Shown here: one piece after another, positions 1-64,000 of the stretch
How positions within the stretch are numbered: position 1 is the first letter of the stretch
Layout: the number at the start of each line of letters is the position of its first letter
DNA from: a virus
Lineage: Duplodnaviria > Caudoviricetes
DNA length: 64,000 nucleotides
Virus record (IMG/VR): IMGVR_UViG_2775507133_000001
Coordinates: 1 to 64,000 of that record
Strand: one strand, 5' to 3'
Position numbers and translations under genes: made by a program
Notes under the pieces: model-generated
Told to the model about the DNA's origin: nothing
The model's input: the letters and a program-made list of their open reading frames with translations, nothing else
Database searches by the model: none

Positions 1-564
1 CTACCGGACATCGAGCGCGGTCTCCCTGAGCAGCTTGTTCCGCCCGGCGGTCACGAGGACGGCCACGTTGTCCGGCGAGCACAAGTCGCCCGGGCCGTGC
101 ATCGGCACCACCCAGTGGCAGAACGACACTTCGGGGTCCGTCACGTCCGTGCGGGGCACCCCGAGGAACGTGGCGCGGCCCAGACACTCGGCGTGCCCCT
201 CGAACCTGCGGTCGAGCCACTCGGCGCGCTGCCCGGTCGAGACCGGCACGAGCACGTAGTAGTTGCCGTTGGCCTGGTCGGCGAACACCGGCCCGTCCAG
301 CAGGTTGGCGAGCACGCCGCTCACCAGCTCCGGGTCGTCGGTCTCCACCGCGGCGTGCACGACGGCGCGGCGGATCCTCACGGCGGAGAACAGGCCGCCG
401 AGCCGCAGCAGCGCGACCGTCGCGGTCTGCCACTCGGTCAGCGCCAGGTCGCGGGAGTCGGCAGCCGCCAGCAGCCAGGTCTGCGCGGAGATCGCCCGGT
501 CCCGGGCGGTCTCCACTAACACCTCGCCGGCGTCCGGGTCGTACAGGTCGAGGTCGGTCATCAC
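1..564 (-). CDS. Hypothetical protein, distantly Prim-Pol-like (common Streptomyces mobile-element gene)
   Basis: 187-aa ORF with GPV...YYVLVP...LG...LGVP...WVVP pattern; coupled to the upstream ORF. Confidence 0.55.
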   Translation of the reverse strand: MMTDLDLYDPDAGEVLVETARDRAISAQTWLLAAADSRDLALTEWQTATVALLRLGGLFSAVRIRRAVVHAAVETDDPELVSGVLANLLDGPVFADQANGNYYVLVPVSTGQRAEWLDRRFEGHAECLGRATFLGVPRTDVTDPEVSFCHWVVPMHGPGDLCSPDNVAVLVTAGRNKLLRETALDVR

Positions 565-800
565 GCGACCTCGCGGGGCCGGCCGTGGAGGGCAGTCTCG
601 GTGGCCGCCGCGAGCGCGGCTCGGACCTGCTCCAGGTGCGCCTCGCCCTCAGCGCGCGTCATGACGAGCTCTATGTCGCTGACCGGCTCGTCGACGGCGA
701 ACAAGGTCAGCGGGACGCGGACCTCTCCGGTCTGCCGGTCGCTGTACGGCGCGGCGCCGCGGCGGGGCGAGGCGTGCCAGCGAGGCGGGGGCGTATCCAC
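561..800 (-). CDS. Small hypothetical protein
   Basis: GTG at 800 preceded by GGAGG; stop overlaps the start of the next gene. Confidence 0.55.
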   Translation of the reverse strand: MDTPPPRWHASPRRGAAPYSDRQTGEVRVPLTLFAVDEPVSDIELVMTRAEGEAHLEQVRAALAAATETALHGRPREVA

Positions 801-904
801 GGGGTGACCTCCGGTTACGGGAACGGTCTGTGCAAGCGCCGTCACCGTAGGACGTCTACCGGGCAGTAACAGGTACACGCTGTACCCGTTGCCCCCGCCG
901 TCCC

Positions 905-2143
905 CTAGCTGGGGGCGCTTACCCCCACCGTTTCGGCCAGCCGCTGCGCCTCGGGCCGCAGCGCACGCGGAGCCTTTCGCCACAGCTCAGCGGCCACCCC
1001 GCGCGCCGACGGCGTGTACTGCACCGTCTCGATGCCCGTCTCGCACGCGATCTTCATGACCATCAGGGCCGCGGTGCGGTCCCCGCGCTGGAGATGCCCG
1101 CGCGCGACCTCCACCCACAGCCTGGCCTGCCGTTCTACCGACGGCATGGTCTCCGGGTCGATCTCGTCGGCCATGTTGAGCGCCTGCCCCGACCGCATCA
1201 GGTCGGTGTGCACCGACACCGCGTGGAAGTCGCAGTTGGCTCGACCGAAAACCGTTGACGGATGCACGTACGACACCGGCAGGCTCTTGGCGACCTGGTT
1301 GCCGCGCTCCCAGTACCGCCAGGCGTCGCCCTCGGCTCCCTCCCGCGCGTGCGTCACCGCCGCGTGCAGCTGGAGCGCCCCGTACACGCCACGCCAGTCG
1401 TCCGGCGCCGTGTCCAGGTGCGGGCGGAGCAGGTCCGAGGCCTCCGTCACGACCCGCAGCGCGTCCTCCGGGTACGACGTCTCCCGCAAAATGTTGCCCA
1501 TGTTCCACGCCGATGCCGCGATCGCCGCCGGGTCGTCGGCGTCCTGCGCGGCCGTCAGCGCACGGTCCGCGACCACCCACGCCAGCTCCGCCGGGGCGAC
1601 GTACGCCGTCGCCTGCCCCGTCAGCCGGTACACGTCCGACAGTGCTACCAGCGCACGCCGGCGGTCCTGCCCGTCGAGCGCCCGCGTCGCCGCCTCCCCG
1701 TCGCGGATCAGCCCGGGCAGCAGCGCCCCCACCTCGGTGCGGTTGTGCTCGGAGGTGTGCCACAGCCGCCATGCCTCGTCGACGCGGCCCTGGAGCCGCC
1801 CCGCGTCGGGCGGCACCTGCTGCTGCACCGACACGGCCAGCGGCCGTGTCATGACCGCCGCCCAGATCGCCGGGAGCGACGGGTGGTTGAGCCGGCCGAG
1901 CGGCACCGGCGCCGTCACGTCGCTCGCCGCGCCCGTGATGACGGACAGGTCCGGCACCTGGAGCGCGGCCGCCAGCCGCAACAGCAACGTGTACGAGTCG
2001 ATCTGCCGCTCGCCGAGCTCAACCTTCTTCAACCACTCGACGCCGCGACCGCACTGCTGGGCCAGGACCGGGCGGGACATACCGCGCGACTCCCTCAAAG
2101 CCCGGATGCGCTCGCCCATGCTCAAGTCTTCGGGGAATTCCAC
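905..2143 (-). CDS. XRE-family HTH transcriptional regulator with long helical C-terminal domain
   Basis: N-terminal GERIRALRESRGMSRPVLAQQCG...WLKKVELGER XRE signature; start chosen at GTG after GAGGGG. Confidence 0.85.
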   Translation of the reverse strand: MEFPEDLSMGERIRALRESRGMSRPVLAQQCGRGVEWLKKVELGERQIDSYTLLLRLAAALQVPDLSVITGAASDVTAPVPLGRLNHPSLPAIWAAVMTRPLAVSVQQQVPPDAGRLQGRVDEAWRLWHTSEHNRTEVGALLPGLIRDGEAATRALDGQDRRRALVALSDVYRLTGQATAYVAPAELAWVVADRALTAAQDADDPAAIAASAWNMGNILRETSYPEDALRVVTEASDLLRPHLDTAPDDWRGVYGALQLHAAVTHAREGAEGDAWRYWERGNQVAKSLPVSYVHPSTVFGRANCDFHAVSVHTDLMRSGQALNMADEIDPETMPSVERQARLWVEVARGHLQRGDRTAALMVMKIACETGIETVQYTPSARGVAAELWRKAPRALRPEAQRLAETVGVSAPS

Positions 2144-2343
2144 GATGTGCCCCTCACGTCCACGATGAGCCTTCATCGCCAATGTACGGGCGTCGGCGTG
2201 CCTCTGGCAGGGCGTCAGGCATACCGCAGGCCCCGGCCCAGGGACGGGGGGCAGGGGCCTGAGGGCTTTCCCGGGTCAGCCAGCCAGCCACACGGAAAAT
2301 GACCCGTCCAAGGTAACCCCGGGCACTGACAGCTCAGGTCCAC

Positions 2344-2730
2344 TCATCCGGCGTCCGGGTGCGCCTGCGCCCAGTGCTCGGCGACCGCAGCCTCCACGCG
2401 CGCCTGGTACACCTCCGCGCGCTCGCCGGCGTGCGCGGTCAGCGCCGCGTCCAAGTCCGCGCGGTCGCCGACGGGCAGGAGGATCGGCCCGAACGCCTCG
2501 GCGCCCGGCTGCTCGTCGTGATGCCAGCCGCAGCCCAGCGGGCACGCGTACCGCACGAGCCCGAACTCGGGGAAGTCCGGCATCGGCACGATGCTCGGCG
2601 GCGCCCAAGCCGACGCGCTCGCACGCCGCGCGGCCTCTATCTCCGCCAGCACCTCCGCCGGGGTGCGGCGCGGCAGCCGTGCGAGGACCTCGCGCAGCTC
2701 CTGGTCCTCGTCGTCAGGCTCGTAAGTCAT
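2344..2730 (-). CDS. Hypothetical protein (CPxxC-xxH putative metal site)
   Basis: Plausible ORF, YACPLGCGWHH. Confidence 0.6.
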   Translation of the reverse strand: MTYEPDDEDQELREVLARLPRRTPAEVLAEIEAARRASASAWAPPSIVPMPDFPEFGLVRYACPLGCGWHHDEQPGAEAFGPILLPVGDRADLDAALTAHAGERAEVYQARVEAAVAEHWAQAHPDAG

Positions 2731-2758
2731 GCCCGCCAGCATCCCAGAGCGCGGCAGA

Positions 2759-2800
2759 GCCCCCGTCCTTCCTCCGGAGCGGGGGAGGAAGGACGGGGGC
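2759..2800 (-). terminator. Strong hairpin ending the late/lysis operon
   Basis: 17-bp perfect inverted repeat GCCCCCGTCCTTCCTCC/GGAGGAAGGACGGGGGC just after the stop at 2825. Confidence 0.7.
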
Positions 2801-2824
2801 CCGTTTGGGGGGTCAGCGCGCCGG

Positions 2825-3508
2825 CTACAGGTACTGGCGTCGCTGCGGGTCGAGAGCCAGACTCCGCAGACTCTGATTGTCGTCGTGCGGGTCGGGCTGC
2901 GGACTGCCTGTCCTGCGGCAGACCAGCGCGTCGGGGTCGTACGACGGGACTTGCGGGCTGTACCCGTCAGGGCAGGCGGGCCCCGGCGGGCCCGCTACGC
3001 CCTGCTCGCCCGGCTCGCCCTCCGGTCCGGGCGGTCCCGGCGGCCCGGCGTCTCCCTGTGGTCCCGGCGGCCCGGCGGGACCTGCTTGACCGGCAGCGCC
3101 CGCCTGGCCCGGCTCGCCCGCGCTGCCGTCGTTGCCGTCGGTGCCGGGAGTTCCGTCGCCGCCCGGTGCCCCCGACGGTCCCACCGGACCTACGGGGCCC
3201 ACGGGTCCGGCTGGGCCCGTGGGGCCCGCCGGACCGCGGTCGCCTTGCGGGCCGGACGGCCCGATCACGCTCTCGCCCGGTTCCCCGCGGCTGCCCGGCG
3301 GGCCGGCGACCGGACTCGCTCCTAGCTCCTGCACCTGCGTGGCGAGAGCGTCCCGCGCGTCGTTCGCGGAACGCAGCTCGTTGGACAAGGAAACGACCTG
3401 GACGGCGAGCCAAGTGAGCAGTACCAGGACAACGACGGCAGTGAGAGCGACCAGCCACTCGGCCCGCGGCAGCCGGACGCGAGGGTACTTCCTGCACACG
3501 CCGGTCAC
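2825..3508 (-). CDS. Membrane-anchored collagen-like protein of the lysis cassette
   Basis: N-terminal TM helix, coiled coil, long Gly-X-Y run, C-terminal CPDGY...LVC. Confidence 0.8.
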
Positions 3509-3867
3509 TTCGCCACCACCGCCCAGATCGCGATGGCCGCCGCGAGAAGCCCCATCAGGACGGGCACGATGGCCTGGTAGAGACGGGCCTGCCGGTCCTT
3601 CTCCCGGCGGTCACGTTCGTCGAGCTGGTACTTCTCGAACGCGGCCTCGATCGCTTCCCGCGCACTGATTTCCTTCTGCAACTCCTGGGACAGAGCGGCG
3701 ATGCGCTGGTCGGTGTGAGCCGACTGCAGCGTGTAGACCTCGGCCGACACGAGCCTGTCAAGGCGGCTGTTCAGGCCCGCCATGCCGTCGCGGAACTCGC
3801 GGCGCATCGCGTCTACCGTGCGCCCGAGTTCACCGACGCTCAGTTGGTCATCGGGCACGGGTAGCAC
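3505..3867 (-). CDS. Coiled-coil membrane protein (lysis cassette)
   Basis: Coiled coil plus C-terminal TM segment; located after the holin. Confidence 0.7.
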
Positions 3868-3937
3868 TCCCTTCAGTTCCCAGACGCCGCGCGGCGGACC
3901 ACCGCCGGTAACCCGTCCACCCGTGGTGACAGCGCGC

Positions 3938-4237
3938 TCACGAGCGGCTTTGCCGGATCAGGTCGCCGACGTCGTCCGTGGGCCGGTAGCGGGGCGGGCG
4001 GGCGTAGCCGAGCAACGCACCCGCCGCGCCCTGGATCCACGGCGGGCCGCCGAACTTCTCCACCGCCCGCTCCAGCAGCCGGAACAGCAGGTAGTAGGCG
4101 CCCGCGACGAGGAGCGTCACGGCGGCCTGCGCCGTCTCGCTGTCGAGGGTGAACCCGAGGTGGGTGAGGGCGACGATGGCCCAGCCCGCGACGAGCGGAA
4201 CGACCGTACGCAGTACGGACGGGAGCAGGGTTCCCAC
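3938..4237 (-). CDS. Putative holin
   Basis: 99 aa, two or three hydrophobic helices, immediately downstream of the endolysin. Confidence 0.7.
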   Translation of the reverse strand: MGTLLPSVLRTVVPLVAGWAIVALTHLGFTLDSETAQAAVTLLVAGAYYLLFRLLERAVEKFGGPPWIQGAAGALLGYARPPRYRPTDDVGDLIRQSRS

Positions 4238-4250
4238 GATGGGCCTCCGA

Positions 4251-5216
4251 TCAGGCGACGTAGTCGCCGGTGACGAACCGATGGGTGAGGGTGACGGGCG
4301 CCCCGTCCGGGGACACCGCGCGCACCATGAACCGCAGGTGACGCTCCGCGGGGACGTCCACGTTGTGGAGGAACTGCACGGCGCCGCCCGCCTGGAGCGG
4401 CAGCGGGCCGACGTCGCCGTACCCGGACTCGTCCTTGCCGCTGGTGTCGGTGGCGTAGAAGCGGCCCGTGACGAGGGTCCCCGGCGGGGTGTCGGCCGCG
4501 AACGTGAGCTGGACGTACGTGGGGCCGACCAGGCGGCGCGGACCGGAGTGCAGTACCGCGTCCTCGAACGCCAGCCGCGTCCACTCCCCCGACTTGAGCG
4601 TCACGTCGAGCGGGTTGGCTTCGTTCAGCTTGCCCAGGGTCATGCCGTCGTTCTCCTGCGGGTGTTGGGGCTCGGTGGTCGTGGTCTTGCCGGTGGCGCG
4701 CGCCACGATCTCCGGGAAGATCACGTCTCGGAACTGCCGTATCCGCGCGTCGCCCGGGCACGAGTGCGCGTTCGGGTTCCACGCGTCGAACTGCCGGTGC
4801 CAGCCGAACCCGGGGTCGGACGCCGACCGGCACAGCCGCAGCGGGATGCCGTGCTGCTGGTGCGCCCACACGCCGAGCCGGATCAGCGACTCGACCTGCG
4901 CAGCCGTCCACGGGTCCGACGCTTCCACGTTCGACGCCGTCTCCACCGACAGGGCGCCGGACCCGTCCGCGCGGAGGTTGGCCGCCGCGTTGGCGTCCGC
5001 CCGCGTCTGGGTGCCGATGTACTGGCCGATCCGGCCGTCGTACCCCACCCCGAAGTGCGACTCGAGGTTCGTTCCGTCCCGCCAGAATGCGTAGATCCGC
5101 TCGATGGTCCACGGCGCGGCGAGGCTGTGCACGATGAGCTGCGTCGGCCGGATGGCCGGCTGCGCGTCGGACTCCGGCTGAAGCTCCATTTTCGTCGCGA
5201 ACGGGCACCAGGCCAT
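4251..5216 (-). CDS. Endolysin, N-acetylmuramoyl-L-alanine amidase (Amidase_2-like)
   Basis: IVHS...SHF...SVET...WHR...SCPG zinc-amidase motifs; ATG at 5216 coupled to the upstream stop. Confidence 0.85.
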   Translation of the reverse strand: MAWCPFATKMELQPESDAQPAIRPTQLIVHSLAAPWTIERIYAFWRDGTNLESHFGVGYDGRIGQYIGTQTRADANAAANLRADGSGALSVETASNVEASDPWTAAQVESLIRLGVWAHQQHGIPLRLCRSASDPGFGWHRQFDAWNPNAHSCPGDARIRQFRDVIFPEIVARATGKTTTTEPQHPQENDGMTLGKLNEANPLDVTLKSGEWTRLAFEDAVLHSGPRRLVGPTYVQLTFAADTPPGTLVTGRFYATDTSGKDESGYGDVGPLPLQAGGAVQFLHNVDVPAERHLRFMVRAVSPDGAPVTLTHRFVTGDYVA

Positions 5217-5452
5217 CAGTCGTCGCCCCCGGCCTGCATGTCGGCGACCGGCACACCGGTCACGTAGGGGGCGGCCGAGGCGGGCACGAACGGGCCGTCC
5301 GCGTCGATCGTCAGCGTGTTGCCGGGCGTCGAGGAGACCTTCGCTCCGACGACGTACGGCTTGGTGGCGGTTCCCGCCCCGGCGACCGCCGTCTCGGGAC
5401 CATCCGTCACCACACAGTGGCAGGCGCCACCGCCGCACTTGCAGCTCGCCAT
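5216..5452 (-). CDS. Small Cys-rich virion/tail protein (MASCKCGGGACHC), paralogous to the N-terminus of 5835-6668
   Basis: Similar CxCGG..CxCVV and GxGT..PY.V motifs; GGAGG RBS. Confidence 0.65.
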   Translation of the reverse strand: MASCKCGGGACHCVVTDGPETAVAGAGTATKPYVVGAKVSSTPGNTLTIDADGPFVPASAAPYVTGVPVADMQAGGDD

Positions 5453-5476
5453 GAACCCCTCCGGGTTTCGAGTCGA

Positions 5477-5498
5477 GCCAGGCCCTGAACCATGCGGC
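5477..5498 (-). promoter_or_regulatory. Late-gene leader motif copy 1
   Basis: GCCGCATGGTTCAGGGCCTGGC upstream of the gene starting at 5452. Confidence 0.7.
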
Positions 5499-5507
5499 AC
5501 GCTTAGC

Positions 5508-5822
5508 TTACGGTTCGTCTGCCGGGGTCACGGCCTCTTCGGGCGGGTGGTAGCCGGTGAGGCGGCTCGCCACCTCGTTGGTGATCCCAGGGAGGGCCCG
5601 CAGCATGTCGTAGGCGCCGTGCGCTTCCGCCTGTTCGGCTGCCTCCTGCTCTCGCGCCCGGCGTTGCTGCTCCGCGCGGTGCGCTGCCACGGCCCCGTCG
5701 AACTCCTCCTTCGTGATCTCCTGCACGCCTTCGTCCTCGTACAGCGGCGGCGTAAAGTTCACGCCTCCCAGCATCCGCACGGTGCCGTCGGGGTTGCGGT
5801 AGTACCGCTTCGTCTCCTCCAC
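5508..5822 (-). CDS. Hypothetical tail-associated protein
   Basis: 104-aa ORF with AAGGAG RBS in the tail operon. Confidence 0.65.
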   Translation of the reverse strand: MEETKRYYRNPDGTVRMLGGVNFTPPLYEDEGVQEITKEEFDGAVAAHRAEQQRRAREQEAAEQAEAHGAYDMLRALPGITNEVASRLTGYHPPEEAVTPADEP

Positions 5823-5834
5823 GGGGGCGACTCC

Positions 5835-6668
5835 TTAGTTCGGCAGCGAGAAGACCCACGCCCGCTGATACGACTGGATCTGCGAGTAGGTGGCGCCGCC
5901 CGAGCCGCGGCCCATGGTGACGTTGAGCAGGAAGTTGACCGAGTCGCCCGCGGGGATCACCGCGCGCAGCATTCGCCCGGTCTGAGTGTGCGTCGCCGTG
6001 ATCGCGCTGCTGCCTCGGTTCGCCGAGTACCAGGTGTCGTCGGTGCTGATTCCGTACATAGCGCCCGAGTTGGCCGGCAGGTTGATCTCGACGTCCAGCT
6101 CCTGCCACACCATCGCCATCGCCGGACGGCACGGGTCGACGTTCGGCAGGACGAGTGTGTAGCCGACCACGACCGTCTCCGATGCAGGCACGGCCACGTT
6201 GTTGTACGTCTGGCTGAAGATGGCCTCGTAGTAGTTCATGCGTGGCATCGGGTCGCCCCGCAGCCGCCCGTTCGCGTCGCTGTACACGCCGCCCGCCTGC
6301 GCGTCCACGTCGCACGGGAACGGCCACTCCATCGTGTTGGCCTCGACCGGGTTCGAGGCCGACCCATTACCGACCAGCCCGCGGCCGGCCGTGATCGTCG
6401 CGGACCCCGTCGGCACGAACAGGCCGTCCGACCGGACCGCAAGATTATTGCCCGCAGCGCTGGACACCTCGACGGCTATCTCGCCCGTCGCCGGGTCGTA
6501 CGCGATACCGTCACCGGCCGACAGGCACTCGCGGACCTCGTCGCAGTTCGTCACCGCGCTCACCGTGAACGGCGCGAGCGCGGAGCCCGTCCCGGTCACC
6601 GTCGCGTTCTCCCCGGCCTGCACCACGCACTGGCAGTCGCCGCTTCCGCCGCACTGGCACCTCGCCAT
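5835..6668 (-). CDS. Minor tail/fibre protein, Cys-rich N-terminus
   Basis: Position after the Gly-rich tail protein; beta-rich C-terminal domain. Confidence 0.65.
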   Translation of the reverse strand: MARCQCGGSGDCQCVVQAGENATVTGTGSALAPFTVSAVTNCDEVRECLSAGDGIAYDPATGEIAVEVSSAAGNNLAVRSDGLFVPTGSATITAGRGLVGNGSASNPVEANTMEWPFPCDVDAQAGGVYSDANGRLRGDPMPRMNYYEAIFSQTYNNVAVPASETVVVGYTLVLPNVDPCRPAMAMVWQELDVEINLPANSGAMYGISTDDTWYSANRGSSAITATHTQTGRMLRAVIPAGDSVNFLLNVTMGRGSGGATYSQIQSYQRAWVFSLPN

Positions 6669-6680
6669 GACCCGACCCCC

Positions 6681-7403
6681 TCAGCCGTAGAGCTCGACGA
6701 TGACGATGCCGCTGCCGCCGGGCTGACCGGTCTGCGGCGAAGCGTTGATGGACACGGCGCCGCCCGCGCCCGCCCCGTACCCGGTCGGCGGCTGCCCGGG
6801 CCCGCTCGTGCGACGCTCCTCACCGCCGCGGCCGAGGACAGAGTCGCCGCCGCGCCCGGACACGCACTGGCCTGCGCTGAGCCGGATCGAGGCGCCGCTG
6901 GCCCCGCCGCCGATGATGATGTCGCCGGTGCCGGACGATGAGCCGGCCGGGCCGCGCGCGGTCTCCAGCGCTGTCCCGGACAGCATGTTCGCGGGCCCGC
7001 CGTCGCCGCCATCTGCGGACACCAGCCCGCCGAAGCTTGATGTGCCGCCTGGGCCGCCGGCGTTGTTGTCCTGGCCGCCTATCCCGCCCTTGCCGACGAC
7101 GACGGCTTCCGCCGTGCCGAGCGCGCTCACCTCGATGAGGGACTGCGCCCACGCCCCCGCAGGGGCGCCCGGGCGGGCGATCAGCTCACCCGCATCCGAG
7201 AAGGCGCCCGCCGACCCTCCGCCGCCGCCCTGGCACTGCACCCGCACCCGGGCCAGCCATGGGTAGGACGCCTTCGTGAAGCTGTACGTGCCCGGCTTGT
7301 CGTAGTAGAGGACCTTCCTCAGGCCGAGCGAGCCAGGGATGATCGACAACTCTCCATTGTCGGTGAGCTGGAAGTACGTGCCATCGGCACACGATCTCGC
7401 CAC
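6681..7403 (-). CDS. Glycine-rich tail fibre-like protein
   Basis: QGGGGGS...GAGGA...GGSGIVIVELY Gly-rich phage domain. Confidence 0.75.
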   Translation of the reverse strand: MARSCADGTYFQLTDNGELSIIPGSLGLRKVLYYDKPGTYSFTKASYPWLARVRVQCQGGGGGSAGAFSDAGELIARPGAPAGAWAQSLIEVSALGTAEAVVVGKGGIGGQDNNAGGPGGTSSFGGLVSADGGDGGPANMLSGTALETARGPAGSSSGTGDIIIGGGASGASIRLSAGQCVSGRGGDSVLGRGGEERRTSGPGQPPTGYGAGAGGAVSINASPQTGQPGGSGIVIVELYG

Positions 7404-7428
7404 GGGACCTCACATGCTCGATTCCGTA

Positions 7429-7450
7429 GCCAGGCCCTCAACCATCCAGC
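7429..7450 (-). promoter_or_regulatory. Late-gene leader motif copy 2
   Basis: GCTGGATGGTTGAGGGCCTGGC upstream of 7403. Confidence 0.7.
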
Positions 7451-7475
7451 TCCGACACCAGGGTAGCCACGCCGG

Positions 7476-7952
7476 TCAGGCGATCGTGCCGACCGCCGTC
7501 ACATGCACCTTCACCCCAGAGCCTGCCGGTACGGCCGTCTGCCCGCCCGTCGCGACCGTGGTGGACTGCCACACCCTCATGGTGGCCTGCGTGGTGCTAA
7601 CCGCCTCCAGCGTCACCCACGCCGCGCGCACGTCGGCGGGGTCCGGGTCGACGACGAGAGCGCCGATCACCGGCGGCTGCGTGAACGGCTGCTGATACAC
7701 CCACGTGACGCGGCCGTCTGCCGAGGTGCTGATGATGCTCGCCGCTGGGGGCCCGCCGGGCGCACCGGGCGGCCCGGGCTCGCCGGGCGGGCCCGGCACT
7801 CCCTGAACGCCTTGAGGGCCCTGCTCGCCGCGGGGGCCGCGCTCGCCCTGGCGGCCGCGCGGCCCCGGCTGCCGCGCGGCGCGCTCGGTCTCCCGCAGCA
7901 CCCCCGCCAGCGGGTTGTCGGGGATCAGCCGCATCGCCGGCCTGCTCGCCAT
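7476..7952 (-). CDS. Minor tail protein with short collagen-like repeat
   Basis: ATG overlapping the upstream TAA; Gly-X-Y run. Confidence 0.7.
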   Translation of the reverse strand: MASRPAMRLIPDNPLAGVLRETERAARQPGPRGRQGERGPRGEQGPQGVQGVPGPPGEPGPPGAPGGPPAASIISTSADGRVTWVYQQPFTQPPVIGALVVDPDPADVRAAWVTLEAVSTTQATMRVWQSTTVATGGQTAVPAGSGVKVHVTAVGTIA

Positions 7953-8983
7953 TACACGTCCTCCACGTTCGAACCGACTGGACCGACCTGGACCTTCACC
8001 GACTCGCCGTCGCCGTCGGCCTCCACCGACAGGCCGGTCAGCTTCATGCGCTGCGCGATGTTCCGGCACGTCGCGGTGGTCGCCACATCCACACACCAGC
8101 CCGGCACCAGGTGGGCGATGTCCACGTCGGCGTCCGGTGACAGCGTGACCTCCGAGGTGTCGATGTAGACCGGCACCTGCAACGACGACGCCAGCCGCGC
8201 AGCCGCGGAGGCGTCCGCCGACGCCTGGTCGGTGATGGTGGAGTCCTGCACGGACCGCTCGATCAGCCCGTAGTACGGGTCGACGCCGCCGGCCACACCG
8301 ATGATCCCCGAGCCTTCCTCGCCGTACACGTACCACTTCGTGACGACCGCGGTGCCGTCCTCGGCGACGCTCAGCCCATCGGGCAGGTCCGCGTCCGTGA
8401 TCGTGCCGACGCTCGCTGACCAGTCGTCCGGCATGAGCAGCAGCTTCTCCCCGTATGCGGTGAAATCCAAGCCGGTGTCGGCGAGATCGCGAAGCTTGTC
8501 ACCGGACTGCCCGATGCCCTGCGTGTACGAGCGGGACACCCGGATCCCCGACTTCGCGAGGACCTGCACGCTGTGGCCCGGGTCGTCCGGGAAGAAGCCG
8601 TCCTCGATGAGCCACTCGGCGATGTCGGTCAAATCGGTGTCCGTGAACGACTTAGGCTCGTGCGGGGAGCGCCGGTTGAGGACCGAAACGATGTCGGCGG
8701 CCGACACGGTCACCGTGCCGACCCCCCACGTCGGCTGGATGATCTGCCCGCCCCACACGTACTGCTCGTTGCGGAACACGTGCAGCCAGTGCCTCATGCC
8801 GCGCATCTGCCCGAGCTTCCCGCAGCAGTCCATGTCGGGCTGGATCGTCACGACGGCGGTCGACGCGTCGTTGAGGATGCGCCCCCACCGCACCCGGGTA
8901 AGGGTCTCCGCCTGCGCGAGGATCGACCCGCCCCGGTCGGCGATGAACGCCGTGTACTCGGCTGCACACCCGAGCCCCGCCAC
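7952..8983 (-). CDS. Minor tail protein (baseplate hub/Tal-like)
   Basis: Second gene after the tape measure; WGGQI and YYGLIE-type patterns of actinophage minor tail proteins. Confidence 0.7.
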   Translation of the reverse strand: MAGLGCAAEYTAFIADRGGSILAQAETLTRVRWGRILNDASTAVVTIQPDMDCCGKLGQMRGMRHWLHVFRNEQYVWGGQIIQPTWGVGTVTVSAADIVSVLNRRSPHEPKSFTDTDLTDIAEWLIEDGFFPDDPGHSVQVLAKSGIRVSRSYTQGIGQSGDKLRDLADTGLDFTAYGEKLLLMPDDWSASVGTITDADLPDGLSVAEDGTAVVTKWYVYGEEGSGIIGVAGGVDPYYGLIERSVQDSTITDQASADASAAARLASSLQVPVYIDTSEVTLSPDADVDIAHLVPGWCVDVATTATCRNIAQRMKLTGLSVEADGDGESVKVQVGPVGSNVEDV

Positions 8984-8985
8984 GG

Positions 8986-10314
8986 CTACAGCACCTTCCC
9001 AGCGACGGCGAACTGCACCCGCGCGTCCGGCGCGGGCGGCAGGATGCCGTCGCTCTCCAGCAGCAGGCAGTACTCCGCGCAGCCGAGGACCGGCCAGGAC
9101 GGCGGCGCCCCGTCCCGCCCGAACACCGAGCCAGCCGACTGGCAGACGCCGCCGCAGTACACCACCGCGCGGCCCGTCTGCCCGTCAAGGACGAGTTCCG
9201 ACCCGGCCGCCAGGAACGCGACCGTCCACTGCGCGTACGGCTCGCAGCGGTGCTTCTCGGCGACCTCGGCACACGTCAGGCCGGCGTCGACCGCGGTCCG
9301 CTCGTACAGGGTGATCGTCAACCTGCGCAGGTCGCTGCTTCCCGCGTACACGCCGATGACCGGCACGTCGTCGATCAGTCCGGGCCGACTGCTCAGGTCC
9401 AGCGCGTACGCGGCGTCGTTGACGGCGATCGCGTTGCAGAAGCACGTCACCGGCCCCGATGGGACCGGCGGCGCGGCGGGCGCGCACGCCGGATCAGCGC
9501 AGCCGTCCCCGGCCTCCACACACTTCGCGAGGCGGCACCCCGTGCAGGGGGCGCCGCCCGGCGGATGAATGCACCAGTCGACGCACGTCCCGTCGAGGTC
9601 GCCGGGCACCAGCACATCGAGCAGCTCCACCTGGTCCATGTACGCGAACGGGCTCGCGGCGGTGAGCGTGAACTCCACCTGGATGATGTCGGCGCCCATC
9701 TCGCAGGCGCCGCCCGCGCAGTTCCCGCCCCCGTTGCGGGCCGTCACCCGCGGCCCCTTCGTGAGCGCCACCCGCCGGAACGAGCGGCGGTGCTGGGCGT
9801 TGAACTCGTCCCGGGTCATCGTCCCGCCCGGGCAGCACGCGTACATCTCCACGCAGTCGCCGCCGCACTGCGAGCCGGTGCAGCCCTGCAACGCCGACTT
9901 GAGCCACTGGTACCCGTACTCGACGCCGCAGCAGGTCGCGCCGAGCAGTAGCGCCGTGAACGTCATCGCGCGGGGCTGCACCCGGGCGGGGCCGATGGCG
10001 CCGCCGCCGGTGACGGCGGTGCTGACCGACCGCTCCACCGGGTAGTCGTCGACCCCGTCGACGCTCAGCAGCAGTACCCCGGCGAACTCGTCGCTCTCCG
10101 GGGCGTCCGGGTCCCACCACGGCGCCGGCGTGTCCGGGTCGTCGGGCGTCGTGTACGGCAGCCCGTCCGGGTCGAGGACCGCCGCGGTGAGTGCCTCGCA
10201 CGAGCAGATCTCCGATCCGGAGTCCAGCGGCGACCCGACCGTCTGCAAGTACTGCCTGAGGCGGGCGTGGTTGACGACCTCCACGCCGCCCACCGTCACG
10301 TAGTCGACCAGCAC
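8986..10314 (-). CDS. Distal tail (Dit-like) minor tail protein, Cys-rich
   Basis: First gene after the tape measure; QVEFTLTAASPFAY Dit-like motif. Confidence 0.7.
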   Translation of the reverse strand: MLVDYVTVGGVEVVNHARLRQYLQTVGSPLDSGSEICSCEALTAAVLDPDGLPYTTPDDPDTPAPWWDPDAPESDEFAGVLLLSVDGVDDYPVERSVSTAVTGGGAIGPARVQPRAMTFTALLLGATCCGVEYGYQWLKSALQGCTGSQCGGDCVEMYACCPGGTMTRDEFNAQHRRSFRRVALTKGPRVTARNGGGNCAGGACEMGADIIQVEFTLTAASPFAYMDQVELLDVLVPGDLDGTCVDWCIHPPGGAPCTGCRLAKCVEAGDGCADPACAPAAPPVPSGPVTCFCNAIAVNDAAYALDLSSRPGLIDDVPVIGVYAGSSDLRRLTITLYERTAVDAGLTCAEVAEKHRCEPYAQWTVAFLAAGSELVLDGQTGRAVVYCGGVCQSAGSVFGRDGAPPSWPVLGCAEYCLLLESDGILPPAPDARVQFAVAGKVL

Positions 10315-10323
10315 TCCAACTCC

Positions 10324-13300
10324 TCAGGTCAGGTTCGCCGTGGCGATCTGGCGGATGACGGCGCGAGCGGTCTGCTCCGGGTCGTTGGCGGCCTGCACGG
10401 TGATGTTGAAGTTCGTCGTGGCGCCGCCGACGTTGCTGACCGTTGTCATCCCGCCGGCCAGGCCCGCGCGCCCGCCGGCGGGCTGGCCCGCGCCGCTGAG
10501 GGTGCCGAGCGTCGGCTGCACCACCGGCCCCGGCACCACCGTGTTCAGGGCCGCGAGCTGGCCGCTGACCGCGTCGGCCATGCCGCGCGCCTGCGCCCGC
10601 ACCGCTGCGGTGACGTCCTTCAACCGGCCCACGATCCCGACGTGCAGGCCGAGCCCGGTCAGGTCGCCGATCTTCCGGAACACGGTCGACGGCGAGTGGA
10701 TCCCGAGCGCCTTGCGGATACTGGTCTGCATCGCTTTCGCGATGTCCAGCATGAGCTTCTCGATGTCCTTCTGCTGGCCCTTCAACCCGGCCAGGAAGCC
10801 CTTCGAGGCCTGCTTGCCCGCGTCGAACAAGCTGTCCGCCGCGTGCTGGCCGAGCGCGTTCGACGCGGTCACGAGCTGTCGCTGCAACGCGTTGATCTCC
10901 GCGATCGTCGTCGACGACTGGGAGGCGAGGACCGACGCCAGCTCGGCGCCCTGAGCGGGGCCGAGGCCGATGACCTGCGACAGCAGGTCGGACCGCAGCC
11001 CGCGCCGCTTCAACGCGTCTATCTGCGCGGTGAAGTTCTTCACCTGCGACACCGCGTCCTGAAGCCCGCCAAGGAGGCCCTCGCGGGTGATGTCGCCGCC
11101 CTGCGTGAGGTTCTGGAGGCTGAACGACTGGAGCGCCGAGGCCGCGGTGTCCGTCGCGAACTTGTTGGCGTCGGCAATGCGCTTGGCGAGCGCGTCGCGC
11201 TGGTTGGCGAGCGTCACCAGCCGCTTGTTGCCGTCGGCGATGACCGCCAGGAGCCGGTCGTCGAGCCGGGTGTTCTTCCCCTTGAAGGCCTGCGTGATCA
11301 GCTTGGCGATCTTCTCGGTGGTCTGCTTGATCTGGTCGACGGTGCCGGTCAGGCCGATGACGAAGCCCTGCCCGGTCCACTTGCCGATCTCGATGAACAC
11401 CTTCGACGGCGAGCCGATCTTCAACACGCTCTTCGCGGCGCTGATCGCCGAGCCGACGACGTCGCGGGCGGCGTCCGCGGCGGCGCCCGCCATCGACCGG
11501 ATACCGCCGATGAGGCCGCGCACCAGGTCCATGCCGACGCCGGCCAGCACCGAGCCCGCGCTGGACATGGCGCTGCCGATCCGCCCGGGCAGCGCCTGGA
11601 AGAAGCCGAGGACCTGTGAGCCCGCGCTGCGGGCCGCGCCGAGCATCGACGAGCCCGCCGACCGGAAGATCCCGCCGAGCCGGGCGGGCAGCCCTGCCAG
11701 GAACCCGGCGATCCGGCCGGGCAGCGCCTGGAAGAACGCGGCGACCGTGGAGGCGCCGCTCGAGGTGGCGCTCGCCGCGGCGGAGAGCGCCGCCGAGAAC
11801 CGCGACACCAGGAACCCGCCCAGCGATGCCAGCCCGTTGTAGATCATCACGGGCACGCGCGTGAACAGCAGGATCAGCGCGCCGATGCCGGTGCCGATGG
11901 CGATGCCGGTCGCCACCAGCGCCAGGTGGAACGCCTGAGCCAGCAGCCCGGGCAGGGCGGCCAGGGCGGCGAGGATCATCCCGGGGAGCCGCTGGAAGAA
12001 CCCGACGACCGACGTGAACGCGGTGGAGATCAACCCGCCCAGCATCGACAGCCCGGACACGATCATGGACGGCAGGTTCGTGATGAACGTGACGACCGAC
12101 GTCAGCCCGGTGATCAGCCCGCCGAGCGCGGTCGCGATGCCCTGGATGATCGGGATGGCGACCTTCGCGGCCAGCCACGTCTGGAAGCCGAGCCCGATTT
12201 GGAGCAGCGGCGCCGCGAGTTGGATGACGAGGTCGGCCAGCGGGGCGAGCGCGGTCGCCAGTTGCAGCACCGGCGGCACCACCGGCAGGACCGCGGTGGT
12301 GAGTTGCAGGAAGACGCCGACGAGGTCGGGCAGGACCGGCAGCAGCGCGTCGACGATCTGCCCGACCAGCGGCACCAGCGCGGCGACCAGCTCGGTCGCC
12401 GCCCCGGCGATCTGCGGCAGGACCGGCTCCAGCGCGGACAGCTGGTCGACGACGGCCTGGCCGAGGCTCTCCGCGATCGGCGCCAGCGCCAGCGCCAGCT
12501 GTCCGAACGAGGTGGCGAGGGAAGGCAGCAGCGGCGCGAGCCGGGCGATCACCCCGGCCAGGGCGTCACCGATCCCAGCGGCGATCGGCGCCATCGAGGT
12601 CGCCAGTTGCACGAACGCGCTGGTCAGCGGCGGCAGGACGGGCATCAGGGCGCCGACCAGTTCCTCAATGATCGGCCCGAACGCGGCCGCCAGGGTCGAC
12701 AGCACGGGCGCGAGGGCCTGCGCGAGGACGTTGACGAGCTGCCCGGCGAGCGGCAGCAGCGGCGACAGCGCGGTCAGCACCTGCGCGATCGACTCGCCGA
12801 GCGGCGCCAGGTCGATCTGCGCTAGGCCAGCGGCGAGGGCCTGCGCCACGGTGGTCAGGCTCGGCGCGATCGCAGCGAGCGCCGGGCCCAAGCTGTCGAT
12901 CACGCCGACCAGGGCGGGCCCCAGGGCGGTGAACACGGGGCTCAGGGCGGGCGCGATCGCGCCGATCTGCGTGACCAGCGCGCCGAGGTTCGGCCCGAGC
13001 TGCGCCGCGATCGTCGCCACGGTGCCGAAGAGGTTCCCGATCGCCTGCTGTCCGGCCGCCGACGCAACGAACTCGCGGAACGAGCCGGTGATCTCCTGGA
13101 GGTTGTTCAGCAGCCCGCCGCCCGCGCCGTCGGCGGCGCGGAACACGTTGGCGATGATCGCGCCGACGTTCGCGGCGATCGAGCCGAGCTGCTGGAACAC
13201 CCCGACCGCCGTACGGACGACCTCGACCGCGCGGCCGGACGCGGCGAACCCGGACAGGAACGTCCCGAGCTGCGCGCCGAGCTGGGCGATCGTGCCGCCC

Positions 13301-14529
13301 ACCTGCCCGCCGAACGCCTGCGCCACCGCCGCCGCGACGTCCAAGAACCCCTTGGCGAGCGGCTGGACCACCACCTGCAACCCGGACGCGGCCTGCGTCG
13401 TGCTCTGAATGATCGTCCGCAGCGGGGCGAGGGCCTCCTTCGACGCCGCGAACTTCAAGCCCTGGCTGGCGGCCTTCCCGAACTCGCCCGCGAGCCCGGA
13501 CAGCTGGGTCCGCAGCGGCAGCAGGTTCTTGATCGACGCCGTGACGTCGCCCGCGAATTGGCGGAAGAACGACTGCTGCACGGACTGCTGCAACCGCTTC
13601 AGCTGCGGCTGGAGCTGGTGGACCGCGGTGACGGCCTGCCGCGCCGCGGGGGCGAGGTTCTTCACCGCTTCGGTGAAGTCCTTCGCGTCGCTCTGGACGG
13701 CGGCTTCCAGGGCGTCGCCGACGCCGAGCGTGGCCAGCTTGAGCGTGCCCATCGCCGCGGCGGCACCGGCGATCGCGGCGGGGATCGCGGCGATGATTCC
13801 GCCGGCCGGTGCCAGCGCCGCGAGCAGCGCGCCGACGCCCTGGGCGGCCCCGGCAGCGGCGATCCCGACCGCGCCGAGCTTGAGGAGCCCGGCGAGCTGC
13901 GAGCCGACCCGCCCGGCGATCCCGCCCAGCCCGGCCAGGGACCGCCCCAGCCGTCCGGTGTCGACGTCGGCGGTCACGTTGACGTCGGGCGCACGGTGGG
14001 CGCGGACCCGGTCGTCGAAGTCCCCGAAGTCGGGGACGACACGGATCGCGATCTCCTCGCCGGCGAGCGCGGCCCGCAGCCGGGCCATGAAGTCGCTGAC
14101 GTCGGGCGCCACCGGGATGTTCAGCGAGTCGATGCTGCGCAGTCCGGTCAGCAGCGCCGAGTCGAACCGGCGCAGGTCCGGCACCACGGGGATCTCAATG
14201 GCGTCGATGTGGCCGAGGCGGGTCAGCAACATCGAGTCGAACCGGCGCAGGTCCGGCACCACGGGGATCTCAATGGCGTCGATGTGGCTGAGGCCGGTCA
14301 GCAACGCCGAGTCGAAGCGGCGCAGGTCCGGGTCCACCTGGATCTGCACCTTGACGCCGCGCAGGGCGTTCTGCAGATCGTTCTTGATCTTGTTGGCGAT
14401 GCCGCGCGTCGCCCGGTTCAGGGCGGCCTGGATCCGCTCACCGAGCGCCCGCGCATCGGTGACGACCCCGGTGTCATCGAGGTCGATGGTGATGTGAGCT
14501 GACCCGAAGTCCTCGTCTTCGCCGGCCAC
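10324..14529 (-). CDS. Tape measure protein
   Basis: 1401 aa, Ala/Gly/Leu-rich amphipathic repeats, two IxSPS motifs, follows the tail chaperones. Confidence 0.9.
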   Translation of the reverse strand: MAGEDEDFGSAHITIDLDDTGVVTDARALGERIQAALNRATRGIANKIKNDLQNALRGVKVQIQVDPDLRRFDSALLTGLSHIDAIEIPVVPDLRRFDSMLLTRLGHIDAIEIPVVPDLRRFDSALLTGLRSIDSLNIPVAPDVSDFMARLRAALAGEEIAIRVVPDFGDFDDRVRAHRAPDVNVTADVDTGRLGRSLAGLGGIAGRVGSQLAGLLKLGAVGIAAAGAAQGVGALLAALAPAGGIIAAIPAAIAGAAAAMGTLKLATLGVGDALEAAVQSDAKDFTEAVKNLAPAARQAVTAVHQLQPQLKRLQQSVQQSFFRQFAGDVTASIKNLLPLRTQLSGLAGEFGKAASQGLKFAASKEALAPLRTIIQSTTQAASGLQVVVQPLAKGFLDVAAAVAQAFGGQVGGTIAQLGAQLGTFLSGFAASGRAVEVVRTAVGVFQQLGSIAANVGAIIANVFRAADGAGGGLLNNLQEITGSFREFVASAAGQQAIGNLFGTVATIAAQLGPNLGALVTQIGAIAPALSPVFTALGPALVGVIDSLGPALAAIAPSLTTVAQALAAGLAQIDLAPLGESIAQVLTALSPLLPLAGQLVNVLAQALAPVLSTLAAAFGPIIEELVGALMPVLPPLTSAFVQLATSMAPIAAGIGDALAGVIARLAPLLPSLATSFGQLALALAPIAESLGQAVVDQLSALEPVLPQIAGAATELVAALVPLVGQIVDALLPVLPDLVGVFLQLTTAVLPVVPPVLQLATALAPLADLVIQLAAPLLQIGLGFQTWLAAKVAIPIIQGIATALGGLITGLTSVVTFITNLPSMIVSGLSMLGGLISTAFTSVVGFFQRLPGMILAALAALPGLLAQAFHLALVATGIAIGTGIGALILLFTRVPVMIYNGLASLGGFLVSRFSAALSAAASATSSGASTVAAFFQALPGRIAGFLAGLPARLGGIFRSAGSSMLGAARSAGSQVLGFFQALPGRIGSAMSSAGSVLAGVGMDLVRGLIGGIRSMAGAAADAARDVVGSAISAAKSVLKIGSPSKVFIEIGKWTGQGFVIGLTGTVDQIKQTTEKIAKLITQAFKGKNTRLDDRLLAVIADGNKRLVTLANQRDALAKRIADANKFATDTAASALQSFSLQNLTQGGDITREGLLGGLQDAVSQVKNFTAQIDALKRRGLRSDLLSQVIGLGPAQGAELASVLASQSSTTIAEINALQRQLVTASNALGQHAADSLFDAGKQASKGFLAGLKGQQKDIEKLMLDIAKAMQTSIRKALGIHSPSTVFRKIGDLTGLGLHVGIVGRLKDVTAAVRAQARGMADAVSGQLAALNTVVPGPVVQPTLGTLSGAGQPAGGRAGLAGGMTTVSNVGGATTNFNITVQAANDPEQTARAVIRQIATANLT
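14105..14335. repeat. Three ~75-bp tandem repeats in the tape measure N-terminus
   Basis: PDLRRFDSxLLTxLxxIDxxxIPV repeated three times, near-identical DNA with 75-bp period. Confidence 0.8.
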
Positions 14530-14555
14530 CAGGCAACCCCGCTCTCGCGTTGGTT

Positions 14556-14577
14556 GCCCGGCCCTGAACCAGTCAGC
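14556..14577 (-). promoter_or_regulatory. Late-gene leader motif copy 3
   Basis: GCTGACTGGTTCAGGGCCGGGC upstream of the tape measure gene. Confidence 0.7.
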
Positions 14578-14621
14578 TGGTGCTCGCCCCTCCCCCCGGA
14601 AGGGGCGACCACGTCATCAGA

Positions 14622-14963
14622 TTATCGGCCGCGTCCGCCCATGAGCTGCGCGTCCTCAGCGGCGAACGCCGCCAGCATCGCCTTCGCGTCGCCCACGCCC
14701 ATCGCCGCCGCTCTCGGGCGGGCCGGCTGCCCGGGCGCCGCCGGACGGGGCCGGTAGCCCTTCGGCGGCGCGTACAGCTCCGCCTTGATCCGCGCCCGCT
14801 CCGAGTCGTCCTTCGCGCCCTGGTACAGCTGCACCTCGGCCGCGTTCAGCATCCGCTTCAACGGCCACTGGTGCGGGTCTACGCCCTGGAGCGCGAGATG
14901 CCCGTCCCACGACTCCCACCAGGCCGCGACCTGGGCGCAGAGCCGGAAGACGACCCAGTAGGG
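14622..14963 (-). CDS. Tail assembly chaperone, second (gpT-like) segment, probably reached by -1 frameshift
   Basis: The -1 frame opens just after TAA at 14967-14969 and reads PYWVVFRLCAQVAAWWESWDG...; overlaps the chaperone 3' end. Confidence 0.6.
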   Translation of the reverse strand, partial: PYWVVFRLCAQVAAWWESWDGHLALQGVDPHQWPLKRMLNAAEVQLYQGAKDDSERARIKAELYAPPKGYRPRPAAPGQPARPRAAAMGVGDAKAMLAAFAAEDAQLMGGRGR

Positions 14964-15394
14964 CGGTTACCGCCCCCGTACCACTCCACCGTGGTCTCCA
15001 GGATCTCCACGATGGCGCGGGTGGGCAGCCGCACCTCGTCGCGGAGCACCGAGCCGGGGTTCTGGTCGGCGAGCGCCCGGGCCTCGTCGACGTCCTGGAA
15101 GGAGCCGAGCGTCTCGGCGCCCTTCATGACCTTCACGGTCAGGAACGACCGCGCCGAGTCGGGCAGCATCTGCCGGGCGATGAACACCCTCAGCGACCGC
15201 AGCGTCTGCCGCAGCACGTCCGGGTCGCTGTCGTCGAGGCGCTCGAGGTCGACGCCCTTCGCCTGGTGCACCGCGTTCAGCTCCGCGTACGCGTCCACGA
15301 ACTCGTCGCCGAACTGCTCGGGGACGAACTCCAGCACGTAGGGGCCGACGTTGATGGTGTGCGGGTCCTGATGCAGGGCGATGGTCTTCTGCAC
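14879..15394 (-). CDS. Tail assembly chaperone (gpG-like)
   Basis: Located upstream of the tape measure; ends in RPT plus a Ser-rich tail. Confidence 0.7.
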   Translation of the reverse strand: MQKTIALHQDPHTINVGPYVLEFVPEQFGDEFVDAYAELNAVHQAKGVDLERLDDSDPDVLRQTLRSLRVFIARQMLPDSARSFLTVKVMKGAETLGSFQDVDEARALADQNPGSVLRDEVRLPTRAIVEILETTVEWYGGGNRPTGSSSGSAPRSRPGGSRGTGISRSRA

Positions 15395-15418
15395 GGGTGA
15401 TCCTCTCTCCGCTCCTTC

Positions 15419-15440
15419 GCCCGGCCCTCAACCAGTCAGC
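15419..15440 (-). promoter_or_regulatory. Late-gene leader motif copy 4
   Basis: GCTGACTGGTTGAGGGCCGGGC upstream of 15394. Confidence 0.7.
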
Positions 15441-15492
15441 GCACCAGGAAGGGTAGTCGCCCGCACGGCCCGCACAGGGCCTCACCAGCGGC

Positions 15493-15873
15493 TCAGCGGC
15501 CCATCCGCAGGGCCCGCGCGAGGAAGTTGTTCGGCCGCGTCCCCGGGTGCCGCACGAGCCGCGTGTAGACGACGTCGCCGCCGACCTCGAACCGCAGCAC
15601 ACCGCCGCGGCGGCGCGGCCGGATCAGGTGCGGCCGCGTCCCTTGCACCACGTAGAGCACCGCGGGGTGGTCGCAGGTGATGACGCCCTCAAGGCCGCGC
15701 GGCCCGGTCTCGATGTGCCAGTCGACGTAGCGGCCCATCGACCCGGGCGCCTCCGCCGCGGCGATCCGTGCGACGCGCTCGGTGCGCTCACGCAGCTTCC
15801 GCTCGACGCGGCCGCCACGCAGCCGCAGGAAGCGGGCGATGCGGCCGGTCTCGATCCTCACGTCCACGCTCAC
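15493..15873 (-). CDS. HK97 gp10-like neck/tail completion protein
   Basis: YVVQGTRPHLIRP...VRHPGTRPNNFLARAL signature. Confidence 0.75.
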   Translation of the reverse strand: MSVDVRIETGRIARFLRLRGGRVERKLRERTERVARIAAAEAPGSMGRYVDWHIETGPRGLEGVITCDHPAVLYVVQGTRPHLIRPRRRGGVLRFEVGGDVVYTRLVRHPGTRPNNFLARALRMGR

Positions 15874-16460
15874 GGGGTGTCCTCCGGGCACGGGTTGCAC
15901 GCGGGCAGGGCAACGGTGACGGTCTGCTCGATGCCGACGCAGCCGCCCTGCGGGCCGACGGCGCGCTGCTGGCCGAGGACGAACCGACGGCCACGCCGCC
16001 CGGACGCCGTCTTCGGCAGGCAGCACAGCAGCGCGTTGTAGACGGCGAGGGCGTCCACGTGGAGGGTGCGGGCGGCGTCGGCGAGCTCGTCGCACGTGGG
16101 CGGGCAACCGTCTTCGGTCGGGCCGGGCGCGCACCGCAGCACGGTGACGACCAGCTCGACCGCGGTCACCGGCGGCGGCTGGCAGTTCCGGGCGTCGCGC
16201 ACCGCCTGGTCCTGCCGGGGGAAGTCGCTGACGGTCGAGGGGAAGATCCGGGACACGTTCACCGACAGCTGCCCGCCCGTGCTCCCAGAGCAGGGGTCTT
16301 CGCAGCCGTCCCACGCGGCCGTGCCCGGGACGACGCAGCGCCGACAGTCGGGGCAGCCCGGATGCCCGGGCACCTCCTCGGCGACCTGGTCCAAGGCCGC
16401 ACACACACAGCCGAGCACGGACTGGGCAAGGTCGTCGATCGCAAGCGGGCTCAGGGCCAT
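15870..16460 (-). CDS. Putative tail terminator/neck protein, Cys-rich
   Basis: Position in the neck module; GPQGGCVG motif. Confidence 0.6.
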   Translation of the reverse strand: MALSPLAIDDLAQSVLGCVCAALDQVAEEVPGHPGCPDCRRCVVPGTAAWDGCEDPCSGSTGGQLSVNVSRIFPSTVSDFPRQDQAVRDARNCQPPPVTAVELVVTVLRCAPGPTEDGCPPTCDELADAARTLHVDALAVYNALLCCLPKTASGRRGRRFVLGQQRAVGPQGGCVGIEQTVTVALPACNPCPEDTP

Positions 16461-17260
16461 GTCGTCACCCTCGGCTGCTTGTAGTCCACCGACCACACCC
16501 GCGACGGGGCCGGCTGCCTGTACGGGTTGACCAGCACCAGCCACTGGTCGACCTCCGGCAGCCCGGTGCGCATGTCCGCGTACATCGCGGTCCGGTCCTC
16601 GAACTCCAGGTCGACGCCCTGCCTACTCACACGCGAGAGGTTGCGGTTGCGCTGGAGGTTGCAGCCGCACGAGCCGCCGCCACAGCCCTTGACGAGGTGG
16701 CACACCAGCGCCGAGAACGCGGCGATCGCCGCCTCGTCCAGCGGCAGGCCGGTCCGGTACGTGACGCAGAACGTGCCCGGCTCCCCGCACGGCGCGGCCA
16801 TGTCCTGGCAGTCCGGCCAGCAGGCGCCGTCCGCGCGGACCAGGAGGTCGCCGTTGTCGACCCGGTATGAGGCCGGGTCGAGGGTCTCACCGCCGATCTG
16901 CACGGACACGATGTCGTGCACGGGCCCGTCGAGCCGTACCTCGCACAGCTCGGTGCACGAGCAGTCCGTCTCGCAGCTGCACACGCGCGCGTTCCGCCAC
17001 TTCCCGTCCCTGCCCAGGTACGGGATCCACGGGCCGGCGGTCCCCCACCGGACCGCGCCCGAGTAGTCGTCCAGGCAACTGCGGCGGCACGGCCGTACGG
17101 TCACCGGGCAGCTCGGTCCCCAGCGCCGCCCGGACGCCATCCACAAGATGCTCGTTGCGACGCGCCGCCACCTGGTGATCGTCTCCTCGCTGGTGTCCTC
17201 GGGTAGCAGGCAGCAGCTCGGGTCGAACGGCCAGAGCTCACACGGAGTTGGCTGGAGCAT
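16451..17260 (-). CDS. Head-to-tail adaptor-like protein, Cys-rich
   Basis: LW..SGRRWG...RVSRQGV...TGLPEVDQWL..VNP pattern of actinophage adaptors. Confidence 0.7.
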   Translation of the reverse strand: MLQPTPCELWPFDPSCCLLPEDTSEETITRWRRVATSILWMASGRRWGPSCPVTVRPCRRSCLDDYSGAVRWGTAGPWIPYLGRDGKWRNARVCSCETDCSCTELCEVRLDGPVHDIVSVQIGGETLDPASYRVDNGDLLVRADGACWPDCQDMAAPCGEPGTFCVTYRTGLPLDEAAIAAFSALVCHLVKGCGGGSCGCNLQRNRNLSRVSRQGVDLEFEDRTAMYADMRTGLPEVDQWLVLVNPYRQPAPSRVWSVDYKQPRVTTWP

Positions 17261-17291
17261 TCAGCGCCTCCCGAAGTCGGTGTGACACGGC

Positions 17292-17323
17292 GAGGCAGCC
17301 GCACACGCGGGTGCGGCTGCCTC
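17292..17323 (-). terminator. Hairpin after the major tail gene
   Basis: GAGGCAGCCGCAC/GTGCGGCTGCCTC 13-bp inverted repeat. Confidence 0.55.
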
Positions 17324-17347
17324 CAGGCCCGAGGGCGCCACCCGCGG

Positions 17348-18034
17348 TCAGGGCGTGGCCGGCACGGGTACGGGCACGTAGTCGCACGACGGGACCGGCG
17401 GGGCCACGTCGGTGATGAAGATGCGCCGGTGGCAGGTCGGCCCGAGCGGCGTAAGCATCGGACTCGGCGCCCCGCCGGCGTTGCGGGTGACGTTGTACGG
17501 GCCCGCGCCCCAGTTGCCGCCCGCCCGGGTTGCGCCGGTCACCTGAAGCGTGACCGCTTCGCCGCCGATCTCCATGTCGCCCAGCAACCCGTTGGTGATC
17601 CACGGCAGCACGAAGTAGATCCACTGCCCGGTGGACCCCTCGTCGCAGTCCTCGCCCAGCACCTCGGCCCAGAGCTCAAGCGCGAAGCCCGTCTTGCACT
17701 GAAGGGAGCAGGTGTCGGTACCGATGACCTCGCCGGACGCGTCCAGGTACACCGGGTTGCCGGTGAGCAACTCGATCAGCTCGGGAGACACCGCGAAAAA
17801 GTTGATCTCGACGTCGAATCCGCGGAAGGTCGGGCAGCCGCGTCGGTATCCGCACACCTTGCCGTTCGCGGCCTTGTACTCGATGTCGTCGCCGTCATCC
17901 ACGTTGTTGTTGAACGCGATCGAGCTGAAGCACTCGGCGACGAACGCGTTGTCGTTCCCCTGGACGGGGTTGCCGCATCGGTCGACGCGGGTCACGCGGA
18001 AAACGTCGGCCGTGGCGATCAGAGGACAGGACAC
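17348..18034 (-). CDS. Major tail protein
   Basis: RVTRVDRCG...KAANGKVC...FALELWA...YFVLPW actinophage tail-tube pattern. Confidence 0.75.
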   Translation of the reverse strand: MSCPLIATADVFRVTRVDRCGNPVQGNDNAFVAECFSSIAFNNNVDDGDDIEYKAANGKVCGYRRGCPTFRGFDVEINFFAVSPELIELLTGNPVYLDASGEVIGTDTCSLQCKTGFALELWAEVLGEDCDEGSTGQWIYFVLPWITNGLLGDMEIGGEAVTLQVTGATRAGGNWGAGPYNVTRNAGGAPSPMLTPLGPTCHRRIFITDVAPPVPSCDYVPVPVPATP

Positions 18035-18060
18035 GGGCCAGCTCCCTCATATTCAAAGGA

Positions 18061-18082
18061 GCCAGGCCCTAAACCATCCGGC
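18061..18082 (-). promoter_or_regulatory. Late-gene leader motif copy 5
   Basis: GCCGGATGGTTTAGGGCCTGGC with TAGACT -10-like box upstream. Confidence 0.75.
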
Positions 18083-18222
18083 GGTGAGTGAGTCTATCCG
18101 CCTGCGACCAGCGTCAAGGCGTCATCTTGTTGCAGGAGCCGAATCGTCGAGTCGCCCGGCTGCCGGGTGAGCGGCCGCCTCCGTACAGGTCATCTCGTGG
18201 CTGAGGTGGAAGGCATCACGTC

Positions 18223-19221
18223 ATGACGTGGTCGTTGCCGCAGCCGATGCTCACCACCGCCGTGGACAGCCCTGCCCTGCCTGCCGGATGGGCAGCGGAG
18301 CCGAAGTGGGACGGCTACCGGGCCCAGCTCGCCGTACATACCGGCGGCCGCGTGCTGCTTCGTTCGAGGCAAGGCACCGACATGACGACCGCGTTCCCCG
18401 AGATCCGAGCCGCGTCCCTCGCGCAACTGCCGGCGGACACAGGCCTGGACGGCGAGCTGGTGGTGTGGGAGCAGGGCCGGCTCGCGTTCGAGCGGCTCCA
18501 GCAGCGCCTCGCGCGGCGTGGCAGCGGCTCAGCCCACGGGGCGCGGCAGTGGCCGGCGCACTACGTGGTCTTCGACCTGGTCCACGCGGACGGAACTGAC
18601 CTGACCAGCTGGCCGTACGAGCGGCGACGCGCGGCGCTGGAGGCCCTGGTCGCCGAACGCCAGCTGGAACCGCCGTTGACGTTGTGCCCGTCGACGACCG
18701 ATCCGGCCGTCGCGCAGGGGTGGCTGGAGTGGACGGCGGCTGGGCTGGAGGGTCTCTGCTTCAAGCGACTGAGTGACCCCTACACCGGGGGCGCCAGGGC
18801 TTGGCGCAAGTACAAGGTGCGCATCACCACCGAGGCCATCATCGGTGCCGTCACCGGCACGCTGGGGGCGCCCAGGGCGGCGCTGCTTGGCCGCTACGAC
18901 ACTGCGGGGCGCCTGCGGTACACCGGGCGCAGCACGACCCTGTCCGCGCATCTCGCGCGGGCCCTGGGCGACGTCCTAGTCCGGCCGGCGCACGTGCACC
19001 CGTGGGAGGGGTGGACGTTCTCGGCGGGCTGGGGAACACGGCGCATGCTGGACGTCGTCCTGGTGGAGCCCGCAGTGGTGCTGGAGGTTGCGGTCGACGT
19101 CGCCCGGGACGCTGCGGGACGGTTCCGCCACCCTGCCCGCCCGCACCGCATCCGCACGGACATCGACACGGCGCAGGTGCCGCGGTTCGGTGAGCCCGGG
19201 GCCGATTCCGCCGGGCCGTAA
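18223..19221 (+). CDS. ATP-dependent DNA ligase (LigC/LigD ligase-domain type)
   Basis: EPKWDGYR motif I, LDGELV, FDL, EGLCFK, WRKYK motifs. Confidence 0.9.
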   Translation: MTWSLPQPMLTTAVDSPALPAGWAAEPKWDGYRAQLAVHTGGRVLLRSRQGTDMTTAFPEIRAASLAQLPADTGLDGELVVWEQGRLAFERLQQRLARRGSGSAHGARQWPAHYVVFDLVHADGTDLTSWPYERRRAALEALVAERQLEPPLTLCPSTTDPAVAQGWLEWTAAGLEGLCFKRLSDPYTGGARAWRKYKVRITTEAIIGAVTGTLGAPRAALLGRYDTAGRLRYTGRSTTLSAHLARALGDVLVRPAHVHPWEGWTFSAGWGTRRMLDVVLVEPAVVLEVAVDVARDAAGRFRHPARPHRIRTDIDTAQVPRFGEPGADSAGP

Positions 19222-19874
19222 CCCATGCGCTCAGGGAGCGTTGGGCAGGGCACGCGTGAAGATCCGAACCCCCGCGGATACGCGAGTGAGCCCCGGCCTC
19301 CCCGGTTCCGGGGCTCACGGCGTTCTCAGCGCCGTGGTATTCGAACACATCTTTGGCGCCGGTCGTGAGAACTAAGAACTGGCCGGACTGCGCTCAGCGA
19401 GCTCAACCCAGCCCGCGGCCAGCATCTGCCGCGCACCACTGCATCGGCTCAGACGAGATCGCCCGAGCCGGGCCATCGAGGAGCACACCCATCACACTTC
19501 CCGCACCGGCGGCGTAGGCCCGGTGCGGGGGCGCGTGCGCAGCCTTGAGGCTGTTACTCACTTTCGGGTGATAGCGAGGCAGGTTCCCCGGGTGGCGCGG
19601 ACTGGCGACCGCGGGACGAGCGCCTTGCCCGCACTGAGCAGGCCGACCTGCCGGACCGTCAACATCGTGCATACGGGACATACATGGAGAATGCAACTGA
19701 GAGTTACTGAAACATGAGCAGCAAGTAACAGTGCTCATGTTTTGCCCTTCATTCCTGCCCGACGTGGACAAAGTGTGTGTGCGGCCAACCGGTCGCAACC
19801 CACACACCGCACCACCTCCGGGCGGCCGTCACGGCCGTTGACCGGGGGGTGCCCGCACCCTTCAGGGGGACTTC

Positions 19875-20435
19875 TTGTCCGCTTCCGCTCTCGTCACCGG
19901 TCGCCGTCTCGCCGCTGCCGTCCTCGCAGCCGGCGCTCTCATCTCGGTGGCCGCGCTGCCGGCGTCCGCCGACGACCACTCCCGCGCGCCGCGCCACCGC
20001 GTGGAGATCTCGGCCGTCCAGTACAACTCCCCCGGCCCGGACGACCGCTCCAACCGCTCACTGAACAGGGAGTGGGTGGAGGTCACCAACACCGCCCGAC
20101 ACGGGATCAACCTCGACGGCTGGACCCTCGAGGACGAGGACGGCCACACCTACACCTTCAACGACTACCGCCTGGCCGGCCGCGCCACCGTCCGCATCCA
20201 CACCGGAGTCGGCCGCGACAACCGCACCGACCTCTACCAGGACCGCCGCAACTACGTGTGGGACAACCGCTCCGACACCGCCACCCTGCGCAACGACCAC
20301 GGCCGCTTCATCGACAAGGTCTCCTGGGGCTACGACCGCGACCGCGGCGACCGGGACAACCGCGGGGACCGGGGCGACCGCGGCAACCGCGGGGACTGGG
20401 ACGACCGCGGCAACCGCGGCGACAACCGCCGCTGA
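19875..20435 (+). CDS. Secreted lamin-tail-domain protein with RGD/RGN-rich tail
   Basis: Signal peptide; EWVEVTN...NLDGWTL...YVWDN..DTATLRN LTD pattern. Confidence 0.8.
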   Translation: MSASALVTGRRLAAAVLAAGALISVAALPASADDHSRAPRHRVEISAVQYNSPGPDDRSNRSLNREWVEVTNTARHGINLDGWTLEDEDGHTYTFNDYRLAGRATVRIHTGVGRDNRTDLYQDRRNYVWDNRSDTATLRNDHGRFIDKVSWGYDRDRGDRDNRGDRGDRGNRGDWDDRGNRGDNRR

Positions 20436-20656
20436 CACCACAACCGGGTACAGGCGGCATGCCGCCCGCACCCGGTGACCAAACTGCGGCGCGTCCGGCC
20501 CCTTAGGCCTGGCGCGCCGTCGTCACGACGGCTGGCACGGCGCCCCGTCAGGTGTTCGGGCGGCCCGGGTCCCGGCCGCCGTCCCCGCGACCAGGCGACC
20601 GCCGAGTGCGGCGACTTCGGGTGGTTCTCCTGCTTCCGCGAGCGGCCCCTTGGACT

Positions 20657-21337
20657 TCATCGGGCGAGGGTGACCGTGACCGGCACGTTGGAGCAGCGGC
20701 TCAGGATGTCCGTCAGGGCGGCCGCTTCTGCCTCGTCGGCGGACAGGCGCCAGCGGAGTTTGTCGGCGATCCAGTCGGTGGCGTACTGGCAGCGGTAGCC
20801 CTCGGCCGGGGGCATCCATGTGGTCGGGTCCTGGTCTGCCTTCGACCGGTTCGACGCGGCCGACACCGCGATCAGTGCGCGGTCGTCGCCCAAGTCGTTG
20901 GCGTACGCCTCGCGTTCGGCGGCCGACCACCTGGAGGCGCCAGAGTCCCAGGCCTCTGCAAGCGGGACCAGGTGGTCAATGTCCAGCCCGGTCGGGCCCT
21001 GGATGTAGCGGTCGTCGTACGGCGAGTACCACCGGCCACCGGTCAGGGCGCAGCGCGGCCCCTGCTCGGGTGAGATGACGGCCTCCGCCTTGAGGACCTC
21101 GGCGCGGGTGCTGCAGCCGTCCCGGTCCGCGTCGACCCAGTGCTTGAACGCCGAGCGCTCGTAGCCGGTGCGGTCCTCGCCGGCCACCAGGATCTGCGTC
21201 AGGGCCTCGCGCACGGGCAGGGTGATGCTCTGGCCGGGATCGCGGTGCGGGACGTGGGCCGGGGCGGCGTGGGCGGCGGCGGGCAGCAGTACGGCCGCGA
21301 GGGCGGCGGCGGCCGTGAAGGTACGGGCGAAGAGCAC
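20657..21337 (-). CDS. Secreted HNH nuclease (DUF1524-like)
   Basis: Signal peptide; GYERSAF..W...DIDHLVPLAEAWDSGA...ANDL...NRSK. Confidence 0.85.
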   Translation of the reverse strand: MLFARTFTAAAALAAVLLPAAAHAAPAHVPHRDPGQSITLPVREALTQILVAGEDRTGYERSAFKHWVDADRDGCSTRAEVLKAEAVISPEQGPRCALTGGRWYSPYDDRYIQGPTGLDIDHLVPLAEAWDSGASRWSAAEREAYANDLGDDRALIAVSAASNRSKADQDPTTWMPPAEGYRCQYATDWIADKLRWRLSADEAEAAALTDILSRCSNVPVTVTLAR

Positions 21338-21664
21338 GAGCGTGTCCTTCCGGAGATCACCGACTGGTCGGGATCTTCGTAGCTGCCCCGCACAGCGACC
21401 CGCCCGAAGACGGCAGCGCCTCTACCCGATCGAGGGGTAAGTGCGATGGTCGGCAAGGCGAAAGGGGTGCAGCGCATGGCGTGGGACATGGTGGTTGGTG
21501 ACGCCGCTGGGCACATGCCGGCTGTCGGTGCCGCACACATCGGTCCGACCGTCTGCAACCATCCTGGGCCACGGCATATGCCAAAGAGCTGGCCGAGCCG
21601 CCAACCGCCGTGAGCTGCTGCTTAACTGGAGAGGTAGAGAGCCGAGCGCGCCACCGGGGGGCCA

Positions 21665-22228
21665 GTGGAGAGATACCCGCTCGAATCGCCATATCCGCGC
21701 ACGATGACGACCTTGACGCGAGTTGCAGTACGTTTTACAGCAGAACTCGGAATTGGGGTCGGCCTTTCCATATTTTCACTATTTGCTTCGTCACCTATTC
21801 CGCCCGTAGCCACCGCCGTGGCAGGCACAATCTGCATCGCAAAGGGCCTAACCACAGTAGTCGACTACTATCTCCAGAAGTCGCTTAAAGCGGGGGTAGA
21901 CGAACTGCTGTCCATTGGGTTTGACGCCCCGGAGTCGATGCCCTGGGACGTTGAGCCGCGGCTGCCACGGGAGAGCAGTCAGGCGCGGGCCCTTGCGATT
22001 GCAGCAGAAGAAATTGAGCGGGAAGAGTGGGAATTCGCTCAAGAAATGCTGATCGACGATTCCCCGGTTGATGCCACACCGGAAGAGATTGTTCCCGCTG
22101 CCGCTGAGACCGTACAGGGGTTGACCCACATGTTCCTTGCTCTCGGCCCACCGGGCCAAGCAGCAGGCGACCAGCCACACAACACTGCGGGGCCGCACGG
22201 CGGTGTCGATCTGGGGCCGGGGGGCTGA
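21665..22228 (+). CDS. Lower-GC membrane protein (moron); start uncertain
   Basis: Two N-terminal hydrophobic helices, acidic tail; AT-richer codons than the flanks. Confidence 0.55.
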   Translation: MERYPLESPYPRTMTTLTRVAVRFTAELGIGVGLSIFSLFASSPIPPVATAVAGTICIAKGLTTVVDYYLQKSLKAGVDELLSIGFDAPESMPWDVEPRLPRESSQARALAIAAEEIEREEWEFAQEMLIDDSPVDATPEEIVPAAAETVQGLTHMFLALGPPGQAAGDQPHNTAGPHGGVDLGPGG

Positions 22229-22229
22229 G

Positions 22230-22616
22230 ATGGCGGATGAAATTCGAGCACCCGAAGAACTCGCCCTTTCCTATGCCAAGGAGTGGGCTCAGCTCCCTCC
22301 CGCCCATTTGCGTGTGGCACTGAAGCAACTAGAACCGATGATGGTGCGCCAGCATGAACTCATGGTCGCTCGCGATCGACGCCGCCACGTATTGGACATG
22401 ATCGCGCTGTGCGGAGGAACGCTCATTTCCGTCTGCTCCGTTGCTGCCGCTTTTTACTTCGGACTAGAGAACGATTACGTGATGGCAGGCATCATGGTGA
22501 GCCCTAGCGTTCTCGCCATGGCAAAGCTCTTGGTGCTCCGCCAAAGCGATGCAAAGGATTCACGGGCCGCTGGCGCCGCGCTTAACGCGGCAACCCAACT
22601 ACCGCCACCGCCGTAA
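22230..22616 (+). CDS. Lower-GC two-TM membrane protein (moron)
   Basis: ATG at 22230 directly after the upstream stop; helical N-terminus plus two TM segments. Confidence 0.65.
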   Translation: MADEIRAPEELALSYAKEWAQLPPAHLRVALKQLEPMMVRQHELMVARDRRRHVLDMIALCGGTLISVCSVAAAFYFGLENDYVMAGIMVSPSVLAMAKLLVLRQSDAKDSRAAGAALNAATQLPPPP

Positions 22617-22776
22617 CGGCTGCGACGGAAAGGCAATTCGAGACTTCGGAGCACCGCCCAGTTTGACGTGGTCCCCCAGCCTCGGGCGTGCCCGGCCACA
22701 GGCTGATATGCGGCGCCACGGGCGTAGCGCTCCACCGTGGTCCCGGCCCGACGGGTTCCGAGGCTGTGGGGCGGCG

Positions 22777-23142
22777 TCAGCTGCCCTGCCCAGGCGTCGT
22801 CTTGCGGCGCGCCCCGCGCGCGGGCGTGCGCCGCGCCCGTCCGCTCGCCTCAGCTTCGACACCCTCATCAGGCACAGGCGCTTCGTCGGCTCGCTGCACA
22901 GCCTCGGGTGTCTCGTCGCGGCTGGCGGTGTCAGGGGGCGAACCGAGCGCGTCGGATGGACGGTACGGCTGATCGTCGACCAGTGCACCGGCCAGCAGGT
23001 GCTCCGGGACGTCGGCGAACTGGTCCTCTGGCACACAGAACTGGTCGTGAGAGCACGTGTTCACGCGGGCGTCCTGACTGACCGCCCACCGCGCGAACTC
23101 GGTCCGCAAGGCGGAGGCCGGCTTCACCTTGATCAGCATCAC
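22777..23142 (-). CDS. Hypothetical head-module protein
   Basis: Coupled to the upstream gene; low-complexity C-terminus. Confidence 0.6.
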   Translation of the reverse strand: MMLIKVKPASALRTEFARWAVSQDARVNTCSHDQFCVPEDQFADVPEHLLAGALVDDQPYRPSDALGSPPDTASRDETPEAVQRADEAPVPDEGVEAEASGRARRTPARGARRKTTPGQGS

Positions 23143-23969
23143 GTCGAGATCCTCACTGCCGCCGCCTCACAGCACGCCGTCTCGATCACGGACGTGCGCT
23201 CGGCCAGGACATAACGGTCGTTCAGGCGAGTGTCGATGGACTGCGCCTCGGTGGTCGGGTTGATGTCGAGCGGCCCCCGTCGCACCCGCACTGGGCCGGT
23301 CACGTACAACCACAGCTCGCCAGCGGGCGCTTGCGTGCAGGTTGCACCCCCCACGTTCGCGGCGTAACCGGCGCCGAAGACGACGCCGTTGCCCATCAGC
23401 GTCTGGGGGCAACCAGTGCTGGAGGTAGGAGCGGTGACGACGTTGCAGCAGCCGAGCAGGGCCGCCGCCCCCGCCGGCACGTGGAGAAGCCCCTTGCCTC
23501 CGTACTGCTCGGCGAGCCAGCCTTCCAGCACCGCGATGCCTTGGGCGACCTGGAGGGGGCCCGCCGCGGGGGTGAGGTCGTTGCTGGCGGCCATGGTGCA
23601 CAGCGCGTTCACCATGAAGTGCTCCTCCAGAGCGCGCTGCTCGCCCATGCGGAGCGTTTCCGTGGCGTGGGCGACCGCCTCGTCCTGGGTCATGCCGAAC
23701 GTGGAGCAGGTGGCGCCGGCGTACACGGTCACCGGGTCGAACTCGCACAGCCCGGGCCGGTCGAACGTCTTGCTCGCCGGGTTGGGGGTGGGGGGAGGCG
23801 GGCAGTCCCGCTGCCAGGTGTGCGCTGCGGTGCACGACAGCGGCACCATCTGCGTCCCGTTCAGCTCGTGCAGATCGTCGGCGTCGATGACGTCGACGCA
23901 CCTGCCCAGGAGACCGAAAGGACTGGGAGTGCCGCGGATTGCGCTCACGGTCTTGGAGAGCCCTGCCAT
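23139..23969 (-). CDS. Minor capsid/decoration-like protein following the major capsid
   Basis: Position; QTLMGNGVVFGAGY...LYVTGPV...NDRYVLAERT pattern. Confidence 0.65.
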   Translation of the reverse strand: MAGLSKTVSAIRGTPSPFGLLGRCVDVIDADDLHELNGTQMVPLSCTAAHTWQRDCPPPPTPNPASKTFDRPGLCEFDPVTVYAGATCSTFGMTQDEAVAHATETLRMGEQRALEEHFMVNALCTMAASNDLTPAAGPLQVAQGIAVLEGWLAEQYGGKGLLHVPAGAAALLGCCNVVTAPTSSTGCPQTLMGNGVVFGAGYAANVGGATCTQAPAGELWLYVTGPVRVRRGPLDINPTTEAQSIDTRLNDRYVLAERTSVIETACCEAAAVRIST

Positions 23970-24043
23970 CTGCCTCACGTCCTCTCAGTGCGCCGGCAGC
24001 CCCGGCCGGGCAGAGGCCCGGGGCTGCGATCGGAGCGGCTTGG

Positions 24044-25714
24044 TCAGGCGGTCGGGCAGACGGGGGTCTTGCGCGGGCCGACGGAGCCGTCGGCGCACAC
24101 CGGGATCGTGACGCGGCGCGCCTCGGGACCGCGGTAGATGAGCGCGTTGCACGACTCGAACCACAGCGCCGTGTGGTCGTTCGTTGCCATCAGGGTGCTG
24201 TCGTGGACGACGCCGAGGTTGACCTCGGGGCCACGGCCCATCTGGAAAGCGCCGGCCGGGTACAGCAGCACCTCGATGGTGTCCGGCCAGTCCGTGGCCG
24301 GCGTGACGGCACCGATCTGCGTGGGCACCGCGGGCGGGATGTTCTTCACCCAGTTCACGCGGACGCCGATCTCGGCGAACTTGTCCTCGATGCAGCGGGC
24401 GGGCAGGTCACAGATCTGCGAGCCGCTCCTGCGCGCGATGTCGGCGAGGAACATGTTCCTGGCCCACCACGGCATCGCCACTTCCAGGTTAATGCGGTCG
24501 CACAGGTGCCACCGCTCGACCATGTCGGCGACCTGGAGGGCGAGCGCGCCGTACACGGCGGTGAAGCTGGCGAAGCTCGGCGCGGTGGTGACGGGGGTGG
24601 CCTTCGCGCGGGCCTGCGCGTACATGGCGCCCTTGAGGCGCATCTCGTAGGCGACCATCGCGCGCCGGATGTAGAAGGTGTTCAGCTCCGGGAAGAACCG
24701 CTGGCTGAGGATGCCGGACTGCACGCAGACGCCGTACGCGGTGCAGCGCACCTCGACCGGGTCGACGCACGGGATCTTGAAGCAGGGCTTCGTCGGGTCT
24801 CCGTCGACGGCGCTGATGTCGTCGGCCTCGGTCCACTCCCACGACATCGCGTTGATGTCGAGCTCCGGCGTCATGTAGTAGCGCAGCCCGCCCCGGGACA
24901 GGGACACCTCCGGGAGGTCCCACAGGTTGTCCGGGCACGAGTACTCGACGAAGTCGTAGATCGTTTCGCTGGGCGCACACCATCCGCCGCTCGCGACGAG
25001 GTCACCGCCCTTGAGGCGCCGCTGGTCGGAGGCGGTGAGCACCGTCATGGTGCCTTCCTCGACCGAGCCGGCGTCGTTGACGATGAGGTCCTTCGCGAAC
25101 GGCAGCTGGTAGCTGGCCGCGAGGGCCTTCCCGCCGTTCGCGACGAGGCCGGCGACGCGCGTCACGGACTCGGTGAGCCCGTCCATGTCGAGGGTGGAGC
25201 CGAGCGTCGACCCGGGCACCTCCGCCGACGCGGTGATCGTGATACCGGTGCCGCCGTTGCGGGGAACGATCTGCCGCGGCGCGTGCTGCCGCACCAGGCC
25301 GAGGGACAGCCGCGGCTTCGGCACCACGACACCCGCCGAGGCCGTGACCGGCTCCTCGCCGCCCGGCTCGGCGGCGGGGTCCTCATCGCCGGCCGGGGGC
25401 TCCACGGTGGTGTCGGTGTCGGCGGCGAGCTGCTGCGGCGCGGCGGGGGCGTGGTCGTCGAGGCCGATCTCCGCCGCGAGCGTGTCGAGTTCGGCGAGGG
25501 CGTCCTGCACCTGCGACAGCCGCGCCGTCCGCTCGGCCTCCATCGCCTTGATGCCGGCCGCGAGGGCGCGCACGGCGGGCATGGACTCCAGGTCCAGGTC
25601 GGGGTTGGTGCGCATCGCCTGGAACGCCTCGCGCGCCGCCGCGATCTGCGTGTCCAGGTCCTCGGCGGACAGGGTGGCGATGTCGTCCGGCAGCTCGTAC
25701 GGCTGGTCGGCCAT
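24044..25714 (-). CDS. Major capsid protein with N-terminal scaffold-like extension
   Basis: 556 aa; coiled-coil N-terminus; LVASGGWCAPSETIYD motif; AGGAG RBS; hairpin after the stop. Confidence 0.85.
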   Translation of the reverse strand: MADQPYELPDDIATLSAEDLDTQIAAAREAFQAMRTNPDLDLESMPAVRALAAGIKAMEAERTARLSQVQDALAELDTLAAEIGLDDHAPAAPQQLAADTDTTVEPPAGDEDPAAEPGGEEPVTASAGVVVPKPRLSLGLVRQHAPRQIVPRNGGTGITITASAEVPGSTLGSTLDMDGLTESVTRVAGLVANGGKALAASYQLPFAKDLIVNDAGSVEEGTMTVLTASDQRRLKGGDLVASGGWCAPSETIYDFVEYSCPDNLWDLPEVSLSRGGLRYYMTPELDINAMSWEWTEADDISAVDGDPTKPCFKIPCVDPVEVRCTAYGVCVQSGILSQRFFPELNTFYIRRAMVAYEMRLKGAMYAQARAKATPVTTAPSFASFTAVYGALALQVADMVERWHLCDRINLEVAMPWWARNMFLADIARRSGSQICDLPARCIEDKFAEIGVRVNWVKNIPPAVPTQIGAVTPATDWPDTIEVLLYPAGAFQMGRGPEVNLGVVHDSTLMATNDHTALWFESCNALIYRGPEARRVTIPVCADGSVGPRKTPVCPTA

Positions 25715-25740
25715 GAGTGACTCCTGTGTGATTCGCAGGA

Positions 25741-25762
25741 GCCAGGCCCTAAACCATCCGGC
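25741..25762 (-). promoter_or_regulatory. Late-gene leader motif copy 6
   Basis: Identical to copy 5; TAATAT -10-like box upstream. Confidence 0.75.
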
Positions 25763-25839
25763 TGAAAGGGCATATTAGCTGCCCACACGGCCGGGCCGGG
25801 CCCTTGTGCAGGGCGAACGGCCTGGCCGCGCGGGCAGGG

Positions 25840-26118
25840 TCAGGCGGTGTCGTCGTCCGCGGGCGCGGCTTCGGTCGCTTCGGTCGCTTTCACCGGCTCG
25901 CCGTCGGGGGCGGGTTCGGCTGGCTCGGGCGCCGGGTCCGGGTTGGGGTCGATCACGCTGCCCGGGTAGTTCCCGTTTACCGTGCGGGCCTTCGCCACGT
26001 CGTGGGTCTGGAACACGACCGCGCCGTCACCTCCGTTGAGGATCACCCGGTACAGCGTGGCCGGGACCCGGCCGCCGGACGCGCTAACGGTCGTCTTGTT
26101 CTTCGAGCAGCCGCACAT
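25840..26118 (-). CDS. Small protein with MCGC N-terminus
   Basis: Coupled ORF between the protease and capsid genes. Confidence 0.65.
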   Translation of the reverse strand: MCGCSKNKTTVSASGGRVPATLYRVILNGGDGAVVFQTHDVAKARTVNGNYPGSVIDPNPDPAPEPAEPAPDGEPVKATEATEAAPADDDTA

Positions 26119-26288
26119 CAGCTGGCCCCCACCTCACGGACCTCGCGGCCCGCGACCTTGTTGGCGACGGCCTGCGCGGTCGCCTTGTACGGGGTCGGCC
26201 CGAAGACGCGCCGCCCGCCCTCGACGACCTCGTACTGTGCGGTCTTCGCGCCGGTCGTCTGGCGCTTGCTTCCGCAGTTGCATCCCAT
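26118..26288 (-). CDS. Small protein with MGCNCG N-terminus
   Basis: GGAGG RBS, ATG right after the stop of the fusion gene. Confidence 0.65.
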   Translation of the reverse strand: MGCNCGSKRQTTGAKTAQYEVVEGGRRVFGPTPYKATAQAVANKVAGREVREVGAS

Positions 26289-26290
26289 GG

Positions 26291-29200
26291 TCAGTTCCCT
26301 CCGGTGGTGGCGGTGGTGGGCTCGTCGAGGAGAGTGGCGAGCTGCTCGGCTTCGGCGCGGGCGGCGGCCCGCTCGCTGAGGCGCCGCTCGAGGGCGGCCG
26401 CAAGCCCGTCGAGAGCGTCGGGGTCGGCGAGCACCGTGGCGAGCGCGCCCACGTCGGTGGCCGGCGACTCGACTGTCCGCTCGTGCACCGGCTCGGGGCC
26501 GGTGTCGGCCGTAGCGGGTTCCTCGAGGGCCGCCGCGGCGGCGGTGATCGCGATGTTCGACCGGTCGATGACGGCGGCGACCTGCTCCAGGCCCGGCTGC
26601 TGCGCCGACGCGGCGAGCCGCGACGGATGCCCGGGACTCGGCACGGACAGGACGGCCTTCAACTGCCAGCTGCCGTCCCGGGCCTGCGTCATGTGGTAGC
26701 TGGGCTGGCAGGCCCGGTACACGAGGCTGTCCCACGCCGACAGCCACTCGCCGGCCGCCCCGGAAAACCACATGCCGCGCTCGTTGATGCCGACCGTGAC
26801 CACGGCGCCAACGGTGCGGGAGTCGTCGAACTGGCAGACGTCAGTCTCGCACTCGAAGCCGTCGCGGTGGTGGCCGACGTTCATCGTCATCGGGCCGACC
26901 GCGACGGTGCTGCCGTCGTCGAGCTGGAGCTTCGTCCGCAGGAAGTACGAGGTGTCGATGCCGCGCTTGGCGAGCTTCTCGATGGTGACCTTCCGGCCGT
27001 GCAGCTCGTGCGGCACACCGGCCTGCGCGACCCAGCCGTAGGCGCGGCCGTCGACGACGTGGACGCCGCCGCTGTCCGGGGGGAGTTCCTCCTCGGTGGG
27101 CTCCCGGAACCAGGCGGCGGGGAACGGCTCGCGGGCCTGGACGACGCGCAGCGCCGACGCGACGAGTTGCGCGCCGTGCTGCTCGTAGCGGGCGTCGAGG
27201 GCTTCGACGGCGGCGCGCTGTTCGTCGGTCAGTTCGCTGCTGGCCGCGATGTCGCCTTCGGGGAGGGTGGACGCGCCGACGTACTGGCCGCGCGCGATCC
27301 GCACGATCCGCCCCGCTTCCAGGGCGCGCGCGAAGTGCGAGTGCACCGCGGCCGGGTCTAGGCCGAGCGCTTCGGACACCTCCCGCGCGGTGACCGGGGT
27401 CGGGCTGGAGCACACGTACGCCACGACCTGGTCGTGCTCGTCCCCCGAGGCGGCGGCCACGGCGGGCGCGGACGCCATCTGCTCGGGCGGGTCGAGGACG
27501 ATGCGGGCGTCCGCGAACGCGGGGATGCTGACGAGGGTCGCGCCCCGCACCCGCGCGTCGGTGATCCGCAGCAGGTAGTCGCCGGCGGTCTCCTCGTGGA
27601 CGACGACACCGTCCTCGGGGTCGGGGTCGTCCGCGGCGGCGGTGAGCTGCGCGCCGAACACCTGCCGGGCGGTGGCGCGGGAGATCGCACCCCCGCTGCT
27701 GGTGAACACGCTGATGGTGCGCGTGGAGTGGGTGAGCTCCACCCCGGACGCGGTCACCTCGGGCCGGGTCTGGGCGGTGATCTGCCAGGCGCCGTCGTCG
27801 AGGCGGATGATGCTCGCCGACGCGAACGACGCCGCCAGCATCAGCGGCTCGTCCTCGTCGTCGCCGTCGGTGGCGGTGTTGTCGACGACTTGGATACTCA
27901 CGTCGTCCAGGTCGACGCTCACGCCGAGCGCGGCGGGCGGCTGCTGGTCGAGGAGCGAGCACACCTCCCACCCGGCCTCCGTCGTCGGGTACATGGGGCC
28001 GCGGCCGGTGAGGCGGTCGCCGTCCCGGCCGAGTTCGGCTATCGCGCCGGCGAGCCGGGCGCCTTCGTGGGCTTGCCCCAGCCGGTCGGCGTAGTTGAGG
28101 GGCCACGGGCCGGTGTCCCAGCGCAGCGCGCCCTCCGCGAAGATCCTGCCGTCTCCGGTGCGGCGGCCTTCGTAGGCGAGCGCGCTGTCGTCGGGGGTGG
28201 TCCAGGTGCGTACGGGCGGCGGCGCCGGTTCGACCGCCTCGGCCTGAATGCTGTCTGCCATCGGTTCCTCCTGGGCGAGGGCGAGCGGGATGTCGACGTG
28301 CTCGCCGGCGAACGCGACCCGCAGCCGGTCGAAGCGGATCGGCCCGACCCGGTCGATCAGGTCCGCGAACCGGTCGGTGTCCGCGCTGTAGATCGCGGTG
28401 ACGTGCGGGTGCCACGACGAGTGCTGGTCGGGGATCTCCGGGAGCGGCTCCAGCGCGTCGAACACGGCGTAGGCGGCCGCGTACCGCATGTCCTGCAAGG
28501 TGAGGGCGTCCGGGTCGCGGTTGTCGCGGTCGTCGCCGACGGACCACACCCACACGGGTTCGTCGCCGTGCGGGTTCCAGTGGGCGGCGCCGAAGACGTG
28601 CGCGGCGATCGGCGCGGTCTGCGCGTAGTCCGTCACCGACTCGGCGAGCGACACCCGCTGCTCGCTGGACCAGTCGTCGGCGTCGCCGAGGAACATCAGC
28701 GTGCAGTGGAGTTCGTCGGCGAGTTCCCCGTCTTCGAGGGCCAGGCGCTGCGCGTCCTCTTCGGCGGGGATGAGCGCGATCATCGCGCCGGTGTGGGTGG
28801 TGGCCGCCGCGGTCAAGGTGGGGGCGGGGCGGCGGTCGGCGGGCCCGACCAGCAGGCTCGCGGGCAGGCCCATGCGGTCTCCGATCTGCCTGCGCACCCT
28901 GTCGGCCTTCGATTCGGAGACGCTGGGGCGCGGGCGGTCCTTCACTCCTACGGATGCGGTGCGCTGCTCGGGTGCCAATCGAAGGACGCACCGGCAGTTG
29001 ACGGTGAGCGCGGCCGGGGCGAGGGGGTCGCCGGGGTAGCGCATCGGGAGGCCGCCGACGGTGAACGCCTCGTCGACCAGGCGCAGCGCCCCGTCGACGT
29101 CGTTGTGGGCGTGCCGCACCCGCGCGTCGTGCCGGGTCACCCACTGCTTCACCAGCGGCCGGTCAGGGGCGGTCAGCGCCTGCCCTGCGGCGAGGGTGGC

Positions 29201-29740
29201 GGCGTTCCAGGCGCGAGTGGCTTCGGTGCGGGCGATGCGTTCCTCCCGCATCTCCCCCAGCTCGGCTCCCTCGCGGGAGAACGCTTCACGCAGCCGCGCC
29301 CGCAGCGCGGGTATGTCCTCGCCGGCGTCGAGGCCGGCCGCCAGTTCGGCGACCGCCGCGGCGGTGAGCCGGTCCCCGACGGCGCGGAGCAGGTGCTCGG
29401 TGTCGGTGACGTACGAGCCGAGCGACGCCGGTAGCTCGTCGCCCTGGTCGTGCCGCTCGGGGAGGTCGGTCCAGCCGTCGGGGAGGGTCTGCCCGCTGTC
29501 GGTGGCGGCCTGCTGGGCTGCTTGCTCGGCGACGCCGAGGAGGCGCCGCACGAGGCGCGGCATCCGGGCACGCCACATGCGGCCGATCGCGGACAGGGAG
29601 AACCGGGCGGCGACGATCTCCATGGCCGTGGCGAGTTCCCTGCTGATCTCGGCGGCGACCTCGTCGAGGACCTGGCGGACTTCGTCGGCTACGTCCTGCT
29701 CGGCCTGGTCGAGGCGGGCCGCAAGGTCAGGCCGGGCCAT
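26291..29740 (-). CDS. MuF-like minor head protein + 2H phosphoesterase + prohead protease-like region + wHTH insert
   Basis: RIARTE...KQWVT..DARVRHAH...NCRC (MuF); HCTL and HVTA (2H); TGDGR...VSVDLD; AREVSEALGL wHTH. Confidence 0.8.
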   Translation of the reverse strand: MARPDLAARLDQAEQDVADEVRQVLDEVAAEISRELATAMEIVAARFSLSAIGRMWRARMPRLVRRLLGVAEQAAQQAATDSGQTLPDGWTDLPERHDQGDELPASLGSYVTDTEHLLRAVGDRLTAAAVAELAAGLDAGEDIPALRARLREAFSREGAELGEMREERIARTEATRAWNAATLAAGQALTAPDRPLVKQWVTRHDARVRHAHNDVDGALRLVDEAFTVGGLPMRYPGDPLAPAALTVNCRCVLRLAPEQRTASVGVKDRPRPSVSESKADRVRRQIGDRMGLPASLLVGPADRRPAPTLTAAATTHTGAMIALIPAEEDAQRLALEDGELADELHCTLMFLGDADDWSSEQRVSLAESVTDYAQTAPIAAHVFGAAHWNPHGDEPVWVWSVGDDRDNRDPDALTLQDMRYAAAYAVFDALEPLPEIPDQHSSWHPHVTAIYSADTDRFADLIDRVGPIRFDRLRVAFAGEHVDIPLALAQEEPMADSIQAEAVEPAPPPVRTWTTPDDSALAYEGRRTGDGRIFAEGALRWDTGPWPLNYADRLGQAHEGARLAGAIAELGRDGDRLTGRGPMYPTTEAGWEVCSLLDQQPPAALGVSVDLDDVSIQVVDNTATDGDDEDEPLMLAASFASASIIRLDDGAWQITAQTRPEVTASGVELTHSTRTISVFTSSGGAISRATARQVFGAQLTAAADDPDPEDGVVVHEETAGDYLLRITDARVRGATLVSIPAFADARIVLDPPEQMASAPAVAAASGDEHDQVVAYVCSSPTPVTAREVSEALGLDPAAVHSHFARALEAGRIVRIARGQYVGASTLPEGDIAASSELTDEQRAAVEALDARYEQHGAQLVASALRVVQAREPFPAAWFREPTEEELPPDSGGVHVVDGRAYGWVAQAGVPHELHGRKVTIEKLAKRGIDTSYFLRTKLQLDDGSTVAVGPMTMNVGHHRDGFECETDVCQFDDSRTVGAVVTVGINERGMWFSGAAGEWLSAWDSLVYRACQPSYHMTQARDGSWQLKAVLSVPSPGHPSRLAASAQQPGLEQVAAVIDRSNIAITAAAAALEEPATADTGPEPVHERTVESPATDVGALATVLADPDALDGLAAALERRLSERAAARAEAEQLATLLDEPTTATTGGN

Positions 29741-29930
29741 CGGGCACCTCCCGCCGCGGGTTGGGGCACGGGTCCGGGAGCGGGATCACGGTGACGGTGG
29801 CCTTCCCCCGGTACGAGATGTGGTCACTGCCGTCCATGTGCACGGTGACGTCGCTGATGCGGGTCGCGGGCAGCACCCGCACGCCCTGGCAGTCCGGGCA
29901 CAGGTCGACGTGGTCGACGCGTTCAGCCAC
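29727..29930 (-). CDS. Small Cys-containing hypothetical protein
   Basis: Overlapping start/stop with both neighbours; CPDC. Confidence 0.55.
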   Translation of the reverse strand: MAERVDHVDLCPDCQGVRVLPATRISDVTVHMDGSDHISYRGKATVTVIPLPDPCPNPRREVPDGPA

Positions 29931-30120
29931 GGCGGTCCTCCTGGTCGTCGGGGTCGTCGTGAACCTCGCACACGCTGACCTTGCTGATGCGGGTGACGCC
30001 GGTCGGGAACAGGCCGAGCACGTCCACCGAGACGCCTGTGTTGGCCTTGCAGCGGCCGCACCAGGCCGGGCGGCCCGGGCCGGCGACGACGGTCACGTTG
30101 ACGCGCAGGCCGGCGCTCAC
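29923..30120 (-). CDS. Small zinc-ribbon-like protein
   Basis: GTGA overlap with the portal stop; CGRC...CEVH. Confidence 0.55.
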   Translation of the reverse strand: MSAGLRVNVTVVAGPGRPAWCGRCKANTGVSVDVLGLFPTGVTRISKVSVCEVHDDPDDQEDRRG

Positions 30121-31913
30121 GCGGCGAGCCCCAGGCACTTGGAGAACCGCAGCACGGCCTCGGTCTCGTCGTACTGGTGGGACTTGCGGGCGGCGATCAA
30201 GGCCCGCGTGTAGTCGTCGAGGGCGAGCACGAGGCAGGGGCCGTCGACGCCGTACCGCTCGGCGACCTCGGGGACGCGCACCCACACCCCATCGAGCAGG
30301 TGGTAGACGTCGATCATGTCCGGGTCGACCGGGTACACCGTGTGGAGCTCCCCGGCCTTGATCTCGCGGGCCCGGCCGCGTTCGCTGCGCGGGCACGGCG
30401 GCTTGTTCCGCAGCCGCTCCCCGGCGGTGACGAGGGCGGCCCAGATCAGGGCGTCAGCGGCGGCCAGGAGGCCGTCGGGGATGCGGGGGCCGGACGAGGC
30501 GGGCAGCGTGTCCGGGATGCTGGTGGTCTCGTCTACGGGCAGGTCGCTCACGTTGTCCTCGTTCTCCTCACCGGGGGGCGTGTCTTGCGCGTCGTCGTCG
30601 GCCGCCTGCTTGCGGCGGGCCTGCTCCTCCTGGGGGGTGGGGGCGTCGGCCTCGTCGAAGCCGGTCTCGCGGCGGGCGGCTTCGGCACTGATGAGGCCGG
30701 CCTGGAACGCCTCCAGCGCAGTCTGGGCGCGGTTGGCCTGCACGCGGAGCTTGCTGGTGTCGAACCAGACGATCCACTCGTTGGCGTCGTCGACGCCCTG
30801 CGCGCGGAGCATGGGGCGCAGCCACTGTGTGGTGAGGGCGTGGCACACGATCCGCAGCCGCGGTTCGACGCCGAGGCGGATCGCTTCGGCGGTGAGCGCC
30901 CACGCCCCCCAGTGGTTGACGTCGCCGAGGCCGAGGAGGATCTCCGCGGGGACTTCGAGGCCGTTGGCGAACCGGCGGATCGTCTCGTCGCGCAGCTGGA
31001 TCGCCAGCTCGTCGAATGTCGACTCGAACGTCTGCCACCGGATGTCGCTGATCGACTCGGCGGGCACTTCCAGGATGATCGGGACGGTCGCGGCGGCCGA
31101 GTCGGGTTCGCGGATCGCGGTCGCGGCGACTTCCAGGAAGATCTGGATCAGGTCGTCCTCGGCGTCACCGGCCTGCCCGGGCTGAGTGGGGAAGCGGGTG
31201 CCCTTGGGGACGAGGAGGACACCGCGGCCGGTGATCCGGGACCGGGCGATCGCCGATATCGCCGCGTTCAGCAACTGCAACTGCTCCAGCAACTGGAGGC
31301 TGGCGCGCACGGGCGAGTCGGCTTCGATGTGCCGCCAGGGGGCGGGCTTCCACACGCGGATCGCGATGGGGTCGGTGGAGTCGGGGTCCATCGCCTCGTC
31401 GAGGGCGGGGATCTCGAGTTCTTCGCCGTCGACCTCCGCGACCAGGCTGCCGCCCTGTTCCTCGCGGACCTCCAGCGTGGACAGGACGTGCCACGAGTAC
31501 GAGGTGTTCTCCCCGTCCGTGGCGTCGTCCTCGTCCTCGCTGAGGTCGTCGTCTTCGTCGCGGGGACGGATGACGATCCATCCCTCGCCGGCGGTCACGA
31601 GCTGCGGCCCGAAGTCGCCGAGGAGGTTCGACTGGCCGTCGGTGCCGCCTGCGATCTCGCGGACGATCTGCGTGGCCAGGTGCTCGTCGGGGGCGCGTTC
31701 CACGGTGTCGTCGTCGGTGCGGCGCCCCGCGTACAGGGTGGCGCCGGACATGGCGTTGCCGACCCACTCGCCGGCGAACCGCACCTCCGGGGTGTCACGG
31801 AACGCTTCCCAGGCGCCCGCCTGCCACTTCTCGTCGGGCTTGCGTCGGCGGCTGTTCGCCGAGGACGTCTTGACGCTGTACCGCGCGGCTGCCGCGCTCA
31901 CCTCGCGGGGCAT
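30117..31913 (-). CDS. Portal protein
   Basis: Between terminase and MuF; WQ..AW...PEVRF...SRITGRGVL...RRFANGLEVPAEILLG..NHW pattern. Confidence 0.75.
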   Translation of the reverse strand: MPREVSAAAARYSVKTSSANSRRRKPDEKWQAGAWEAFRDTPEVRFAGEWVGNAMSGATLYAGRRTDDDTVERAPDEHLATQIVREIAGGTDGQSNLLGDFGPQLVTAGEGWIVIRPRDEDDDLSEDEDDATDGENTSYSWHVLSTLEVREEQGGSLVAEVDGEELEIPALDEAMDPDSTDPIAIRVWKPAPWRHIEADSPVRASLQLLEQLQLLNAAISAIARSRITGRGVLLVPKGTRFPTQPGQAGDAEDDLIQIFLEVAATAIREPDSAAATVPIILEVPAESISDIRWQTFESTFDELAIQLRDETIRRFANGLEVPAEILLGLGDVNHWGAWALTAEAIRLGVEPRLRIVCHALTTQWLRPMLRAQGVDDANEWIVWFDTSKLRVQANRAQTALEAFQAGLISAEAARRETGFDEADAPTPQEEQARRKQAADDDAQDTPPGEENEDNVSDLPVDETTSIPDTLPASSGPRIPDGLLAAADALIWAALVTAGERLRNKPPCPRSERGRAREIKAGELHTVYPVDPDMIDVYHLLDGVWVRVPEVAERYGVDGPCLVLALDDYTRALIAARKSHQYDETEAVLRFSKCLGLAA

Positions 31914-31915
31914 GG

Positions 31916-32248
31916 TCAGTGGCCCAGCGAGTCGTCGAACCGGTTGGCGAGGGCCTGCGCGCCGGCGACGGCGAACCACTCGATGCCGTGCACGAGCCAG
32001 GGCGCGTCACCCCAGCTGTCGGTGGCGAGGAGGTAGACGAGGAGCGTCAGGCCGGACAGCCAGAACCCGAAGCAGTAGATGCACGACACGAGCTGCACGA
32101 TGAAGCCGCGCGCCCGGCTGTCGACCTTCTTCGCGTGCCAGAGGCCGAGGCGCTGCCGCGGGCCGTCGAGGATCGTGTCATGGACACCAAGTTGTGTCGC
32201 TCGGTACGCGGCGAAGCCGAGCAGTGCGAGCACGGGCAGAGAGATCAC
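31916..32248 (-). CDS. DUF1360-like membrane protein
   Basis: AAYRATQL..HDTI...LVSCIYCFGFW. Confidence 0.75.
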   Translation of the reverse strand: MISLPVLALLGFAAYRATQLGVHDTILDGPRQRLGLWHAKKVDSRARGFIVQLVSCIYCFGFWLSGLTLLVYLLATDSWGDAPWLVHGIEWFAVAGAQALANRFDDSLGH

Positions 32249-32591
32249 GGCCGCCTCCGGTGAAGATCCCCAGGTCAAGGACGGCGGCCATGGTACTTCG
32301 CACGAACTGCTGCGAAGTGCCGCGAAGTGCACGACAGCTCGGGAGGTCGTGCGGTCCCTGAGGGCGTCGGAGTACGACGGCTTGACCTCCATGTAGGTGC
32401 AGAAGTTCTCCGCACCCGGTGCAACCTCTGGGCCGAGGCCGCCGCTGGGACATGGAGGCGTTGTTCTTCGGGGACGTCCGCGACCAGATGGAGATGGTCG
32501 ACCTGGACCTCGACGACTTCGAGAAGGTCTTCGCGGAGCTGGCCGAGATACCGGTGCACAGCGTGTTCCACGACCCGGCGGGGGTGCGCGG

Positions 32592-32891
32592 CTAGAACAG
32601 GGGCAGCGTGCCGAGCCCGCCATCATCAACACCCGCGACGAGCCGCACACCCTCCTGTCGGAGGCTGCTGGCCAGCGCCTTCTCGTTGTCCTCGAACTCA
32701 AGCTGATCTGCGGAAACGGGCAGGTCGACAATGTCGAGGGAGCCCGGGCACGACACGAGCGCGGTCCCGTACAGGCTCACGCGCTTCGGCGGGTCGTGGC
32801 GGGCCAGACGGCCCTTGCTGAGGCGTCCGGCGACCGGGCCGGCCGCGATGTGGCGGCCGCAGTCCTTGCACTCGATGCGCGGCAGTTTCAC
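32592..32891 (-). CDS. Small zinc-binding hypothetical protein
   Basis: CKDC...RHD...SCPGS. Confidence 0.6.
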   Translation of the reverse strand: MKLPRIECKDCGRHIAAGPVAGRLSKGRLARHDPPKRVSLYGTALVSCPGSLDIVDLPVSADQLEFEDNEKALASSLRQEGVRLVAGVDDGGLGTLPLF

Positions 32892-33392
32892 GCGGTCCAG
32901 TGTGCCCGCCGCGCAGGTCAGCGGGGGGCCTCGAAGTACTGGGAGGCCACCAGCGGCCAGCGAGGGAGCCCAGGACCCTTGTCCGGCAAGGCCAGGCAGT
33001 GCACTACGAGCCGGGTAGCCACTGATGTCGGAGGCCGCAGATAGGGTCTCCATTCGTGGGGGCGTTCAGTTCGGCTGCCGCGCTTTGTCCACAGGCCCGT
33101 CATTTAGATCACGGAAAGGCGATATACATGGGGCGCCCGGACGCAAGGGTGAAGGCAGCCATGATCGGACACTAATTCGCGATCAAGGGGTTTCATTAGC
33201 CCACCACCCAGGTAGGGTCTCGAAACCCCCAGAGAACACCCGTACGACAAGTCACTGCTTTGTATCTGGCCGTATGGGTATTCCTCTGGGGCATGACGCC
33301 CTGGTCGCCCTTCACGGGCAGTGCGGGGTGGGCCGCTTGGCCGAGCAGCCCACCCCTTGTTGATCTATCCACCTGTGCAGAGGAGAGATCTG

Positions 33393-33608
33393 GTGGAAGA
33401 ACGTACCACCGAGGAACAGGAGTGCCCCGACAAGGGGTGTCCTAACCGGAATCCTCAGCCGATCGGCTGGCGGACTCGAATGGTGAACCGAGCGCGAACA
33501 CACGGCCCTCTCGCCGTGATCATTTCGCAGGTGATCTATTACGGGCTGCGAGTGGCTGAGGAAGTGGCGAAGATCGTGAGCCACGGCGGATTCGGCGGAA
33601 TCACGTAG
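33393..33608 (+). CDS. Possible small lower-GC moron ORF
   Basis: AGAGGAG RBS before GTG; one hydrophobic segment. Confidence 0.35.
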   Translation: MEERTTEEQECPDKGCPNRNPQPIGWRTRMVNRARTHGPLAVIISQVIYYGLRVAEEVAKIVSHGGFGGIT

Positions 33609-33616
33609 AACCACGA

Positions 33617-33988
33617 TCAGCCGGATTCCCCGCTTCGGCGGGGGCCGGCCTCGACGGGACCTCGGTGGGGCATGTCGCCCTGCCAGGTCTCGTCGACGCG
33701 TTGCGTCGGCTCGTGGGCGCTGCGCCGCGCTACTGCGAGGCCGGGCTGTGGCCACTGGTACAGGGCGATCCGCGTGGCGGTGTCGCCGCGCAGGTCGACC
33801 TCCACCTGGTAGCGCACTGTGCCATCCGCCCAGTCCTGGCGTGCGATCACGGAAGCGTGACGCCACTGCCCGCCGGACATCACCCGCAGCGCCGGCCGGT
33901 CGGTGCGGGGCCACGTCCACACCGTCGGCCGGGGCCCGTCCTGGGGTCGCCAGGGGCGGGCGGGTTCGGCGTCGGGGATGCTGCTCAC
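33617..33988 (-). CDS. Hypothetical protein
   Basis: 123-aa ORF after the terminase. Confidence 0.6.
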   Translation of the reverse strand: MSSIPDAEPARPWRPQDGPRPTVWTWPRTDRPALRVMSGGQWRHASVIARQDWADGTVRYQVEVDLRGDTATRIALYQWPQPGLAVARRSAHEPTQRVDETWQGDMPHRGPVEAGPRRSGESG

Positions 33989-34031
33989 ACCCCCGATGTT
34001 GCCTCACTGGCCCGGGGGGCGCGCGGGCAGG

Positions 34032-35591
34032 TCAGCGGATGCGCTGGGAGTACGGGGAAGCCGGCCGGTTGCCGGTGGGCTGGGGGGCCGTCGGCAGGGG
34101 TGCGTGGGCGATCGCCCCGGCGTTGGCTTCGGGGATCAGGCCGTACACGAGGACGCAGGAGGCGTCGATGCGGCCGGGGCTGTCGGGGTCGGTGGGCTGC
34201 CAGGTCGCCCACTCGCGCTCCAGGTCGGGGAACACCCCCCGCAGCCGGACCTTGTCCTGCACCATCTGCTGCGCGATCGGCTCCGCGCGCAGCAGCTTGC
34301 CCTGCTTGGCGCGCACGGGGTGGATCGCGGGCATGAGGACGTTCTTCGGGATCTCCCCGTCCCGCTGGAGCGTCTCCCACGACGTGCGGATGGCCAGCAC
34401 ACACATGTCGCGGCCGAAGTTCCACTCCACGTAGATGATCGACGCGTTCGTGCGGTGGGCGAGGCGGCACGCGGCGGTGGACCACTCGGCCGAGGACATC
34501 GGCGCGGAGACGTCGTCGGTGACCCACACGCGGCCGTCGTCGCCGAGGAACCCGCCGATGACGCCCGCGGTGTCCCGGCCGCCGCCCGAGGGGTCGATGC
34601 TGACGGCGATCTTCTGCGGCTCCACCGGTGTGCCGGTGTCGCGGAGCAGGCGCAGCAGTTCCTCGGACACGAGCGCTCCCTCTGCGGGCTGGGGGTCGCC
34701 CTGGTACAGGGCGTGCCAGTCCCGGACGATCGACGTGGTCTTCTTCTGCGCCCACCAGGCGCGCAGCCGCGCCGTGTCGCGGGTGGGGATCTTCGGGTGC
34801 GGCAGGGGCTCGCCGGGCTCCCGGCCGAGCGGGTCGGGCCCGAACTTGGGGTCGGCGACCGCGGGGAGGTGGATTACCTTCCACCGGCCGCCTTCCTCGA
34901 TCCGCCCCTCTTCCTCGAGGCGCCGGCCGGCGAAGTCGTCCGGGTGCCATCGGGTCTGGATCGCGACGACAGCGCTGCGGTCGGGCTGGAGGCGGGACAG
35001 GGCGGCCGAGGAGTACCAGTCGTGCAGGGCACGCCGTGCGGCTTCCGACTCGGCGTCCGCGCGGTCCTTGTGCGGGTCGTCGATGATCAGCAGGTTCACG
35101 TCGAAACCCGTGAGACCCTTCCCCACCGACACGGACCGGCAGCCGCCGCCCTTCGTGACCTCCCAGTCCTGCATCGCACCGGAGCCCGGCTTCAGACGCA
35201 GGTCCCACTCGTCGCCGAACTCTTCGACGTAGCCGCGGATCCTCTTGCCCCGGCGCAGCGCCAGGTCGTCGCCGTACGACGTGACGGCGACCTTGTCCCG
35301 GCCGAACATGCACAGCCACCAGAACGGAAACCACTCCGCGACGCACGTGGACTTCCCGACCTGGGGCGGGGTCAGGATCAGCAGCCGGTCGACGTCGCCC
35401 TGGGCGACCTCGGCGAGCGCCTGGCCGATCAGCTTGAGGTGCGGCCGCATCCGGAACCGGCGGTCGAGGCCGCGGGCGAGCGTCACCGGGTCGCGCAGCA
35501 GGTCCGCGCTCATCGCCCGGCGCGCGGCCTCCAGCTGCCGGTACACCTCCTCGTCGTCCAGGTGCTCCAGCTCGTCCACGGCCGTCGTCAC
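34032..35591 (-). CDS. Terminase large subunit
   Basis: Walker A PPQVGKS, Walker B LLIIDD, IQTRWH, nuclease IDPS...SPGRIDA. Confidence 0.92.
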   Translation of the reverse strand: MTTAVDELEHLDDEEVYRQLEAARRAMSADLLRDPVTLARGLDRRFRMRPHLKLIGQALAEVAQGDVDRLLILTPPQVGKSTCVAEWFPFWWLCMFGRDKVAVTSYGDDLALRRGKRIRGYVEEFGDEWDLRLKPGSGAMQDWEVTKGGGCRSVSVGKGLTGFDVNLLIIDDPHKDRADAESEAARRALHDWYSSAALSRLQPDRSAVVAIQTRWHPDDFAGRRLEEEGRIEEGGRWKVIHLPAVADPKFGPDPLGREPGEPLPHPKIPTRDTARLRAWWAQKKTTSIVRDWHALYQGDPQPAEGALVSEELLRLLRDTGTPVEPQKIAVSIDPSGGGRDTAGVIGGFLGDDGRVWVTDDVSAPMSSAEWSTAACRLAHRTNASIIYVEWNFGRDMCVLAIRTSWETLQRDGEIPKNVLMPAIHPVRAKQGKLLRAEPIAQQMVQDKVRLRGVFPDLEREWATWQPTDPDSPGRIDASCVLVYGLIPEANAGAIAHAPLPTAPQPTGNRPASPYSQRIR

Positions 35592-35595
35592 AGCG

Positions 35596-36207
35596 CTACG
35601 CCTCCTCGTCGTCGTCGGGGTCGTCTTCGTCGTCGCCGCCCTCGACCGCGCGGATCCTCTGGTTCACCGACGCGGCCAGCTCCCCGAGCCGGGCACGCCG
35701 CTGCTCCGGGGCCATCTGCGCGAACTCCTCGAAGTGCTTCGCCAACGCGGTCGAGCCTTCGCCGGTGACGGCGATCGTCTGCGTGGGGTCGCCGAAAAGG
35801 ACGCGCCGGTGCCGCATCGCGACGTCCATCAGCCGGATGAAGTCGCCGGGCGACAGTTCCTCGGGGCGGAGCGTCTGGAGCCGGCCGACGAGCTTGCCGA
35901 CCGCCGCGCCGAGGATCTTCGCGTCGTTCTCGGCGGCCTTGCGGCGCTCCTCCAGCCACATGGCCTCGTACTGGCGGTCCAGGTGCCGGTCGTACGCCTC
36001 GACGCGCTCCCGCCACCGGAACCAGGCCGCCAGGTTCCTCACGTGCCCGTACGCGAGTGTCAGCCTCTGCGCTGCTTCTGTCAGGGTGCGGGTGCGGCCG
36101 AGGTCCCGGTAGGTGGCGAACTGACCGTGTTTGTGGGCTGACTCCCCGGGCTGGCGTTCCCAGGGGTCCAGGGTGGGGTCGAGGGTGATGGGCTGGCGTG
36201 TGCTCAT
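35596..36207 (-). CDS. Terminase small subunit (putative)
   Basis: WERQPGES..F..YRDLG..RT HTH then W.ER..AYD; directly upstream of TerL. Confidence 0.75.
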   Translation of the reverse strand: MSTRQPITLDPTLDPWERQPGESAHKHGQFATYRDLGRTRTLTEAAQRLTLAYGHVRNLAAWFRWRERVEAYDRHLDRQYEAMWLEERRKAAENDAKILGAAVGKLVGRLQTLRPEELSPGDFIRLMDVAMRHRRVLFGDPTQTIAVTGEGSTALAKHFEEFAQMAPEQRRARLGELAASVNQRIRAVEGGDDEDDPDDDEEA

Positions 36208-36419
36208 GTGGCCCGTGCCTCCCTGTTCACGGTGCGGTCGTACCGGTAGTGCCACAGGGGTCCGTCGTCGCCTGGGTTCAGGGCGCGGACGTACATGAGT
36301 CGGTCGCCGTCGGGGTTGCGGAGTTCGTAGGTGTGGGGCGGGTTCCAGGGGTCGCCGGGGATGGCGAGGAGCCGGCCGTCGGCTGGGCCGCCTACGAACT
36401 GGACGCCGACGCCGCTCAT
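36204..36419 (-). CDS. Small hypothetical protein (FVGGPADG)
   Basis: ATGA-coupled on both sides. Confidence 0.65.
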   Translation of the reverse strand: MSGVGVQFVGGPADGRLLAIPGDPWNPPHTYELRNPDGDRLMYVRALNPGDDGPLWHYRYDRTVNREARAT

Positions 36420-37354
36420 GCCGGGTCGCTCGGGGTGTGGTTGGGTCCGGACAGGTACTCACCCGCCAGGCGTTCGAGGAGCTTCCAGCCCTGCCCCTGC
36501 TCGATCTCGCCGCGTCCCTCTGCTGCGGCTATCGCCTTGTTCAGGGTGACGGCGGCCGGGGCGGGGAGTGTGCGGGCTCCGAGGACGGTCTCCAGGCCGA
36601 CGTTCCCCGAGTGGAGGTGGGTGCCGTCGGGGGCGGTGTAGCCGTCGGCGAGTTCGTCGAGGTGGCGTTCGACGATCGCGAGGATGGCGTGGAGTGCGGT
36701 GGCGACGTTGCCGACCTTGTGGGCGGCGTGGGTGGACGCGAGCGTGTCCAGGGTCCGCTCGTAGTCGGCGCGTGCGGCCAGCCAGGACTCGTTCTGGCCG
36801 ACGCGGGCCTGGTCGAACGCTTCGCGGGCGGCTTCGAGCTCGGACGGCAGGAAGATCAGGGACACGGTGGCGAAGTCGAGGTTCGCTTCCGAGAGGCCCT
36901 CGGGGCTGACTTCGGCGAGGAGCTGGAGCTGTGCGTCGTCCAGGCCCGAGTAGGCGCGCCAGTCGACGTCGTCGAGTTCGTCGTAGAGCTGCTTGAGGGT
37001 GGCGGGGTCGTCCTCGCCTGCGATGGCGTTGTGGGACAGCTGGATCGCGACGAGCTGCTGCCGGGTGAGCTGCTCCTCGATGAGCATGCAGTCGATCTCG
37101 GTGAGGCCGGCTTCCGCTGCGGCCTTGGTGCGGTGGTTCCCGGACAGGATCAGCTCCTGGCCCTCCGCGTACTCGCCGCCGTTGTAGATCAGCGGGGTGG
37201 AGGTGAGGCAGCCGTCGCGGCGGATGTTCTCGACGAGGCGGTCCCACTCCTCCTTCCGCATGAAGCGGGCGTTCACCTCAAGGGGGGTGAGGGTGCGCGG
37301 GTCGCGGCGGACGAGGCGGGGCCGGAACAGCGGGGTGGTGGTGTCGGTCGTCAT
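36416..37354 (-). CDS. ParB/Srx-like N-terminal-domain protein (DNA modification/packaging-associated)
   Basis: NARFM...LVENIRRDG...ILSGNHR; ATGA overlap with the upstream gene. Confidence 0.8.
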   Translation of the reverse strand: MTTDTTTPLFRPRLVRRDPRTLTPLEVNARFMRKEEWDRLVENIRRDGCLTSTPLIYNGGEYAEGQELILSGNHRTKAAAEAGLTEIDCMLIEEQLTRQQLVAIQLSHNAIAGEDDPATLKQLYDELDDVDWRAYSGLDDAQLQLLAEVSPEGLSEANLDFATVSLIFLPSELEAAREAFDQARVGQNESWLAARADYERTLDTLASTHAAHKVGNVATALHAILAIVERHLDELADGYTAPDGTHLHSGNVGLETVLGARTLPAPAAVTLNKAIAAAEGRGEIEQGQGWKLLERLAGEYLSGPNHTPSDPA

Positions 37355-38706
37355 CGCAGGTCCTTGCCGTGCTTGGTCTTCCACAGGGACAGGGCGTCGT
37401 CCAAGTCGTAGGCGCCGAGGGGGCCGCCGTACTGGAGCTGGTAGCGGTGGATCCCGTCGCCGGGGTCCTTGCTGCTGGCTTCGGTGCGTTTCTGGAGCTT
37501 CACGCCAGGGATGCCGCGCCCGTACTTCGCGCTGTTGGGTCGGTCGGTGAACGCGGTGGTGGCCCAGCCGTCGATGCGCTTGGAGAGGCTGCGCTGGATG
37601 AGGACCTGCGCCTCCTTCGTGGAAGCGGCCATCACGATGAGCTTGGCGAGGCGCCGGTAGCGGGTCCACGACACGGGGAAGTCCGACATGAGGTAGGCGG
37701 TGTTGGGGTCGAACTTCGGCGGCAGGTACGCGAACGCGCCGATCAGCTTGCCGTCGACGGCGACGCCGCACGCGATGAGCGGGCTGCCGGGCTTGATCGA
37801 CTTGGACATGAACTGGGAGCGGATGCCCGCGAACTGGCCGCCGGTGAGGACGTGGAGGCTCATGCGGTCGCCGAGCGGCTCGTCGGGGCCGATCTTCGGC
37901 ATAGGGATCGCCTCGACGGGCTGGCGGGGGCGGACGATGCGGCGGGGCCCGGCGGCGGCGTACACGTAGATCGGCAGGCCGCGGTTCGCGGTCTGGACGA
38001 CGCCGGCGAGGCGGTCGCGCAGCTCGGGGCGTTCGATGTGCAGGCCGAGGACCCAGTTGGGCCGGTCCTGGACCTGCTCGATGATGCGTTCCTTGCCGTC
38101 CTCGGTGAGGTCGTCGAACGACGGCTCGGGCCAGTGGAACGCGGCGTCGATGGACGCGAACTGCGCCTGGTAATCCTTCGCGTAGAACGGGGGGAACATC
38201 ACCACCGGGGCGTCGGGGGGCACCTCCTGGTCGAGGTAGTCGCGGACGTCGCCGGCGTAGAACGAGCCCAGCTTGGTTTCCAGGGCGCGGAGCTTGGTGG
38301 CGGTCTTCTCGTGCATCCGCGCCCATTGGTCGCGGGTGGCGTCCATCATCCGCCGGTAGTAGGCGCCGTCCTTACCGACGTACTGGAGGAAGCGGGTGCC
38401 CAGCATCAGCGTCGCCATGAGGTCGGCGCGGTCTTCCAGGTACGGGTGGAGCCAGCCGAGGGTGTCCTCGTACTCCTCGCGGAGGGTGAAGTTGAGCGGG
38501 TCGCCGGCGAGGTACCAGCCGAGAGCGCACGAGTACGCCTGGATGTCGTTGCCGTGGACGCGCCGCTGGTCGCCGAACCGGGCGTGGAGGACGCGTTCGA
38601 TGGTGAAGTTGCCCGAGCATCCGACGTAGATGTCGTCGCCGGGCCAGGTCCCGGCGTGCTCGTAGATGATCGACCGCAGGGGCGCGGGTATCGATCCGTG
38701 GAACAT
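37351..38706 (-). CDS. Adenine-methyltransferase-fold + GNAT (Mom-like) fusion, putative DNA modification/anti-restriction enzyme
   Basis: N-terminal YVGCSGNF...HGNDI (SAM-binding-like) and FPPFY (motif IV-like); C-terminal CGVAVDGKLIGAFAY...RRLAKLIV...TTAFT...SAKYGRG GNAT-like; GGAG RBS. Confidence 0.7.
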   Translation of the reverse strand: MFHGSIPAPLRSIIYEHAGTWPGDDIYVGCSGNFTIERVLHARFGDQRRVHGNDIQAYSCALGWYLAGDPLNFTLREEYEDTLGWLHPYLEDRADLMATLMLGTRFLQYVGKDGAYYRRMMDATRDQWARMHEKTATKLRALETKLGSFYAGDVRDYLDQEVPPDAPVVMFPPFYAKDYQAQFASIDAAFHWPEPSFDDLTEDGKERIIEQVQDRPNWVLGLHIERPELRDRLAGVVQTANRGLPIYVYAAAGPRRIVRPRQPVEAIPMPKIGPDEPLGDRMSLHVLTGGQFAGIRSQFMSKSIKPGSPLIACGVAVDGKLIGAFAYLPPKFDPNTAYLMSDFPVSWTRYRRLAKLIVMAASTKEAQVLIQRSLSKRIDGWATTAFTDRPNSAKYGRGIPGVKLQKRTEASSKDPGDGIHRYQLQYGGPLGAYDLDDALSLWKTKHGKDLR

Positions 38707-38830
38707 GGGCCGCTCCAATGAAGTCCGTGGCGCAGGCCCGGGGTGCAACCTGCGGGTTTGGCCCATTGTGAGTGGTCTTGGGGGGTGCGAAGGGCCCCTC
38801 ACCGGGGGCGTGGCGAGGGGCCCTGCATCG

Positions 38831-38905
38831 TGGAGCGCCGGCCAGGGCTTGCACCTGGATCGCCCGACTGGAAGTCGGGCCGTGTTACTTACTACGCACC
38901 AGCGC
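38831..38905 (-). tRNA. Non-canonical tRNA-Gly (anticodon UCC) with encoded CCA
   Basis: GCGCTGG TG CGT AGTAAGTAAC ACG G CCCGA CTTCCAG TCGGG CGAT CCAGG TGCAAGC CCTGG CCGGCGC T CCA: full cloverleaf, G1-C72/C2-G71/G3-C70, U73. Confidence 0.88.
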
Positions 38906-39012
38906 GGGGTGGCCGTGAAGCGATCGGCCGCTTCGGACGTTAGAGGCCGAGCCCATGGGGGATCAAGAACGAAACAATGGCCGGGTTAAGCGTGCTGCGG
39001 CGGACGCTTGCT

Positions 39013-39633
39013 TTACTTACGTGATCGCTGCCGTCGCAGCATCAAGGAAGCGATCCCGGTGGCCAATGTCAGGATGAACGCGCCGCTCGTTACAACCAGC
39101 AACCAGACAGGCGTACCCGCCCCGGCAGCGACCCCTAGGCCAGTGGTGCAGGTGGCACTGAAGACGGCCAAAGACCGCGGGCTGAGGGACACAATCCAAA
39201 CTGGGGTTACCGGTGCCTCGGTGTCGTCACGGGCCTCGGCTGCGGCTTTGGCCGCGGCCATGATCTTGGTGGTGGCCCGCGCGCCGCGCAAGGACAGCCC
39301 GATGGCGAACTTCATGCCGTCGATCCAGCGCAGCAGTCTCCCGCGCTTTGGCCCCTTGAGCATCGGCCACAGCTCCGCTCGCCACGACTGGTACAGCTCG
39401 GAGCGGTAGGCCTTGGGCACCTGGATGCGGGCGAGCTGGAGCACGACGAACGGGATGCGCAGCGGCACCTTACGCAGGAGCGCCATCGTCGTCTCGTAGA
39501 TGACCGCGGCGACGATCGCGCAGATCATCGCGACCGTCCACCCGTTGACGTCGTGGCCGATGAAGGTGCCGCCGTGGACTTCGACGCCGGGCGCGGCGGC
39601 CGCGGGCAGGAGGGAAATGGTCACCGGGCTCAC
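39013..39633 (-). CDS. Membrane protein paired with the PadR regulator
   Basis: Three hydrophobic segments; overlaps the PadR stop. Confidence 0.6.
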   Translation of the reverse strand: MSPVTISLLPAAAAPGVEVHGGTFIGHDVNGWTVAMICAIVAAVIYETTMALLRKVPLRIPFVVLQLARIQVPKAYRSELYQSWRAELWPMLKGPKRGRLLRWIDGMKFAIGLSLRGARATTKIMAAAKAAAEARDDTEAPVTPVWIVSLSPRSLAVFSATCTTGLGVAAGAGTPVWLLVVTSGAFILTLATGIASLMLRRQRSRK

Positions 39634-40049
39634 CGCCCCATCAGGGCGGAGGCGAGCGCACCGTTGACGACTACGAGGAAGCTGCCAGCGATGCAGCCCG
39701 GGGTCACGCGCCAGGTGGGCTGCCAGCCGGGGCGCCAGGCGGGCGACTTCGCCGGGGGGCGGACGGCGTTGCTGTAGTCGACGAGCGCGGCGTGTGCCGC
39801 GACGGCGCCCTTGCCGGTCATCTGGAAGTAGCGGCGGGCGGGCCGCCGTTCGGCCTTGGCGACCTCGGGATCCTCGGACTCCTGCGTGATCCAGTCTTCC
39901 GCCTCCATGCGGGCGAGCGCCGGGTACAGGGAGCCGCTGCCGATGCCGGCGGCCTTCATGATCTCCGTGGCGAACAACTTCGCTTCGGGATCTTCTAGGA
40001 ACGTCTGGATGATCCGCACCATCGCGGGTGTCAGATGCTTTTGGTCCAT
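39630..40049 (-). CDS. PadR-family transcriptional regulator
   Basis: GSLYPALARME...W...RRYFQMT.KG. Confidence 0.85.
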   Translation of the reverse strand: MDQKHLTPAMVRIIQTFLEDPEAKLFATEIMKAAGIGSGSLYPALARMEAEDWITQESEDPEVAKAERRPARRYFQMTGKGAVAAHAALVDYSNAVRPPAKSPAWRPGWQPTWRVTPGCIAGSFLVVVNGALASALMGR

Positions 40050-40158
40050 ACAGCGAGGCTACACCTTCTTTCTGTCCGATAGAAGCAGTCCTATCGGACC
40101 GAAAGGAGCGCAGCCCAGTGGCCGTTTCGGGCTGGGAGCAGGGAGGGTCGGGGCCACC

Positions 40159-41100
40159 TCAGCCTTGCCAGCAGGCGACGGCCGCGACGCGCGGGGACCG
40201 TTCGGCCTCCGCGATGATCTCCGCCATGGACAGGTCCTTGCGGAAGCGGTGCCCGATCTTCTGCTCGATGCCGGCGAGGCGGGCGGCGGGCTCCGGGTTG
40301 AGCTGCGCGGACAGGACGAGCGCCGGCCGGGACGCGAGGACGCAGAACATGCACGACAGGCGGGGCATCCCGGCGAGGTAGGCGGGGTGCTTGCGCCGCC
40401 CGGAGGTCTCGACGGCCATCCACACGTCCAGCTCCGACCAGGCGTGCACCGGGTACCAGACGTCGACGTGCCGCAGGGTGTTCGAGGCGCCCCAGCCGGG
40501 GCCCACGCCCTTCGGTACCGGCTGCTTGCGCGCCTTGTACTTCTCGGCCTTGGCCCGCTTGGGCACGCACGTCTCGCAGGGGCAGGTCCAGGCGCCTTCG
40601 TGGGAGAACGCGAGGAGCTTGCGGCGGGCCGGTGACTCCTCGGCGCGCAGGCCCATGACGTTGAGGATGCGGACGCGGCCGGTGTGCCCGGCGTCGAGGG
40701 CTTCCTGGACGAGGCGGGTCATCAGGGTGCGGACGGGGCCTCGCTTGAAGTCGGAGGTGCACCACCGGTTGTCGGCGTCGGGGAACATGCCGCGTTCCTC
40801 GATCCGGTCGATGAGGTCGCCGCCCTTCCTCGCGACGACCTCGAACCGCAGGCCGTACGCGGCGGCGTGCTCGGCGGCCAGCTCGCGGGTGCCTTCCCAC
40901 TCGGCGGAGCCCAAGTCAGCGTGGACGCACACGATGCGGTCGGCGACGCCGGCCGCGCGGGCGTGCTGCACGAGTTCGTGCAGCATCGCGATGGAGTCCT
41001 TGCCGCCCGACAGGTTCGCAATGATCCACGTGTACGACGCCAGGTCGGGGACCTCGGTGCCGAAGCCGGGCAGGTCGAACGCCAGTTGAGCGGTGGGCAT
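40159..41100 (-). CDS. PAPS-reductase-family (PP-loop) protein
   Basis: SGGKDS PP-loop, RWCTSDFK, GLRAEESPAR, RLSCMFC. Confidence 0.85.
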   Translation of the reverse strand: MPTAQLAFDLPGFGTEVPDLASYTWIIANLSGGKDSIAMLHELVQHARAAGVADRIVCVHADLGSAEWEGTRELAAEHAAAYGLRFEVVARKGGDLIDRIEERGMFPDADNRWCTSDFKRGPVRTLMTRLVQEALDAGHTGRVRILNVMGLRAEESPARRKLLAFSHEGAWTCPCETCVPKRAKAEKYKARKQPVPKGVGPGWGASNTLRHVDVWYPVHAWSELDVWMAVETSGRRKHPAYLAGMPRLSCMFCVLASRPALVLSAQLNPEPAARLAGIEQKIGHRFRKDLSMAEIIAEAERSPRVAAVACWQG

Positions 41101-41232
41101 CGCGGACCTTCCTGGGGGTGGTGGGGTGGTGGAAGCCGGCCGGTTGAGGGCTTGGACGCCGCATGGACGTCCGGGGAGCTTCCGCGTGGAGTGGGGTGAA
41201 GCAGAGGGGGGTGAGGTGCTTAGATCGGCAGT

Positions 41233-41267
41233 GAGGGCCGGGGAGCGCTGCCTGCTCCCCGGCCCTC
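41233..41267 (-). repeat. AGGCAGC-loop hairpin copy 1
   Basis: 14-bp stem GAGGGCCGGGGAGC with 7-nt loop. Confidence 0.75.
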
Positions 41268-41277
41268 GCCTGTGCTG

Positions 41278-42135
41278 TTACGCGCGGGTGGCGGAGTGGC
41301 CGCGCGGCGACTCCTCGACCGGGGCGGGCGGCCAGGCGCCCATCTCCTTCAAGTGGTCGTGGACGGTGACGCCCCGGTGGGGGGTCCAGCCGCACGCGCA
41401 GTACGGAGCGATCCCGACCATGGGCGGGACGACCGGCCGGTGGTCACCGTTGCACGTGGCGCAGTCGTGGTCGGGGTCCTCCATCGGGTGCGTGGCCAGG
41501 TCCCGGCCGCTCGGCCGCGCGTGCGCGTGGGCCGCCTGGTCCTCCTGGTCCTCCGGGGCGGTCTCGGGCGCGGCGAGGACGTGGATGGCGGAGGCGGTGC
41601 CGCCCGGGCGGGGGCCGGAGCAGATGTACTCGCCCCACTCGTCGTTCACGCGCTTCCCGGTCCTGTCCCAGATGAGCAGCCGCTGGCACTGGGCGCAGGG
41701 CCCGGCGTCCTCCCCCGGTGTACCGGTCGGCCGGTCGGCCGGGGCGGGAGCCGGGGTCTCGCGGTCGGGGTTGTCGGGCAGGTCGACGCGGAGCGTGCCG
41801 ATCAGGTCGGGGACCTCCTTCCAGTCGGCGGCGAGCAGGCCGGCCGTGCCCCGGTTGAAGTGGAGCATGTCCAGCAGGACGTCGCGGACGCGGGCGCGAG
41901 CACTCTCGCTGAGCCTGTCGCGGGTGGCGTCGTTGAACTTCCACAGCTGCGTATCGCCGTCGTGGATCGCGGTCGGGGTGCCGCCGTTGATGCTGAGGGC
42001 GGTCGCGGTGGGCAGCTCGTCCCAGATGACGTGGGCGATGAGCAGCAGGCCGCGGTCGAGGACCTCGCGGCGGGCCTTGGCCGCGTCGCGGTAGGCGTCC
42101 TCGAAGTACTCGCTGTAGAAGCCGGTGTCCGGCAT
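41278..42135 (-). CDS. Hypothetical protein with Cys/His metal-binding motifs
   Basis: GAAGGA RBS; CAQC, CATC, CACG motifs. Confidence 0.65.
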   Translation of the reverse strand: MPDTGFYSEYFEDAYRDAAKARREVLDRGLLLIAHVIWDELPTATALSINGGTPTAIHDGDTQLWKFNDATRDRLSESARARVRDVLLDMLHFNRGTAGLLAADWKEVPDLIGTLRVDLPDNPDRETPAPAPADRPTGTPGEDAGPCAQCQRLLIWDRTGKRVNDEWGEYICSGPRPGGTASAIHVLAAPETAPEDQEDQAAHAHARPSGRDLATHPMEDPDHDCATCNGDHRPVVPPMVGIAPYCACGWTPHRGVTVHDHLKEMGAWPPAPVEESPRGHSATRA

Positions 42136-42164
42136 GGGTGGGTTCCTTCTCTCGGTGGGCGGGG

Positions 42165-42833
42165 CTAGTTGGCGGGCAGGTCGGTGCACGGCCAGAACGC
42201 GGTCAGCGTGTCGGTGATGTAGGCGAGGGCGTCCGGCTCGTTCTCGAAGCAGGCGTCCGCGTCCTCGAGGCCGTGCGCGCACCGCGCGTGGAGGACGCCG
42301 GTGCTGATGGTCTGGAGCGTGACCGGCTGGTCGGCGGTGATGACGAACGTGGCGCCGCTGCCTTCGATGTCGTGGCAGTGGTAGCGGGCGGGGGTGTCGT
42401 CGTCAGCGGGCACGACCTGGTGGAGGACGGCCGCGCCGCGGCCGGTGAGGACCAGGGTCGTGGCGGAGGTGACCTCGACCGCGTACGGCGGGGCGGGCTC
42501 CAGTCCGGCCGCGGCGCGCTTGGCGGCAACCTGGGCGGCTTCGCGGCGTCGCCGGCGGGCGATCTCCAGGAACGCGAGGCCGATCGTCTCGCGGCGGCTG
42601 GGGCCGGTGGCGTAGACGCGGCGCTCGCCTTCGGTGGCGCGGGCCTCCCAGGTGTCGGGCTCGTCGGGCTTGAGGTAGACCGCCAGTTCCTGGTTGGGGC
42701 CGTGCAGGTGGGCGGGGAGGTCGTCGGGGTAGCTGCCGGGCACGGTGAACAGGTAGCCGAGCAGGCCGAAGGGGGGCGGGAAGCGGCCAGCGCCGTAGAT
42801 CACGAGGTGCACGTCGGGCAGGTCGGTGGTCAA
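42165..42833 (-). CDS. Hypothetical protein
   Basis: 222-aa ORF with GGAG RBS. Confidence 0.6.
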   Translation of the reverse strand: MTTDLPDVHLVIYGAGRFPPPFGLLGYLFTVPGSYPDDLPAHLHGPNQELAVYLKPDEPDTWEARATEGERRVYATGPSRRETIGLAFLEIARRRRREAAQVAAKRAAAGLEPAPPYAVEVTSATTLVLTGRGAAVLHQVVPADDDTPARYHCHDIEGSGATFVITADQPVTLQTISTGVLHARCAHGLEDADACFENEPDALAYITDTLTAFWPCTDLPAN

Positions 42834-42858
42834 CGGGGTCTCCGATCGGGAGGGGTGG

Positions 42859-42885
42859 GGCCGGGGGCGCTGCCTGCCCCCGGCC
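42859..42885 (-). repeat. AGGCAGC-loop hairpin copy 2
   Basis: GGCCGGGGGC-AGGCAGC-GCCCCCGGCC. Confidence 0.75.
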
Positions 42886-42898
42886 GTAGGGGCGGGGG

Positions 42899-43801
42899 TC
42901 AGGCGGCCAGCGCGGCCAGGTGGGCGACCGCGTGAGCCAGGGAGTAGGCGCCGGTCACGGTGACGCCGGTGGGGGTGCCGACCAGGTCGGTCTGCTCGGC
43001 GGGCACGATGAGGTGCTTCTCCCCTAGCCCGAGGGCGGCCGCCACGGGCTGTTCGATGTCGCGCACGGTGCGGACTGTCCCGTCGAGGCCGAGTTCACCG
43101 ATCAGCACCACGCGCTGGGTGATGTCGGCGGGGAGCAGCCCGACCGCTTCGAGGGCGACGGCCGCCGTGGCGAGGTCGGCGGCGGGCCCGCCCGAGCGGA
43201 TGACCAGCCAGTCCGCGGTGATGTCGAGCGACCCGGTCGGCAGGGTGTAGCCGCTGTTGATGATGGCGGCGCGGATGCGGTCGCGGGTCTCGCGCGCGTA
43301 GGTGTCCCTGGTGCCGGTGATGTCGATGCGCGGGGTGGCCGCGGGCGCGAAGATCCCGCTGATCACGCGGAGGCCTTCGGGGGTGGGGAACCGGGTGTGG
43401 GCCACCTTCCGCTGGCCGGTCCCGTTGGCCGGGGCGGGAGCTCCGGGCAGGCGGACCAGGCGGTAGGGCAGGCCCTGGGGGGCGATCGGCCAGCGGGCGG
43501 CGCCGGCCATGCCGCCGAACGGCATGACGTCGGCGAGGATGCCGTCGACCTCGTCGGCGACCTCGTCGGGCAGGCCCTGACCCGCGCTGGTCGGGGCGTG
43601 CCAGATGGGGAGGCCTTCGGCGTCCTGGACCTCGTGCAGGTCCCGGCACTTGGCGTTGATGACGAGCGTCGCGGCCTGCGGCAGGTGGCCGCGGACCAGG
43701 TGGCCGATGTACGCGGTGGCCTTCGCGTACAGGTCGAGGCGGGCGGCGGCCGCCGCGTCGTAGGCGGCCGCGTATGCCGTGCCGGGGTCGGTGGTGGTCA
43801 C
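42899..43801 (-). CDS. Protein with C-terminal ComM/YifB N-terminal (ChlI/Lon-C-like) domain, no AAA+ domain
   Basis: RETRDRIRAAIINSG...DLATA...IGELGLDGTVR...IVP. Confidence 0.75.
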   Translation of the reverse strand: MTTTDPGTAYAAAYDAAAAARLDLYAKATAYIGHLVRGHLPQAATLVINAKCRDLHEVQDAEGLPIWHAPTSAGQGLPDEVADEVDGILADVMPFGGMAGAARWPIAPQGLPYRLVRLPGAPAPANGTGQRKVAHTRFPTPEGLRVISGIFAPAATPRIDITGTRDTYARETRDRIRAAIINSGYTLPTGSLDITADWLVIRSGGPAADLATAAVALEAVGLLPADITQRVVLIGELGLDGTVRTVRDIEQPVAAALGLGEKHLIVPAEQTDLVGTPTGVTVTGAYSLAHAVAHLAALAA

Positions 43802-43882
43802 AGCGGTTGTCCTTCCGTTCGAGGGGGTCCAGGCGGTTCCTGGGCGGGCGGCACGTGCCAGGTGTTCGTGCCGCCTGCGCAG

Positions 43883-43911
43883 GGGCCGGGGGCGCTGCCT
43901 GCCCCCGGCCC
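43883..43911 (-). repeat. AGGCAGC-loop hairpin copy 3
   Basis: 11-bp stem, same loop. Confidence 0.75.
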
Positions 43912-43924
43912 GGCGCGGGGGTGG

Positions 43925-44785
43925 TCAGGACGCGGCGCGGTCGAACGTCTGGAGCAGGCGCACGGTCTCGGCGATGGTGGCCACGCAGTAGACGCTGACC
44001 TCGGGCACGTCGAATTCGTGCATGTTGGCTTCGGGCACGATCACGGTGGTGCAGCCGCTGGCGATGGCGGCGCGGGCGGCCGCGTTGATGTCGGCCACCA
44101 GCCGCACCCTGCCGCCCAGGCCCAGCCCGCCGACGAACGCGACCTCGTCCAGGGCGGCCGGGCGGTAGTGCCCGGCCGCGCCGAGGATGGCGCAGGCGAT
44201 CGCGAGGTCATGCGAGGCGTCCAGCGGGCGGCCGGTGACGGTCTCGACGGTCACCGTAAGGCGGCCGGTGGGCCACGGGCAGCCGCCGTTGGTGATCGCG
44301 GCGCGGACGCGGTCCCTGGTCTCGCGGTCGTGGGCGACGCCGGTGAGGGCGAATGAGCCGAGGCCGGGGCTGACCGTCGCGTGGATCACGGCGGCGGCGT
44401 CGGAGGCGGCTCGCACCTGCGCGCGGCCGATGCGGGTGTCGGCGGGCCAGGCGACGCCGAGGCCGCGGTGGTCGGCGTCGACGACCACGCCCGTGCGGTA
44501 CAGGGCGTCGCCCACCACGTAGTCCGGGGTGACGATGTCGTCGAGGACGTCGCCCGGGCGCGCATCGAGGACGGCGTACCGCAGGTTGAACGGGTTGCCG
44601 TCCTCGATGAGCGTGCCGGTGTCGATGACGCCGTTCCGGGCCGGGCGGGGGGCGCGGGGCCCGATGGCGTCGGCGGTCTTGGCGCACTCGGTGCAGTAGG
44701 CGACCGTGCCGCCCCATCCGTCGGTGCTGGGCCAGGTGTTGCCGCAGCTCGTGCAGCGCTTCGTGAGGGGGGTCGTGGTGGTCAT
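43925..44785 (-). CDS. Zinc ribbon + ComM/YifB N-terminal-like domain protein, no AAA+ domain
   Basis: CTSC...CTEC; PGL..F.LTG...ETRDRVRAAITNGG...DLAIACAIL...GGLGLGGRVR...IVPEAN. Confidence 0.75.
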   Translation of the reverse strand: MTTTTPLTKRCTSCGNTWPSTDGWGGTVAYCTECAKTADAIGPRAPRPARNGVIDTGTLIEDGNPFNLRYAVLDARPGDVLDDIVTPDYVVGDALYRTGVVVDADHRGLGVAWPADTRIGRAQVRAASDAAAVIHATVSPGLGSFALTGVAHDRETRDRVRAAITNGGCPWPTGRLTVTVETVTGRPLDASHDLAIACAILGAAGHYRPAALDEVAFVGGLGLGGRVRLVADINAAARAAIASGCTTVIVPEANMHEFDVPEVSVYCVATIAETVRLLQTFDRAAS

Positions 44786-44826
44786 CGGGTTCCTCTCGGT
44801 TCGTGCGTGGGTGGTTGAGGGGGGTT

Positions 44827-44857
44827 GGGGCCGGGGGCGCTGCCTGCCCCCGGCCCC
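44827..44857 (-). repeat. AGGCAGC-loop hairpin copy 4
   Basis: 12-bp stem, same loop. Confidence 0.75.
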
Positions 44858-44865
44858 GGGGTGGG

Positions 44866-45141
44866 TCAGGCCGGGCGGTGGGCCCGGATGACCCGCATGT
44901 GGTAGCGGCGGCTGATCTCGTTCACCGCGATCAGGCGGACCTGGGCCTTGACCGGGTCCATCTCGCCGGCCTCCAGGGCGCGGATGATCGGGACGGTGTT
45001 GTCGTGGACGCAGATGGCGCCCGTGCGGGTGCCGTGGTTGCCGCTGTTGAAGAGGGCGCGCAGGGGGCTGATCTGCTCGCGCAGGTAGGCGGCCAGTTCC
45101 TTGGCGGTCAGGGTGGTGGGGGTGATCTTGCGGACCGGCAT
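44866..45141 (-). CDS. Hypothetical protein
   Basis: AGGAG RBS; first gene after repeat R1. Confidence 0.65.
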   Translation of the reverse strand: MPVRKITPTTLTAKELAAYLREQISPLRALFNSGNHGTRTGAICVHDNTVPIIRALEAGEMDPVKAQVRLIAVNEISRRYHMRVIRAHRPA

Positions 45142-45166
45142 GGCGCACTCCTGGGTGGTAGTTGGT

Positions 45167-45262
45167 GTTTTGAACTACTTCCATCCTTCCCTAGTTGGCT
45201 TTGGCTAGCCAGTTTTACCAAGCAGATTACGTAAAGAATCTCAAAAGAGATCGCGGCTGTCA
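45167..45262 (-). promoter_or_regulatory. ~95-bp early promoter/operator repeat R1
   Basis: AT-rich match to consensus ...TTTAC...AAAACTGGCTAG...AGGATGRAAGTAGTTCAAAAC. Confidence 0.8.
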
Positions 45263-48145
45263 GGCGGCGACCAGCTCGCCATGGATGACCGCCCGCAGCC
45301 GGGACGCGATCCACGTTCCGACCGCCGGGCTCACCGCGTTACCGAACCCGTCCACCTGGTTCCGCGCGCTCCCCCACACCTTGAACGTCCCCTTGCGGCC
45401 AGCGAAGTCGACGTCGAAGCCGCAGCCGACGCCGACCTCGCTGGGCTTCATCATCCGGAAGAAGCACTCCTCCAGCGGCAGGTCGGCCAGCGACGCCTGC
45501 CACTGGGCGACGAGCAGCCCGGTCGTGTCCCGCGTGGTGAGCGTGCCCAGCGGGTCGGTCACCGGGTGCGGCGCGGTCTCGTCGCCCTTCGGCCCGTTCT
45601 GCTTGAACCAACCGGCGCTCAGCAGGCCCGGGATCTGGTCGGAGGTGACCGTGGGCATCGCCTCGGCGTGCACCGTGGGCAGCGTGTTCTTCCGGAACGG
45701 GACGATCCCGGATGACACCACGGCGAGCGTCTCCGAACCGACCTGCGTGGGCAGCGGGATGTGCGCGCCCCGGGGGCCGCCCTGGTAGTTGTCGACCGCG
45801 AGGAACACCGCCTTCTCGTGCGTTGCGGTGACCGTGTCCATCGGGCTGAGGATGTGCTGGCCGTCGCCGTTGTGCCGGTGCGCGGCGATGATCTGACCGG
45901 CCATGAGGAGCGCGGTCTCCTGCTGGCTGGTCTGCGTGGACATCGGCTGCCACGGGTGCCGCTCGATGCCGTGCACCGACTTCGCGGGCATCAGGACCGC
46001 CGGGTACTGGGCGAAGCGCTGGCGGCAGCGTTCGGCGCGGGCGAGCGTCGTCTCGGCGAGCGGGACGTCCCGGTCGCCGATCTTGGTTCCCAGGTCGGAC
46101 AGGTCGAGGGCGACCAGCGAGGGCGTCATCGGCGGGACGACCTCGCGGCGGCAGCTCGGGCAACGGTAGTTGTACTGCTTGCCGTAGCAGACCGACCCCG
46201 AGGCGGGCACGCCCGTCTTCCACGACCAGACCGCTTCCACGGTCTTGTCGCAGTGCTGGCAGAACGACGCCGGCCGGTGGTCGAGGTCGGGGGTGGGCAG
46301 CGACTCGTCCCAGAACGCGATGTAGAGCCGGTCGCGGCTCTGGGGGACGCCGAAGAACTGCGAGTTCAGGTACAGCACCCGGTAGCGGTAGCCCAGCTTC
46401 TCGAACTCGTGGAGCCACCACCGGTAGGTGCTGCCGTCGCCGATCTTGGGGCGGCCGAGGATCGCCGGCCCCCACGACTGGAGGCCGGTCGTGCACTCGA
46501 CGAGGATCAGCCGCGGGTGGTGCCGCCCGGCGTACTGCAGAACGCACGTCGCGGTCGCGCGGTCCCGTTCGGAGCGCGTCACCCGCGCCTCGAACTCCGG
46601 GTCTTCCAGCTCGAACAGCCCGAGGCCCTGCTCGTACGCCCTCTGCGTGTTCGCCTGGGAGTGGTTGACGCAGTTGTGGACCAGGACGCCGTCGACCACG
46701 TACGTGTGGTCCTCCTCGACGGTCATGTTGTAGACCGTGACCGTCTCGCCCGGGGCGATGGCGCCGCTGGCCTTGCCCCACCGGAAGCCGTCCGCATCAC
46801 GGTGCTTGGGCTTCCGCTGCTGGGTCAGGTGCGCGGTGACCGTCCAGCGGGGGCTCTGTCGCACCGTGCGGCCTTCGATGACCGCCGTGGCCTTCGGCCG
46901 CTGGTAGTGGACCGTGGCGTAGTAGCCCAGCGAGGTCAGCAGGAGACGCACGCCGACGGTGAGCTGCTTGGACACCGACATCGACTGGACGCGCAGGCCG
47001 TCCCGGCTGATGTGCCCGTCGGCGGACAGGTAGCCATCCAGGAAGGAACGGCGGATCTCTTCGGGCGCGAACAGCAGCCAGGTCGGCAGCTTCTTGCCTG
47101 CGGCGCCGTGGCCGAAGTGGTCGGCCAGGAAGGCGGCGAGGCCCACCCGGTTGACGTGGAAGGTGTCGGTCGTGCGCTGCCGGGTGCGGTTCCACGGGAG
47201 GCCGGTCCGTGCCGCGAGTTCCTCGGCGAGTGCGTCGCTCTCGTCGTGGCTGGCGCAGATCGTCACGCGGGACCACACGTTGCCCCGCTCGGGTCGGCGG
47301 GCGAGCCACCCGTCGCCGACCCACCGGCCGAGCACCCACGCGACGTCGGCGGTGACCGTGCCGAGCCCGTCGACCACGGGCAGGGCGTCGGTCTCGCCGG
47401 TGAGGATCGGGGTGCCGACCCACTCGCCGGCCAGGGAGTCGGCCCGCACCTCACGCGGTGCGCCGAGGACGAGGAGTGCGCGCCTGTTCGCGTTCGCCTG
47501 GCTGCACTTCCGGGAGCAGAACAGGCGGGCCGTGCTGGTGTTCCTGAACTGCGGGGCCGGGCCGCCGCATTCGAGGCAGCGTGCGCCGTCGAGCGGCTGG
47601 TACCTACGGCGAGGCTGGACGGCGCGCGTGGCCGTAGCCGCCATGAACGGGTGGTCCGGGGTGCAGGTGATCGCGGTGGTCGCGTTGACGGTAACCGTGG
47701 GCCGGTCAACCGCCGAGGTGTGCGTGACCGGGCGCCAGCGCGACCGGTGCGTCCACACCTCTTCGCCGACCTTCACGTCCTCGATCGGGATGAGCCCGCG
47801 CCGGGTGAGCACGAGCGCCCCGGCGGCGAAGCAGGAGACACCGGCGGCGAGCAGGTCGGCCGGGGGCAGGTCCCGCGCGGAGTGGTAGTCGGAGGCGTCC
47901 GGGTCGACCAGGTCGGCGATCCAGTGCTCGGCGGTCGGGTGGTTCGTCTCGTGGACCCGCACTTTGTACTCGTTGTGGTTCGCCGCCATGATCGTGTCGA
48001 ATCCGGCGTCCTCGATGCCCTTGGTGAGCCCGCCGAAGCCGCTGAACAGGTCGCACGCGGTCAGGGAGTCGTGGCGGAAGACGCGCCGTCTCCTTGCCGG
48101 CCGGTGGGCAGCGATCCGGAACTTCTTCCTCTTCACAGAGGCCAT
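45260..48145 (-). CDS. DNA (cytosine-5) methyltransferase containing an intein
   Basis: DLFSGFGG motif I, S|C motif IV split by the intein, LILVEC motif VI-like, GVPQSRDR motif VIII, C-terminal GNAV motif X. Confidence 0.9.
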   Translation of the reverse strand: MASVKRKKFRIAAHRPARRRRVFRHDSLTACDLFSGFGGLTKGIEDAGFDTIMAANHNEYKVRVHETNHPTAEHWIADLVDPDASDYHSARDLPPADLLAAGVSCFAAGALVLTRRGLIPIEDVKVGEEVWTHRSRWRPVTHTSAVDRPTVTVNATTAITCTPDHPFMAATATRAVQPRRRYQPLDGARCLECGGPAPQFRNTSTARLFCSRKCSQANANRRALLVLGAPREVRADSLAGEWVGTPILTGETDALPVVDGLGTVTADVAWVLGRWVGDGWLARRPERGNVWSRVTICASHDESDALAEELAARTGLPWNRTRQRTTDTFHVNRVGLAAFLADHFGHGAAGKKLPTWLLFAPEEIRRSFLDGYLSADGHISRDGLRVQSMSVSKQLTVGVRLLLTSLGYYATVHYQRPKATAVIEGRTVRQSPRWTVTAHLTQQRKPKHRDADGFRWGKASGAIAPGETVTVYNMTVEEDHTYVVDGVLVHNCVNHSQANTQRAYEQGLGLFELEDPEFEARVTRSERDRATATCVLQYAGRHHPRLILVECTTGLQSWGPAILGRPKIGDGSTYRWWLHEFEKLGYRYRVLYLNSQFFGVPQSRDRLYIAFWDESLPTPDLDHRPASFCQHCDKTVEAVWSWKTGVPASGSVCYGKQYNYRCPSCRREVVPPMTPSLVALDLSDLGTKIGDRDVPLAETTLARAERCRQRFAQYPAVLMPAKSVHGIERHPWQPMSTQTSQQETALLMAGQIIAAHRHNGDGQHILSPMDTVTATHEKAVFLAVDNYQGGPRGAHIPLPTQVGSETLAVVSSGIVPFRKNTLPTVHAEAMPTVTSDQIPGLLSAGWFKQNGPKGDETAPHPVTDPLGTLTTRDTTGLLVAQWQASLADLPLEECFFRMMKPSEVGVGCGFDVDFAGRKGTFKVWGSARNQVDGFGNAVSPAVGTWIASRLRAVIHGELVAA
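46673..47833 (-). mobile_element. Intein (387 aa) with LAGLIDADG homing endonuclease
   Basis: Starts CFAAGALVLT; block B TPDHPF; WVLGRWVGDG and FLDGYLSADG motifs; ends VYNMTV...VLVHN followed by Cys. Confidence 0.92.
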
Positions 48146-48218
48146 GCGGTCACTCCTTGTTGGGATGGCGAGCGCCGCCCCGGTCGGGGCGGCGCTTGTA
48201 GGTCGGGCAGGGGGGCGG

Positions 48219-48470
48219 TCAGCGCATGCGTCGGGCGTGGATCAGCTCGGCGGCCGTCCGCAGCGAGCTGAGGCCGGCGGTGATGCCCTCGGCCGGGTGG
48301 TTGATGACGCACTCCTTGCCGTCGATGCGGCTGACGGTCCAGGGCAGCAGGTCGTTCGTTGCGCGGTCGACAACGTCGAACCACTCGACCCGGCCGAAGT
48401 AGGCGGGGGTTCCGTACACCTCGGGCCTGGTCGGGGACTCGGTGCGATTCGGGGTGAGCATCACGTTCAT
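48219..48470 (-). CDS. Hypothetical protein
   Basis: AGGAAGG RBS. Confidence 0.55.
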   Translation of the reverse strand: MNVMLTPNRTESPTRPEVYGTPAYFGRVEWFDVVDRATNDLLPWTVSRIDGKECVINHPAEGITAGLSSLRTAAELIHARRMR

Positions 48471-48541
48471 GGGGGCCTTCCTGGGGGGCGTGTTCGGGGC
48501 GATGGAGGGAGGGGGCGGCCGACGGGCCGCCCCCGGTCGGG

Positions 48542-48817
48542 TCAGGACTTGCGGCGGTTGACGACGGAGAGGGTCACGCCCTTGGCGGCGAGGGCGCGGC
48601 AGATGTTTCCGCGCACCCAGCCGCCGCGGTCCTCGCTCCCGAACTCGGCGAGGAACTGGAGCCGCTTGGGGTTGTCGGCGTAGATGCTGAACTCGTCTGC
48701 GAGTGCGTAGGCGAGCGTCCGGCTGTCCCAGCCGCTGTGGAACAACTCGTCGGACGCCTCGGTGTCGGGGAGGTCGAGGTACTCGGCGATCAGGGTCTGT
48801 GCAGGCGCCTGGCTCAC
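48542..48817 (-). CDS. Hypothetical protein
   Basis: AAGGAG RBS; first gene after R2. Confidence 0.65.
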   Translation of the reverse strand: MSQAPAQTLIAEYLDLPDTEASDELFHSGWDSRTLAYALADEFSIYADNPKRLQFLAEFGSEDRGGWVRGNICRALAAKGVTLSVVNRRKS

Positions 48818-48845
48818 GGTCTGCTCCTTGGTGGGCGATTGGTGC

Positions 48846-48940
48846 GTGTTGAACTACTTTCATCCTTCCTGAATACAATTTGCCTAGCCAGTTAGGAATA
48901 ACTGGATAGAGTAAAGTGACTACAAAGAAATCGCAGGTCA
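48846..48940 (-). promoter_or_regulatory. Early promoter/operator repeat R2
   Basis: Match to the repeat consensus. Confidence 0.8.
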
Positions 48941-49327
48941 GCGGCTTCTCAGGCGGAACATGCGATGACCGTCGTCGGCGAGTTCGAAGCCTCGCCGGCC
49001 GTACCAGGCGAGCAGGTCGTCGCTGTGCAGGCCGACCTTCCGCTGGGGCTCGCCGAAGTCGGGCACGAACGGGCAGCAGTGCAGGCCGATGCTCTGGTGC
49101 CCGAACCGGGCGATCACATCGTCCAGGAGGCGGCCGCCGATGCCCCGGCCCCGCCATTCGGGCCGGACGGCGATCTCCTCCAGCCACACGTACGTGTGGA
49201 GCTGGACGGCCACCGCGTAGCCGTGAGGAGCGCGCTCCGGGCCGATCTGGAAGTGGTACTCGTGCCCCTGGTGGACGTAGGTGACGCGGACGCCGGACTC
49301 GGCGGCGCTCGAGGGGGCTCGGGACAT
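48938..49327 (-). CDS. GNAT-family acetyltransferase
   Basis: IAVRPEWRGRGIGGRLL...WYGRRGF. Confidence 0.85.
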   Translation of the reverse strand: MSRAPSSAAESGVRVTYVHQGHEYHFQIGPERAPHGYAVAVQLHTYVWLEEIAVRPEWRGRGIGGRLLDDVIARFGHQSIGLHCCPFVPDFGEPQRKVGLHSDDLLAWYGRRGFELADDGHRMFRLRSR

Positions 49328-49354
49328 GGCGTGCTCCTTCCTGGGTGAGGGGTG

Positions 49355-50236
49355 TCAGGCGGACGCGGGCCGGAACGGGATCTGCGGCATGAGGTCGTCG
49401 TCGAGGGCGTACCAGCACCAGGCGTGCCCGCCGACCGCGTACCGGCCGTCGGTGTTCGGGTGGAGGACCTCGACGGCCTGTGTGCGGTGCTCGCCGCCGA
49501 GGCGCATCCAGGAGACGACGACCACCACGGTGTGCCGGGCGCCGTCGACGGTGCCGGTGAGGACGTGCACGGTGTCGGTGGAGCCGTGGCCGTAGCGGCG
49601 GGCCTCGCGGCGGGTGTCGGCCGCGATCCGGCGGACGGTGGGCAGGTCGAACCACGGCCGGACGTGTCCGCCGCGCTGGTCGGCGGGGTCCAGCAGAGCC
49701 GGGTAGCGGTCGCGGTCGTTCGCGCACACCAGCGCCTCGACCATCTGCACCTCGCCGGCCGCCTCGGCAGGGGCGGGCTCGATGGTGAGTGCGGCCGCGC
49801 GGGCGAGGTCGAGCGCGAAGGCCCGCCTCCGGTCACGGTCGGGCAGCTCATCGCACAGCGGCCACCAGATGTCCCAGTTGGACTCGTCCAGGTACGCGGT
49901 CCAGCCGCTCAGGTCGTGCAGGGCGTTCCCGGCGTCGGTCTGGCCGACCGCTTCGGTGAACGTGCGCTCCTCGCCGGCCTGTGTCCAGTACCGGCCGGTC
50001 GGGAACAGGGAGCCGTCCTCGCCTTCGACCAGCTCAAGGCGGGCCGCGCCGAACGGGGCGTCCGACTCGTGGCCGGTGAGGATGTCGCGGACCCCCGCGG
50101 CGGTGACGACGGCCATGGTCCGGCCGAGGTGTTCGGTGGCCCGGCGGGCGTCGTTCAGGGCCTTGTCGACGGCCGCGCCGAGGGCCTGGCTGGTGGGGAG
50201 GTGGTAGGTGGGCCCGGTGGGGCGCTGGATGGCCAT
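49355..50236 (-). CDS. Hypothetical two-domain protein
   Basis: GAGGA RBS; C-terminal domain shared with 50266-51195. Confidence 0.65.
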   Translation of the reverse strand: MAIQRPTGPTYHLPTSQALGAAVDKALNDARRATEHLGRTMAVVTAAGVRDILTGHESDAPFGAARLELVEGEDGSLFPTGRYWTQAGEERTFTEAVGQTDAGNALHDLSGWTAYLDESNWDIWWPLCDELPDRDRRRAFALDLARAAALTIEPAPAEAAGEVQMVEALVCANDRDRYPALLDPADQRGGHVRPWFDLPTVRRIAADTRREARRYGHGSTDTVHVLTGTVDGARHTVVVVVSWMRLGGEHRTQAVEVLHPNTDGRYAVGGHAWCWYALDDDLMPQIPFRPASA

Positions 50237-50265
50237 GAGGCGTCCTCGTTTCGTCGGGGTGGAGG

Positions 50266-51195
50266 TCAGTGGGTGCGGGCGGCCGGAAAGGTGATCCGGT
50301 ACAGGCGATCGGTGTCCGGGTCGGGGACGTGCTGCCACCCGGCGGCAAGGGGGCCGAGGGGGCTCGCGGTGTCGAGGGCCTGGCGCAGGATCTCGTCGGC
50401 CGTGCCGAGCGTCTCCGTATCGAACGGGCCGGTGTCGTCGGCCAGGTCGAGTTCGCGGTCCCCGGCGTACACCGCGCAGATGCGGGCGAGGTCGGCGAGG
50501 TCGACGAGCGCGGACGTCGCCTCGGGGACGAGCGTGCGCAGGGCGGCGAGGGCGCGGGCGGCAGCGACCGCGAGGGGCTCGGTGGGCTGCTTGTCGCGGG
50601 TCAGGCCGCACAGGCACTCGGTCTCGTGCCAGTCCGGGCTGTAGCCGCACACGCAGTCCCAGGTGACCACGCACCACGGCCACTCCCAGCCGCCTATGGG
50701 GTAGCGGCCGTCGTCGGCAGGGTTGATGACGTCGACCGCGCTGGAGCCCTCGTCGTGCACCCACTGCCAGCGGATGCAGATGACGGCCGCGCGGGCAGCG
50801 GCGCCTCGGCCGCCGCGCGGCTTGTTCTGCGTCTTGCGGGCCGCCCGGCGGGTCTCACGGTTCACCGGGACCGGGGTAACGGTCGGGACCTTGCCGCGCC
50901 AGCGGACGCGAACGGCGACCGCGCGCGGGGCCCGGTCGCCGTCCTCGTTGACCACGTACGTCTCGCCCGTGTCGAAGACGTGGACCGTGTCTGCGCCGCC
51001 CGCGTGGCCGTCGATGACGTGGATGGTGTCCACGCAGCTGTACCCGTAGTCGTCGGCCATGCTCAGCGTCCCCGCCGAGACTTGGCGGGCGGCGTCGAGG
51101 GTGAAGCGGGGGCACCGGCCGGTGTCGGTGGCGATGCAGTCGTAGGGGCCGATGATGCTGTCCAGGGTGACGCGCGTTGCGACCTCGTCGTACAT
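50266..51195 (-). CDS. Hypothetical two-domain protein
   Basis: GGAG RBS; PRF..D...YG...DTIHV...DGRY.IGG.W.W domain. Confidence 0.65.
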   Translation of the reverse strand: MYDEVATRVTLDSIIGPYDCIATDTGRCPRFTLDAARQVSAGTLSMADDYGYSCVDTIHVIDGHAGGADTVHVFDTGETYVVNEDGDRAPRAVAVRVRWRGKVPTVTPVPVNRETRRAARKTQNKPRGGRGAAARAAVICIRWQWVHDEGSSAVDVINPADDGRYPIGGWEWPWCVVTWDCVCGYSPDWHETECLCGLTRDKQPTEPLAVAAARALAALRTLVPEATSALVDLADLARICAVYAGDRELDLADDTGPFDTETLGTADEILRQALDTASPLGPLAAGWQHVPDPDTDRLYRITFPAARTH

Positions 51196-51272
51196 GGCGT
51201 GTGCTCCGTTCGGATGTGAGCCCGGCCGGGACCCGTGGGGGTCCCGGCCGGTGGACTGTGCAGGTCAGGCGG

Positions 51273-51452
51273 TCAGTTGTTGCTGAGCGGGTTGATGGCG
51301 GTCGTGTGGTCGTGCCCGGTCTGGGCGCGGTCGTGGGCCATGCCCCCCGGGCAGGTGGCGAGGTGTCCGGCCCAGCCCTTCGCGGGGCCGTCGGGTATCA
51401 CCCGGTACACGAAGCAGCGCTGGTTGCAGAACTTGCAGTAGGCGCCGGCCAC
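51273..51452 (-). CDS. Small Cys/His-rich protein
   Basis: AAGGAG RBS; YCKFC..RC...HLATC. Confidence 0.6.
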   Translation of the reverse strand: MAGAYCKFCNQRCFVYRVIPDGPAKGWAGHLATCPGGMAHDRAQTGHDHTTAINPLSNN

Positions 51453-51469
51453 GGCGGTCTCCTTTCGGG

Positions 51470-51880
51470 TCAGAACAGGCGGGGCGGGGTGGTGGGCGGG
51501 AGGGCGCCGAGTTCGGGGACTTCCTCGCCGGTGTTCTCCAGGTACCAGGCGGCGAACATCGTGCGGTGGCACCAGTTCTCCGGCTTGTTCAGCCGGTCGA
51601 AGCAGAGCAGGACCAGGCGGTCGGCGCCGGCGCGGGCGGCGAGGCCGGCCAGCTCCGTGTAGATCCGGTCGATGCCCTGGCCGTTGAGGAGCCGCCGGTA
51701 GTGGAACTCGTACGCGTCGCGCGGCAGGTTCTGCGCGAGCAGCTGCCGGGTCGGCGTGATGAGGCGTGCGTGCCCGGCGAGCTGGTAGCCGAGGGCGAAG
51801 CGCGGTGCGCCGGCCGTCGTGCGGATCGGTGCACCCATGCCTGGCGTGAACTCCTGGTAGGTGCAGGTGGCGAGTTGCAT
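51470..51880 (-). CDS. DUF488-like protein
   Basis: LVLLCFD......CHR..A.W signature. Confidence 0.75.
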   Translation of the reverse strand: MQLATCTYQEFTPGMGAPIRTTAGAPRFALGYQLAGHARLITPTRQLLAQNLPRDAYEFHYRRLLNGQGIDRIYTELAGLAARAGADRLVLLCFDRLNKPENWCHRTMFAAWYLENTGEEVPELGALPPTTPPRLF

Positions 51881-51900
51881 TCGGTCCCTTTCGGGGTGGT

Positions 51901-51994
51901 GATTGGTACTGCCTTCATTCTTCCCTACTCGGCTAAAGCTAGCCAGCTTATCCGAGCCGACTAGGTAAAGAAGGTTCAAAGATGTGGCGGGTCA
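51901..51994 (-). promoter_or_regulatory. Early promoter/operator repeat R3 (diverged)
   Basis: Diverged match with the same spacing. Confidence 0.7.
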
Positions 51995-52819
51995 GGTGGC
52001 GGCGAACAGGTCGAGCTGGCGGGGCTGGCGCTGGTGCCATCCGTGGGTGGGCAGCGGCCCGCCGGCCGCCGCGTCGAGGACCAGGAGTACGGTGCGCACG
52101 CTCGTCCCCGAGGGCGCGAACGCGTCGTCGGGCAGCGGCGCCCAGGTGCCCTCCGCGAGGGAGACCAGCTCGCGGAACTCGGTGGTCGCGCGGTCGCTGT
52201 GCCACATCACCGACTCGGGCAGGACCGCGACGAGCGTCCCGCCGTCGTCGAGGAACCCGAGCGCGTGCCGGACGTGCTGCACGGCCGCCGAGAACGGCGG
52301 GTTCATCAGCACCCTGTGGTAGCCGTGCGGGCAGTCGAGCGGGTCGAGGTCGAGGAAGTCGGCGTGCACCACGCGGCGCGCGGCGCCCTGTCCGTTGAGG
52401 ACGCGGATGCGGCGCTCGTCGATCTCCACGCAGTCGACGACGCCGCCGCTCTCGGCCGCCGGCCCGGCGATCGAGCCGGTCCCCGCCGAGGGCTCCAGCA
52501 CGCTCATGCCGTCGCGGACACCCGCGTGGGCGAGCATCTGGTCGACGACGCTCTCCGGGGTCGGGTACCAGCCCTGCTCGAAGCGGCTCGGGAACTCGCG
52601 GGTCGCCAGGCACGCGCGCATGAACGCCTCGACCGGGAACGGGAAGACGTGCGCGCGGACCTTCTTGCGGCCGTCCCACCGGCCGCCGATCTCGGTGAGC
52701 ACCTTGGCCACCTGCTCGTACAGGGGCCGGTCCAGCTCGAACGGGATCTGCACGCGGTCGCCGGCGATGACGGTGCGGGGGTCGGCGAGGACGTCGTGGA
52801 CGCCGCTTGGGATCTCCAT
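51992..52819 (-). CDS. SAM-dependent N6-adenine-type methyltransferase
   Basis: YPTP, VLEPSAGTG, VEID, MNPPF; C-terminal QLDLF. Confidence 0.85.
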   Translation of the reverse strand: MEIPSGVHDVLADPRTVIAGDRVQIPFELDRPLYEQVAKVLTEIGGRWDGRKKVRAHVFPFPVEAFMRACLATREFPSRFEQGWYPTPESVVDQMLAHAGVRDGMSVLEPSAGTGSIAGPAAESGGVVDCVEIDERRIRVLNGQGAARRVVHADFLDLDPLDCPHGYHRVLMNPPFSAAVQHVRHALGFLDDGGTLVAVLPESVMWHSDRATTEFRELVSLAEGTWAPLPDDAFAPSGTSVRTVLLVLDAAAGGPLPTHGWHQRQPRQLDLFAAT

Positions 52820-52963
52820 TGCGGTCCTTCCTGAGGGAGTTGGGGTGGGGCTGCCTGAACGGGGCTGAGACGGGCGTGTGGTGGCCCGCTGTGGGCCGCT
52901 GTGACCGCCTCGGAGCCCCGTTCAGGGGTTGGGGGGTTCTGGCCCCCCTGAACGGGGCTTAGG

Positions 52964-53263
52964 TCAGTAGAGGCGGCCGGTGATGTCGGCGACGGCGCGG
53001 GCGACGGTGTCGAGGTCGTCGGCCGGGGTGACCGGCAGCGGGAGGGCGTCGCCGAGCCGGTCGTTGCGGACGAACAGCTCGCCGGTGCCGTTCACGCCGA
53101 TCGTGAACGGCGTGTTGTCCCACGCCCACAGGTGGCCGGTCGTGCCCCACGGGCCGGACGCGGCCCGCCACTGGTCTCCGACGTGGTCCAGGGCGGCCCG
53201 GGCGACGTCGGCCAGGGTGAACGCGGGGGCGGTCTGCTCGTGGTAGCTGACGGGCTTCTGCAT
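52964..53263 (-). CDS. Hypothetical protein
   Basis: AAGGAG RBS. Confidence 0.6.
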   Translation of the reverse strand: MQKPVSYHEQTAPAFTLADVARAALDHVGDQWRAASGPWGTTGHLWAWDNTPFTIGVNGTGELFVRNDRLGDALPLPVTPADDLDTVARAVADITGRLY

Positions 53264-53292
53264 GGCTGGTGCTCCTTGGCTGATGGAAGGGG

Positions 53293-53323
53293 GGCGCCCC
53301 GCCCGCTGCCTGGGCGGGGCGCC
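53293..53323 (-). repeat. AGGCAGC-loop hairpin copy 5 (different stem sequence)
   Basis: GGCGCCCCGCCC-AGGCAGC-GGGCGGGGCGCC. Confidence 0.75.
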
Positions 53324-53337
53324 GGTGAACTCGGGGG

Positions 53338-54546
53338 TCAGGCCGCGGCCTCGGCCAGGGCCTCGGCGGGGACGTCGGCGGGGGCCTCGGCGTCCGGGTT
53401 GACGGTCAGTCCGGAGGCGCGGACCTCGGCGACCATCTCCGCCCGGCGCAGGTTCGCCATGGCCTTGGTCGCGATGTCCTGGAGGTGCTTGATCCGCAGC
53501 CGGTGGCCGCCGATGCCGCCGGGCGTCCCGGCGAGCAGCAGGGCCAGCTCCTCCGGGTCGGTCGCGGCGAGCAGGGAGAGGATCTCCCCGGCCTGGCCCA
53601 GCTTGTCGATCTTGCCGGTGAGCTTCGCGCGGTCGGCGCTGATCCGCTCGCGCTCCTCCTCGGGCAGGTCGAGGGAGCCCGGCAGGGCGCCCTGCCCGCT
53701 GTCCTTGCGGGCGGCCGCGGCCTCGTCGGACAGGACGAAGAACGAGCCTTGCTCCTCCTGGCGCTTCTCCTCCGCGTGGAGTTCCTGCGCGAAGATCTGC
53801 GCGTCCCGGGCCGACTTGAAGTCGCCCCGGACGTACCGGGCGAGGAACCGCACCTGGTTGGCGTTGGAGAGCTTGCCGACGTACCAGGCGGTGCCGACGG
53901 GCAGCTGGCCCTTGGAGAGGGCCTCGCGCGCCTCCGGGCAGAGGGCGAGCAGGTCGATGCGCCACTGGACGTACGGGGCGCTCTTGCCGACCAGCTCGGC
54001 GATCTCGTCGATCTCGTAGCCGTTCTCGGCGAGCTTGTGGAACGCCTTGGCCTCCTCGACCGGGGTCATGTCGGCGCGGCCGACGTTCTCGGCGACGGCC
54101 ATGGCGAACGTGTGGCGGCTCTCCCCGACGCCGTGCATGACGACGGCCTTCATCGTGTCGAGGCCGGCCATCTGGGCGGCCCGCCAGCGGCGCTCGCCCA
54201 TGATCAGCGTGTACCGCTTGGTGTCCTCGATGTACCGGACGGTGACCGGCTGGAGCTGGCCGAGCTTGGCCATGGACGCGGCCAGCTCCTTGAGCGAGGT
54301 CTCGTCGAAGTGCTCGCGGGGCTGGCCCGGGTCGCGGTCGATCTTCGAGGTCGGGATGGTGCGGAGCTGGGTCCGCGTCCCGTCGCCGGCCGCCTTGGGC
54401 GCCGGGGTCTTCTTCGCGGGGGCCGCCTTGGGGGCCGGGGCCTTCCGGGCGGCCGCCTTCCGGGGCGCCGCCGGCTTGCGCGCGGGCGTCTTCTTCGCCT
54501 CGGGCGCGGTCTCGGTGGTGGTGGCCTCGGCGGTGGTGGCGGTCAT
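53338..54546 (-). CDS. parB: ParB/RepB/Spo0J-family partition protein with histone-like PAKK N-terminus
   Basis: QPREHF...LQPVTVR...GERRWRA...EN..R.DM..VEEA plus HTH. Confidence 0.85.
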   Translation of the reverse strand: MTATTAEATTTETAPEAKKTPARKPAAPRKAAARKAPAPKAAPAKKTPAPKAAGDGTRTQLRTIPTSKIDRDPGQPREHFDETSLKELAASMAKLGQLQPVTVRYIEDTKRYTLIMGERRWRAAQMAGLDTMKAVVMHGVGESRHTFAMAVAENVGRADMTPVEEAKAFHKLAENGYEIDEIAELVGKSAPYVQWRIDLLALCPEAREALSKGQLPVGTAWYVGKLSNANQVRFLARYVRGDFKSARDAQIFAQELHAEEKRQEEQGSFFVLSDEAAAARKDSGQGALPGSLDLPEEERERISADRAKLTGKIDKLGQAGEILSLLAATDPEELALLLAGTPGGIGGHRLRIKHLQDIATKAMANLRRAEMVAEVRASGLTVNPDAEAPADVPAEALAEAAA

Positions 54547-54576
54547 GGCGTGTCCCTTCGCTGGCTGGTTGGGGTG

Positions 54577-54671
54577 GTTTTGAACTACTTTCATCCTGCC
54601 CGAATTGGCTTTGCCTAGCCAGTTTTAACAAGCTGATTCGGTAAAGGAACTTCTAAGAAAACCGCAGGTCA
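54577..54671 (-). promoter_or_regulatory. Early promoter/operator repeat R4
   Basis: TGACCTGCGGTTTTCTTAGAAGTTCCTTTACCGAATCAGCTTGTTAAAACTGGCTAGGCAAAGCCAATTCGGGCAGGATGAAAGTAGTTCAAAAC. Confidence 0.85.
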
Positions 54672-54914
54672 GAGGCGGTCCCCCTGCCCCGCGACGGCCG
54701 CCCAGTGGCCGATCTCGTCGGTCAGCCGCGCGTGGTCCGCGTCGAGCTGCGCCAGAGCCTCCGCAAGGACCTCGGGCGCGACGGCCACACTCGTGCCGCC
54801 GACCTGCACAGCCGCGCACACGATCGCTTCCTGCTGCCGCTCGACCAGCCGCCGGTCGGCCTCCAGCCGCCCGCTCCGCTCCCGCGCGCGGGCCCGCATC
54901 GTGGTGTCCTGCAT
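54669..54914 (-). CDS. Hypothetical protein
   Basis: GAGGAG RBS; stop lies inside R4. Confidence 0.6.
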   Translation of the reverse strand: MQDTTMRARARERSGRLEADRRLVERQQEAIVCAAVQVGGTSVAVAPEVLAEALAQLDADHARLTDEIGHWAAVAGQGDRL

Positions 54915-54983
54915 CGCCGTCTCCTCGCTCTCCGTGGGGTCCGACCAGGCCGCCGGGGCGCTCGAGGGCGCCCGGGCGCCGGG

Positions 54984-55178
54984 TCAGGCGGCCGGGGCTC
55001 CGACCGGCCCTGCCTCGACGTCGAAGCCGAGCGCGGTGAACCAGGCGGTCAGGGCGTCGACGACGTCGCCGCCGTTCCAGTCCTCGCCGCTGGCGATGGT
55101 CGTCTTGATCCCGTCGAACAGGTCGACGATGGCCTGCCCGGCGTCGGTGGTGATGTCGAAGTTCAGCGCATGCGCCAT
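54984..55178 (-). CDS. Small acidic protein
   Basis: AAGGA RBS; 64 aa, Asp-rich. Confidence 0.6.
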   Translation of the reverse strand: MAHALNFDITTDAGQAIVDLFDGIKTTIASGEDWNGGDVVDALTAWFTALGFDVEAGPVGAPAA

Positions 55179-55248
55179 GGTGGGTTCCTTCCTTCGTGCG
55201 GGGTCCGGCCCGGGCGGGCGCCGGGCCGGTGGGGGCGGCCCGGGCGGG

Positions 55249-55929
55249 TCAGGCGGCGAGGACCGCGTCGCCGGCCGGGGTGAGGCTGACCGGCTGGCCC
55301 TCGTAGAGCGAGCGGGAGTTGTCGCGCACGGCCAGGCCCTCGTCGATGGCCCACTCGACCATGTCCTTGCGGGGCTTCTCGCCGCGCTCGGTGGACACGC
55401 GGGTCTGGCCGACGCGCAGCTCCTGGAGCTTCACGCCGTTGTCGCGGATGGCCTCCAGGGTGCGCCGCTGAGCGGGGGTCACCTTCCGGGCGGGCGCGGG
55501 CGCCGGGTCGGGCTCGGGCTCGGGCTCGCCGGCCGGGGCGGGCTGCGCGGCTGCCGCCCGCGCGGCTTCCACGAGGCCCTGGGTGTCGGTCAGGAAGTGC
55601 TGGGCGGCCTCCAGGTGGAAGCGCTCGTTCTCGTTGTGGATCTGGCACGTGCTGGAGGACATGCCGCGGGTGAGCAGCCGGTGCGTGAGGCGCTTGCGCA
55701 TGTCGTCCAGGGCCTCGACCAGGCCGGCCTTCTCGGCGATCTCCAGGACGCCCAGGTACGGGCTGGCGTTCGCCGCCTTCTGCATCGCGTCGCGGACCAG
55801 GCTGCTGTCCACGGCCCGGGTGGGGTCGGTCAGCGCTTCGGCCAGCCGGGCGCGGGCGGCCACGTCCATGCGGAGCCGGTGGTCGGCGAGGCCGTCGAAG
55901 ATGTCTGCGAGGTCAAAGGTGGCGGTCAT
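55249..55929 (-). CDS. Hypothetical protein with C-terminal wHTH-like segment
   Basis: GGGAG RBS; TPAQRRTLEAI...LTPAG. Confidence 0.65.
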   Translation of the reverse strand: MTATFDLADIFDGLADHRLRMDVAARARLAEALTDPTRAVDSSLVRDAMQKAANASPYLGVLEIAEKAGLVEALDDMRKRLTHRLLTRGMSSSTCQIHNENERFHLEAAQHFLTDTQGLVEAARAAAAQPAPAGEPEPEPDPAPAPARKVTPAQRRTLEAIRDNGVKLQELRVGQTRVSTERGEKPRKDMVEWAIDEGLAVRDNSRSLYEGQPVSLTPAGDAVLAA

Positions 55930-55959
55930 GTCGCTCTCCCATGCTGGCCGGGTTGGTGT

Positions 55960-56054
55960 GTTTTGAACTACTTTCATCCTGCCCGAATCGGTTTGCTATA
56001 TCCAGTTTTAACAAGCCGATTCGGTAAAGGATCTTCTAAGAAAACCGCAGGTCA
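55960..56054 (-). promoter_or_regulatory. Early promoter/operator repeat R5
   Basis: Near-identical to R4. Confidence 0.85.
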
Positions 56055-56828
56055 GGCCGCGATGGCGCCCTGCTCGGGGGCCTCGGCCGGGCGGCGCTGG
56101 CCGTCCCGGCGGGCCTGCTGGGCGGCGAACAGGGCGGCCTCGCGCGGGGCGTGGCAGGAGGGGCACAGCTCCTCGAAGCGCGGCTGGCCCGGCTGCCGCC
56201 GCCGGCCGTGGTCGAGGAGGCGGGTCCGCTCGTGCCGGGGGGCGTGGCACTCGGTGTCGGTGCAGGCGGCCGTGCGGGGCTCCTGGTAGCCGATGCCCCG
56301 GTGGTAGTGCGCCCGCCAGGCCTCGAAGCTCTCAGGGGCGAAGTACCCGTCGGTGTCGGCCAGGCCGTCGGAGACGTAGCGCCCGTACAGGGCGCGCTCG
56401 GCGTCCTCGTCGCACACGTGCGCGGCCGGGCGGAACGCTTCCTTCGTGTAGTGGTCGACGTCGGGGCTGGCGGGCAGGTCGCCGGGGGCGGGCCGGTCCG
56501 GGTGGCGGAGGTCGTGCGCGCCGGTCATGGCCAGGTAGTAGTCGTACTCGCTCACCCGCTCGGCCGCACCCAGGCAGTCGTCGCAGATCTGCTCGTCCTC
56601 GCCGGCCATCAGGGCGGGCTTGATGCCGCACTCGGTGCAGGGCGCGTACTTGTTGTCGAACGGGGAGTGGTACGCGCACATGTGCTTGCCCTTGTACGTG
56701 TGGATGGCGTAGGCGGCCTCGCCGTCGGCGCTGGCGCAGCCGCGCTGCCAGGTGTCGCCCTTGCAGAGGATGTCGTCGGCGGGGAAGCGCAGGCCGGCCG
56801 TGATGTAGGGGAGGAGGTTGGCGCTCAC
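56052..56828 (-). CDS. Cys-rich hypothetical protein (multiple CxxC)
   Basis: CTEC...CDDC, C...C...CPSC; first gene after R6. Confidence 0.65.
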   Translation of the reverse strand: MSANLLPYITAGLRFPADDILCKGDTWQRGCASADGEAAYAIHTYKGKHMCAYHSPFDNKYAPCTECGIKPALMAGEDEQICDDCLGAAERVSEYDYYLAMTGAHDLRHPDRPAPGDLPASPDVDHYTKEAFRPAAHVCDEDAERALYGRYVSDGLADTDGYFAPESFEAWRAHYHRGIGYQEPRTAACTDTECHAPRHERTRLLDHGRRRQPGQPRFEELCPSCHAPREAALFAAQQARRDGQRRPAEAPEQGAIAA

Positions 56829-56857
56829 GCGTGGGTCCCTTCTGTGCGGGGTGGGGT

Positions 56858-56952
56858 GGTTTGATCTACTTCCATCCTTCCCGAATCGGCTCGTGCTAGC
56901 CAGTTTTAACGAGCCGATTCGGTAAAGGAACTTCTAAGAAAACCGCAGGTCA
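56858..56952 (-). promoter_or_regulatory. Early promoter/operator repeat R6
   Basis: Contains the perfect inverted repeat CCGAATCGGCTCGT/ACGAGCCGATTCGG. Confidence 0.85.
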
Positions 56953-58011
56953 GGCGGCCTTCACCCCCGGGTTGACGAGCTGCTCGACCTGGGCGATCGC
57001 GGAGGCCATCGCCATTGTCGAGGCTGCCCGGTCGCGGTGTTCGACCATGATCCGCCGGTGCTCGACGGCCCGCTGCCACATGCTGCCCTCGGCGAGCGTG
57101 TCGCCGCAGGCGACGAGCGCCTTCGGGCCCAGGCCCCAGACGATGACGTTGACCGCGCACCCGGCCGCGGCGAGCGGGTCGATCTCCTGGGCGAACCACG
57201 TGAACGCTGCGGGGTCGAAGCCCATGCCGCGCAGGTGCTGGGCGGCCGACCGGAACATGCCGCCGGTGCCCGCGCACGGGTCGGCGAGCGAGTAGCCCTC
57301 GTGGATCACGCCGGGGTCGTTGCCGATGATCTGGGCGGCCATCATGTCGCACACCTCCGGGGGCGTGTGGTACTCCCCCAGGCCCTGCCGGGCGGTGTTG
57401 TGGCGCAGCGCGGTCACCGTCCACGACATGAGGTCGATGTAGCTGTTCGCCTCGGGATCCTCGTGACCGGTGTGGTCGAGGGCGTGCGCGTCGAGGGCCG
57501 CGTGGAACGTGGCGCGGATCGCGGCCAGCTCGTGCTTGGTGTGGTCATCGCGGTCCGCCCACTCGAACAGTACCCGCGCGGTGTCGATCAGGTCGGGGCG
57601 GCGCATCCACCAGTACGCGGAGACCTCGCGGACGCACGCGAGGATCTGCTGGGCGTCCAGGCCCCGGAAGAAGTCGGCGAGGGTGCGGGGGGCGCCCTTG
57701 AGCGGCCACAGGGCGAGAGTCGCGACGACGCCGAGGGGGATCTCCATGCGGTTGCCGCCGTGCGCGTGGTGCCAGGCGGTGGCCACGGCTTCGCCGAACT
57801 CCGCGCCGCCGGTGGGGCGGGAGACGAACTCGGGCCGCCGCCGTCCGCCGGCCGCGACCGGGGCCGGGGCGGGCGCCGGGGCGGGGGCGGGCGCCGGGGG
57901 CTTGGCCGGGCTGGCGTACTGGCCCGCGGTCGGCTTGGGCAGGGTGATCGTCGTCTCGGGCTTCGGGGCTTCGGGCTCGCCGAGGTCGGCGAACAGGTCG
58001 AGCTGCTGCAT
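56950..58011 (-). CDS. N-6 DNA-methylase-like (HsdM-like) protein lacking motif IV
   Basis: GEYHTP..V, LADPCAGTGGM, QEID, CGDTL, then no NPPY/F; starts MQQLDLF. Confidence 0.75.
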   Translation of the reverse strand: MQQLDLFADLGEPEAPKPETTITLPKPTAGQYASPAKPPAPAPAPAPAPAPVAAGGRRRPEFVSRPTGGAEFGEAVATAWHHAHGGNRMEIPLGVVATLALWPLKGAPRTLADFFRGLDAQQILACVREVSAYWWMRRPDLIDTARVLFEWADRDDHTKHELAAIRATFHAALDAHALDHTGHEDPEANSYIDLMSWTVTALRHNTARQGLGEYHTPPEVCDMMAAQIIGNDPGVIHEGYSLADPCAGTGGMFRSAAQHLRGMGFDPAAFTWFAQEIDPLAAAGCAVNVIVWGLGPKALVACGDTLAEGSMWQRAVEHRRIMVEHRDRAASTMAMASAIAQVEQLVNPGVKAA

Positions 58012-58078
58012 CGGTCCTCCGTTCAGGCATGGGTCCGGCCCGGCACCCTCTCGGGTGCCGGGCCGGTGGGGGCGGGGG

Positions 58079-58351
58079 TCAGAACTGTTCGAGGACGGTG
58101 AGGGCGACGCCCATGTGCCGGGCGAAGTCCCAGGGGGCGATCTGCTCGATGTCGGCATCCTCGATGGCCTCGGCGATGACCTTGGCGATGGGCTCGGCTT
58201 CCCGGGGGAGCTTCTTGGAGACCAGGTCGCCGGCCAGGCCGACGTAGCGGACCGCGATGCCGGGGTGGAGCTCGCTGACGTAGAGGCCTTCGTACTGTTC
58301 GGCGAGGAGGTCCGCGAGGCGGTCGTTGTCGGCGGTGAAGATGGCGTCCAT
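58079..58351 (-). CDS. Small acidic hypothetical protein
   Basis: GGGAG RBS; first gene after R7. Confidence 0.65.
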   Translation of the reverse strand: MDAIFTADNDRLADLLAEQYEGLYVSELHPGIAVRYVGLAGDLVSKKLPREAEPIAKVIAEAIEDADIEQIAPWDFARHMGVALTVLEQF

Positions 58352-58379
58352 GCCGGGCTCCCATTCTGTTCAGGTTGGG

Positions 58380-58474
58380 ATTTTGAACTACTTTCATTCT
58401 GTCCGAATTGGCTTTGCCTATCCAGTTTTAACAAACTGGATAGGCAAAGAAACTCCCAGGAAAACCGCAGGTCA
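58380..58474 (-). promoter_or_regulatory. Early promoter/operator repeat R7
   Basis: Contains the perfect 17-bp inverted repeat CTTTGCCTATCCAGTTT-TAAC-AAACTGGATAGGCAAAG. Confidence 0.85.
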
Positions 58475-59602
58475 GGCGCCGCACAGGGCGAGCAGGTCGA
58501 GCTGCTCCGGGCCGCTGATGTCCGCCTCCAGCGCCGCCGGCCGCTCCTCGGCCGTCCACTGCATGTCGGGCAGCTTCGGCTTGGGCTGCGGGCTCACCGC
58601 TTCCTCGCGCAGCTCGTCGACCACCTGCTCGGGGATCCCGTACACCCTGACCTCCATGTCGGTGGGCACCCACCCGGCGGGCACCCGGGACAGCGCCGGG
58701 TTGCTCACCTCGTTGACCTTTTGCCACGCGCGGAGCATCCGCGCCTGACGCTCCTCCCAGGCGTACAGCTCCTCCTGCGCCTCCATGAGCGCGATGCGCT
58801 GCGCCTCCCGCCGCACCTCCTCCTGGTTCCACTGGGCCATCCGCCGGTGGGCCTCCGCGCCCCGGAACAGCGGGGGCAGCTCGGCCAGCTCCTCGCTGCG
58901 CGTCTTGTCGGCCGGGACCGGCTGCCACTTCCGCCACAGGCGCGCGGCGGTCCGCCCGTCGGCGGTGACCAGGATGCGCCGACGGCCGACCGCGTCGGGC
59001 TCGCCGATGACGAGGAACCCCGCCTCCACGAGCGGGCGCAGCCGGTGGTCGGAGACGACGCGGCCCGGGGCGCCCGGCATGTCCTGCCGCCGCAGGGTGC
59101 CGTCGACCGGGTGCCGGTAGAGCAGGCTGTCGGCCGCCGCGAGGACCAGGTCCGCCTGGCCTTCGGACCAGCCGAGGCGTCCGGCCTGGGTGCGCTCGAA
59201 GCGCCGCTGGACCCGCTCGTCGACCTCGGGCAGCGGGGTGGGCGGCGTACCGGCCGGGGCCGGTTCCGGCTTCGCCGGCTCCTCGAGGGCCGCCGCCGCG
59301 GCGGGCGGCACCTCGCGGACCCTGCCGCCGTAGTTCGCGACGGTCGTCATCGGCCGCTCCTTCTTGTCGTAGCGGACCGAGACCCGGTACGGGTAGCCCG
59401 CCTCGTCCGAGAGGTGCTCGATCTCGTCGGCGTGCTCGGCGATCACCTCGTCCGCGTGGGCGGTGAGGACGACGACGAACGTGCCGATGCGCTCGCCGTT
59501 CTGGTAGTCGCCGGTGACGCGAAAGTCGCGGCCGCGGCCCTGGGTGAGGCCGAGGCCCCGCAGGATGCGGGCGATCGCGGTGACGTGAGGCATGGCGGCC
59601 AT
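58472..59602 (-). CDS. Hypothetical protein (wHTH-like middle, C-terminal QLDLL)
   Basis: 376-aa ORF, first after R8. Confidence 0.65.
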   Translation of the reverse strand: MAAMPHVTAIARILRGLGLTQGRGRDFRVTGDYQNGERIGTFVVVLTAHADEVIAEHADEIEHLSDEAGYPYRVSVRYDKKERPMTTVANYGGRVREVPPAAAAALEEPAKPEPAPAGTPPTPLPEVDERVQRRFERTQAGRLGWSEGQADLVLAAADSLLYRHPVDGTLRRQDMPGAPGRVVSDHRLRPLVEAGFLVIGEPDAVGRRRILVTADGRTAARLWRKWQPVPADKTRSEELAELPPLFRGAEAHRRMAQWNQEEVRREAQRIALMEAQEELYAWEERQARMLRAWQKVNEVSNPALSRVPAGWVPTDMEVRVYGIPEQVVDELREEAVSPQPKPKLPDMQWTAEERPAALEADISGPEQLDLLALCGA

Positions 59603-59629
59603 GAGACGTCCTTCCGGGCTGGTTGGTGT

Positions 59630-59708
59630 GGTTTGAACTACTTACATCCTTCCCTATATGGCTTTGCCTAGCTAGTTTTACCAAACCAATTAGGCAAAAA
59701 ATCTTCTA
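59630..59708 (-). promoter_or_regulatory. Early promoter/operator repeat R8 (lacks the TGACCTGC end)
   Basis: Core consensus match. Confidence 0.8.
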
Positions 59709-60599
59709 TGATGCCGGGCCCGCGAGGTGGGCGCGCAGGGCGCCGCCGGCCGCGAGGACGCGCTCGGTGGTCCAGCCGGACCCGGTGAGCGTCAACCGGC
59801 CCCACTCCCGCAGCTCCCGGTCGCGGGCGACGATCCGCACGCTGTACGGCGAGACGGCCGCCGCGAACCGGTAGGCGCCGACAGGCTCGGGGGCCAGCTG
59901 GATGTCCTGCCACCAGCGGACGGGCACGCGTTCCTCGTCCGCCCCGTCCGGGCCCGGGCAGGCGTGGCTGATCGCGTTCAGCAGCTCCTCGTCGTGCGTG
60001 CACGCGCCGCCGCCGCAGTGGAGCATCGCAACCCCGGTGGAGGCCACGGCGAACGAGTGCCGGGTGAACGACGCCCGCGCCTTGGAGCGGATGCTGACGC
60101 CGACGGCGGGGACGCGGGTGGTGCGCTCCAGCCAGAACCCGTCGCCGTGCTCGTCGACGTACGCGCGGCCGACCTCCCAGCCGTGCACGCGCACGACGTC
60201 CTCCCACGACCAGGGCCGCCGGTCGCGGTAGTCGCGGTCGTCGGGGCCGAGGGTGGGCCACAGCCGCCACCCGGCCGGGCCCGCGAACATGGCGTCCGGC
60301 GGGTACACCGGTTCGACGCGCACCAGGACGCGGGGCGCGTTGAACGGAACAACTGTGCACTGGTCGTGCAGCGCGGCCAGCAGCGGGCAGGCGTCGCACT
60401 TCCCGCCGTTCACGCACGGGCCGAAGCCGCCCCAGCGGGCGCGGCGCGTGTCCTGGGACTCCAGCAGGGCGGCCCACCGCTGGGGGCGCAGCGCGCACTG
60501 GGCGGCCTGCCCGAAGTGCGCGTTGAGCGACAGGCGGTTCCAGCCCTTGCCGTCGGGGCCGCCGGGCGCGGCTTCGGGGGCGGTCAGGTGGATCGGCAT
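59706..60599 (-). CDS. Hypothetical protein
   Basis: GAAGGA RBS; Cys cluster. Confidence 0.6.
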   Translation of the reverse strand: MPIHLTAPEAAPGGPDGKGWNRLSLNAHFGQAAQCALRPQRWAALLESQDTRRARWGGFGPCVNGGKCDACPLLAALHDQCTVVPFNAPRVLVRVEPVYPPDAMFAGPAGWRLWPTLGPDDRDYRDRRPWSWEDVVRVHGWEVGRAYVDEHGDGFWLERTTRVPAVGVSIRSKARASFTRHSFAVASTGVAMLHCGGGACTHDEELLNAISHACPGPDGADEERVPVRWWQDIQLAPEPVGAYRFAAAVSPYSVRIVARDRELREWGRLTLTGSGWTTERVLAAGGALRAHLAGPAS

Positions 60600-60657
60600 C
60601 GGGTTCCTTCTCTCTGGGGTGCGGGCCCCGGCCCGGGTTGGGCCGGGGCGAGGGTGG

Positions 60658-61314
60658 TCAGCGGGTGAAGCGGTCGGCGTTCACGGCGATCCAGCAGGCC
60701 AGGGACAGGGCGGTCGCCGCGCACTCCTGGGCGAGAGGCAGACCGGCCGGGGCGGAGAACAGCTCGTCGAGGTACGTGCCGTCGCCCGCGTACAGGGACG
60801 CGGTCCACGGCTCGTCGTGCTGGTCGGCGGGGCGGGCCGCGTCCTCCCCGGAGTGCAGCAGGACCTTCGTCCCGGTGTGCGCGGCGGCTTCGGTGTCCGC
60901 CCGGTCGACGGCGACGAGGACGTAGGACACGCCGCCGTCCTCCGCGTGGAACGAGGGGAGTCCGAAGGCGGCCAGCGCGGCGCGCAGCTTGTCGCCTTCG
61001 GTGGGGCCGCTGTCGGCTGCGGCCTGGGCCGCTTCCCGGTACATGGCGCCCAGCTCGGTGCCGGTGGCGTCCGGTCCGGCGGCGAGGCCGGCCGTGATGA
61101 ACGCGGCGCGCAGCCCGGTCAGGTCGTAGTCGCGGAGCCGGGTCATGACGCGCTCGGTCATGCCGAGGTGCGCCTCGCAGGAGGCGAGGCCGAGTCCGCT
61201 GGTGGCCTTCACGGTGCGGGTGGCCCGGGTCTCCCTGTCGAGGATCTGGCAGGCGATGCAGGGCATCGTGAACCAGCTCGGGGAGTCGTCGGTGCGGGTG
61301 GCGAACGTGATCAC
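60658..61314 (-). CDS. Hypothetical protein (domain shared with 62351-63196)
   Basis: AGGAG RBS; CIAC; LAAFGL...GVSY...WT. Confidence 0.6.
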   Translation of the reverse strand: MITFATRTDDSPSWFTMPCIACQILDRETRATRTVKATSGLGLASCEAHLGMTERVMTRLRDYDLTGLRAAFITAGLAAGPDATGTELGAMYREAAQAAADSGPTEGDKLRAALAAFGLPSFHAEDGGVSYVLVAVDRADTEAAAHTGTKVLLHSGEDAARPADQHDEPWTASLYAGDGTYLDELFSAPAGLPLAQECAATALSLACWIAVNADRFTR

Positions 61315-61337
61315 GGTTCTCTCCTGTTTGGGGCGGG

Positions 61338-61847
61338 TCAGCTGGTGGTGGGCGCGCTGCCGTGGCGGCGCAGGTCGGTGGCGACGGCCGCGGCGAGGCG
61401 GTCGTGCTGGCGGTGGAGCTTGATCAGGCCGGTGAACGCGGCAGCCATCACGTCGTCGTCGCGGGAGCTGAGGTGGCCCAGCTCGACGAGCGCGAGGCGG
61501 CGGGCGCGCAGGTCGCGGTCCGCGGCGGCGACCTGGTCGCGGCTGGTGGTGAGCGGCCGCATCGTCGGGAGGGCGCCGGTCACCGGGGCGGTGGCGTAGC
61601 CGAGGACCGCGACCGGGACCATGAAGTCGTCGCGGGTGAGCATCTCGGTCGCCTCGGCGAGGGCGTCGGCCGCTTCCTGGGGCAGCTGGCCGGGCTCGTC
61701 GACCGGGTACGCGGTCAGGGCTATCGCCGCGTCCTCGATGGCGCCGGCCAGGGCGTCGATCAGGTAGCGGTGCGGGTGGTAGGCGCGGCCGCGCACGACC
61801 CGGGCGAGGGTCATCAGGCGGCGGGTGGTCAGCAGGTATGCGGACAC
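61338..61847 (-). CDS. Hypothetical protein
   Basis: AAGGAG RBS before GTG. Confidence 0.6.
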   Translation of the reverse strand: MSAYLLTTRRLMTLARVVRGRAYHPHRYLIDALAGAIEDAAIALTAYPVDEPGQLPQEAADALAEATEMLTRDDFMVPVAVLGYATAPVTGALPTMRPLTTSRDQVAAADRDLRARRLALVELGHLSSRDDDVMAAAFTGLIKLHRQHDRLAAAVATDLRRHGSAPTTS

Positions 61848-61867
61848 GGCGCGCTCTCCTTCCTGGG

Positions 61868-62212
61868 TTATGCGGCGGCTACGAGGTGGGCGGCCACGGA
61901 GTGGTAGCAGCGGACGGAGCGCAGGCCGGCCGGGCAGTTGCACTGGCCGGTAGCTGCGGTCCGGTACAGCTCGGTGCCGTCGTCGGAGACGACGAGGAAG
62001 ATCCGGTTCTGGCGGAGCGGGACGATCGCACCGAGCTCCAGCAGCTCCATCGCCTTCGCGGTCTGCCACTTCGGGTGCGTGGTGTCGGTGCGCGCGGCGC
62101 GGCGCAGCTTGGCCCGGCATTTGGGGCCGTAGCCGTCGGGGGTCGGCTTGCGGAGCGGGCGGCGGCACTTGAGGCATCTCCCGTGTTCGGTCGCCTTCGT
62201 GTGTGCGCGCAC
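61868..62212 (-). CDS. DUF6011-like zinc finger + SWIM-like zinc finger protein
   Basis: CLKCRRPL...GYGPKC and CNCP......CYH. Confidence 0.7.
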   Translation of the reverse strand: MRAHTKATEHGRCLKCRRPLRKPTPDGYGPKCRAKLRRAARTDTTHPKWQTAKAMELLELGAIVPLRQNRIFLVVSDDGTELYRTAATGQCNCPAGLRSVRCYHSVAAHLVAAA

Positions 62213-62238
62213 GCCCGTTCCCCTTACTGGTTGGTGGT

Positions 62239-62334
62239 GGTTTGAACTACTTCCATCCTTTCCTGAATCGACTTTGCCTAGCCAGTTTAAATAAGCTGAG
62301 TAGGCAAAGGTTCAGTCAAGAAAACCGCAGGTCA
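62239..62334 (-). promoter_or_regulatory. Early promoter/operator repeat R9
   Basis: Match to the consensus including TGACCTGCGGTTTT. Confidence 0.85.
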
Positions 62335-62350
62335 CAGGGCCTGCGGCTGG

Positions 62351-63196
62351 CTACTGGCTGGCGGGGCGCACGCAGTCATCGTGCCGGTGGCAGTTGCACC
62401 GCCCGCACCCGGCGCACATCATGTCGGCCTCCAGGTCGCAGAACCCGCAGCCGCCCGTCAGCTCCAGCTCCAGGTGCTCGACGATCTCCGCCCGGTCGCG
62501 CGGGTTCTTCGGGTCGAGCGGCCGCGTCGCCGGCCGCTGCCGGTGGGCGCGCACCCGGTCGGCGATGGCCCGGGCTGCCGCGGCCGAGTCCGCCGCGCAG
62601 TCGACGAGGCCGCCGTCGCCCGTGCTGAACACCGGGCCGCCGACGGGCTCGCCGTTATGGTCGTGCACGCACACCGTCCAGCCGGTGTGCGCCGACGGCA
62701 TGCGATCGATCGACGGGCTGCGGTCCCCGACGCTCAGGTGCAGCCCGTCCCGCACCCGGTCCGGGGCCACACCGTCCTCGAGCGCGATGGCGTAGCTCAT
62801 GCCGACGTCGTCCGTGTACGCGGTCAGGCCGTGGACGGCGAGCGCCTCCAAGAGCACCTGCCCGGCCGTGACGACCGGGTCGGCGAACCACTCGGCGACC
62901 GCCTTCGCGCACTGCACGGCCTCCAGGTCGAGGGCGCGCGGCACGGGCGTGGCGTACGCGGTGCCGGTCTGCGTGAAGTCGGGGCGGCCGTCGGGCTCCC
63001 AGGCGTCCGCCGAGAACTCCACGCTGTCGGGGGCGGTGCCGGTCCAGTCGATGACGATGTGCTCGCGGTCGAGGGCCTCGGCGGGGCTGACGGACGCCGG
63101 GTAGGCGACGATGAGCTGCTCGTCGTCGTGCCAGTGCCCGGCCATGCCGGCTTCGGTGAGCGCGGCGAACACCGTGGTGGACACCAGGTCGAACAT
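62351..63196 (-). CDS. Hypothetical protein with C-terminal Cys cluster
   Basis: CGFC...CAGCGRCNC. Confidence 0.6.
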   Translation of the reverse strand: MFDLVSTTVFAALTEAGMAGHWHDDEQLIVAYPASVSPAEALDREHIVIDWTGTAPDSVEFSADAWEPDGRPDFTQTGTAYATPVPRALDLEAVQCAKAVAEWFADPVVTAGQVLLEALAVHGLTAYTDDVGMSYAIALEDGVAPDRVRDGLHLSVGDRSPSIDRMPSAHTGWTVCVHDHNGEPVGGPVFSTGDGGLVDCAADSAAAARAIADRVRAHRQRPATRPLDPKNPRDRAEIVEHLELELTGGCGFCDLEADMMCAGCGRCNCHRHDDCVRPASQ

Positions 63197-63243
63197 GGGC
63201 GATCCCTTCATGCGGTCGGGGAGGGGGCAGGGGTGGGGGCCGC

Positions 63244-63897
63244 TCACAGGGTGCGCTCGACGATCACGATGTCCCACGCGGCGGTGGCGACGGGCACGGT
63301 GAACGTCCAGCGGCCCCGGTAGGTGCGGCGCCGGTCGTCCTCGCTGACGCCCTCGACGAGCGCCCACCACTCCGCGCTGTCCGCCTCGGGGAGGATCCGC
63401 ACGCCGGTGTCGATGACGTGCAGGCGGGCGCCGAAGTGGCGCAGGATGTCGCCGGCCTCGACGAGCATCCGAGGGGTCTCGACGGGCACCGGCAGGCCCG
63501 CAGCGGTGCGGGCGGTCTCGGCTGCGGCCGGGTCGGCGAGCGCGTAGCCCAGCTCGATCGCGGTCTGCTCGGCGAGGTCGACGCTGCGGGTCCAGTAGCC
63601 CTCGGAGTAGTCGCGGGCGGGCTTGCCGAGGTTGCTGTACGGGTGGAACGCGCCGTGCTGCTCGGTGATGGCCACCGGCATGACGACGACGACGAACGCG
63701 ACGACCTGCTCGGACTCGACGACCAGGATGTCTCCGTCGGCGGCCTGGTCGCGGTCCACGGCCGTACGGGCGTCGGCGCTGCTGGCGAAGCGCCACACCT
63801 TGGGCGGCTTGATGGCATCGGCCTGGGCGCGGGCGGTGTCGACGGCCTCGATGATCTGGCCGAGCTGTTCCGCCGCGCGGATGAGGTTGCTGCTCAC
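63244..63897 (-). CDS. Hypothetical protein
   Basis: AAGGA RBS; first gene after R10. Confidence 0.6.
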   Translation of the reverse strand: MSSNLIRAAEQLGQIIEAVDTARAQADAIKPPKVWRFASSADARTAVDRDQAADGDILVVESEQVVAFVVVVMPVAITEQHGAFHPYSNLGKPARDYSEGYWTRSVDLAEQTAIELGYALADPAAAETARTAAGLPVPVETPRMLVEAGDILRHFGARLHVIDTGVRILPEADSAEWWALVEGVSEDDRRRTYRGRWTFTVPVATAAWDIVIVERTL

Positions 63898-63926
63898 GGT
63901 CTGTCCTTCCTTGCCTGGTCTGTTGG

Positions 63927-64000
63927 GTTTTGGACTACTTCCATTCTTTCCTGAATCGACTTTGATTAGCCAGTTTTACCAAGCCTGCTCAGTAAAGTAT
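63927..64000 (-). promoter_or_regulatory. Early promoter/operator repeat R10 (cut by the window edge)
   Basis: Core consensus match. Confidence 0.8.

Follow-up and report, generated by a model that had tools for sequence, protein, structure and literature searches.

The window analysed here, a 64,000-nucleotide stretch of phage DNA, carries one 22-nt motif again and again shortly before the start codons of its late genes, which raises the question of whether the motif is a site in the DNA or a part of the message, and what it would do there. The consensus GCYGNMTGGTTNAGGGCCKGGC has six zero-mismatch matches in the window, all on the late-gene strand (Table 1), and a seventh match with 3 mismatches on the opposite strand. 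Each of the six copies ends 24-26 nt before a start codon, and the genes served are the six named in the original prediction: the major capsid gene (phrog_777), the major tail protein gene (phrog_792), a gene in the tail-chaperone position that is homologous to TurkishDelight gp26 (annotated as a tail assembly chaperone), the tape measure gene, a fibre gene carrying Gly_rich_2, and a 78-aa Cys-rich ORF that lies directly 5' of an Amidase_2 endolysin once the coding frames are resolved.

In shuffled sequence 0.06 matches occur on average, and none of 100 shuffles reached seven; the consensus was built from the same six copies, so this is not the strongest test, and three stronger ones were used. 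The whole 8.36-Mb host genome holds zero further matches at 0-1 mismatch, and its 31 matches at 2-3 mismatches (six of them the window copies themselves) equal the control level of 31 for the reversed pattern. The sixth copy (5473-5502), which was outside the training set of covariance model R2, scores 28.9 bits with it, while the next window match scores 17.5. Thirdly, the motif is kept in relatives. Four other genome matches were rejected on inspection as chance-like and inside coding-like sequence, and with model R1, which describes the one-base-bulge class, the two-base-bulge copies of the window score 20-26 bits, the level of the whole-genome background.

Table 1. Hairpin copies (P1), Shine-Dalgarno-burying helices (P2) and TANNNT boxes in the window; bit scores are those of model R2.
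Feature	Position	Strand	Remarks
P1, major capsid leader	25741..25762	-	Exact consensus match; 34.6 bits; start codon at 25714, 26 nt downstream
P1, major tail protein leader	18061..18082	-	Exact match; 34.1 bits; at start-codon spacing
P1, tail-chaperone-position gene leader	15419..15440	-	Exact match; 36.1 bits; at start-codon spacing
P1, tape measure leader	14556..14577	-	Exact match; 33.0 bits; at start-codon spacing
P1, Gly-rich fibre leader	7429..7450	-	Exact match; 33.5 bits; at start-codon spacing
P1, leader of 78-aa Cys-rich ORF and endolysin cassette	5477..5498	-	Exact match; 28.9 bits; not in training set
P2, major capsid leader	25712..25744	-	Motif positions 19-22 and the next bases pair with CAGGAGUCA (Shine-Dalgarno)
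P2, major tail protein leader	18032..18064	-	GGCUCCUUU/GAGGGAGCU and GGGCC/GGCCC
P2, tape measure leader	14527..14562	-	The GUG start codon is buried as well as the Shine-Dalgarno sequence
TAATAT box	25772..25777	-	Probable -10 of the putative capsid promoter; 9 nt upstream of P1
TAGACT box	18091..18096	-	Probable -10; 8 nt upstream of P1
TACCCT box	15450..15455	-	Probable -10; 9 nt upstream of P1
TAATCT box	14619..14624	-	Overlaps the TAA stop of ORF 14622-14861; 41 nt upstream of tape-measure P1
TACCCT box	7460..7465	-	Probable -10; 9 nt upstream of P1
TAAGCT box	5505..5510	-	Overlaps the TAA stop of ORF 5508-5822; 6 nt upstream of P1

Homologous leaders could be gathered into a family with compensatory changes. 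With the covariance model, the window and 14 related Streptomyces prophage loci together yielded 60 copies, phage TurkishDelight has 8-9 further copies, and cluster BG phages and Clawz, a Gordonia phage, have variant forms; YDN12 has the variant form only, and the variant copies of locus L046 were caught by regular expression alone. There are 4-9 sites per phage, some of them in relatives as tandem copies, and the matched core lies 24-35 nt from the start codon for every copy that adjoins one. In the BG phages the element is restricted to the capsid and tail-tube genes and in Clawz to the capsid gene, although other late genes there have promoter boxes. Seven loci with capsid homologues (L012, L013, L047, L049, L050, L051 and L052) gave no model match at E <= 1; PG1 (cluster B1) shows a loose resemblance upstream of its capsid gene, with no R2 match there at E <= 0.05. 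A class-level sample of 150 genomes from 102 genera gave just 3 weak single matches, and the late region had no megablast match among 50,697 phage records. When the window proteins were compared by tblastn with TurkishDelight, YDN12, Clawz and PG1, only virion-module genes were common to several, the exceptions being a DAM-like/GNAT protein and one small ORF (Clawz alone) and a few singles. Rfam 15 has no gathering-score match anywhere in the window and, between 4000 and 27000 and up to E = 10, gave unrelated weak matches only, none at a motif; the literature searched holds no description of the element. By sequence comparison, the family appears to be widespread among a group of Streptomyces phages and previously undescribed.

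The fold originally proposed for the motif, here P1, holds in all seven pairs (1-22, 2-21, 3-20, 6-19, 8-18, 9-17 and 10-16), which make a single hairpin of 21-22 nt. In order, it consists of an outer stem of 3 bp, a bulged G(N), one further pair, a bulged U and an inner stem of 3 bp (GGU/GCC), closed by the loop UNNGG. Positions 6 and 19 are indeed A/T in four window copies and C/G in two. Across the 60 homologous copies, in an alignment that the covariance model had fitted to the P1 structure itself, 99.5% of 411 cells pair, against 18-46% in slid controls. Compensatory changes affect four of the seven pairs (GC/AU, CG/UA/AU and CG/AU) in 21 cells, a count that overstates the independent events because many copies are related by descent, with variation otherwise modest; the observed pairing and covariation values were reached by 0 of 500 shuffles. 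Outer stems differ yet stay complementary even within single phages (GACUGC/GAGUC and GCCGC/GGGC, for example), and a recognisable 2-nt mismatch of the outer stem is present in only one of the 60 copies. All 60 lie on the gene strand, and the wobble pairs are U·G without exception (15+1+58), never A·C, which indicates that P1 acts as sense-strand RNA. The covariation is far stronger than the one pair in six copies from which the original prediction was made, and these comparisons support a structured RNA element in the 5' leaders. P1 alone is weak, at -2 to -5.5 kcal/mol; its unpaired bases, of which about 10 are conserved, are invariant. A protein may bind the hairpin, as was also predicted.

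All six TANNNT boxes lie upstream of the motif as listed in the original prediction, at 8-9 nt in four cases, 6 nt in one and 41 nt in the tape measure leader. Family-wide, a TANNNT box ends 10-20 nt before TGG in 44 of the 60 copies, compared with 0.5% of random positions. In 14 copies the nearest TANNNT is 27-68 nt upstream, and two more have no box within 70 nt; the 14 have extra sequence (hairpins or a tandem copy) 5' of P1, and in none does it separate P1 from the Shine-Dalgarno sequence. A two-hexamer sigma-70 promoter scan of 5000-24999 found 0 sites, and the idea that the motif is itself a promoter, with a -10 following it, was rejected since the leaders inspected, by eye and with no statistic, have no conserved hexamer 17 nt after TGGTT. 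In most copies transcription would start a few nt before P1, from -10-only (TANNNT) promoters. The window tape-measure copy may instead be internal to a polycistronic mRNA, because its TAATCT box, 41 nt away, overlaps the upstream stop codon and a GC hairpin lies between box and P1; tape-measure leaders of relatives have TAGTCT where the window has TAATCT.

The 3' strand of the P1 outer stem (KGGC) can also pair further downstream, as the 5' strand of another helix, P2. The opposite strand of P2 holds the Shine-Dalgarno sequence, and that of tape-measure leaders takes in the start codon as well; because both helices need the KGGC strand, P1 and P2 are mutually exclusive. In the capsid leader the minimum free energy (MFE) structure of the full leader uses P2, not P1 (-29.4 kcal/mol, against -13.1 with P1 enforced), and the sub-leader MFE is -13.9 kcal/mol with y1-y5 paired; the major tail leader behaves alike (-31.8 against -10.6, sub-leader -12.5). 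For the tape measure, the RNAalifold consensus of 11 leaders gives a P2 with 95.7% of cells paired and 3 compensatory pairs, and the window copy reaches -18.9 kcal/mol; on MAFFT alignments of tail-tube leaders RNAalifold was uninformative, the P2 region being misaligned. The 3' region of a leader pairs better with its own y-region (mean -12.8 kcal/mol) than with those of other leaders (-9.8), a difference reached in 0 of 5000 permutations, and about 38-44 of the 54 leaders have y2-y4 paired. Variants at y2/y4 are matched in P1 throughout (A with U 7/7, U with A 5/5) and in P2 in most cases (AU 4/7, UA 4/5).

P2 strength depends on the gene, from strong (tape measure) through intermediate (capsid, tail tube) to weak (chaperone). 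Among the window leaders, those of the chaperone, fibre and lysis genes have a P2 that is weak or formed without the P1 strand (-4.8 to -6.7 kcal/mol), and a switch between the two helices therefore cannot be the whole function of P1. Furthermore, the upstream copy of a tandem pair in relatives is unable to compete with P2.

The reading preferred here, held at somewhat less than even confidence, is that P1 and P2 form a leader switch which tunes late translation together with a conserved partner. P1 would lie in the 5' leaders of late messages, a few nt past a -10-only start and 24-35 nt before the start codon; with P1 formed the ribosome-binding site would be free, and with P2 formed it would be buried. 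As P1 is weak alone (about -5 kcal/mol) yet strictly conserved, it needs either action at the time of transcription or a partner, and it would act co-transcriptionally or be held by a partner that reads the invariant unpaired bases. Overall, the element would both set and raise the level at which the late virion and lysis proteins are translated. We infer the transcription start sites, the switching behaviour, the direction of the effect and the existence of the partner, which is probably host machinery, given that the phages carrying P1 have only virion genes in common; when about 60 window ORFs were scanned with Pfam and PHROGs, no RNA-binding candidate for a phage-encoded partner came up. 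Pairing of the core with host 16S rRNA was rejected, as the best duplex (-22.8 kcal/mol) does not differ from the shuffled mean (-22.9) and the 3' tail alone is no better.

A leader switch has a precedent in the Com/mom system of phage Mu, where the translation start of a late gene is buried in a stem-loop whose formation depends on an RNA site next to it on the upstream side. The likeness lies in a leader stem that hides start signals, upstream RNA that decides and the lateness of the genes; the differences are that there are 4-9 sites per phage here against one site and a known zinc-finger activator in Mu, that the P1 sequence is unrelated and that the competing strands here overlap directly. 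Riboswitches combine an expression platform with an aptamer whose conserved pocket binds a ligand; the P1/P2 alternation resembles such a platform, and P1, with 7 pairs and about 10 conserved unpaired bases, is smaller than any known aptamer. The start-associated sequences (SAS) of cluster K mycobacteriophages are 13-bp GGGATAGGAGCCC units that include the Shine-Dalgarno sequence and lie 3-7 bp before the start codons of non-structural genes only, and the ESAS is a 17-bp inverted repeat whose variation, according to its authors, does not support RNA pairing; a role in translation initiation is suspected for them (PMC3203893). P1 is like SAS/ESAS a multi-copy, single-orientation gene-start repeat in actinobacteriophages that is absent from the host, and membership was rejected because P1 has another sequence, lies 24-26 nt upstream, serves structural and lysis genes and covaries (PMC3203893).

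A related possibility, which we regard as doubtful, is that P1 is the RNA part of a portable, self-contained late-expression cassette that acts directly on conserved host machinery, be it RNA polymerase or the 30S subunit, and needs no regulator encoded by the phage. Its order would be a -10-only promoter, P1 and a tunable ribosome-binding-site helix. If true, this would be a new class of actinobacterial phage cis-acting RNA that moves with the virion module, and the module would travel between phages with unrelated regulatory regions.

Phage RNAs that act on the polymerase itself are known. The lambda nut site consists of boxA and, next to it, boxB, a hairpin with a purine-rich pentaloop, and works with N, an arginine-rich protein that the phage encodes. 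The put RNAs of HK022, two neighbouring stem-loops that span about 70 nt, need no protein for their action on RNA polymerase. It is unlikely, in our estimate, that P1 works in this manner, as a miniature put-like RNA or a nut-like site with a protein, on host RNA polymerase during transcription, such that polymerase from late promoters would resist pausing and termination across a long hairpin-rich operon and P2 would be a separate, later and gene-specific translation brake. Such a role would fit the retention of P1 in leaders where P2 outcompetes it, as P1 would act before the 3' arm of P2 is made, and also the probable promoter before most copies, the tandem copies, the strong P2 in the tape-measure unit, which heads about 10 kb of tail genes with little of its own protein needed, and the sharing of virion genes only, since an RNA for host polymerase needs no phage-specific factor. 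Like nut and put, P1 is a short cis-acting RNA just past a probable phage promoter with covarying stems and conserved unpaired bases. However, those sites belong to early operons, two per genome, with no fixed relation to a start codon, whereas P1 belongs to late operons, is always 24-35 nt before a start codon and has a strand in common with the Shine-Dalgarno-burying helix; antitermination does not require such a constant distance, nor that inserts lie upstream only. Membership among the put RNAs was rejected as a single 21-22 nt hairpin of 7 pairs is far smaller than they are, and canonical U-tract terminators in the late region number 3 against a shuffle mean of 4.8. The P1 hairpin, with the loop UNNGG and a bulged G and U, is unlike boxB. 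Nothing N-like or Q-like turned up among the window proteins in the Pfam and PHROGs scans, although N-like proteins are short and easily missed.

It is less probable still that P1 is a 5'-terminal hairpin protecting the message from 5'-end-dependent decay by RNase J or RNase E and so raising the yield of abundant virion proteins. The box spacing seen in 44 of the 60 copies, which predicts a start 0-3 nt before the first paired base, is consistent with this, as is the association with capsid and tail-tube genes in the BG phages and likewise in Clawz. Any stable stem would suffice for protection, however, and P1 is weak, loses to P2 in the leaders of the capsid, tail-tube and tape-measure genes and has invariant unpaired bases; moreover, the 14 copies with a distant box keep P1 though another hairpin or P1 would occupy the 5' end, and the window tape-measure copy may be internal to its mRNA.

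Stoperators are double-stranded DNA sites for an immunity repressor and are specific to the immunity group, and a DNA site of that kind just downstream of the -10, or the late-activator site offered in the original prediction, is very improbable: the many asymmetric copies in one orientation to transcription, at about +1 to +25 where repressors commonly bind, do resemble the layout of cluster A mycobacteriophage stoperators, but a double-stranded DNA site read base by base would conserve the bases of its half-sites and not their complementarity, and here the outer-stem bases vary within one phage with complementarity kept, G·U occurs without A·C, bulges break the dyad symmetry, the box distance varies from 6 to 68 nt, and the core is conserved across phages with unrelated non-structural and regulatory genes, which is unexpected for immunity-specific sites.

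The control of late genes in phages of Streptomyces and other actinobacteria is poorly understood, and the element is a concrete handle on it: a 22-nt hairpin, solidly supported by comparison, is present in each probable late promoter-leader unit of the window and is linked through shared bases to the ribosome-binding site. It is a candidate for a new Rfam family and might be of use in compact, tunable expression leaders for Streptomyces engineering. Furthermore, a leader switch could explain how one virion module gives very different yields, of capsid and tape measure for instance, from similar promoters, and how that module stays functional when it is recombined with unrelated early regions.

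The leader element described here is a real, conserved and previously uncatalogued RNA family of Streptomyces-type siphophages, and beyond the 22-nt bulged hairpin of seven pairs already proposed (P1), folding adds a predicted second, competing helix (P2) that shares the 3' strand of P1. All six late-gene copies of the original prediction were recovered in place as zero-mismatch consensus matches on the minus strand, against a chance expectation of 0.06, a count reached in 0/100 shuffles. No match at 0-1 mismatch was found in the remainder of the 8.36-Mb genome, and genome-wide matches at 2-3 mismatches occurred only at the level of a reversed control pattern. The claimed placement also held: every copy ends 24-26 nt 5' of a start codon (about 25 nt had been proposed) and lies downstream of a TANNNT box, the probable -10 of late promoters, which is 6-9 nt upstream in five copies and 41 nt upstream in the tape-measure copy, where a GC hairpin lies between box and motif. 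Within the late-region intergenic gaps compared (<=160 nt or the gap length per gap), TANNNT boxes were shown only beside the motif, the tape-measure and lysis boxes, both of which overlap the TAA stop of the preceding ORF, falling outside those stretches.

The window (G000:C5:78241-142240) is a prophage within this genome (71% G+C), and nearly all of its genes are on the minus strand. Its capsid protein is 45-51% identical to those of the Streptomyces phages YDN12, TP1604, Xkcd426, Mischief19, phiSAJS1 and TurkishDelight and ~30% identical to many Gordonia, Microbacterium and Mycobacterium phage capsids. At 4251-5452 (-) the automatically called 395-aa ORF is over-extended; by GC3 the first coding frame there is a 78-aa Cys-rich ORF, which aligns with the N-terminus of far longer tailspike-like proteins of relatives and whose TGA stop overlaps the endolysin start, an ATG near 5216. 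The tape measure gene contains three tandem 75-nt repeats (14101-14345, 79-81% identical), and an insertion at 18223-21337, between the tail-tube gene and the capsid-adjacent genes of the late operon, encodes on the opposite strand an ATP-dependent DNA ligase and a lamin-tail-domain protein, together with a GmrSD_C nuclease-domain protein, all probable morons or defence genes.

Coordinates of late genes, other repeats and tandem P1 pairs (window positions unless a relative's locus is named)
Feature	Position	Strand	Remark
Large terminase, portal, MuF-fusion protein, minor tail proteins			late region
Major capsid protein	24044-25714		late region
Major tail protein	17348-18034		late region
Chaperone-position gene	14879-15394		late region
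Tape measure	10324-14529		late region
Gly-rich fibre	6681-7403		late region
78-aa Cys-rich ORF	5216-5452		followed by Amidase_2 endolysin
~105-nt AT-rich units	ends 45184, 48863, 54594, 55977, 56875, 58397, 59647, 62256, 63944	-	
37-nt GC-rich palindromic units	42849-42885, 43874-43910, 44819-44855		
Tandem P1 pairs	16868/16909 and 19426/19459		locus L037
Tandem P1 pairs	7876/7832, and 3460 with a neighbour		locus L053
Tandem P1 pairs	18509/18548 and 22899/22925		locus L062

Two other repeat families occur in the window. The larger comprises nine AT-rich units with an inverted repeat (45147-63984), which adjoin early genes (ParB and others) on their upstream side; since the ATG of the unit opens only a tiny ORF, and that in some copies, it resembles a promoter/operator-leader cassette for early genes and is distinct from the late motif. 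The three palindromic units (84-95% identical) separate early or middle genes and resemble terminators that lack a U tract. Elsewhere, a C-5 cytosine DNA methylase at 45260-48145 (-) is split by an intein (Hint_2, LAGLIDADG_3 and Intein_splicing matches).

Capsid loci of relatives were collected by a protein search of 401 genomes (21 with a match), plus two closer loci, and the capsid-gene upstream regions of about 20 Streptomyces prophages share the core CTGCTGGTTNNGGGCCGRG, always 3' of a TANNNT box and 25-35 nt 5' of the start codon. A loose regular expression identified 58 convincing copies, 4-8 per phage, in late operons of up to 20 kb taken from 18 loci; the genes downstream encode capsid, tail tube, chaperone, tape measure, fibre or minor tail proteins, or a product beginning MA(R/S)C.C. 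A covariance model with the proposed fold, built from 34 copies of the commonest form (R1), returned 60 copies (E <= 0.2) from the window together with 14 loci, all on the strand of the capsid gene of that locus. A second model rebuilt from these 60 copies (R2) gave exactly six matches in the window (28.9-36.1 bits; next-best 17.5), the sixth copy having been absent from its training. There was no R1 match at E <= 1 in L012, L013, L047, L049, L050, L051 or L052 (capsid identity 27-35%), and L046 has variant copies only. Single leaders of related phages can also hold tandem P1 pairs, 30-45 nt apart.

Among isolated phages, the temperate TurkishDelight carries nine copies by R1 and eight by R2 (E <= 0.05), preceding the capsid, tail tube (tandem pair), chaperone, tape measure (tandem pair), two minor tail genes and the tailspike. 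The lytic phages of cluster BG have a variant core, TGGCGTTAGGCC, ahead of the capsid and tail-tube genes only, the variant being the sole form in YDN12, and many other BG late genes have TANNNT boxes without the motif. The Gordonia phage Clawz has a single copy 5' of its capsid gene, 13 nt downstream of the box (GACGCCCC...TTACAGT), and variants of this box precede four further late genes without the motif. A DAM-like and phage-GNAT fusion protein (window 37351-38802 (-) and L063 ~13134-14549) is 48% identical to a Clawz protein; apart from it, the genes common to Clawz and the window phage are those of the virion and a single small ORF. Of 150 sampled Streptomyces genomes, eight had matches at E <= 0.001, three of them with 4-9 matches each, mostly clustered in one contig region, while 150 genomes from 102 genera of the class gave three weak single matches only.

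The proposed fold stands: standard pairs fill 409/411 cells of the 60-copy alignment, which was fitted to the structure by the model and in which many copies are kin by descent and the three inner pairs hardly vary. Changes on both sides occur in four of the seven pairs (21 cells: GC to AU, CG to UA, CG to UA or AU, and CG to AU), and 0/500 shuffles equalled the alignment in pairing or covariation score. With the partners displaced by 1-3 columns, only 18-46% of cells pair. The pair singled out as covarying, 6/19, is C-G in 52 rows and A-U in seven without exception, A-U occurring in the clade of this window and, separately, in L042. Wobbles are all sense-strand U·G (74 cells), with no A·C pairs, and RNAalifold on an independent MAFFT alignment of 14 capsid leaders returned P1 with four covarying pairs.

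In 44/60 copies a TANNNT box ends 10-20 nt before the TGG of the P1 core, an arrangement found at 0.5% of randomly chosen positions in these loci; given the spacing typical between a -10 box and its start point, transcription would begin 0-3 nt ahead of the first P1 base to be paired. Of the remaining 16 copies, 14 have the box 27-68 nt upstream, with a GC hairpin or a second P1 copy occupying the extra space, and two have no TANNNT box within 70 nt. No copy has extra sequence beyond the P2 loop in the interval from P1 to the ribosome-binding region. Upstream of the capsid gene in L016, L017, L020, L021, L022 and L023, a conserved CTTGACA is followed by a ~29-31-nt hairpin and then the TANNNT box, a spacing that exceeds the standard -35/-10.

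The four 3' closing bases of P1 (KGGC; GAGUC or GUGUC in capsid leaders) and those following complement the stretch before the start codon that holds the Shine-Dalgarno sequence. Pairing averaged -12.8 kcal/mol within a leader versus -9.8 kcal/mol with the stretches of other leaders (0/5000 permutations; n=54 after dropping three upstream tandem members, one wrong start call and two divergent copies). When these leaders were folded from the first closing base to the start codon, the second to fourth bases of this strand (y2-y4) were paired in 38-44/54; variants at y2 and y4 were matched in P1 in 7/7 and 5/5 cases and in P2 in 4/7 and 4/5, the others being unpaired or G·U. In 11 tape-measure leaders RNAalifold returned a 10-pair helix that includes the inner-stem GCC and the GUG start codon, with 95.7% of cells paired (slid controls ~40%) and compensatory change at three pairs. 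P2 strength falls from tape-measure leaders (strong, -18 to -22 kcal/mol) through capsid and tail-tube leaders (intermediate, -12 to -17 kcal/mol) to chaperone leaders and the window's own fibre and lysis leaders, where the helix is weak or absent (-4.8 to -6.7 kcal/mol). P1 alone reaches -2 to -5.5 kcal/mol in the window, where P2-type folds of the capsid, tail-tube and tape-measure leaders reach -29 to -33 kcal/mol versus -11 to -16 kcal/mol with P1 enforced; P1 and P2 are mutually exclusive.

Literature searches found no published description of the element, none of the papers searched mentions TurkishDelight, and no Rfam family matches the element, as the check proposed with the fold showed. 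The nearest described actinobacteriophage phenomenon is the start-associated sequence (SAS) of cluster K phages (PMC3203893), which has another sequence, another position and another class of genes; the authors of that account describe its inverted repeats as lacking RNA-type covariation.

A leader switch controlling translation through P1 and P2 is the tentatively favoured reading, because P1 keeps a fixed distance from the start codon and shares a strand with the helix burying the Shine-Dalgarno sequence, and the strengths of P2 are opposite to expected protein demand. P1 is strictly conserved, invariant bulges and loop included, yet weak, and would therefore act transiently while the RNA is transcribed, or when held by a partner. 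Complementarity of the core to 16S rRNA was no better than that of shuffles, and such pairing was rejected. Mu Com/mom, lambda nut and HK022 put resemble the element in logic, and a put/nut-like action of P1 on RNA polymerase is doubtful; service as a 5' stabiliser is unlikely. That the motif is a DNA site is highly improbable, since outer stems differ within one phage while staying complementary (GACUGC...GAGUC at the capsid versus GCYGC...GGGC elsewhere), and one protein could not be reading those bases in double-stranded DNA. Something else takes the remaining probability. As for the partner, phages carrying P1 have only virion-module genes in common, their early and regulatory genes being unrelated, and the lytic BG phages retain the element on the two virion proteins that they make in greatest amount. 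This makes both control by a phage-specific regulator and a function in prophage silencing unlikely, and the partner is more likely to be a conserved host component or a virion-module protein.

What the first reader, a model, noticed from the sequence alone, without database searches (positions are those of the whole stretch)
34032..38905. Candidate tRNA-dependent DNA hypermodification system: dedicated non-canonical tRNA-Gly + MTase/Mom-like GNAT fusion + ParB-like protein + terminase
Seen: a 75-nt tRNA-Gly(UCC) gene, invisible to the ORF track, lies 124 nt upstream of and co-oriented with a 451-aa protein. That protein fuses an adenine-MTase-like fold (YVGCSG, FPPFY) to a GNAT-like C-terminal domain. 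It is coupled by ATGA overlaps to a ParB/Srx-like gene, a 71-aa ORF and TerS, with TerL 5 nt further on. Established: GNAT-fold enzymes such as FemABX use Gly-tRNA-Gly as donor. Phage Mu Mom is a GNAT-fold enzyme that makes N6-carbamoylmethyl-adenine; I recall Gly-tRNA-Gly being reported as its donor but cannot verify that here. ParB-like and MTase genes next to terminase are a known context for phage DNA modification. Inference: this phage encodes its own glycyl-donor tRNA, withheld from translation, for a glycine-derived adenine modification that protects packaged DNA from restriction. The MTase-like domain could supply base flipping, targeting or a second chemistry.
Basis: partly seen in the sequence, partly recalled or inferred. 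Interest (0 to 1): 0.95.

Follow-up and report, generated by a model that had tools for sequence, protein, structure and literature searches.

The report
Phage DNA-modification cassette with own tRNA-Gly
A prophage carries an odd glycine tRNA gene next to a two-domain enzyme and a ParB-like gene, a trio kept together in phages of several bacterial phyla, which suggests that the tRNA hands glycine to the enzyme to decorate the phage's DNA rather than to make protein.

Summary
A 75-nt tRNA-Gly(UCC) gene (38831-38905, minus strand) lies 124 nt upstream of a 451-aa protein. That protein matches Pfam PF22555 (Dam-like) and PF22559 (GNAT-like). ATGA overlaps couple it to a ParB-like gene, a 71-aa ORF and TerS; TerL follows.

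A co-oriented tRNA-Gly-like gene sits just upstream of the homologous gene in 72 of 80 genome loci, 11 of 11 close viral loci, 50 of 69 further viral loci and 3 of 3 phage records. These include Mycobacterium and Gordonia phages and Bacillota MAGs. ARAGORN called two 89-nt 'tRNA-Arg' far downstream on the other strand; all its other calls were Gly or Gly-like.

In 120 unique sequences the glycyl-tRNA synthetase identity set is invariant or nearly so, while the wobble base is free (U/C/A/G). U8, G18G19, U33 and U55 are often lost. The window's tRNA has the TGC T-loop known from staphylococcal cell-wall tRNAs.

The ParB-like gene follows in 91 of 94 loci. Mu Mom's use of Gly-tRNA is published.

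Not shown: homology to Mom or to Dam (hhalign 0.3-3%), either fold (structure tools were off), and any chemistry. Best reading, about 55%: a Mom-like, tRNA-dependent glycyl modification of adenine in phage DNA. My searches found no paper on this cassette.

The parts
38831..38905 (-). Atypical tRNA-Gly(UCC) gene with encoded CCA. It has U73, G1-C72, C2-G71, G3-C70, C35 and C36. Its T-loop reads TGC instead of TTC, and its D-loop has no GG.
   Evidence: ARAGORN. Rfam 39.1 bits against 65-72 bits for host tRNA-Gly genes. Model R1 68.9 bits. Feature calls by script.
38785..38826 (-). Strong hairpin just 3' of the tRNA, with approximate bounds. It may be a terminator, an attenuator or a processing site between the tRNA and the enzyme gene. 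It has no U tract.
   Evidence: Minimum-free-energy fold of 38700-38910 on the minus strand. The terminator scan did not call it.
37891..38706 (-). N-terminal domain of the 451-aa protein (residues 1-272), Pfam PF22555 'Dam-like'. It carries GCSGN (G32 in 97 of 97 homologues), D54 (97 of 97) and (F/Y)PPF at residues 171-174 in place of a [D/N/S]PP[Y/F/W] motif.
   Evidence: Inteins sit right after this motif in homologues. The nearest named clusters in the ESM Atlas carry PF02086 (a lead only).
37366..37869 (-). C-terminal domain (residues 280-447), Pfam PF22559 'GNAT-phage-like'. G323, L356, K394 and Y395 are invariant; R296, D342, S392 and R397 are nearly so.
37351..38706 (-). Whole coding sequence of the fusion enzyme (451 aa, stop codon included).
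36416..37354 (-). ParB/Srx-like gene (312 aa) with an invariant SGNHR motif. Its start overlaps the enzyme's stop (ATGA).
   Evidence: phrog_7405 at 2.4e-67 and ParB-like PHROGs. Found directly downstream in 91 of 94 loci. Alignment. Overlap.
36204..36419 (-). 71-aa ORF, coupled by ATGA overlaps on both sides, with no family match. It is not a conserved part of the cassette.
   Evidence: Found in 6 of 94 loci.
35596..36207 (-). Terminase small subunit.
   Evidence: phrog_6299 at 2e-23. Found within the flank in 77 of 94 loci.
34032..35591 (-). Terminase large subunit.
   Evidence: Terminase_6N at 4.8e-07. phrog_38 at 2e-82.

Best explanation
This is a three-part phage cassette: an atypical tRNA-Gly gene, a fusion enzyme with a Dam-like and a GNAT-like domain, and a ParB-like protein. 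I propose that it puts a glycine-derived group on adenine in the phage's own double-stranded DNA, probably around the time of packaging, to blunt host restriction.

Proposed steps, all inferred unless marked otherwise:
1. The host glycyl-tRNA synthetase charges the phage tRNA. Shown here: the identity set is kept.
2. The tRNA has lost features used by the ribosome and probably by EF-Tu. This would leave a pool of Gly-tRNA outside translation, as with the staphylococcal cell-wall tRNAs.
3. The Dam-like domain has no methyl-transfer-type D/N/S in its PP motif, but it keeps the glycine and acidic residues of a nucleotide pocket. I propose that it finds the site and flips the adenine out.
4. The GNAT-like domain moves the glycyl group from A76 of the tRNA to N6 of the adenine.
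5. As in Mu Mom, the glycyl-adenine may then rearrange to N6-carbamoylmethyl-adenine.
6. The ParB-like protein acts as an activator on dsDNA, as a ParB partner does for a phage thymine dioxygenase.
For: Linkage:
- A co-oriented tRNA-Gly-like gene lies 13-360 nt upstream of the homologous gene. It is farther only where the match starts after an intein or, in L036, 622 nt.
- Model R1 finds it in 87 of 95 sources, the window included, and in 50 of 69 further viral loci (two of these are placed otherwise, see evidence against).
- ARAGORN, which knows nothing of glycine, finds it in 64 of 80 genome loci, 8 of 11 close viral loci and 49 of 69 further viral loci. Every one is Gly or an odd-loop *CC form.
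- Protein identity to the window falls to 34-46% in these loci. Named hosts include Streptomyces, Micromonospora, Nonomuraea, Nakamurella, Mycobacterium and Gordonia phages, Clostridia, Oscillospiraceae and Bacillota MAGs.

Selection pattern in 120 unique tRNAs:
- G1, C2, G71, C72, U73 and C35 are present in 120 of 120. G3, C70 and C36 are present in 119 of 120. This is the published bacterial glycine identity set (PMC9976931, passages).
- Position 34 is U in 76, C in 25, A in 16 and G in 3.
- Position 33 is not U in 31. Position 55 is not U in 27 (G in 22). Position 8 is not U in 32. GG is present in the D-loop of only 55.
- In the first set, 77 of 79 break at least one of six elongator features.

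The cloverleaf is real: 98.3% of cells are paired, 17 of 21 pairs show compensatory change, and 0 of 500 shuffles reach this.

The TGC T-loop is the mark of staphylococcal non-proteogenic tRNA-Gly, which bind EF-Tu and the ribosome poorly (PMC7826273, passages).

No translational need is apparent:
- The host has canonical UCC, CCC and GCC tRNA-Gly genes.
- GGA makes up 4.5% of Gly codons in 8 prophage ORFs against 6.7% in a host proxy.
- It is the only tRNA in the window. It is also the only one in the 57 kb of phage Jeon that I examined.

Enzyme:
- Both domains are present in 97 of 97 diverse homologues.
- The first residue of the PP motif is F in 67, Y in 24, C in 3, A in 2 and R in 1, and never D, N or S. 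D54 and G32 are present in 97 of 97.
- Inteins are inserted right after this motif.
- ESM Atlas leads: the N-terminal domain is nearest PF02086 clusters (score 0.92, 186 shared features). The C-terminal domain is nearest a cluster in which 21% of members carry Mom (score 0.87).

Partner: the ParB-like gene is directly downstream in 91 of 94 loci.

Precedents: Mom uses Gly-tRNA-Gly on dsDNA (PMC13219725). A ParB partner activates a phage DNA dioxygenase on dsDNA (PMC13229309, passages). ParB-terminase loci have been predicted to modify DNA at packaging (PMC4738411, passages).
Against: - No sequence homology of the C-terminal domain to Mom: hhalign probabilities are 1.0, 2.0 and 3.0%, against 0.9% for a negative control.
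- No hit to any aminoacyl-tRNA transferase or GNAT family in Pfam or to any solved structure.
- No sequence homology of the N-terminal domain to D12 Dam: hhalign probability 0.3% against 8 sequences.
- Both folds therefore rest on Pfam's names and on language-model leads.
- Residues matching Mom R111 and S124 could not be placed.
- The tRNA is missing within the flank in 8 of 80 genome loci, even with filters off, and in 19 of 69 further viral loci. Three of those 19 have less than 520 nt of upstream flank. So the tRNA is not obligatory.
- In L144 it lies downstream and in L171 on the other strand.
- Two of 79 tRNAs, Jeon's among them, keep all six canonical features I scored and may still translate.
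- Model R1 also scores host canonical tRNA-Gly at 53-66 bits, so a model hit alone does not show that a tRNA is atypical.
- The invariance of the identity set is partly built into a search made with a glycine model.
- GGG is somewhat more frequent in the prophage ORFs (23.8% against 19.0%).
- No modification has been measured in any of these phages in the papers I found. NCBI and UniRef name the protein 'putative antirestriction adenine methyltransferase'.
Confidence: 0.55

Rival explanations
1. The tRNA is not a donor. It is either the enzyme's substrate or a cis-acting or decoy RNA. The fusion enzyme might modify this tRNA. The tRNA-like element might give an RNase P processing site or stabilise the operon's mRNA. 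Or it might replace or soak up a host tRNA-Gly that a defence nuclease or a GNAT toxin attacks.
For: GNAT toxins such as TacT recognise U73 and G71 of tRNA-Gly (PMC9976931, passage), and exactly these bases are invariant here. A strong hairpin separates the tRNA from the gene. Some loci carry tandem copies: L153, L170 and L199.
Against: A decoy or replacement tRNA for translation should keep its decoding features, yet U33, U55, U8 and the wobble base drift. A pure processing signal would not need C35 and C36 to be invariant. The constant partners are a ParB-like protein (91 of 94 loci) and often terminase genes, which points to DNA. The N-terminal domain's nearest named relatives are DNA adenine methylases (a lead only).
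Confidence: 0.15
2. The enzyme does take glycine from the charged tRNA, but the acceptor is not adenine in DNA. It could be a protein (for example the ParB-like partner or a packaging protein), a nucleotide, another base, or a cell-wall precursor.
For: Known aminoacyl-tRNA-using GNAT-type enzymes act on peptidoglycan precursors, lipids, proteins and nucleoside antibiotics (PMC13219725, Discussion and the legend of Fig. 5). The Dam-like domain lacks the D/N/S that methylases use to hold N6. The host genus carries an orphan tRNA of the same odd type without the enzyme.
Against: The Dam-like label and the Atlas lead point to adenine in DNA. ParB-like partners and terminase neighbours are a described context for DNA modification (PMC4738411 and PMC13229309). 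The cassette is carried by phages of hosts with quite different cell walls.
Confidence: 0.12
3. Ordinary reading: the protein is a plain N6-adenine methyltransferase with an acetyl-CoA-type GNAT tail. The tRNA is a normal phage-borne translational tRNA that happens to sit there.
For: NCBI and UniRef name the protein 'putative antirestriction adenine methyltransferase'. Phages often carry tRNAs. G32 and D54 fit a retained SAM pocket. Jeon's tRNA looks canonical in the six features I scored.
Against: Apart from two 89-nt 'tRNA-Arg' calls far downstream on the other strand (L040, L042), the tRNA is always Gly and always at the same place, across phyla. Anticodon ACC occurs in 16 of 120 and non-U33 in 31 of 120. 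There is no excess of GGA codons. None of 97 homologues has D, N or S in the PP motif. No Pfam acetyltransferase family is hit.
Confidence: 0.08

Closest known systems
Phage Mu Mom (Pfam PF25680), the GNAT-fold enzyme that moves glycine from Gly-tRNA-Gly to N6 of adenine in dsDNA to give N6-carbamoylmethyl-dA (PMC13219725)
   Same: It is a phage enzyme, and anti-restriction is the likely purpose. It has a link to tRNA-Gly: genetic here, biochemical in Mom. The catalytic domain carries a GNAT-type label. The nearest Atlas cluster outside its own family is one in which 21% of members carry Mom (score 0.87, a lead only).
   Different: No detectable sequence homology, and a different Pfam family. 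This protein is fused to a Dam-like domain, whereas Mom has an HTH-like insertion. It brings its own atypical tRNA, whereas Mom uses the host isoacceptors. It always has a ParB-like partner. No counterpart of the Com gene that overlaps mom in phage Mu was looked for here. It is found mainly in phages of Actinomycetota and Bacillota.
Staphylococcal non-proteogenic tRNA-Gly with the FmhB/FemA/FemB transferases (PMC7826273)
   Same: Both are extra tRNA-Gly genes that keep charging by GlyRS but depart from translational tRNAs. Both include the TGC (not TTC) T-loop and changes in the D-arm. Both are paired with a non-ribosomal glycyl transferase.
   Different: The acceptor there is lipid II, whereas here it is probably DNA. 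The tRNA here is encoded by a virus next to its enzyme. EF-Tu and ribosome binding are untested here. That paper says such tRNAs had been detected only in S. aureus and S. epidermidis (passage).
ParB-terminase (ParB-Tls) loci of phages, predicted to modify DNA at packaging (PMC4738411), and ParB-dependent phage T-dioxygenases (PMC13229309)
   Same: A ParB-like gene is coupled to a DNA-modifying enzyme next to TerS and TerL. A ParB partner is needed for activity on dsDNA in the dioxygenase case.
   Different: The enzyme here is neither a plain methylase nor a dioxygenase. It is a Dam-like/GNAT-like fusion with a tRNA gene. ParB dependence is inferred from co-occurrence only.
D12-class DNA adenine methyltransferases (Dam, PF02086)
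   Same: Pfam labels the domain Dam-like. The order and spacing of a glycine-rich motif, an acidic residue at position 54 and a PP motif near 171-174 match what I recall for E. coli Dam; those Dam numbers are recalled, not tested. The nearest named Atlas clusters carry PF02086.
   Different: No PF02086 hit in 97 of 97 members. hhalign probability is 0.3%. The first residue of the PP motif is F or Y in 91 of 97 members, never D, N or S, so classical N6 methyl transfer is unlikely.

Membership tests
PF22555 + PF22559 fusion family (phrog_7858) | Both Pfam models match above their curated cut-offs, in this order | tested here: met
   PF22555 scores 350.6 bits and PF22559 scores 190.8 bits, each against a cut-off of 27. 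phrog_7858 matches at 5.8e-85. Both domains are present in 97 of 97 homologues.
Mom family (PF25680) | Match to the Mom model, or profile-profile homology | tested here: not met
   The C-terminal domain hits only PF22559, and Mu Mom hits only PF25680. hhalign probabilities are 1.0, 2.0 and 3.0%.
Mom family (PF25680) | Catalytic residues equivalent to R111 and S124 | tested here: inconclusive
   There is no trustworthy alignment. The only aligned stretch does not place an R or S at those positions.
Mom family (PF25680) | Uses Gly-tRNA-Gly to acylate N6 of adenine in dsDNA | not testable with these tools
   Only the genetic linkage to a tRNA-Gly gene is shown.
GNAT superfamily | GNAT fold | not testable with these tools
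   No GNAT-clan family appears in Pfam scans up to E = 10. The label is Pfam's own.
D12 Dam methyltransferases (PF02086) | Catalytic [D/N/S]-P-P-[Y/F/W] motif | tested here: not met
   The first residue is F in 67, Y in 24, C in 3, A in 2 and R in 1 of 97 homologues, and never D, N or S.
D12 Dam methyltransferases (PF02086) | Sequence or profile match to the family | tested here: not met
   No PF02086 hit. hhalign probability is 0.3%. There is only an Atlas lead at 0.92.
tRNA (Rfam RF00005) | Reaches the gathering score and has a cloverleaf with covariation | tested here: met
   39.1 bits against a gathering score of 29. 98.3% of cells are paired, and 17 of 21 pairs show compensatory changes. 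Four of 10 related loci tested fall below Rfam's reach.
Bacterial tRNA-Gly (substrate of GlyRS) | U73, G1-C72, C2-G71, C35 and C36 | tested here: met
   All are present in the window's tRNA (the window row). They are present in 119-120 of 120 unique relatives. The identity set is taken from PMC9976931. Charging itself was not tested.
Non-proteogenic tRNA-Gly (staphylococcal type) | TGC or TGT in place of TTC in the T-loop | tested here: met
   The window's tRNA has TGC. G55 occurs in 22 of 120 relatives, so the feature is not general.
Non-proteogenic tRNA-Gly (staphylococcal type) | Poor binding to EF-Tu and the ribosome, and preferred use by a transferase | not testable with these tools
   Inferred only from lost features.
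ParB/Srx fold | Match to ParB N-terminal domain models | tested here: inconclusive
   Pfam ParB_N scores 17.8 bits, below its cut-off of 26.3. TIGR00180 scores 16.8 bits, below 58.45. ParB-like PHROGs match at 3e-13 to 2.4e-05. An SGNHR motif is invariant.
ParB-terminase DNA-modification locus | A ParB-like gene and a base-modifying enzyme beside the terminase genes | tested here: met
   The order in the window is enzyme, ParB-like gene, TerS, TerL. The ParB-like gene is present in 91 of 94 loci and TerS in 77 of 94.

The most novel reading that the evidence does not exclude
The methyltransferase-fold domain is the true transfer site. Its retained nucleotide pocket (G32 and D54 invariant) would no longer hold SAM. 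It would hold the glycyl-adenosine end (A76-Gly) of the phage's own non-translational tRNA, next to an adenine flipped against the (F/Y)PPF motif. The GNAT-like domain would only grip the acceptor helix. That would make a Rossmann methylase converted into an aminoacyl transferase, served by a virus-encoded cofactor tRNA. Its product could be a hypermodified adenine different from Mom's.
Probability: 0.12. Interest if true: 0.95.

Novelty: new variant of a known kind. Interest (0 to 1): 0.85.

Why it matters
Making a DNA base with the help of a tRNA was shown only recently, for one enzyme, Mu Mom. This cassette would be a second, apparently unrelated and much larger family: 488 clusters at 50% identity reach E <= 1e-30.

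It would also be the first case I know of in which a virus encodes a tRNA for a non-ribosomal job. That would give many 'orphan' phage tRNA genes a new possible meaning.

The comparative data separate two kinds of selection on a tRNA in a natural experiment. The bases needed for charging are frozen, while the bases needed for decoding drift.

The cassette is directly testable in harmless systems, namely Mycobacterium smegmatis and Gordonia phages that are already in culture collections. It could also yield a new DNA-labelling enzyme and a new anti-restriction mechanism.

Tried and rejected
- Sequence homology to Mom, to Dam and to any solved structure was sought and not found. Pfam scans of 22 C-terminal domains and of 97 full proteins at E <= 10 gave no recurring weak family. 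NCBIfam gave nothing for the enzyme.
- Expression: no RNA holder was listed for the stretch, and the five DNA rows hold 0.05-0.06 of the sampled words.
- Promoter and terminator scan around the tRNA: no promoter-like site. The only terminator-like site is the anticodon arm read on the other strand.
- The idea that the PAPS-reductase-like gene upstream belongs to the cassette is rejected: it is present in only 16 of 94 flanks, all close relatives.
- The idea that the host's second atypical tRNA-Gly marks a second copy of the enzyme is rejected: the genome holds no second homologue and there is no remnant beside that tRNA.
- My first control, which used all ARAGORN calls in the host genome, was too noisy because many calls are doubtful. 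I dropped it and used the canonical tRNA-Gly genes of the host instead: all five from their sequences, four of them scored by Rfam.
- Literature: searches for the Pfam names and accessions and for 'antirestriction adenine methyltransferase' found 0 papers. Searches on momylation terms, on the phage names and on combinations of tRNA, GNAT, ParB and methyltransferase found no paper on this cassette.
The Mom papers' supplementary homologue lists and similarity network (PMC13219725) may or may not include this family.
- Rows left out: L100 and L108 (genomes flagged unpublished) and L104, L105, L106, L109 and L112 were not used in the Dam alignment. The 11 loci that repeat one search were not counted again.
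- The collections overlap. The per-collection counts are therefore not independent.

Full report
**What is there.** The window is high in G+C. From about 60 kb down to 10 kb it reads as a prophage on the minus strand.

ARAGORN finds a single tRNA in all 64 kb: tRNA-Gly(UCC) at 38831-38905, minus strand. Rfam's general tRNA model scores it 39.1 bits. Its T-loop reads UGC where tRNAs normally have UUC. Four canonical tRNA-Gly genes of the host score 65.3-71.6 bits.

124 nt downstream begins a 451-aa protein (37351-38706). It matches two Pfam models end to end: PF22555 'Dam-like' at 6.9e-105 and PF22559 'GNAT-phage-like' at 1.9e-56.

ATGA overlaps couple it in turn to three genes:
- a 312-aa ParB-like gene (phrog_7405, 2.4e-67);
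- a 71-aa ORF;
- TerS (phrog_6299).

TerL (phrog_38) starts 4 nt after the TerS stop.

**The decisive comparison.** I collected relatives of the enzyme from four sources:
- 15 phage records, of which I read 3;
- 11 close viral contigs;
- 80 of 102 genome contigs;
- 80 of 166 viral contigs found with a diverse profile, 69 of them new.

ARAGORN, which has no bias towards glycine, predicts a tRNA immediately upstream on the same strand in these numbers:
- 8 of 11 close viral loci;
- 64 of 80 genome loci;
- 49 of 69 further viral loci (L144 and L171 among these are placed otherwise, see below);
- 1 of 3 phage records.

Every one is tRNA-Gly or a Gly-like form with an odd anticodon loop. The only other calls are two 89-nt 'tRNA-Arg' on the other strand, far downstream (L040 and L042).

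I built a covariance model from 38 of these tRNAs. It finds exactly one hit per source in 87 of 95 sources. Among them are the Gordonia phages, whose elements are too odd for ARAGORN and for Rfam. In the new viral set it finds hits in 50 of 69 loci, three of them with tandem pairs.

Misses and exceptions:
- Eight genome loci have none even with filters off.
- Nineteen viral loci have none within 1.5 kb or less of flank.
- In L144 the tRNA lies downstream.
- In L171 it is on the other strand.

The collections overlap in part, so the counts are not independent. The linkage nevertheless holds in hosts as far apart as Streptomyces, Micromonospora, Nakamurella, Mycobacterium and Gordonia phages, and Clostridia, Oscillospiraceae and Bacillota MAGs. 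It holds at 34-46% protein identity.

In phage Jeon the tRNA is annotated by the depositors. It is the only tRNA in the 57 kb I examined.

**What selection has kept and what it has let go.** Across 120 unique sequences:
- G1, C2, G71, C72, U73 and C35 are invariant.
- G3, C70 and C36 are each present in 119.

This is the experimentally defined bacterial glycine identity set (PMC9976931, passages).

The cloverleaf is maintained by compensatory change. In all, 98.3% of cells are paired and 17 of 21 pairs have double changes. None of 500 shuffles matches this, and slid controls pair in about 40% of cells. The first three acceptor pairs never covary, while pairs 4-7 do.

The decoding side drifts:
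- The wobble base is U in 76, C in 25, A in 16 and G in 3.
- U33 is lost in 31.
- U55 is lost in 27 (G in 22).
- U8 is lost in 32.
- Position 37 is a pyrimidine in 24.
- Only 55 have GG in the D-loop.
- In the first set, 77 of 79 break at least one of six near-universal features.

The window's own tRNA lacks the D-loop GG and has the TGC T-loop. TGC is the hallmark of the staphylococcal tRNA-Gly species that serve cell-wall synthesis and bind EF-Tu and ribosomes poorly (PMC7826273, passages).

A translational need is not apparent. The host has canonical UCC, CCC and GCC genes. GGA is not enriched in the prophage's ORFs: 4.5% against 6.7% in a host proxy. Three of the eight ORFs in that count are unverified long ORFs.

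Caveats:
- The alignments are fitted to the model.
- A glycine model favours glycine-like hits.
- The model also scores host tRNA-Gly at 53-66 bits.
- Two of 79 tRNAs look fully canonical.

**The proteins.** The enzyme family is large. At 50% clustering, 1280 representatives reach E <= 0.001 and 488 reach E <= 1e-30. All 97 sampled members carry both domains.

In the N-terminal domain G32 and D54 are invariant. The PP motif at 171-174 begins with F in 67, Y in 24, C in 3, A in 2 and R in 1, and never with the D, N or S that amino-methyltransferases use. Inteins in several homologues sit immediately after this motif, which marks it as a critical site.

By sequence I could tie this domain neither to D12 Dam (hhalign 0.3%) nor to any solved structure. 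A language-model search puts PF02086 clusters nearest: score 0.92, 186 shared features, 21 of 30 hits.

The C-terminal domain shows no significant relation to Mom (hhalign 1-3% against 0.9% for a control). It shows none to other Pfam families or to PDB sequences. Its nearest outside cluster in the Atlas is one in which 21% of members carry the Mom family, at 0.87, which is a lead only.

Both fold assignments therefore remain Pfam's.

The ParB-like gene follows the enzyme in 91 of 94 loci. The three exceptions have truncated enzymes. It is better conserved across phyla than the enzyme itself, and it has an invariant SGNHR motif. TerS lies within the flank in 77 of 94 loci. The 71-aa ORF is present in 6 of 94.

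**Reading.** Three published facts frame the cassette:
- Mom takes glycine from Gly-tRNA-Gly and puts it on N6 of adenine in dsDNA, after which the group rearranges (PMC13219725, abstract and Discussion).
- A phage T-dioxygenase needs its ParB-like neighbour to act on dsDNA (PMC13229309, passages).
- ParB-terminase loci were predicted to modify DNA at packaging (PMC4738411, passages).

Against this background I consider the following reading the most likely, at about 55%. The enzyme uses a charged glycine tRNA as donor. The phage supplies a tRNA tuned for charging but not for translation. The Dam-like domain, stripped of its methyl-transfer residue, presents the adenine. The ParB-like protein helps on duplex DNA.

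Only the linkage, the selection pattern and the motif states are shown here. Charging, transfer, target base and product are all inferred.

The rivals are:
- the tRNA is a substrate, a decoy or a processing element (0.15);
- the acceptor is something other than DNA (0.12);
- a plain methylase with a bystander tRNA (0.08).

**Novelty.** My searches found no paper on PF22555, PF22559, the NCBI name or this cassette. The two Mom papers do not mention methyltransferase fusions, actinophages or phage tRNAs in their main text.

The chemistry would be a variant of a known kind. The virus-encoded, non-translational donor tRNA, the fusion architecture and the ParB partner are new.

Noticed in passing
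outside the window: G000:C13:211329-211400, minus strand (locus L096 6330-6401): The host chromosome carries a second atypical tRNA-Gly(UCC), with a TGC T-loop. It is 79-85% identical to the most similar cassette tRNAs, and Rfam's tRNA model does not list it at E <= 1. No enzyme or ParB-like gene lies nearby; in this genome it sits beside a malate dehydrogenase gene. Near-identical copies (97%) occur in 2 of 3 other genomes of the genus. They share only about 120-130 nt of flank. It could be a host non-proteogenic tRNA-Gly (Streptomyces cell walls have a glycine bridge; this is recalled) or a relic of a mobile element.
   Followed up: partly
homologues P0014, P0116 and P0126 (and other relatives of about 600-770 aa): Inteins (starting with Cys, ending in HN, followed by S or T) are inserted directly after the (F/Y)PP(F/Y)x motif of the Dam-like domain. 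This marks the motif as a key site.
   Followed up: partly
window 40159-41100 (minus strand) and 39630-40049 (minus strand): A PAPS-reductase-like PP-loop gene (SGGKDS motif; PF01507 at 7.1e-09) and a PadR-like regulator lie just upstream of the tRNA. The PP-loop gene recurs in only 16 of 94 flanks, all close Streptomyces relatives. It may be a second, separate DNA-modification function.
   Followed up: partly
L153 1282-1429, L170 1261-1423 and L199 1271-1421: Some viral contigs carry two tandem tRNA-Gly-like genes before the enzyme gene. In L199 the anticodons differ (CCC and ACC).
   Followed up: no
window about 38785-38826 (minus strand); a similar hairpin in L015 about 2383-2410: A G+C-rich hairpin without a U tract follows the tRNA and precedes the enzyme gene. 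It may be a terminator, an attenuator or a processing site.
   Followed up: no
L053, L064 and L091: These are degraded cassettes. The enzyme match is truncated and no ParB-like gene is found. L053 and L091 still have the tRNA-like element.
   Followed up: no
L016 (92% identical enzyme), L056 and L082: These actinobacterial loci have the enzyme and the ParB-like gene but no tRNA within 2.5 kb. In L016 the upstream sequence is unrelated to that of its close relative L015. This suggests that the tRNA can be lost and host tRNA-Gly used instead.
   Followed up: no
L040 5342-5430 and L042 5336-5424 (minus strand): ARAGORN calls an 89-nt 'tRNA-Arg(CCT)' on the opposite strand downstream of the cassette in two Micromonospora loci. 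It is probably spurious.
   Followed up: no
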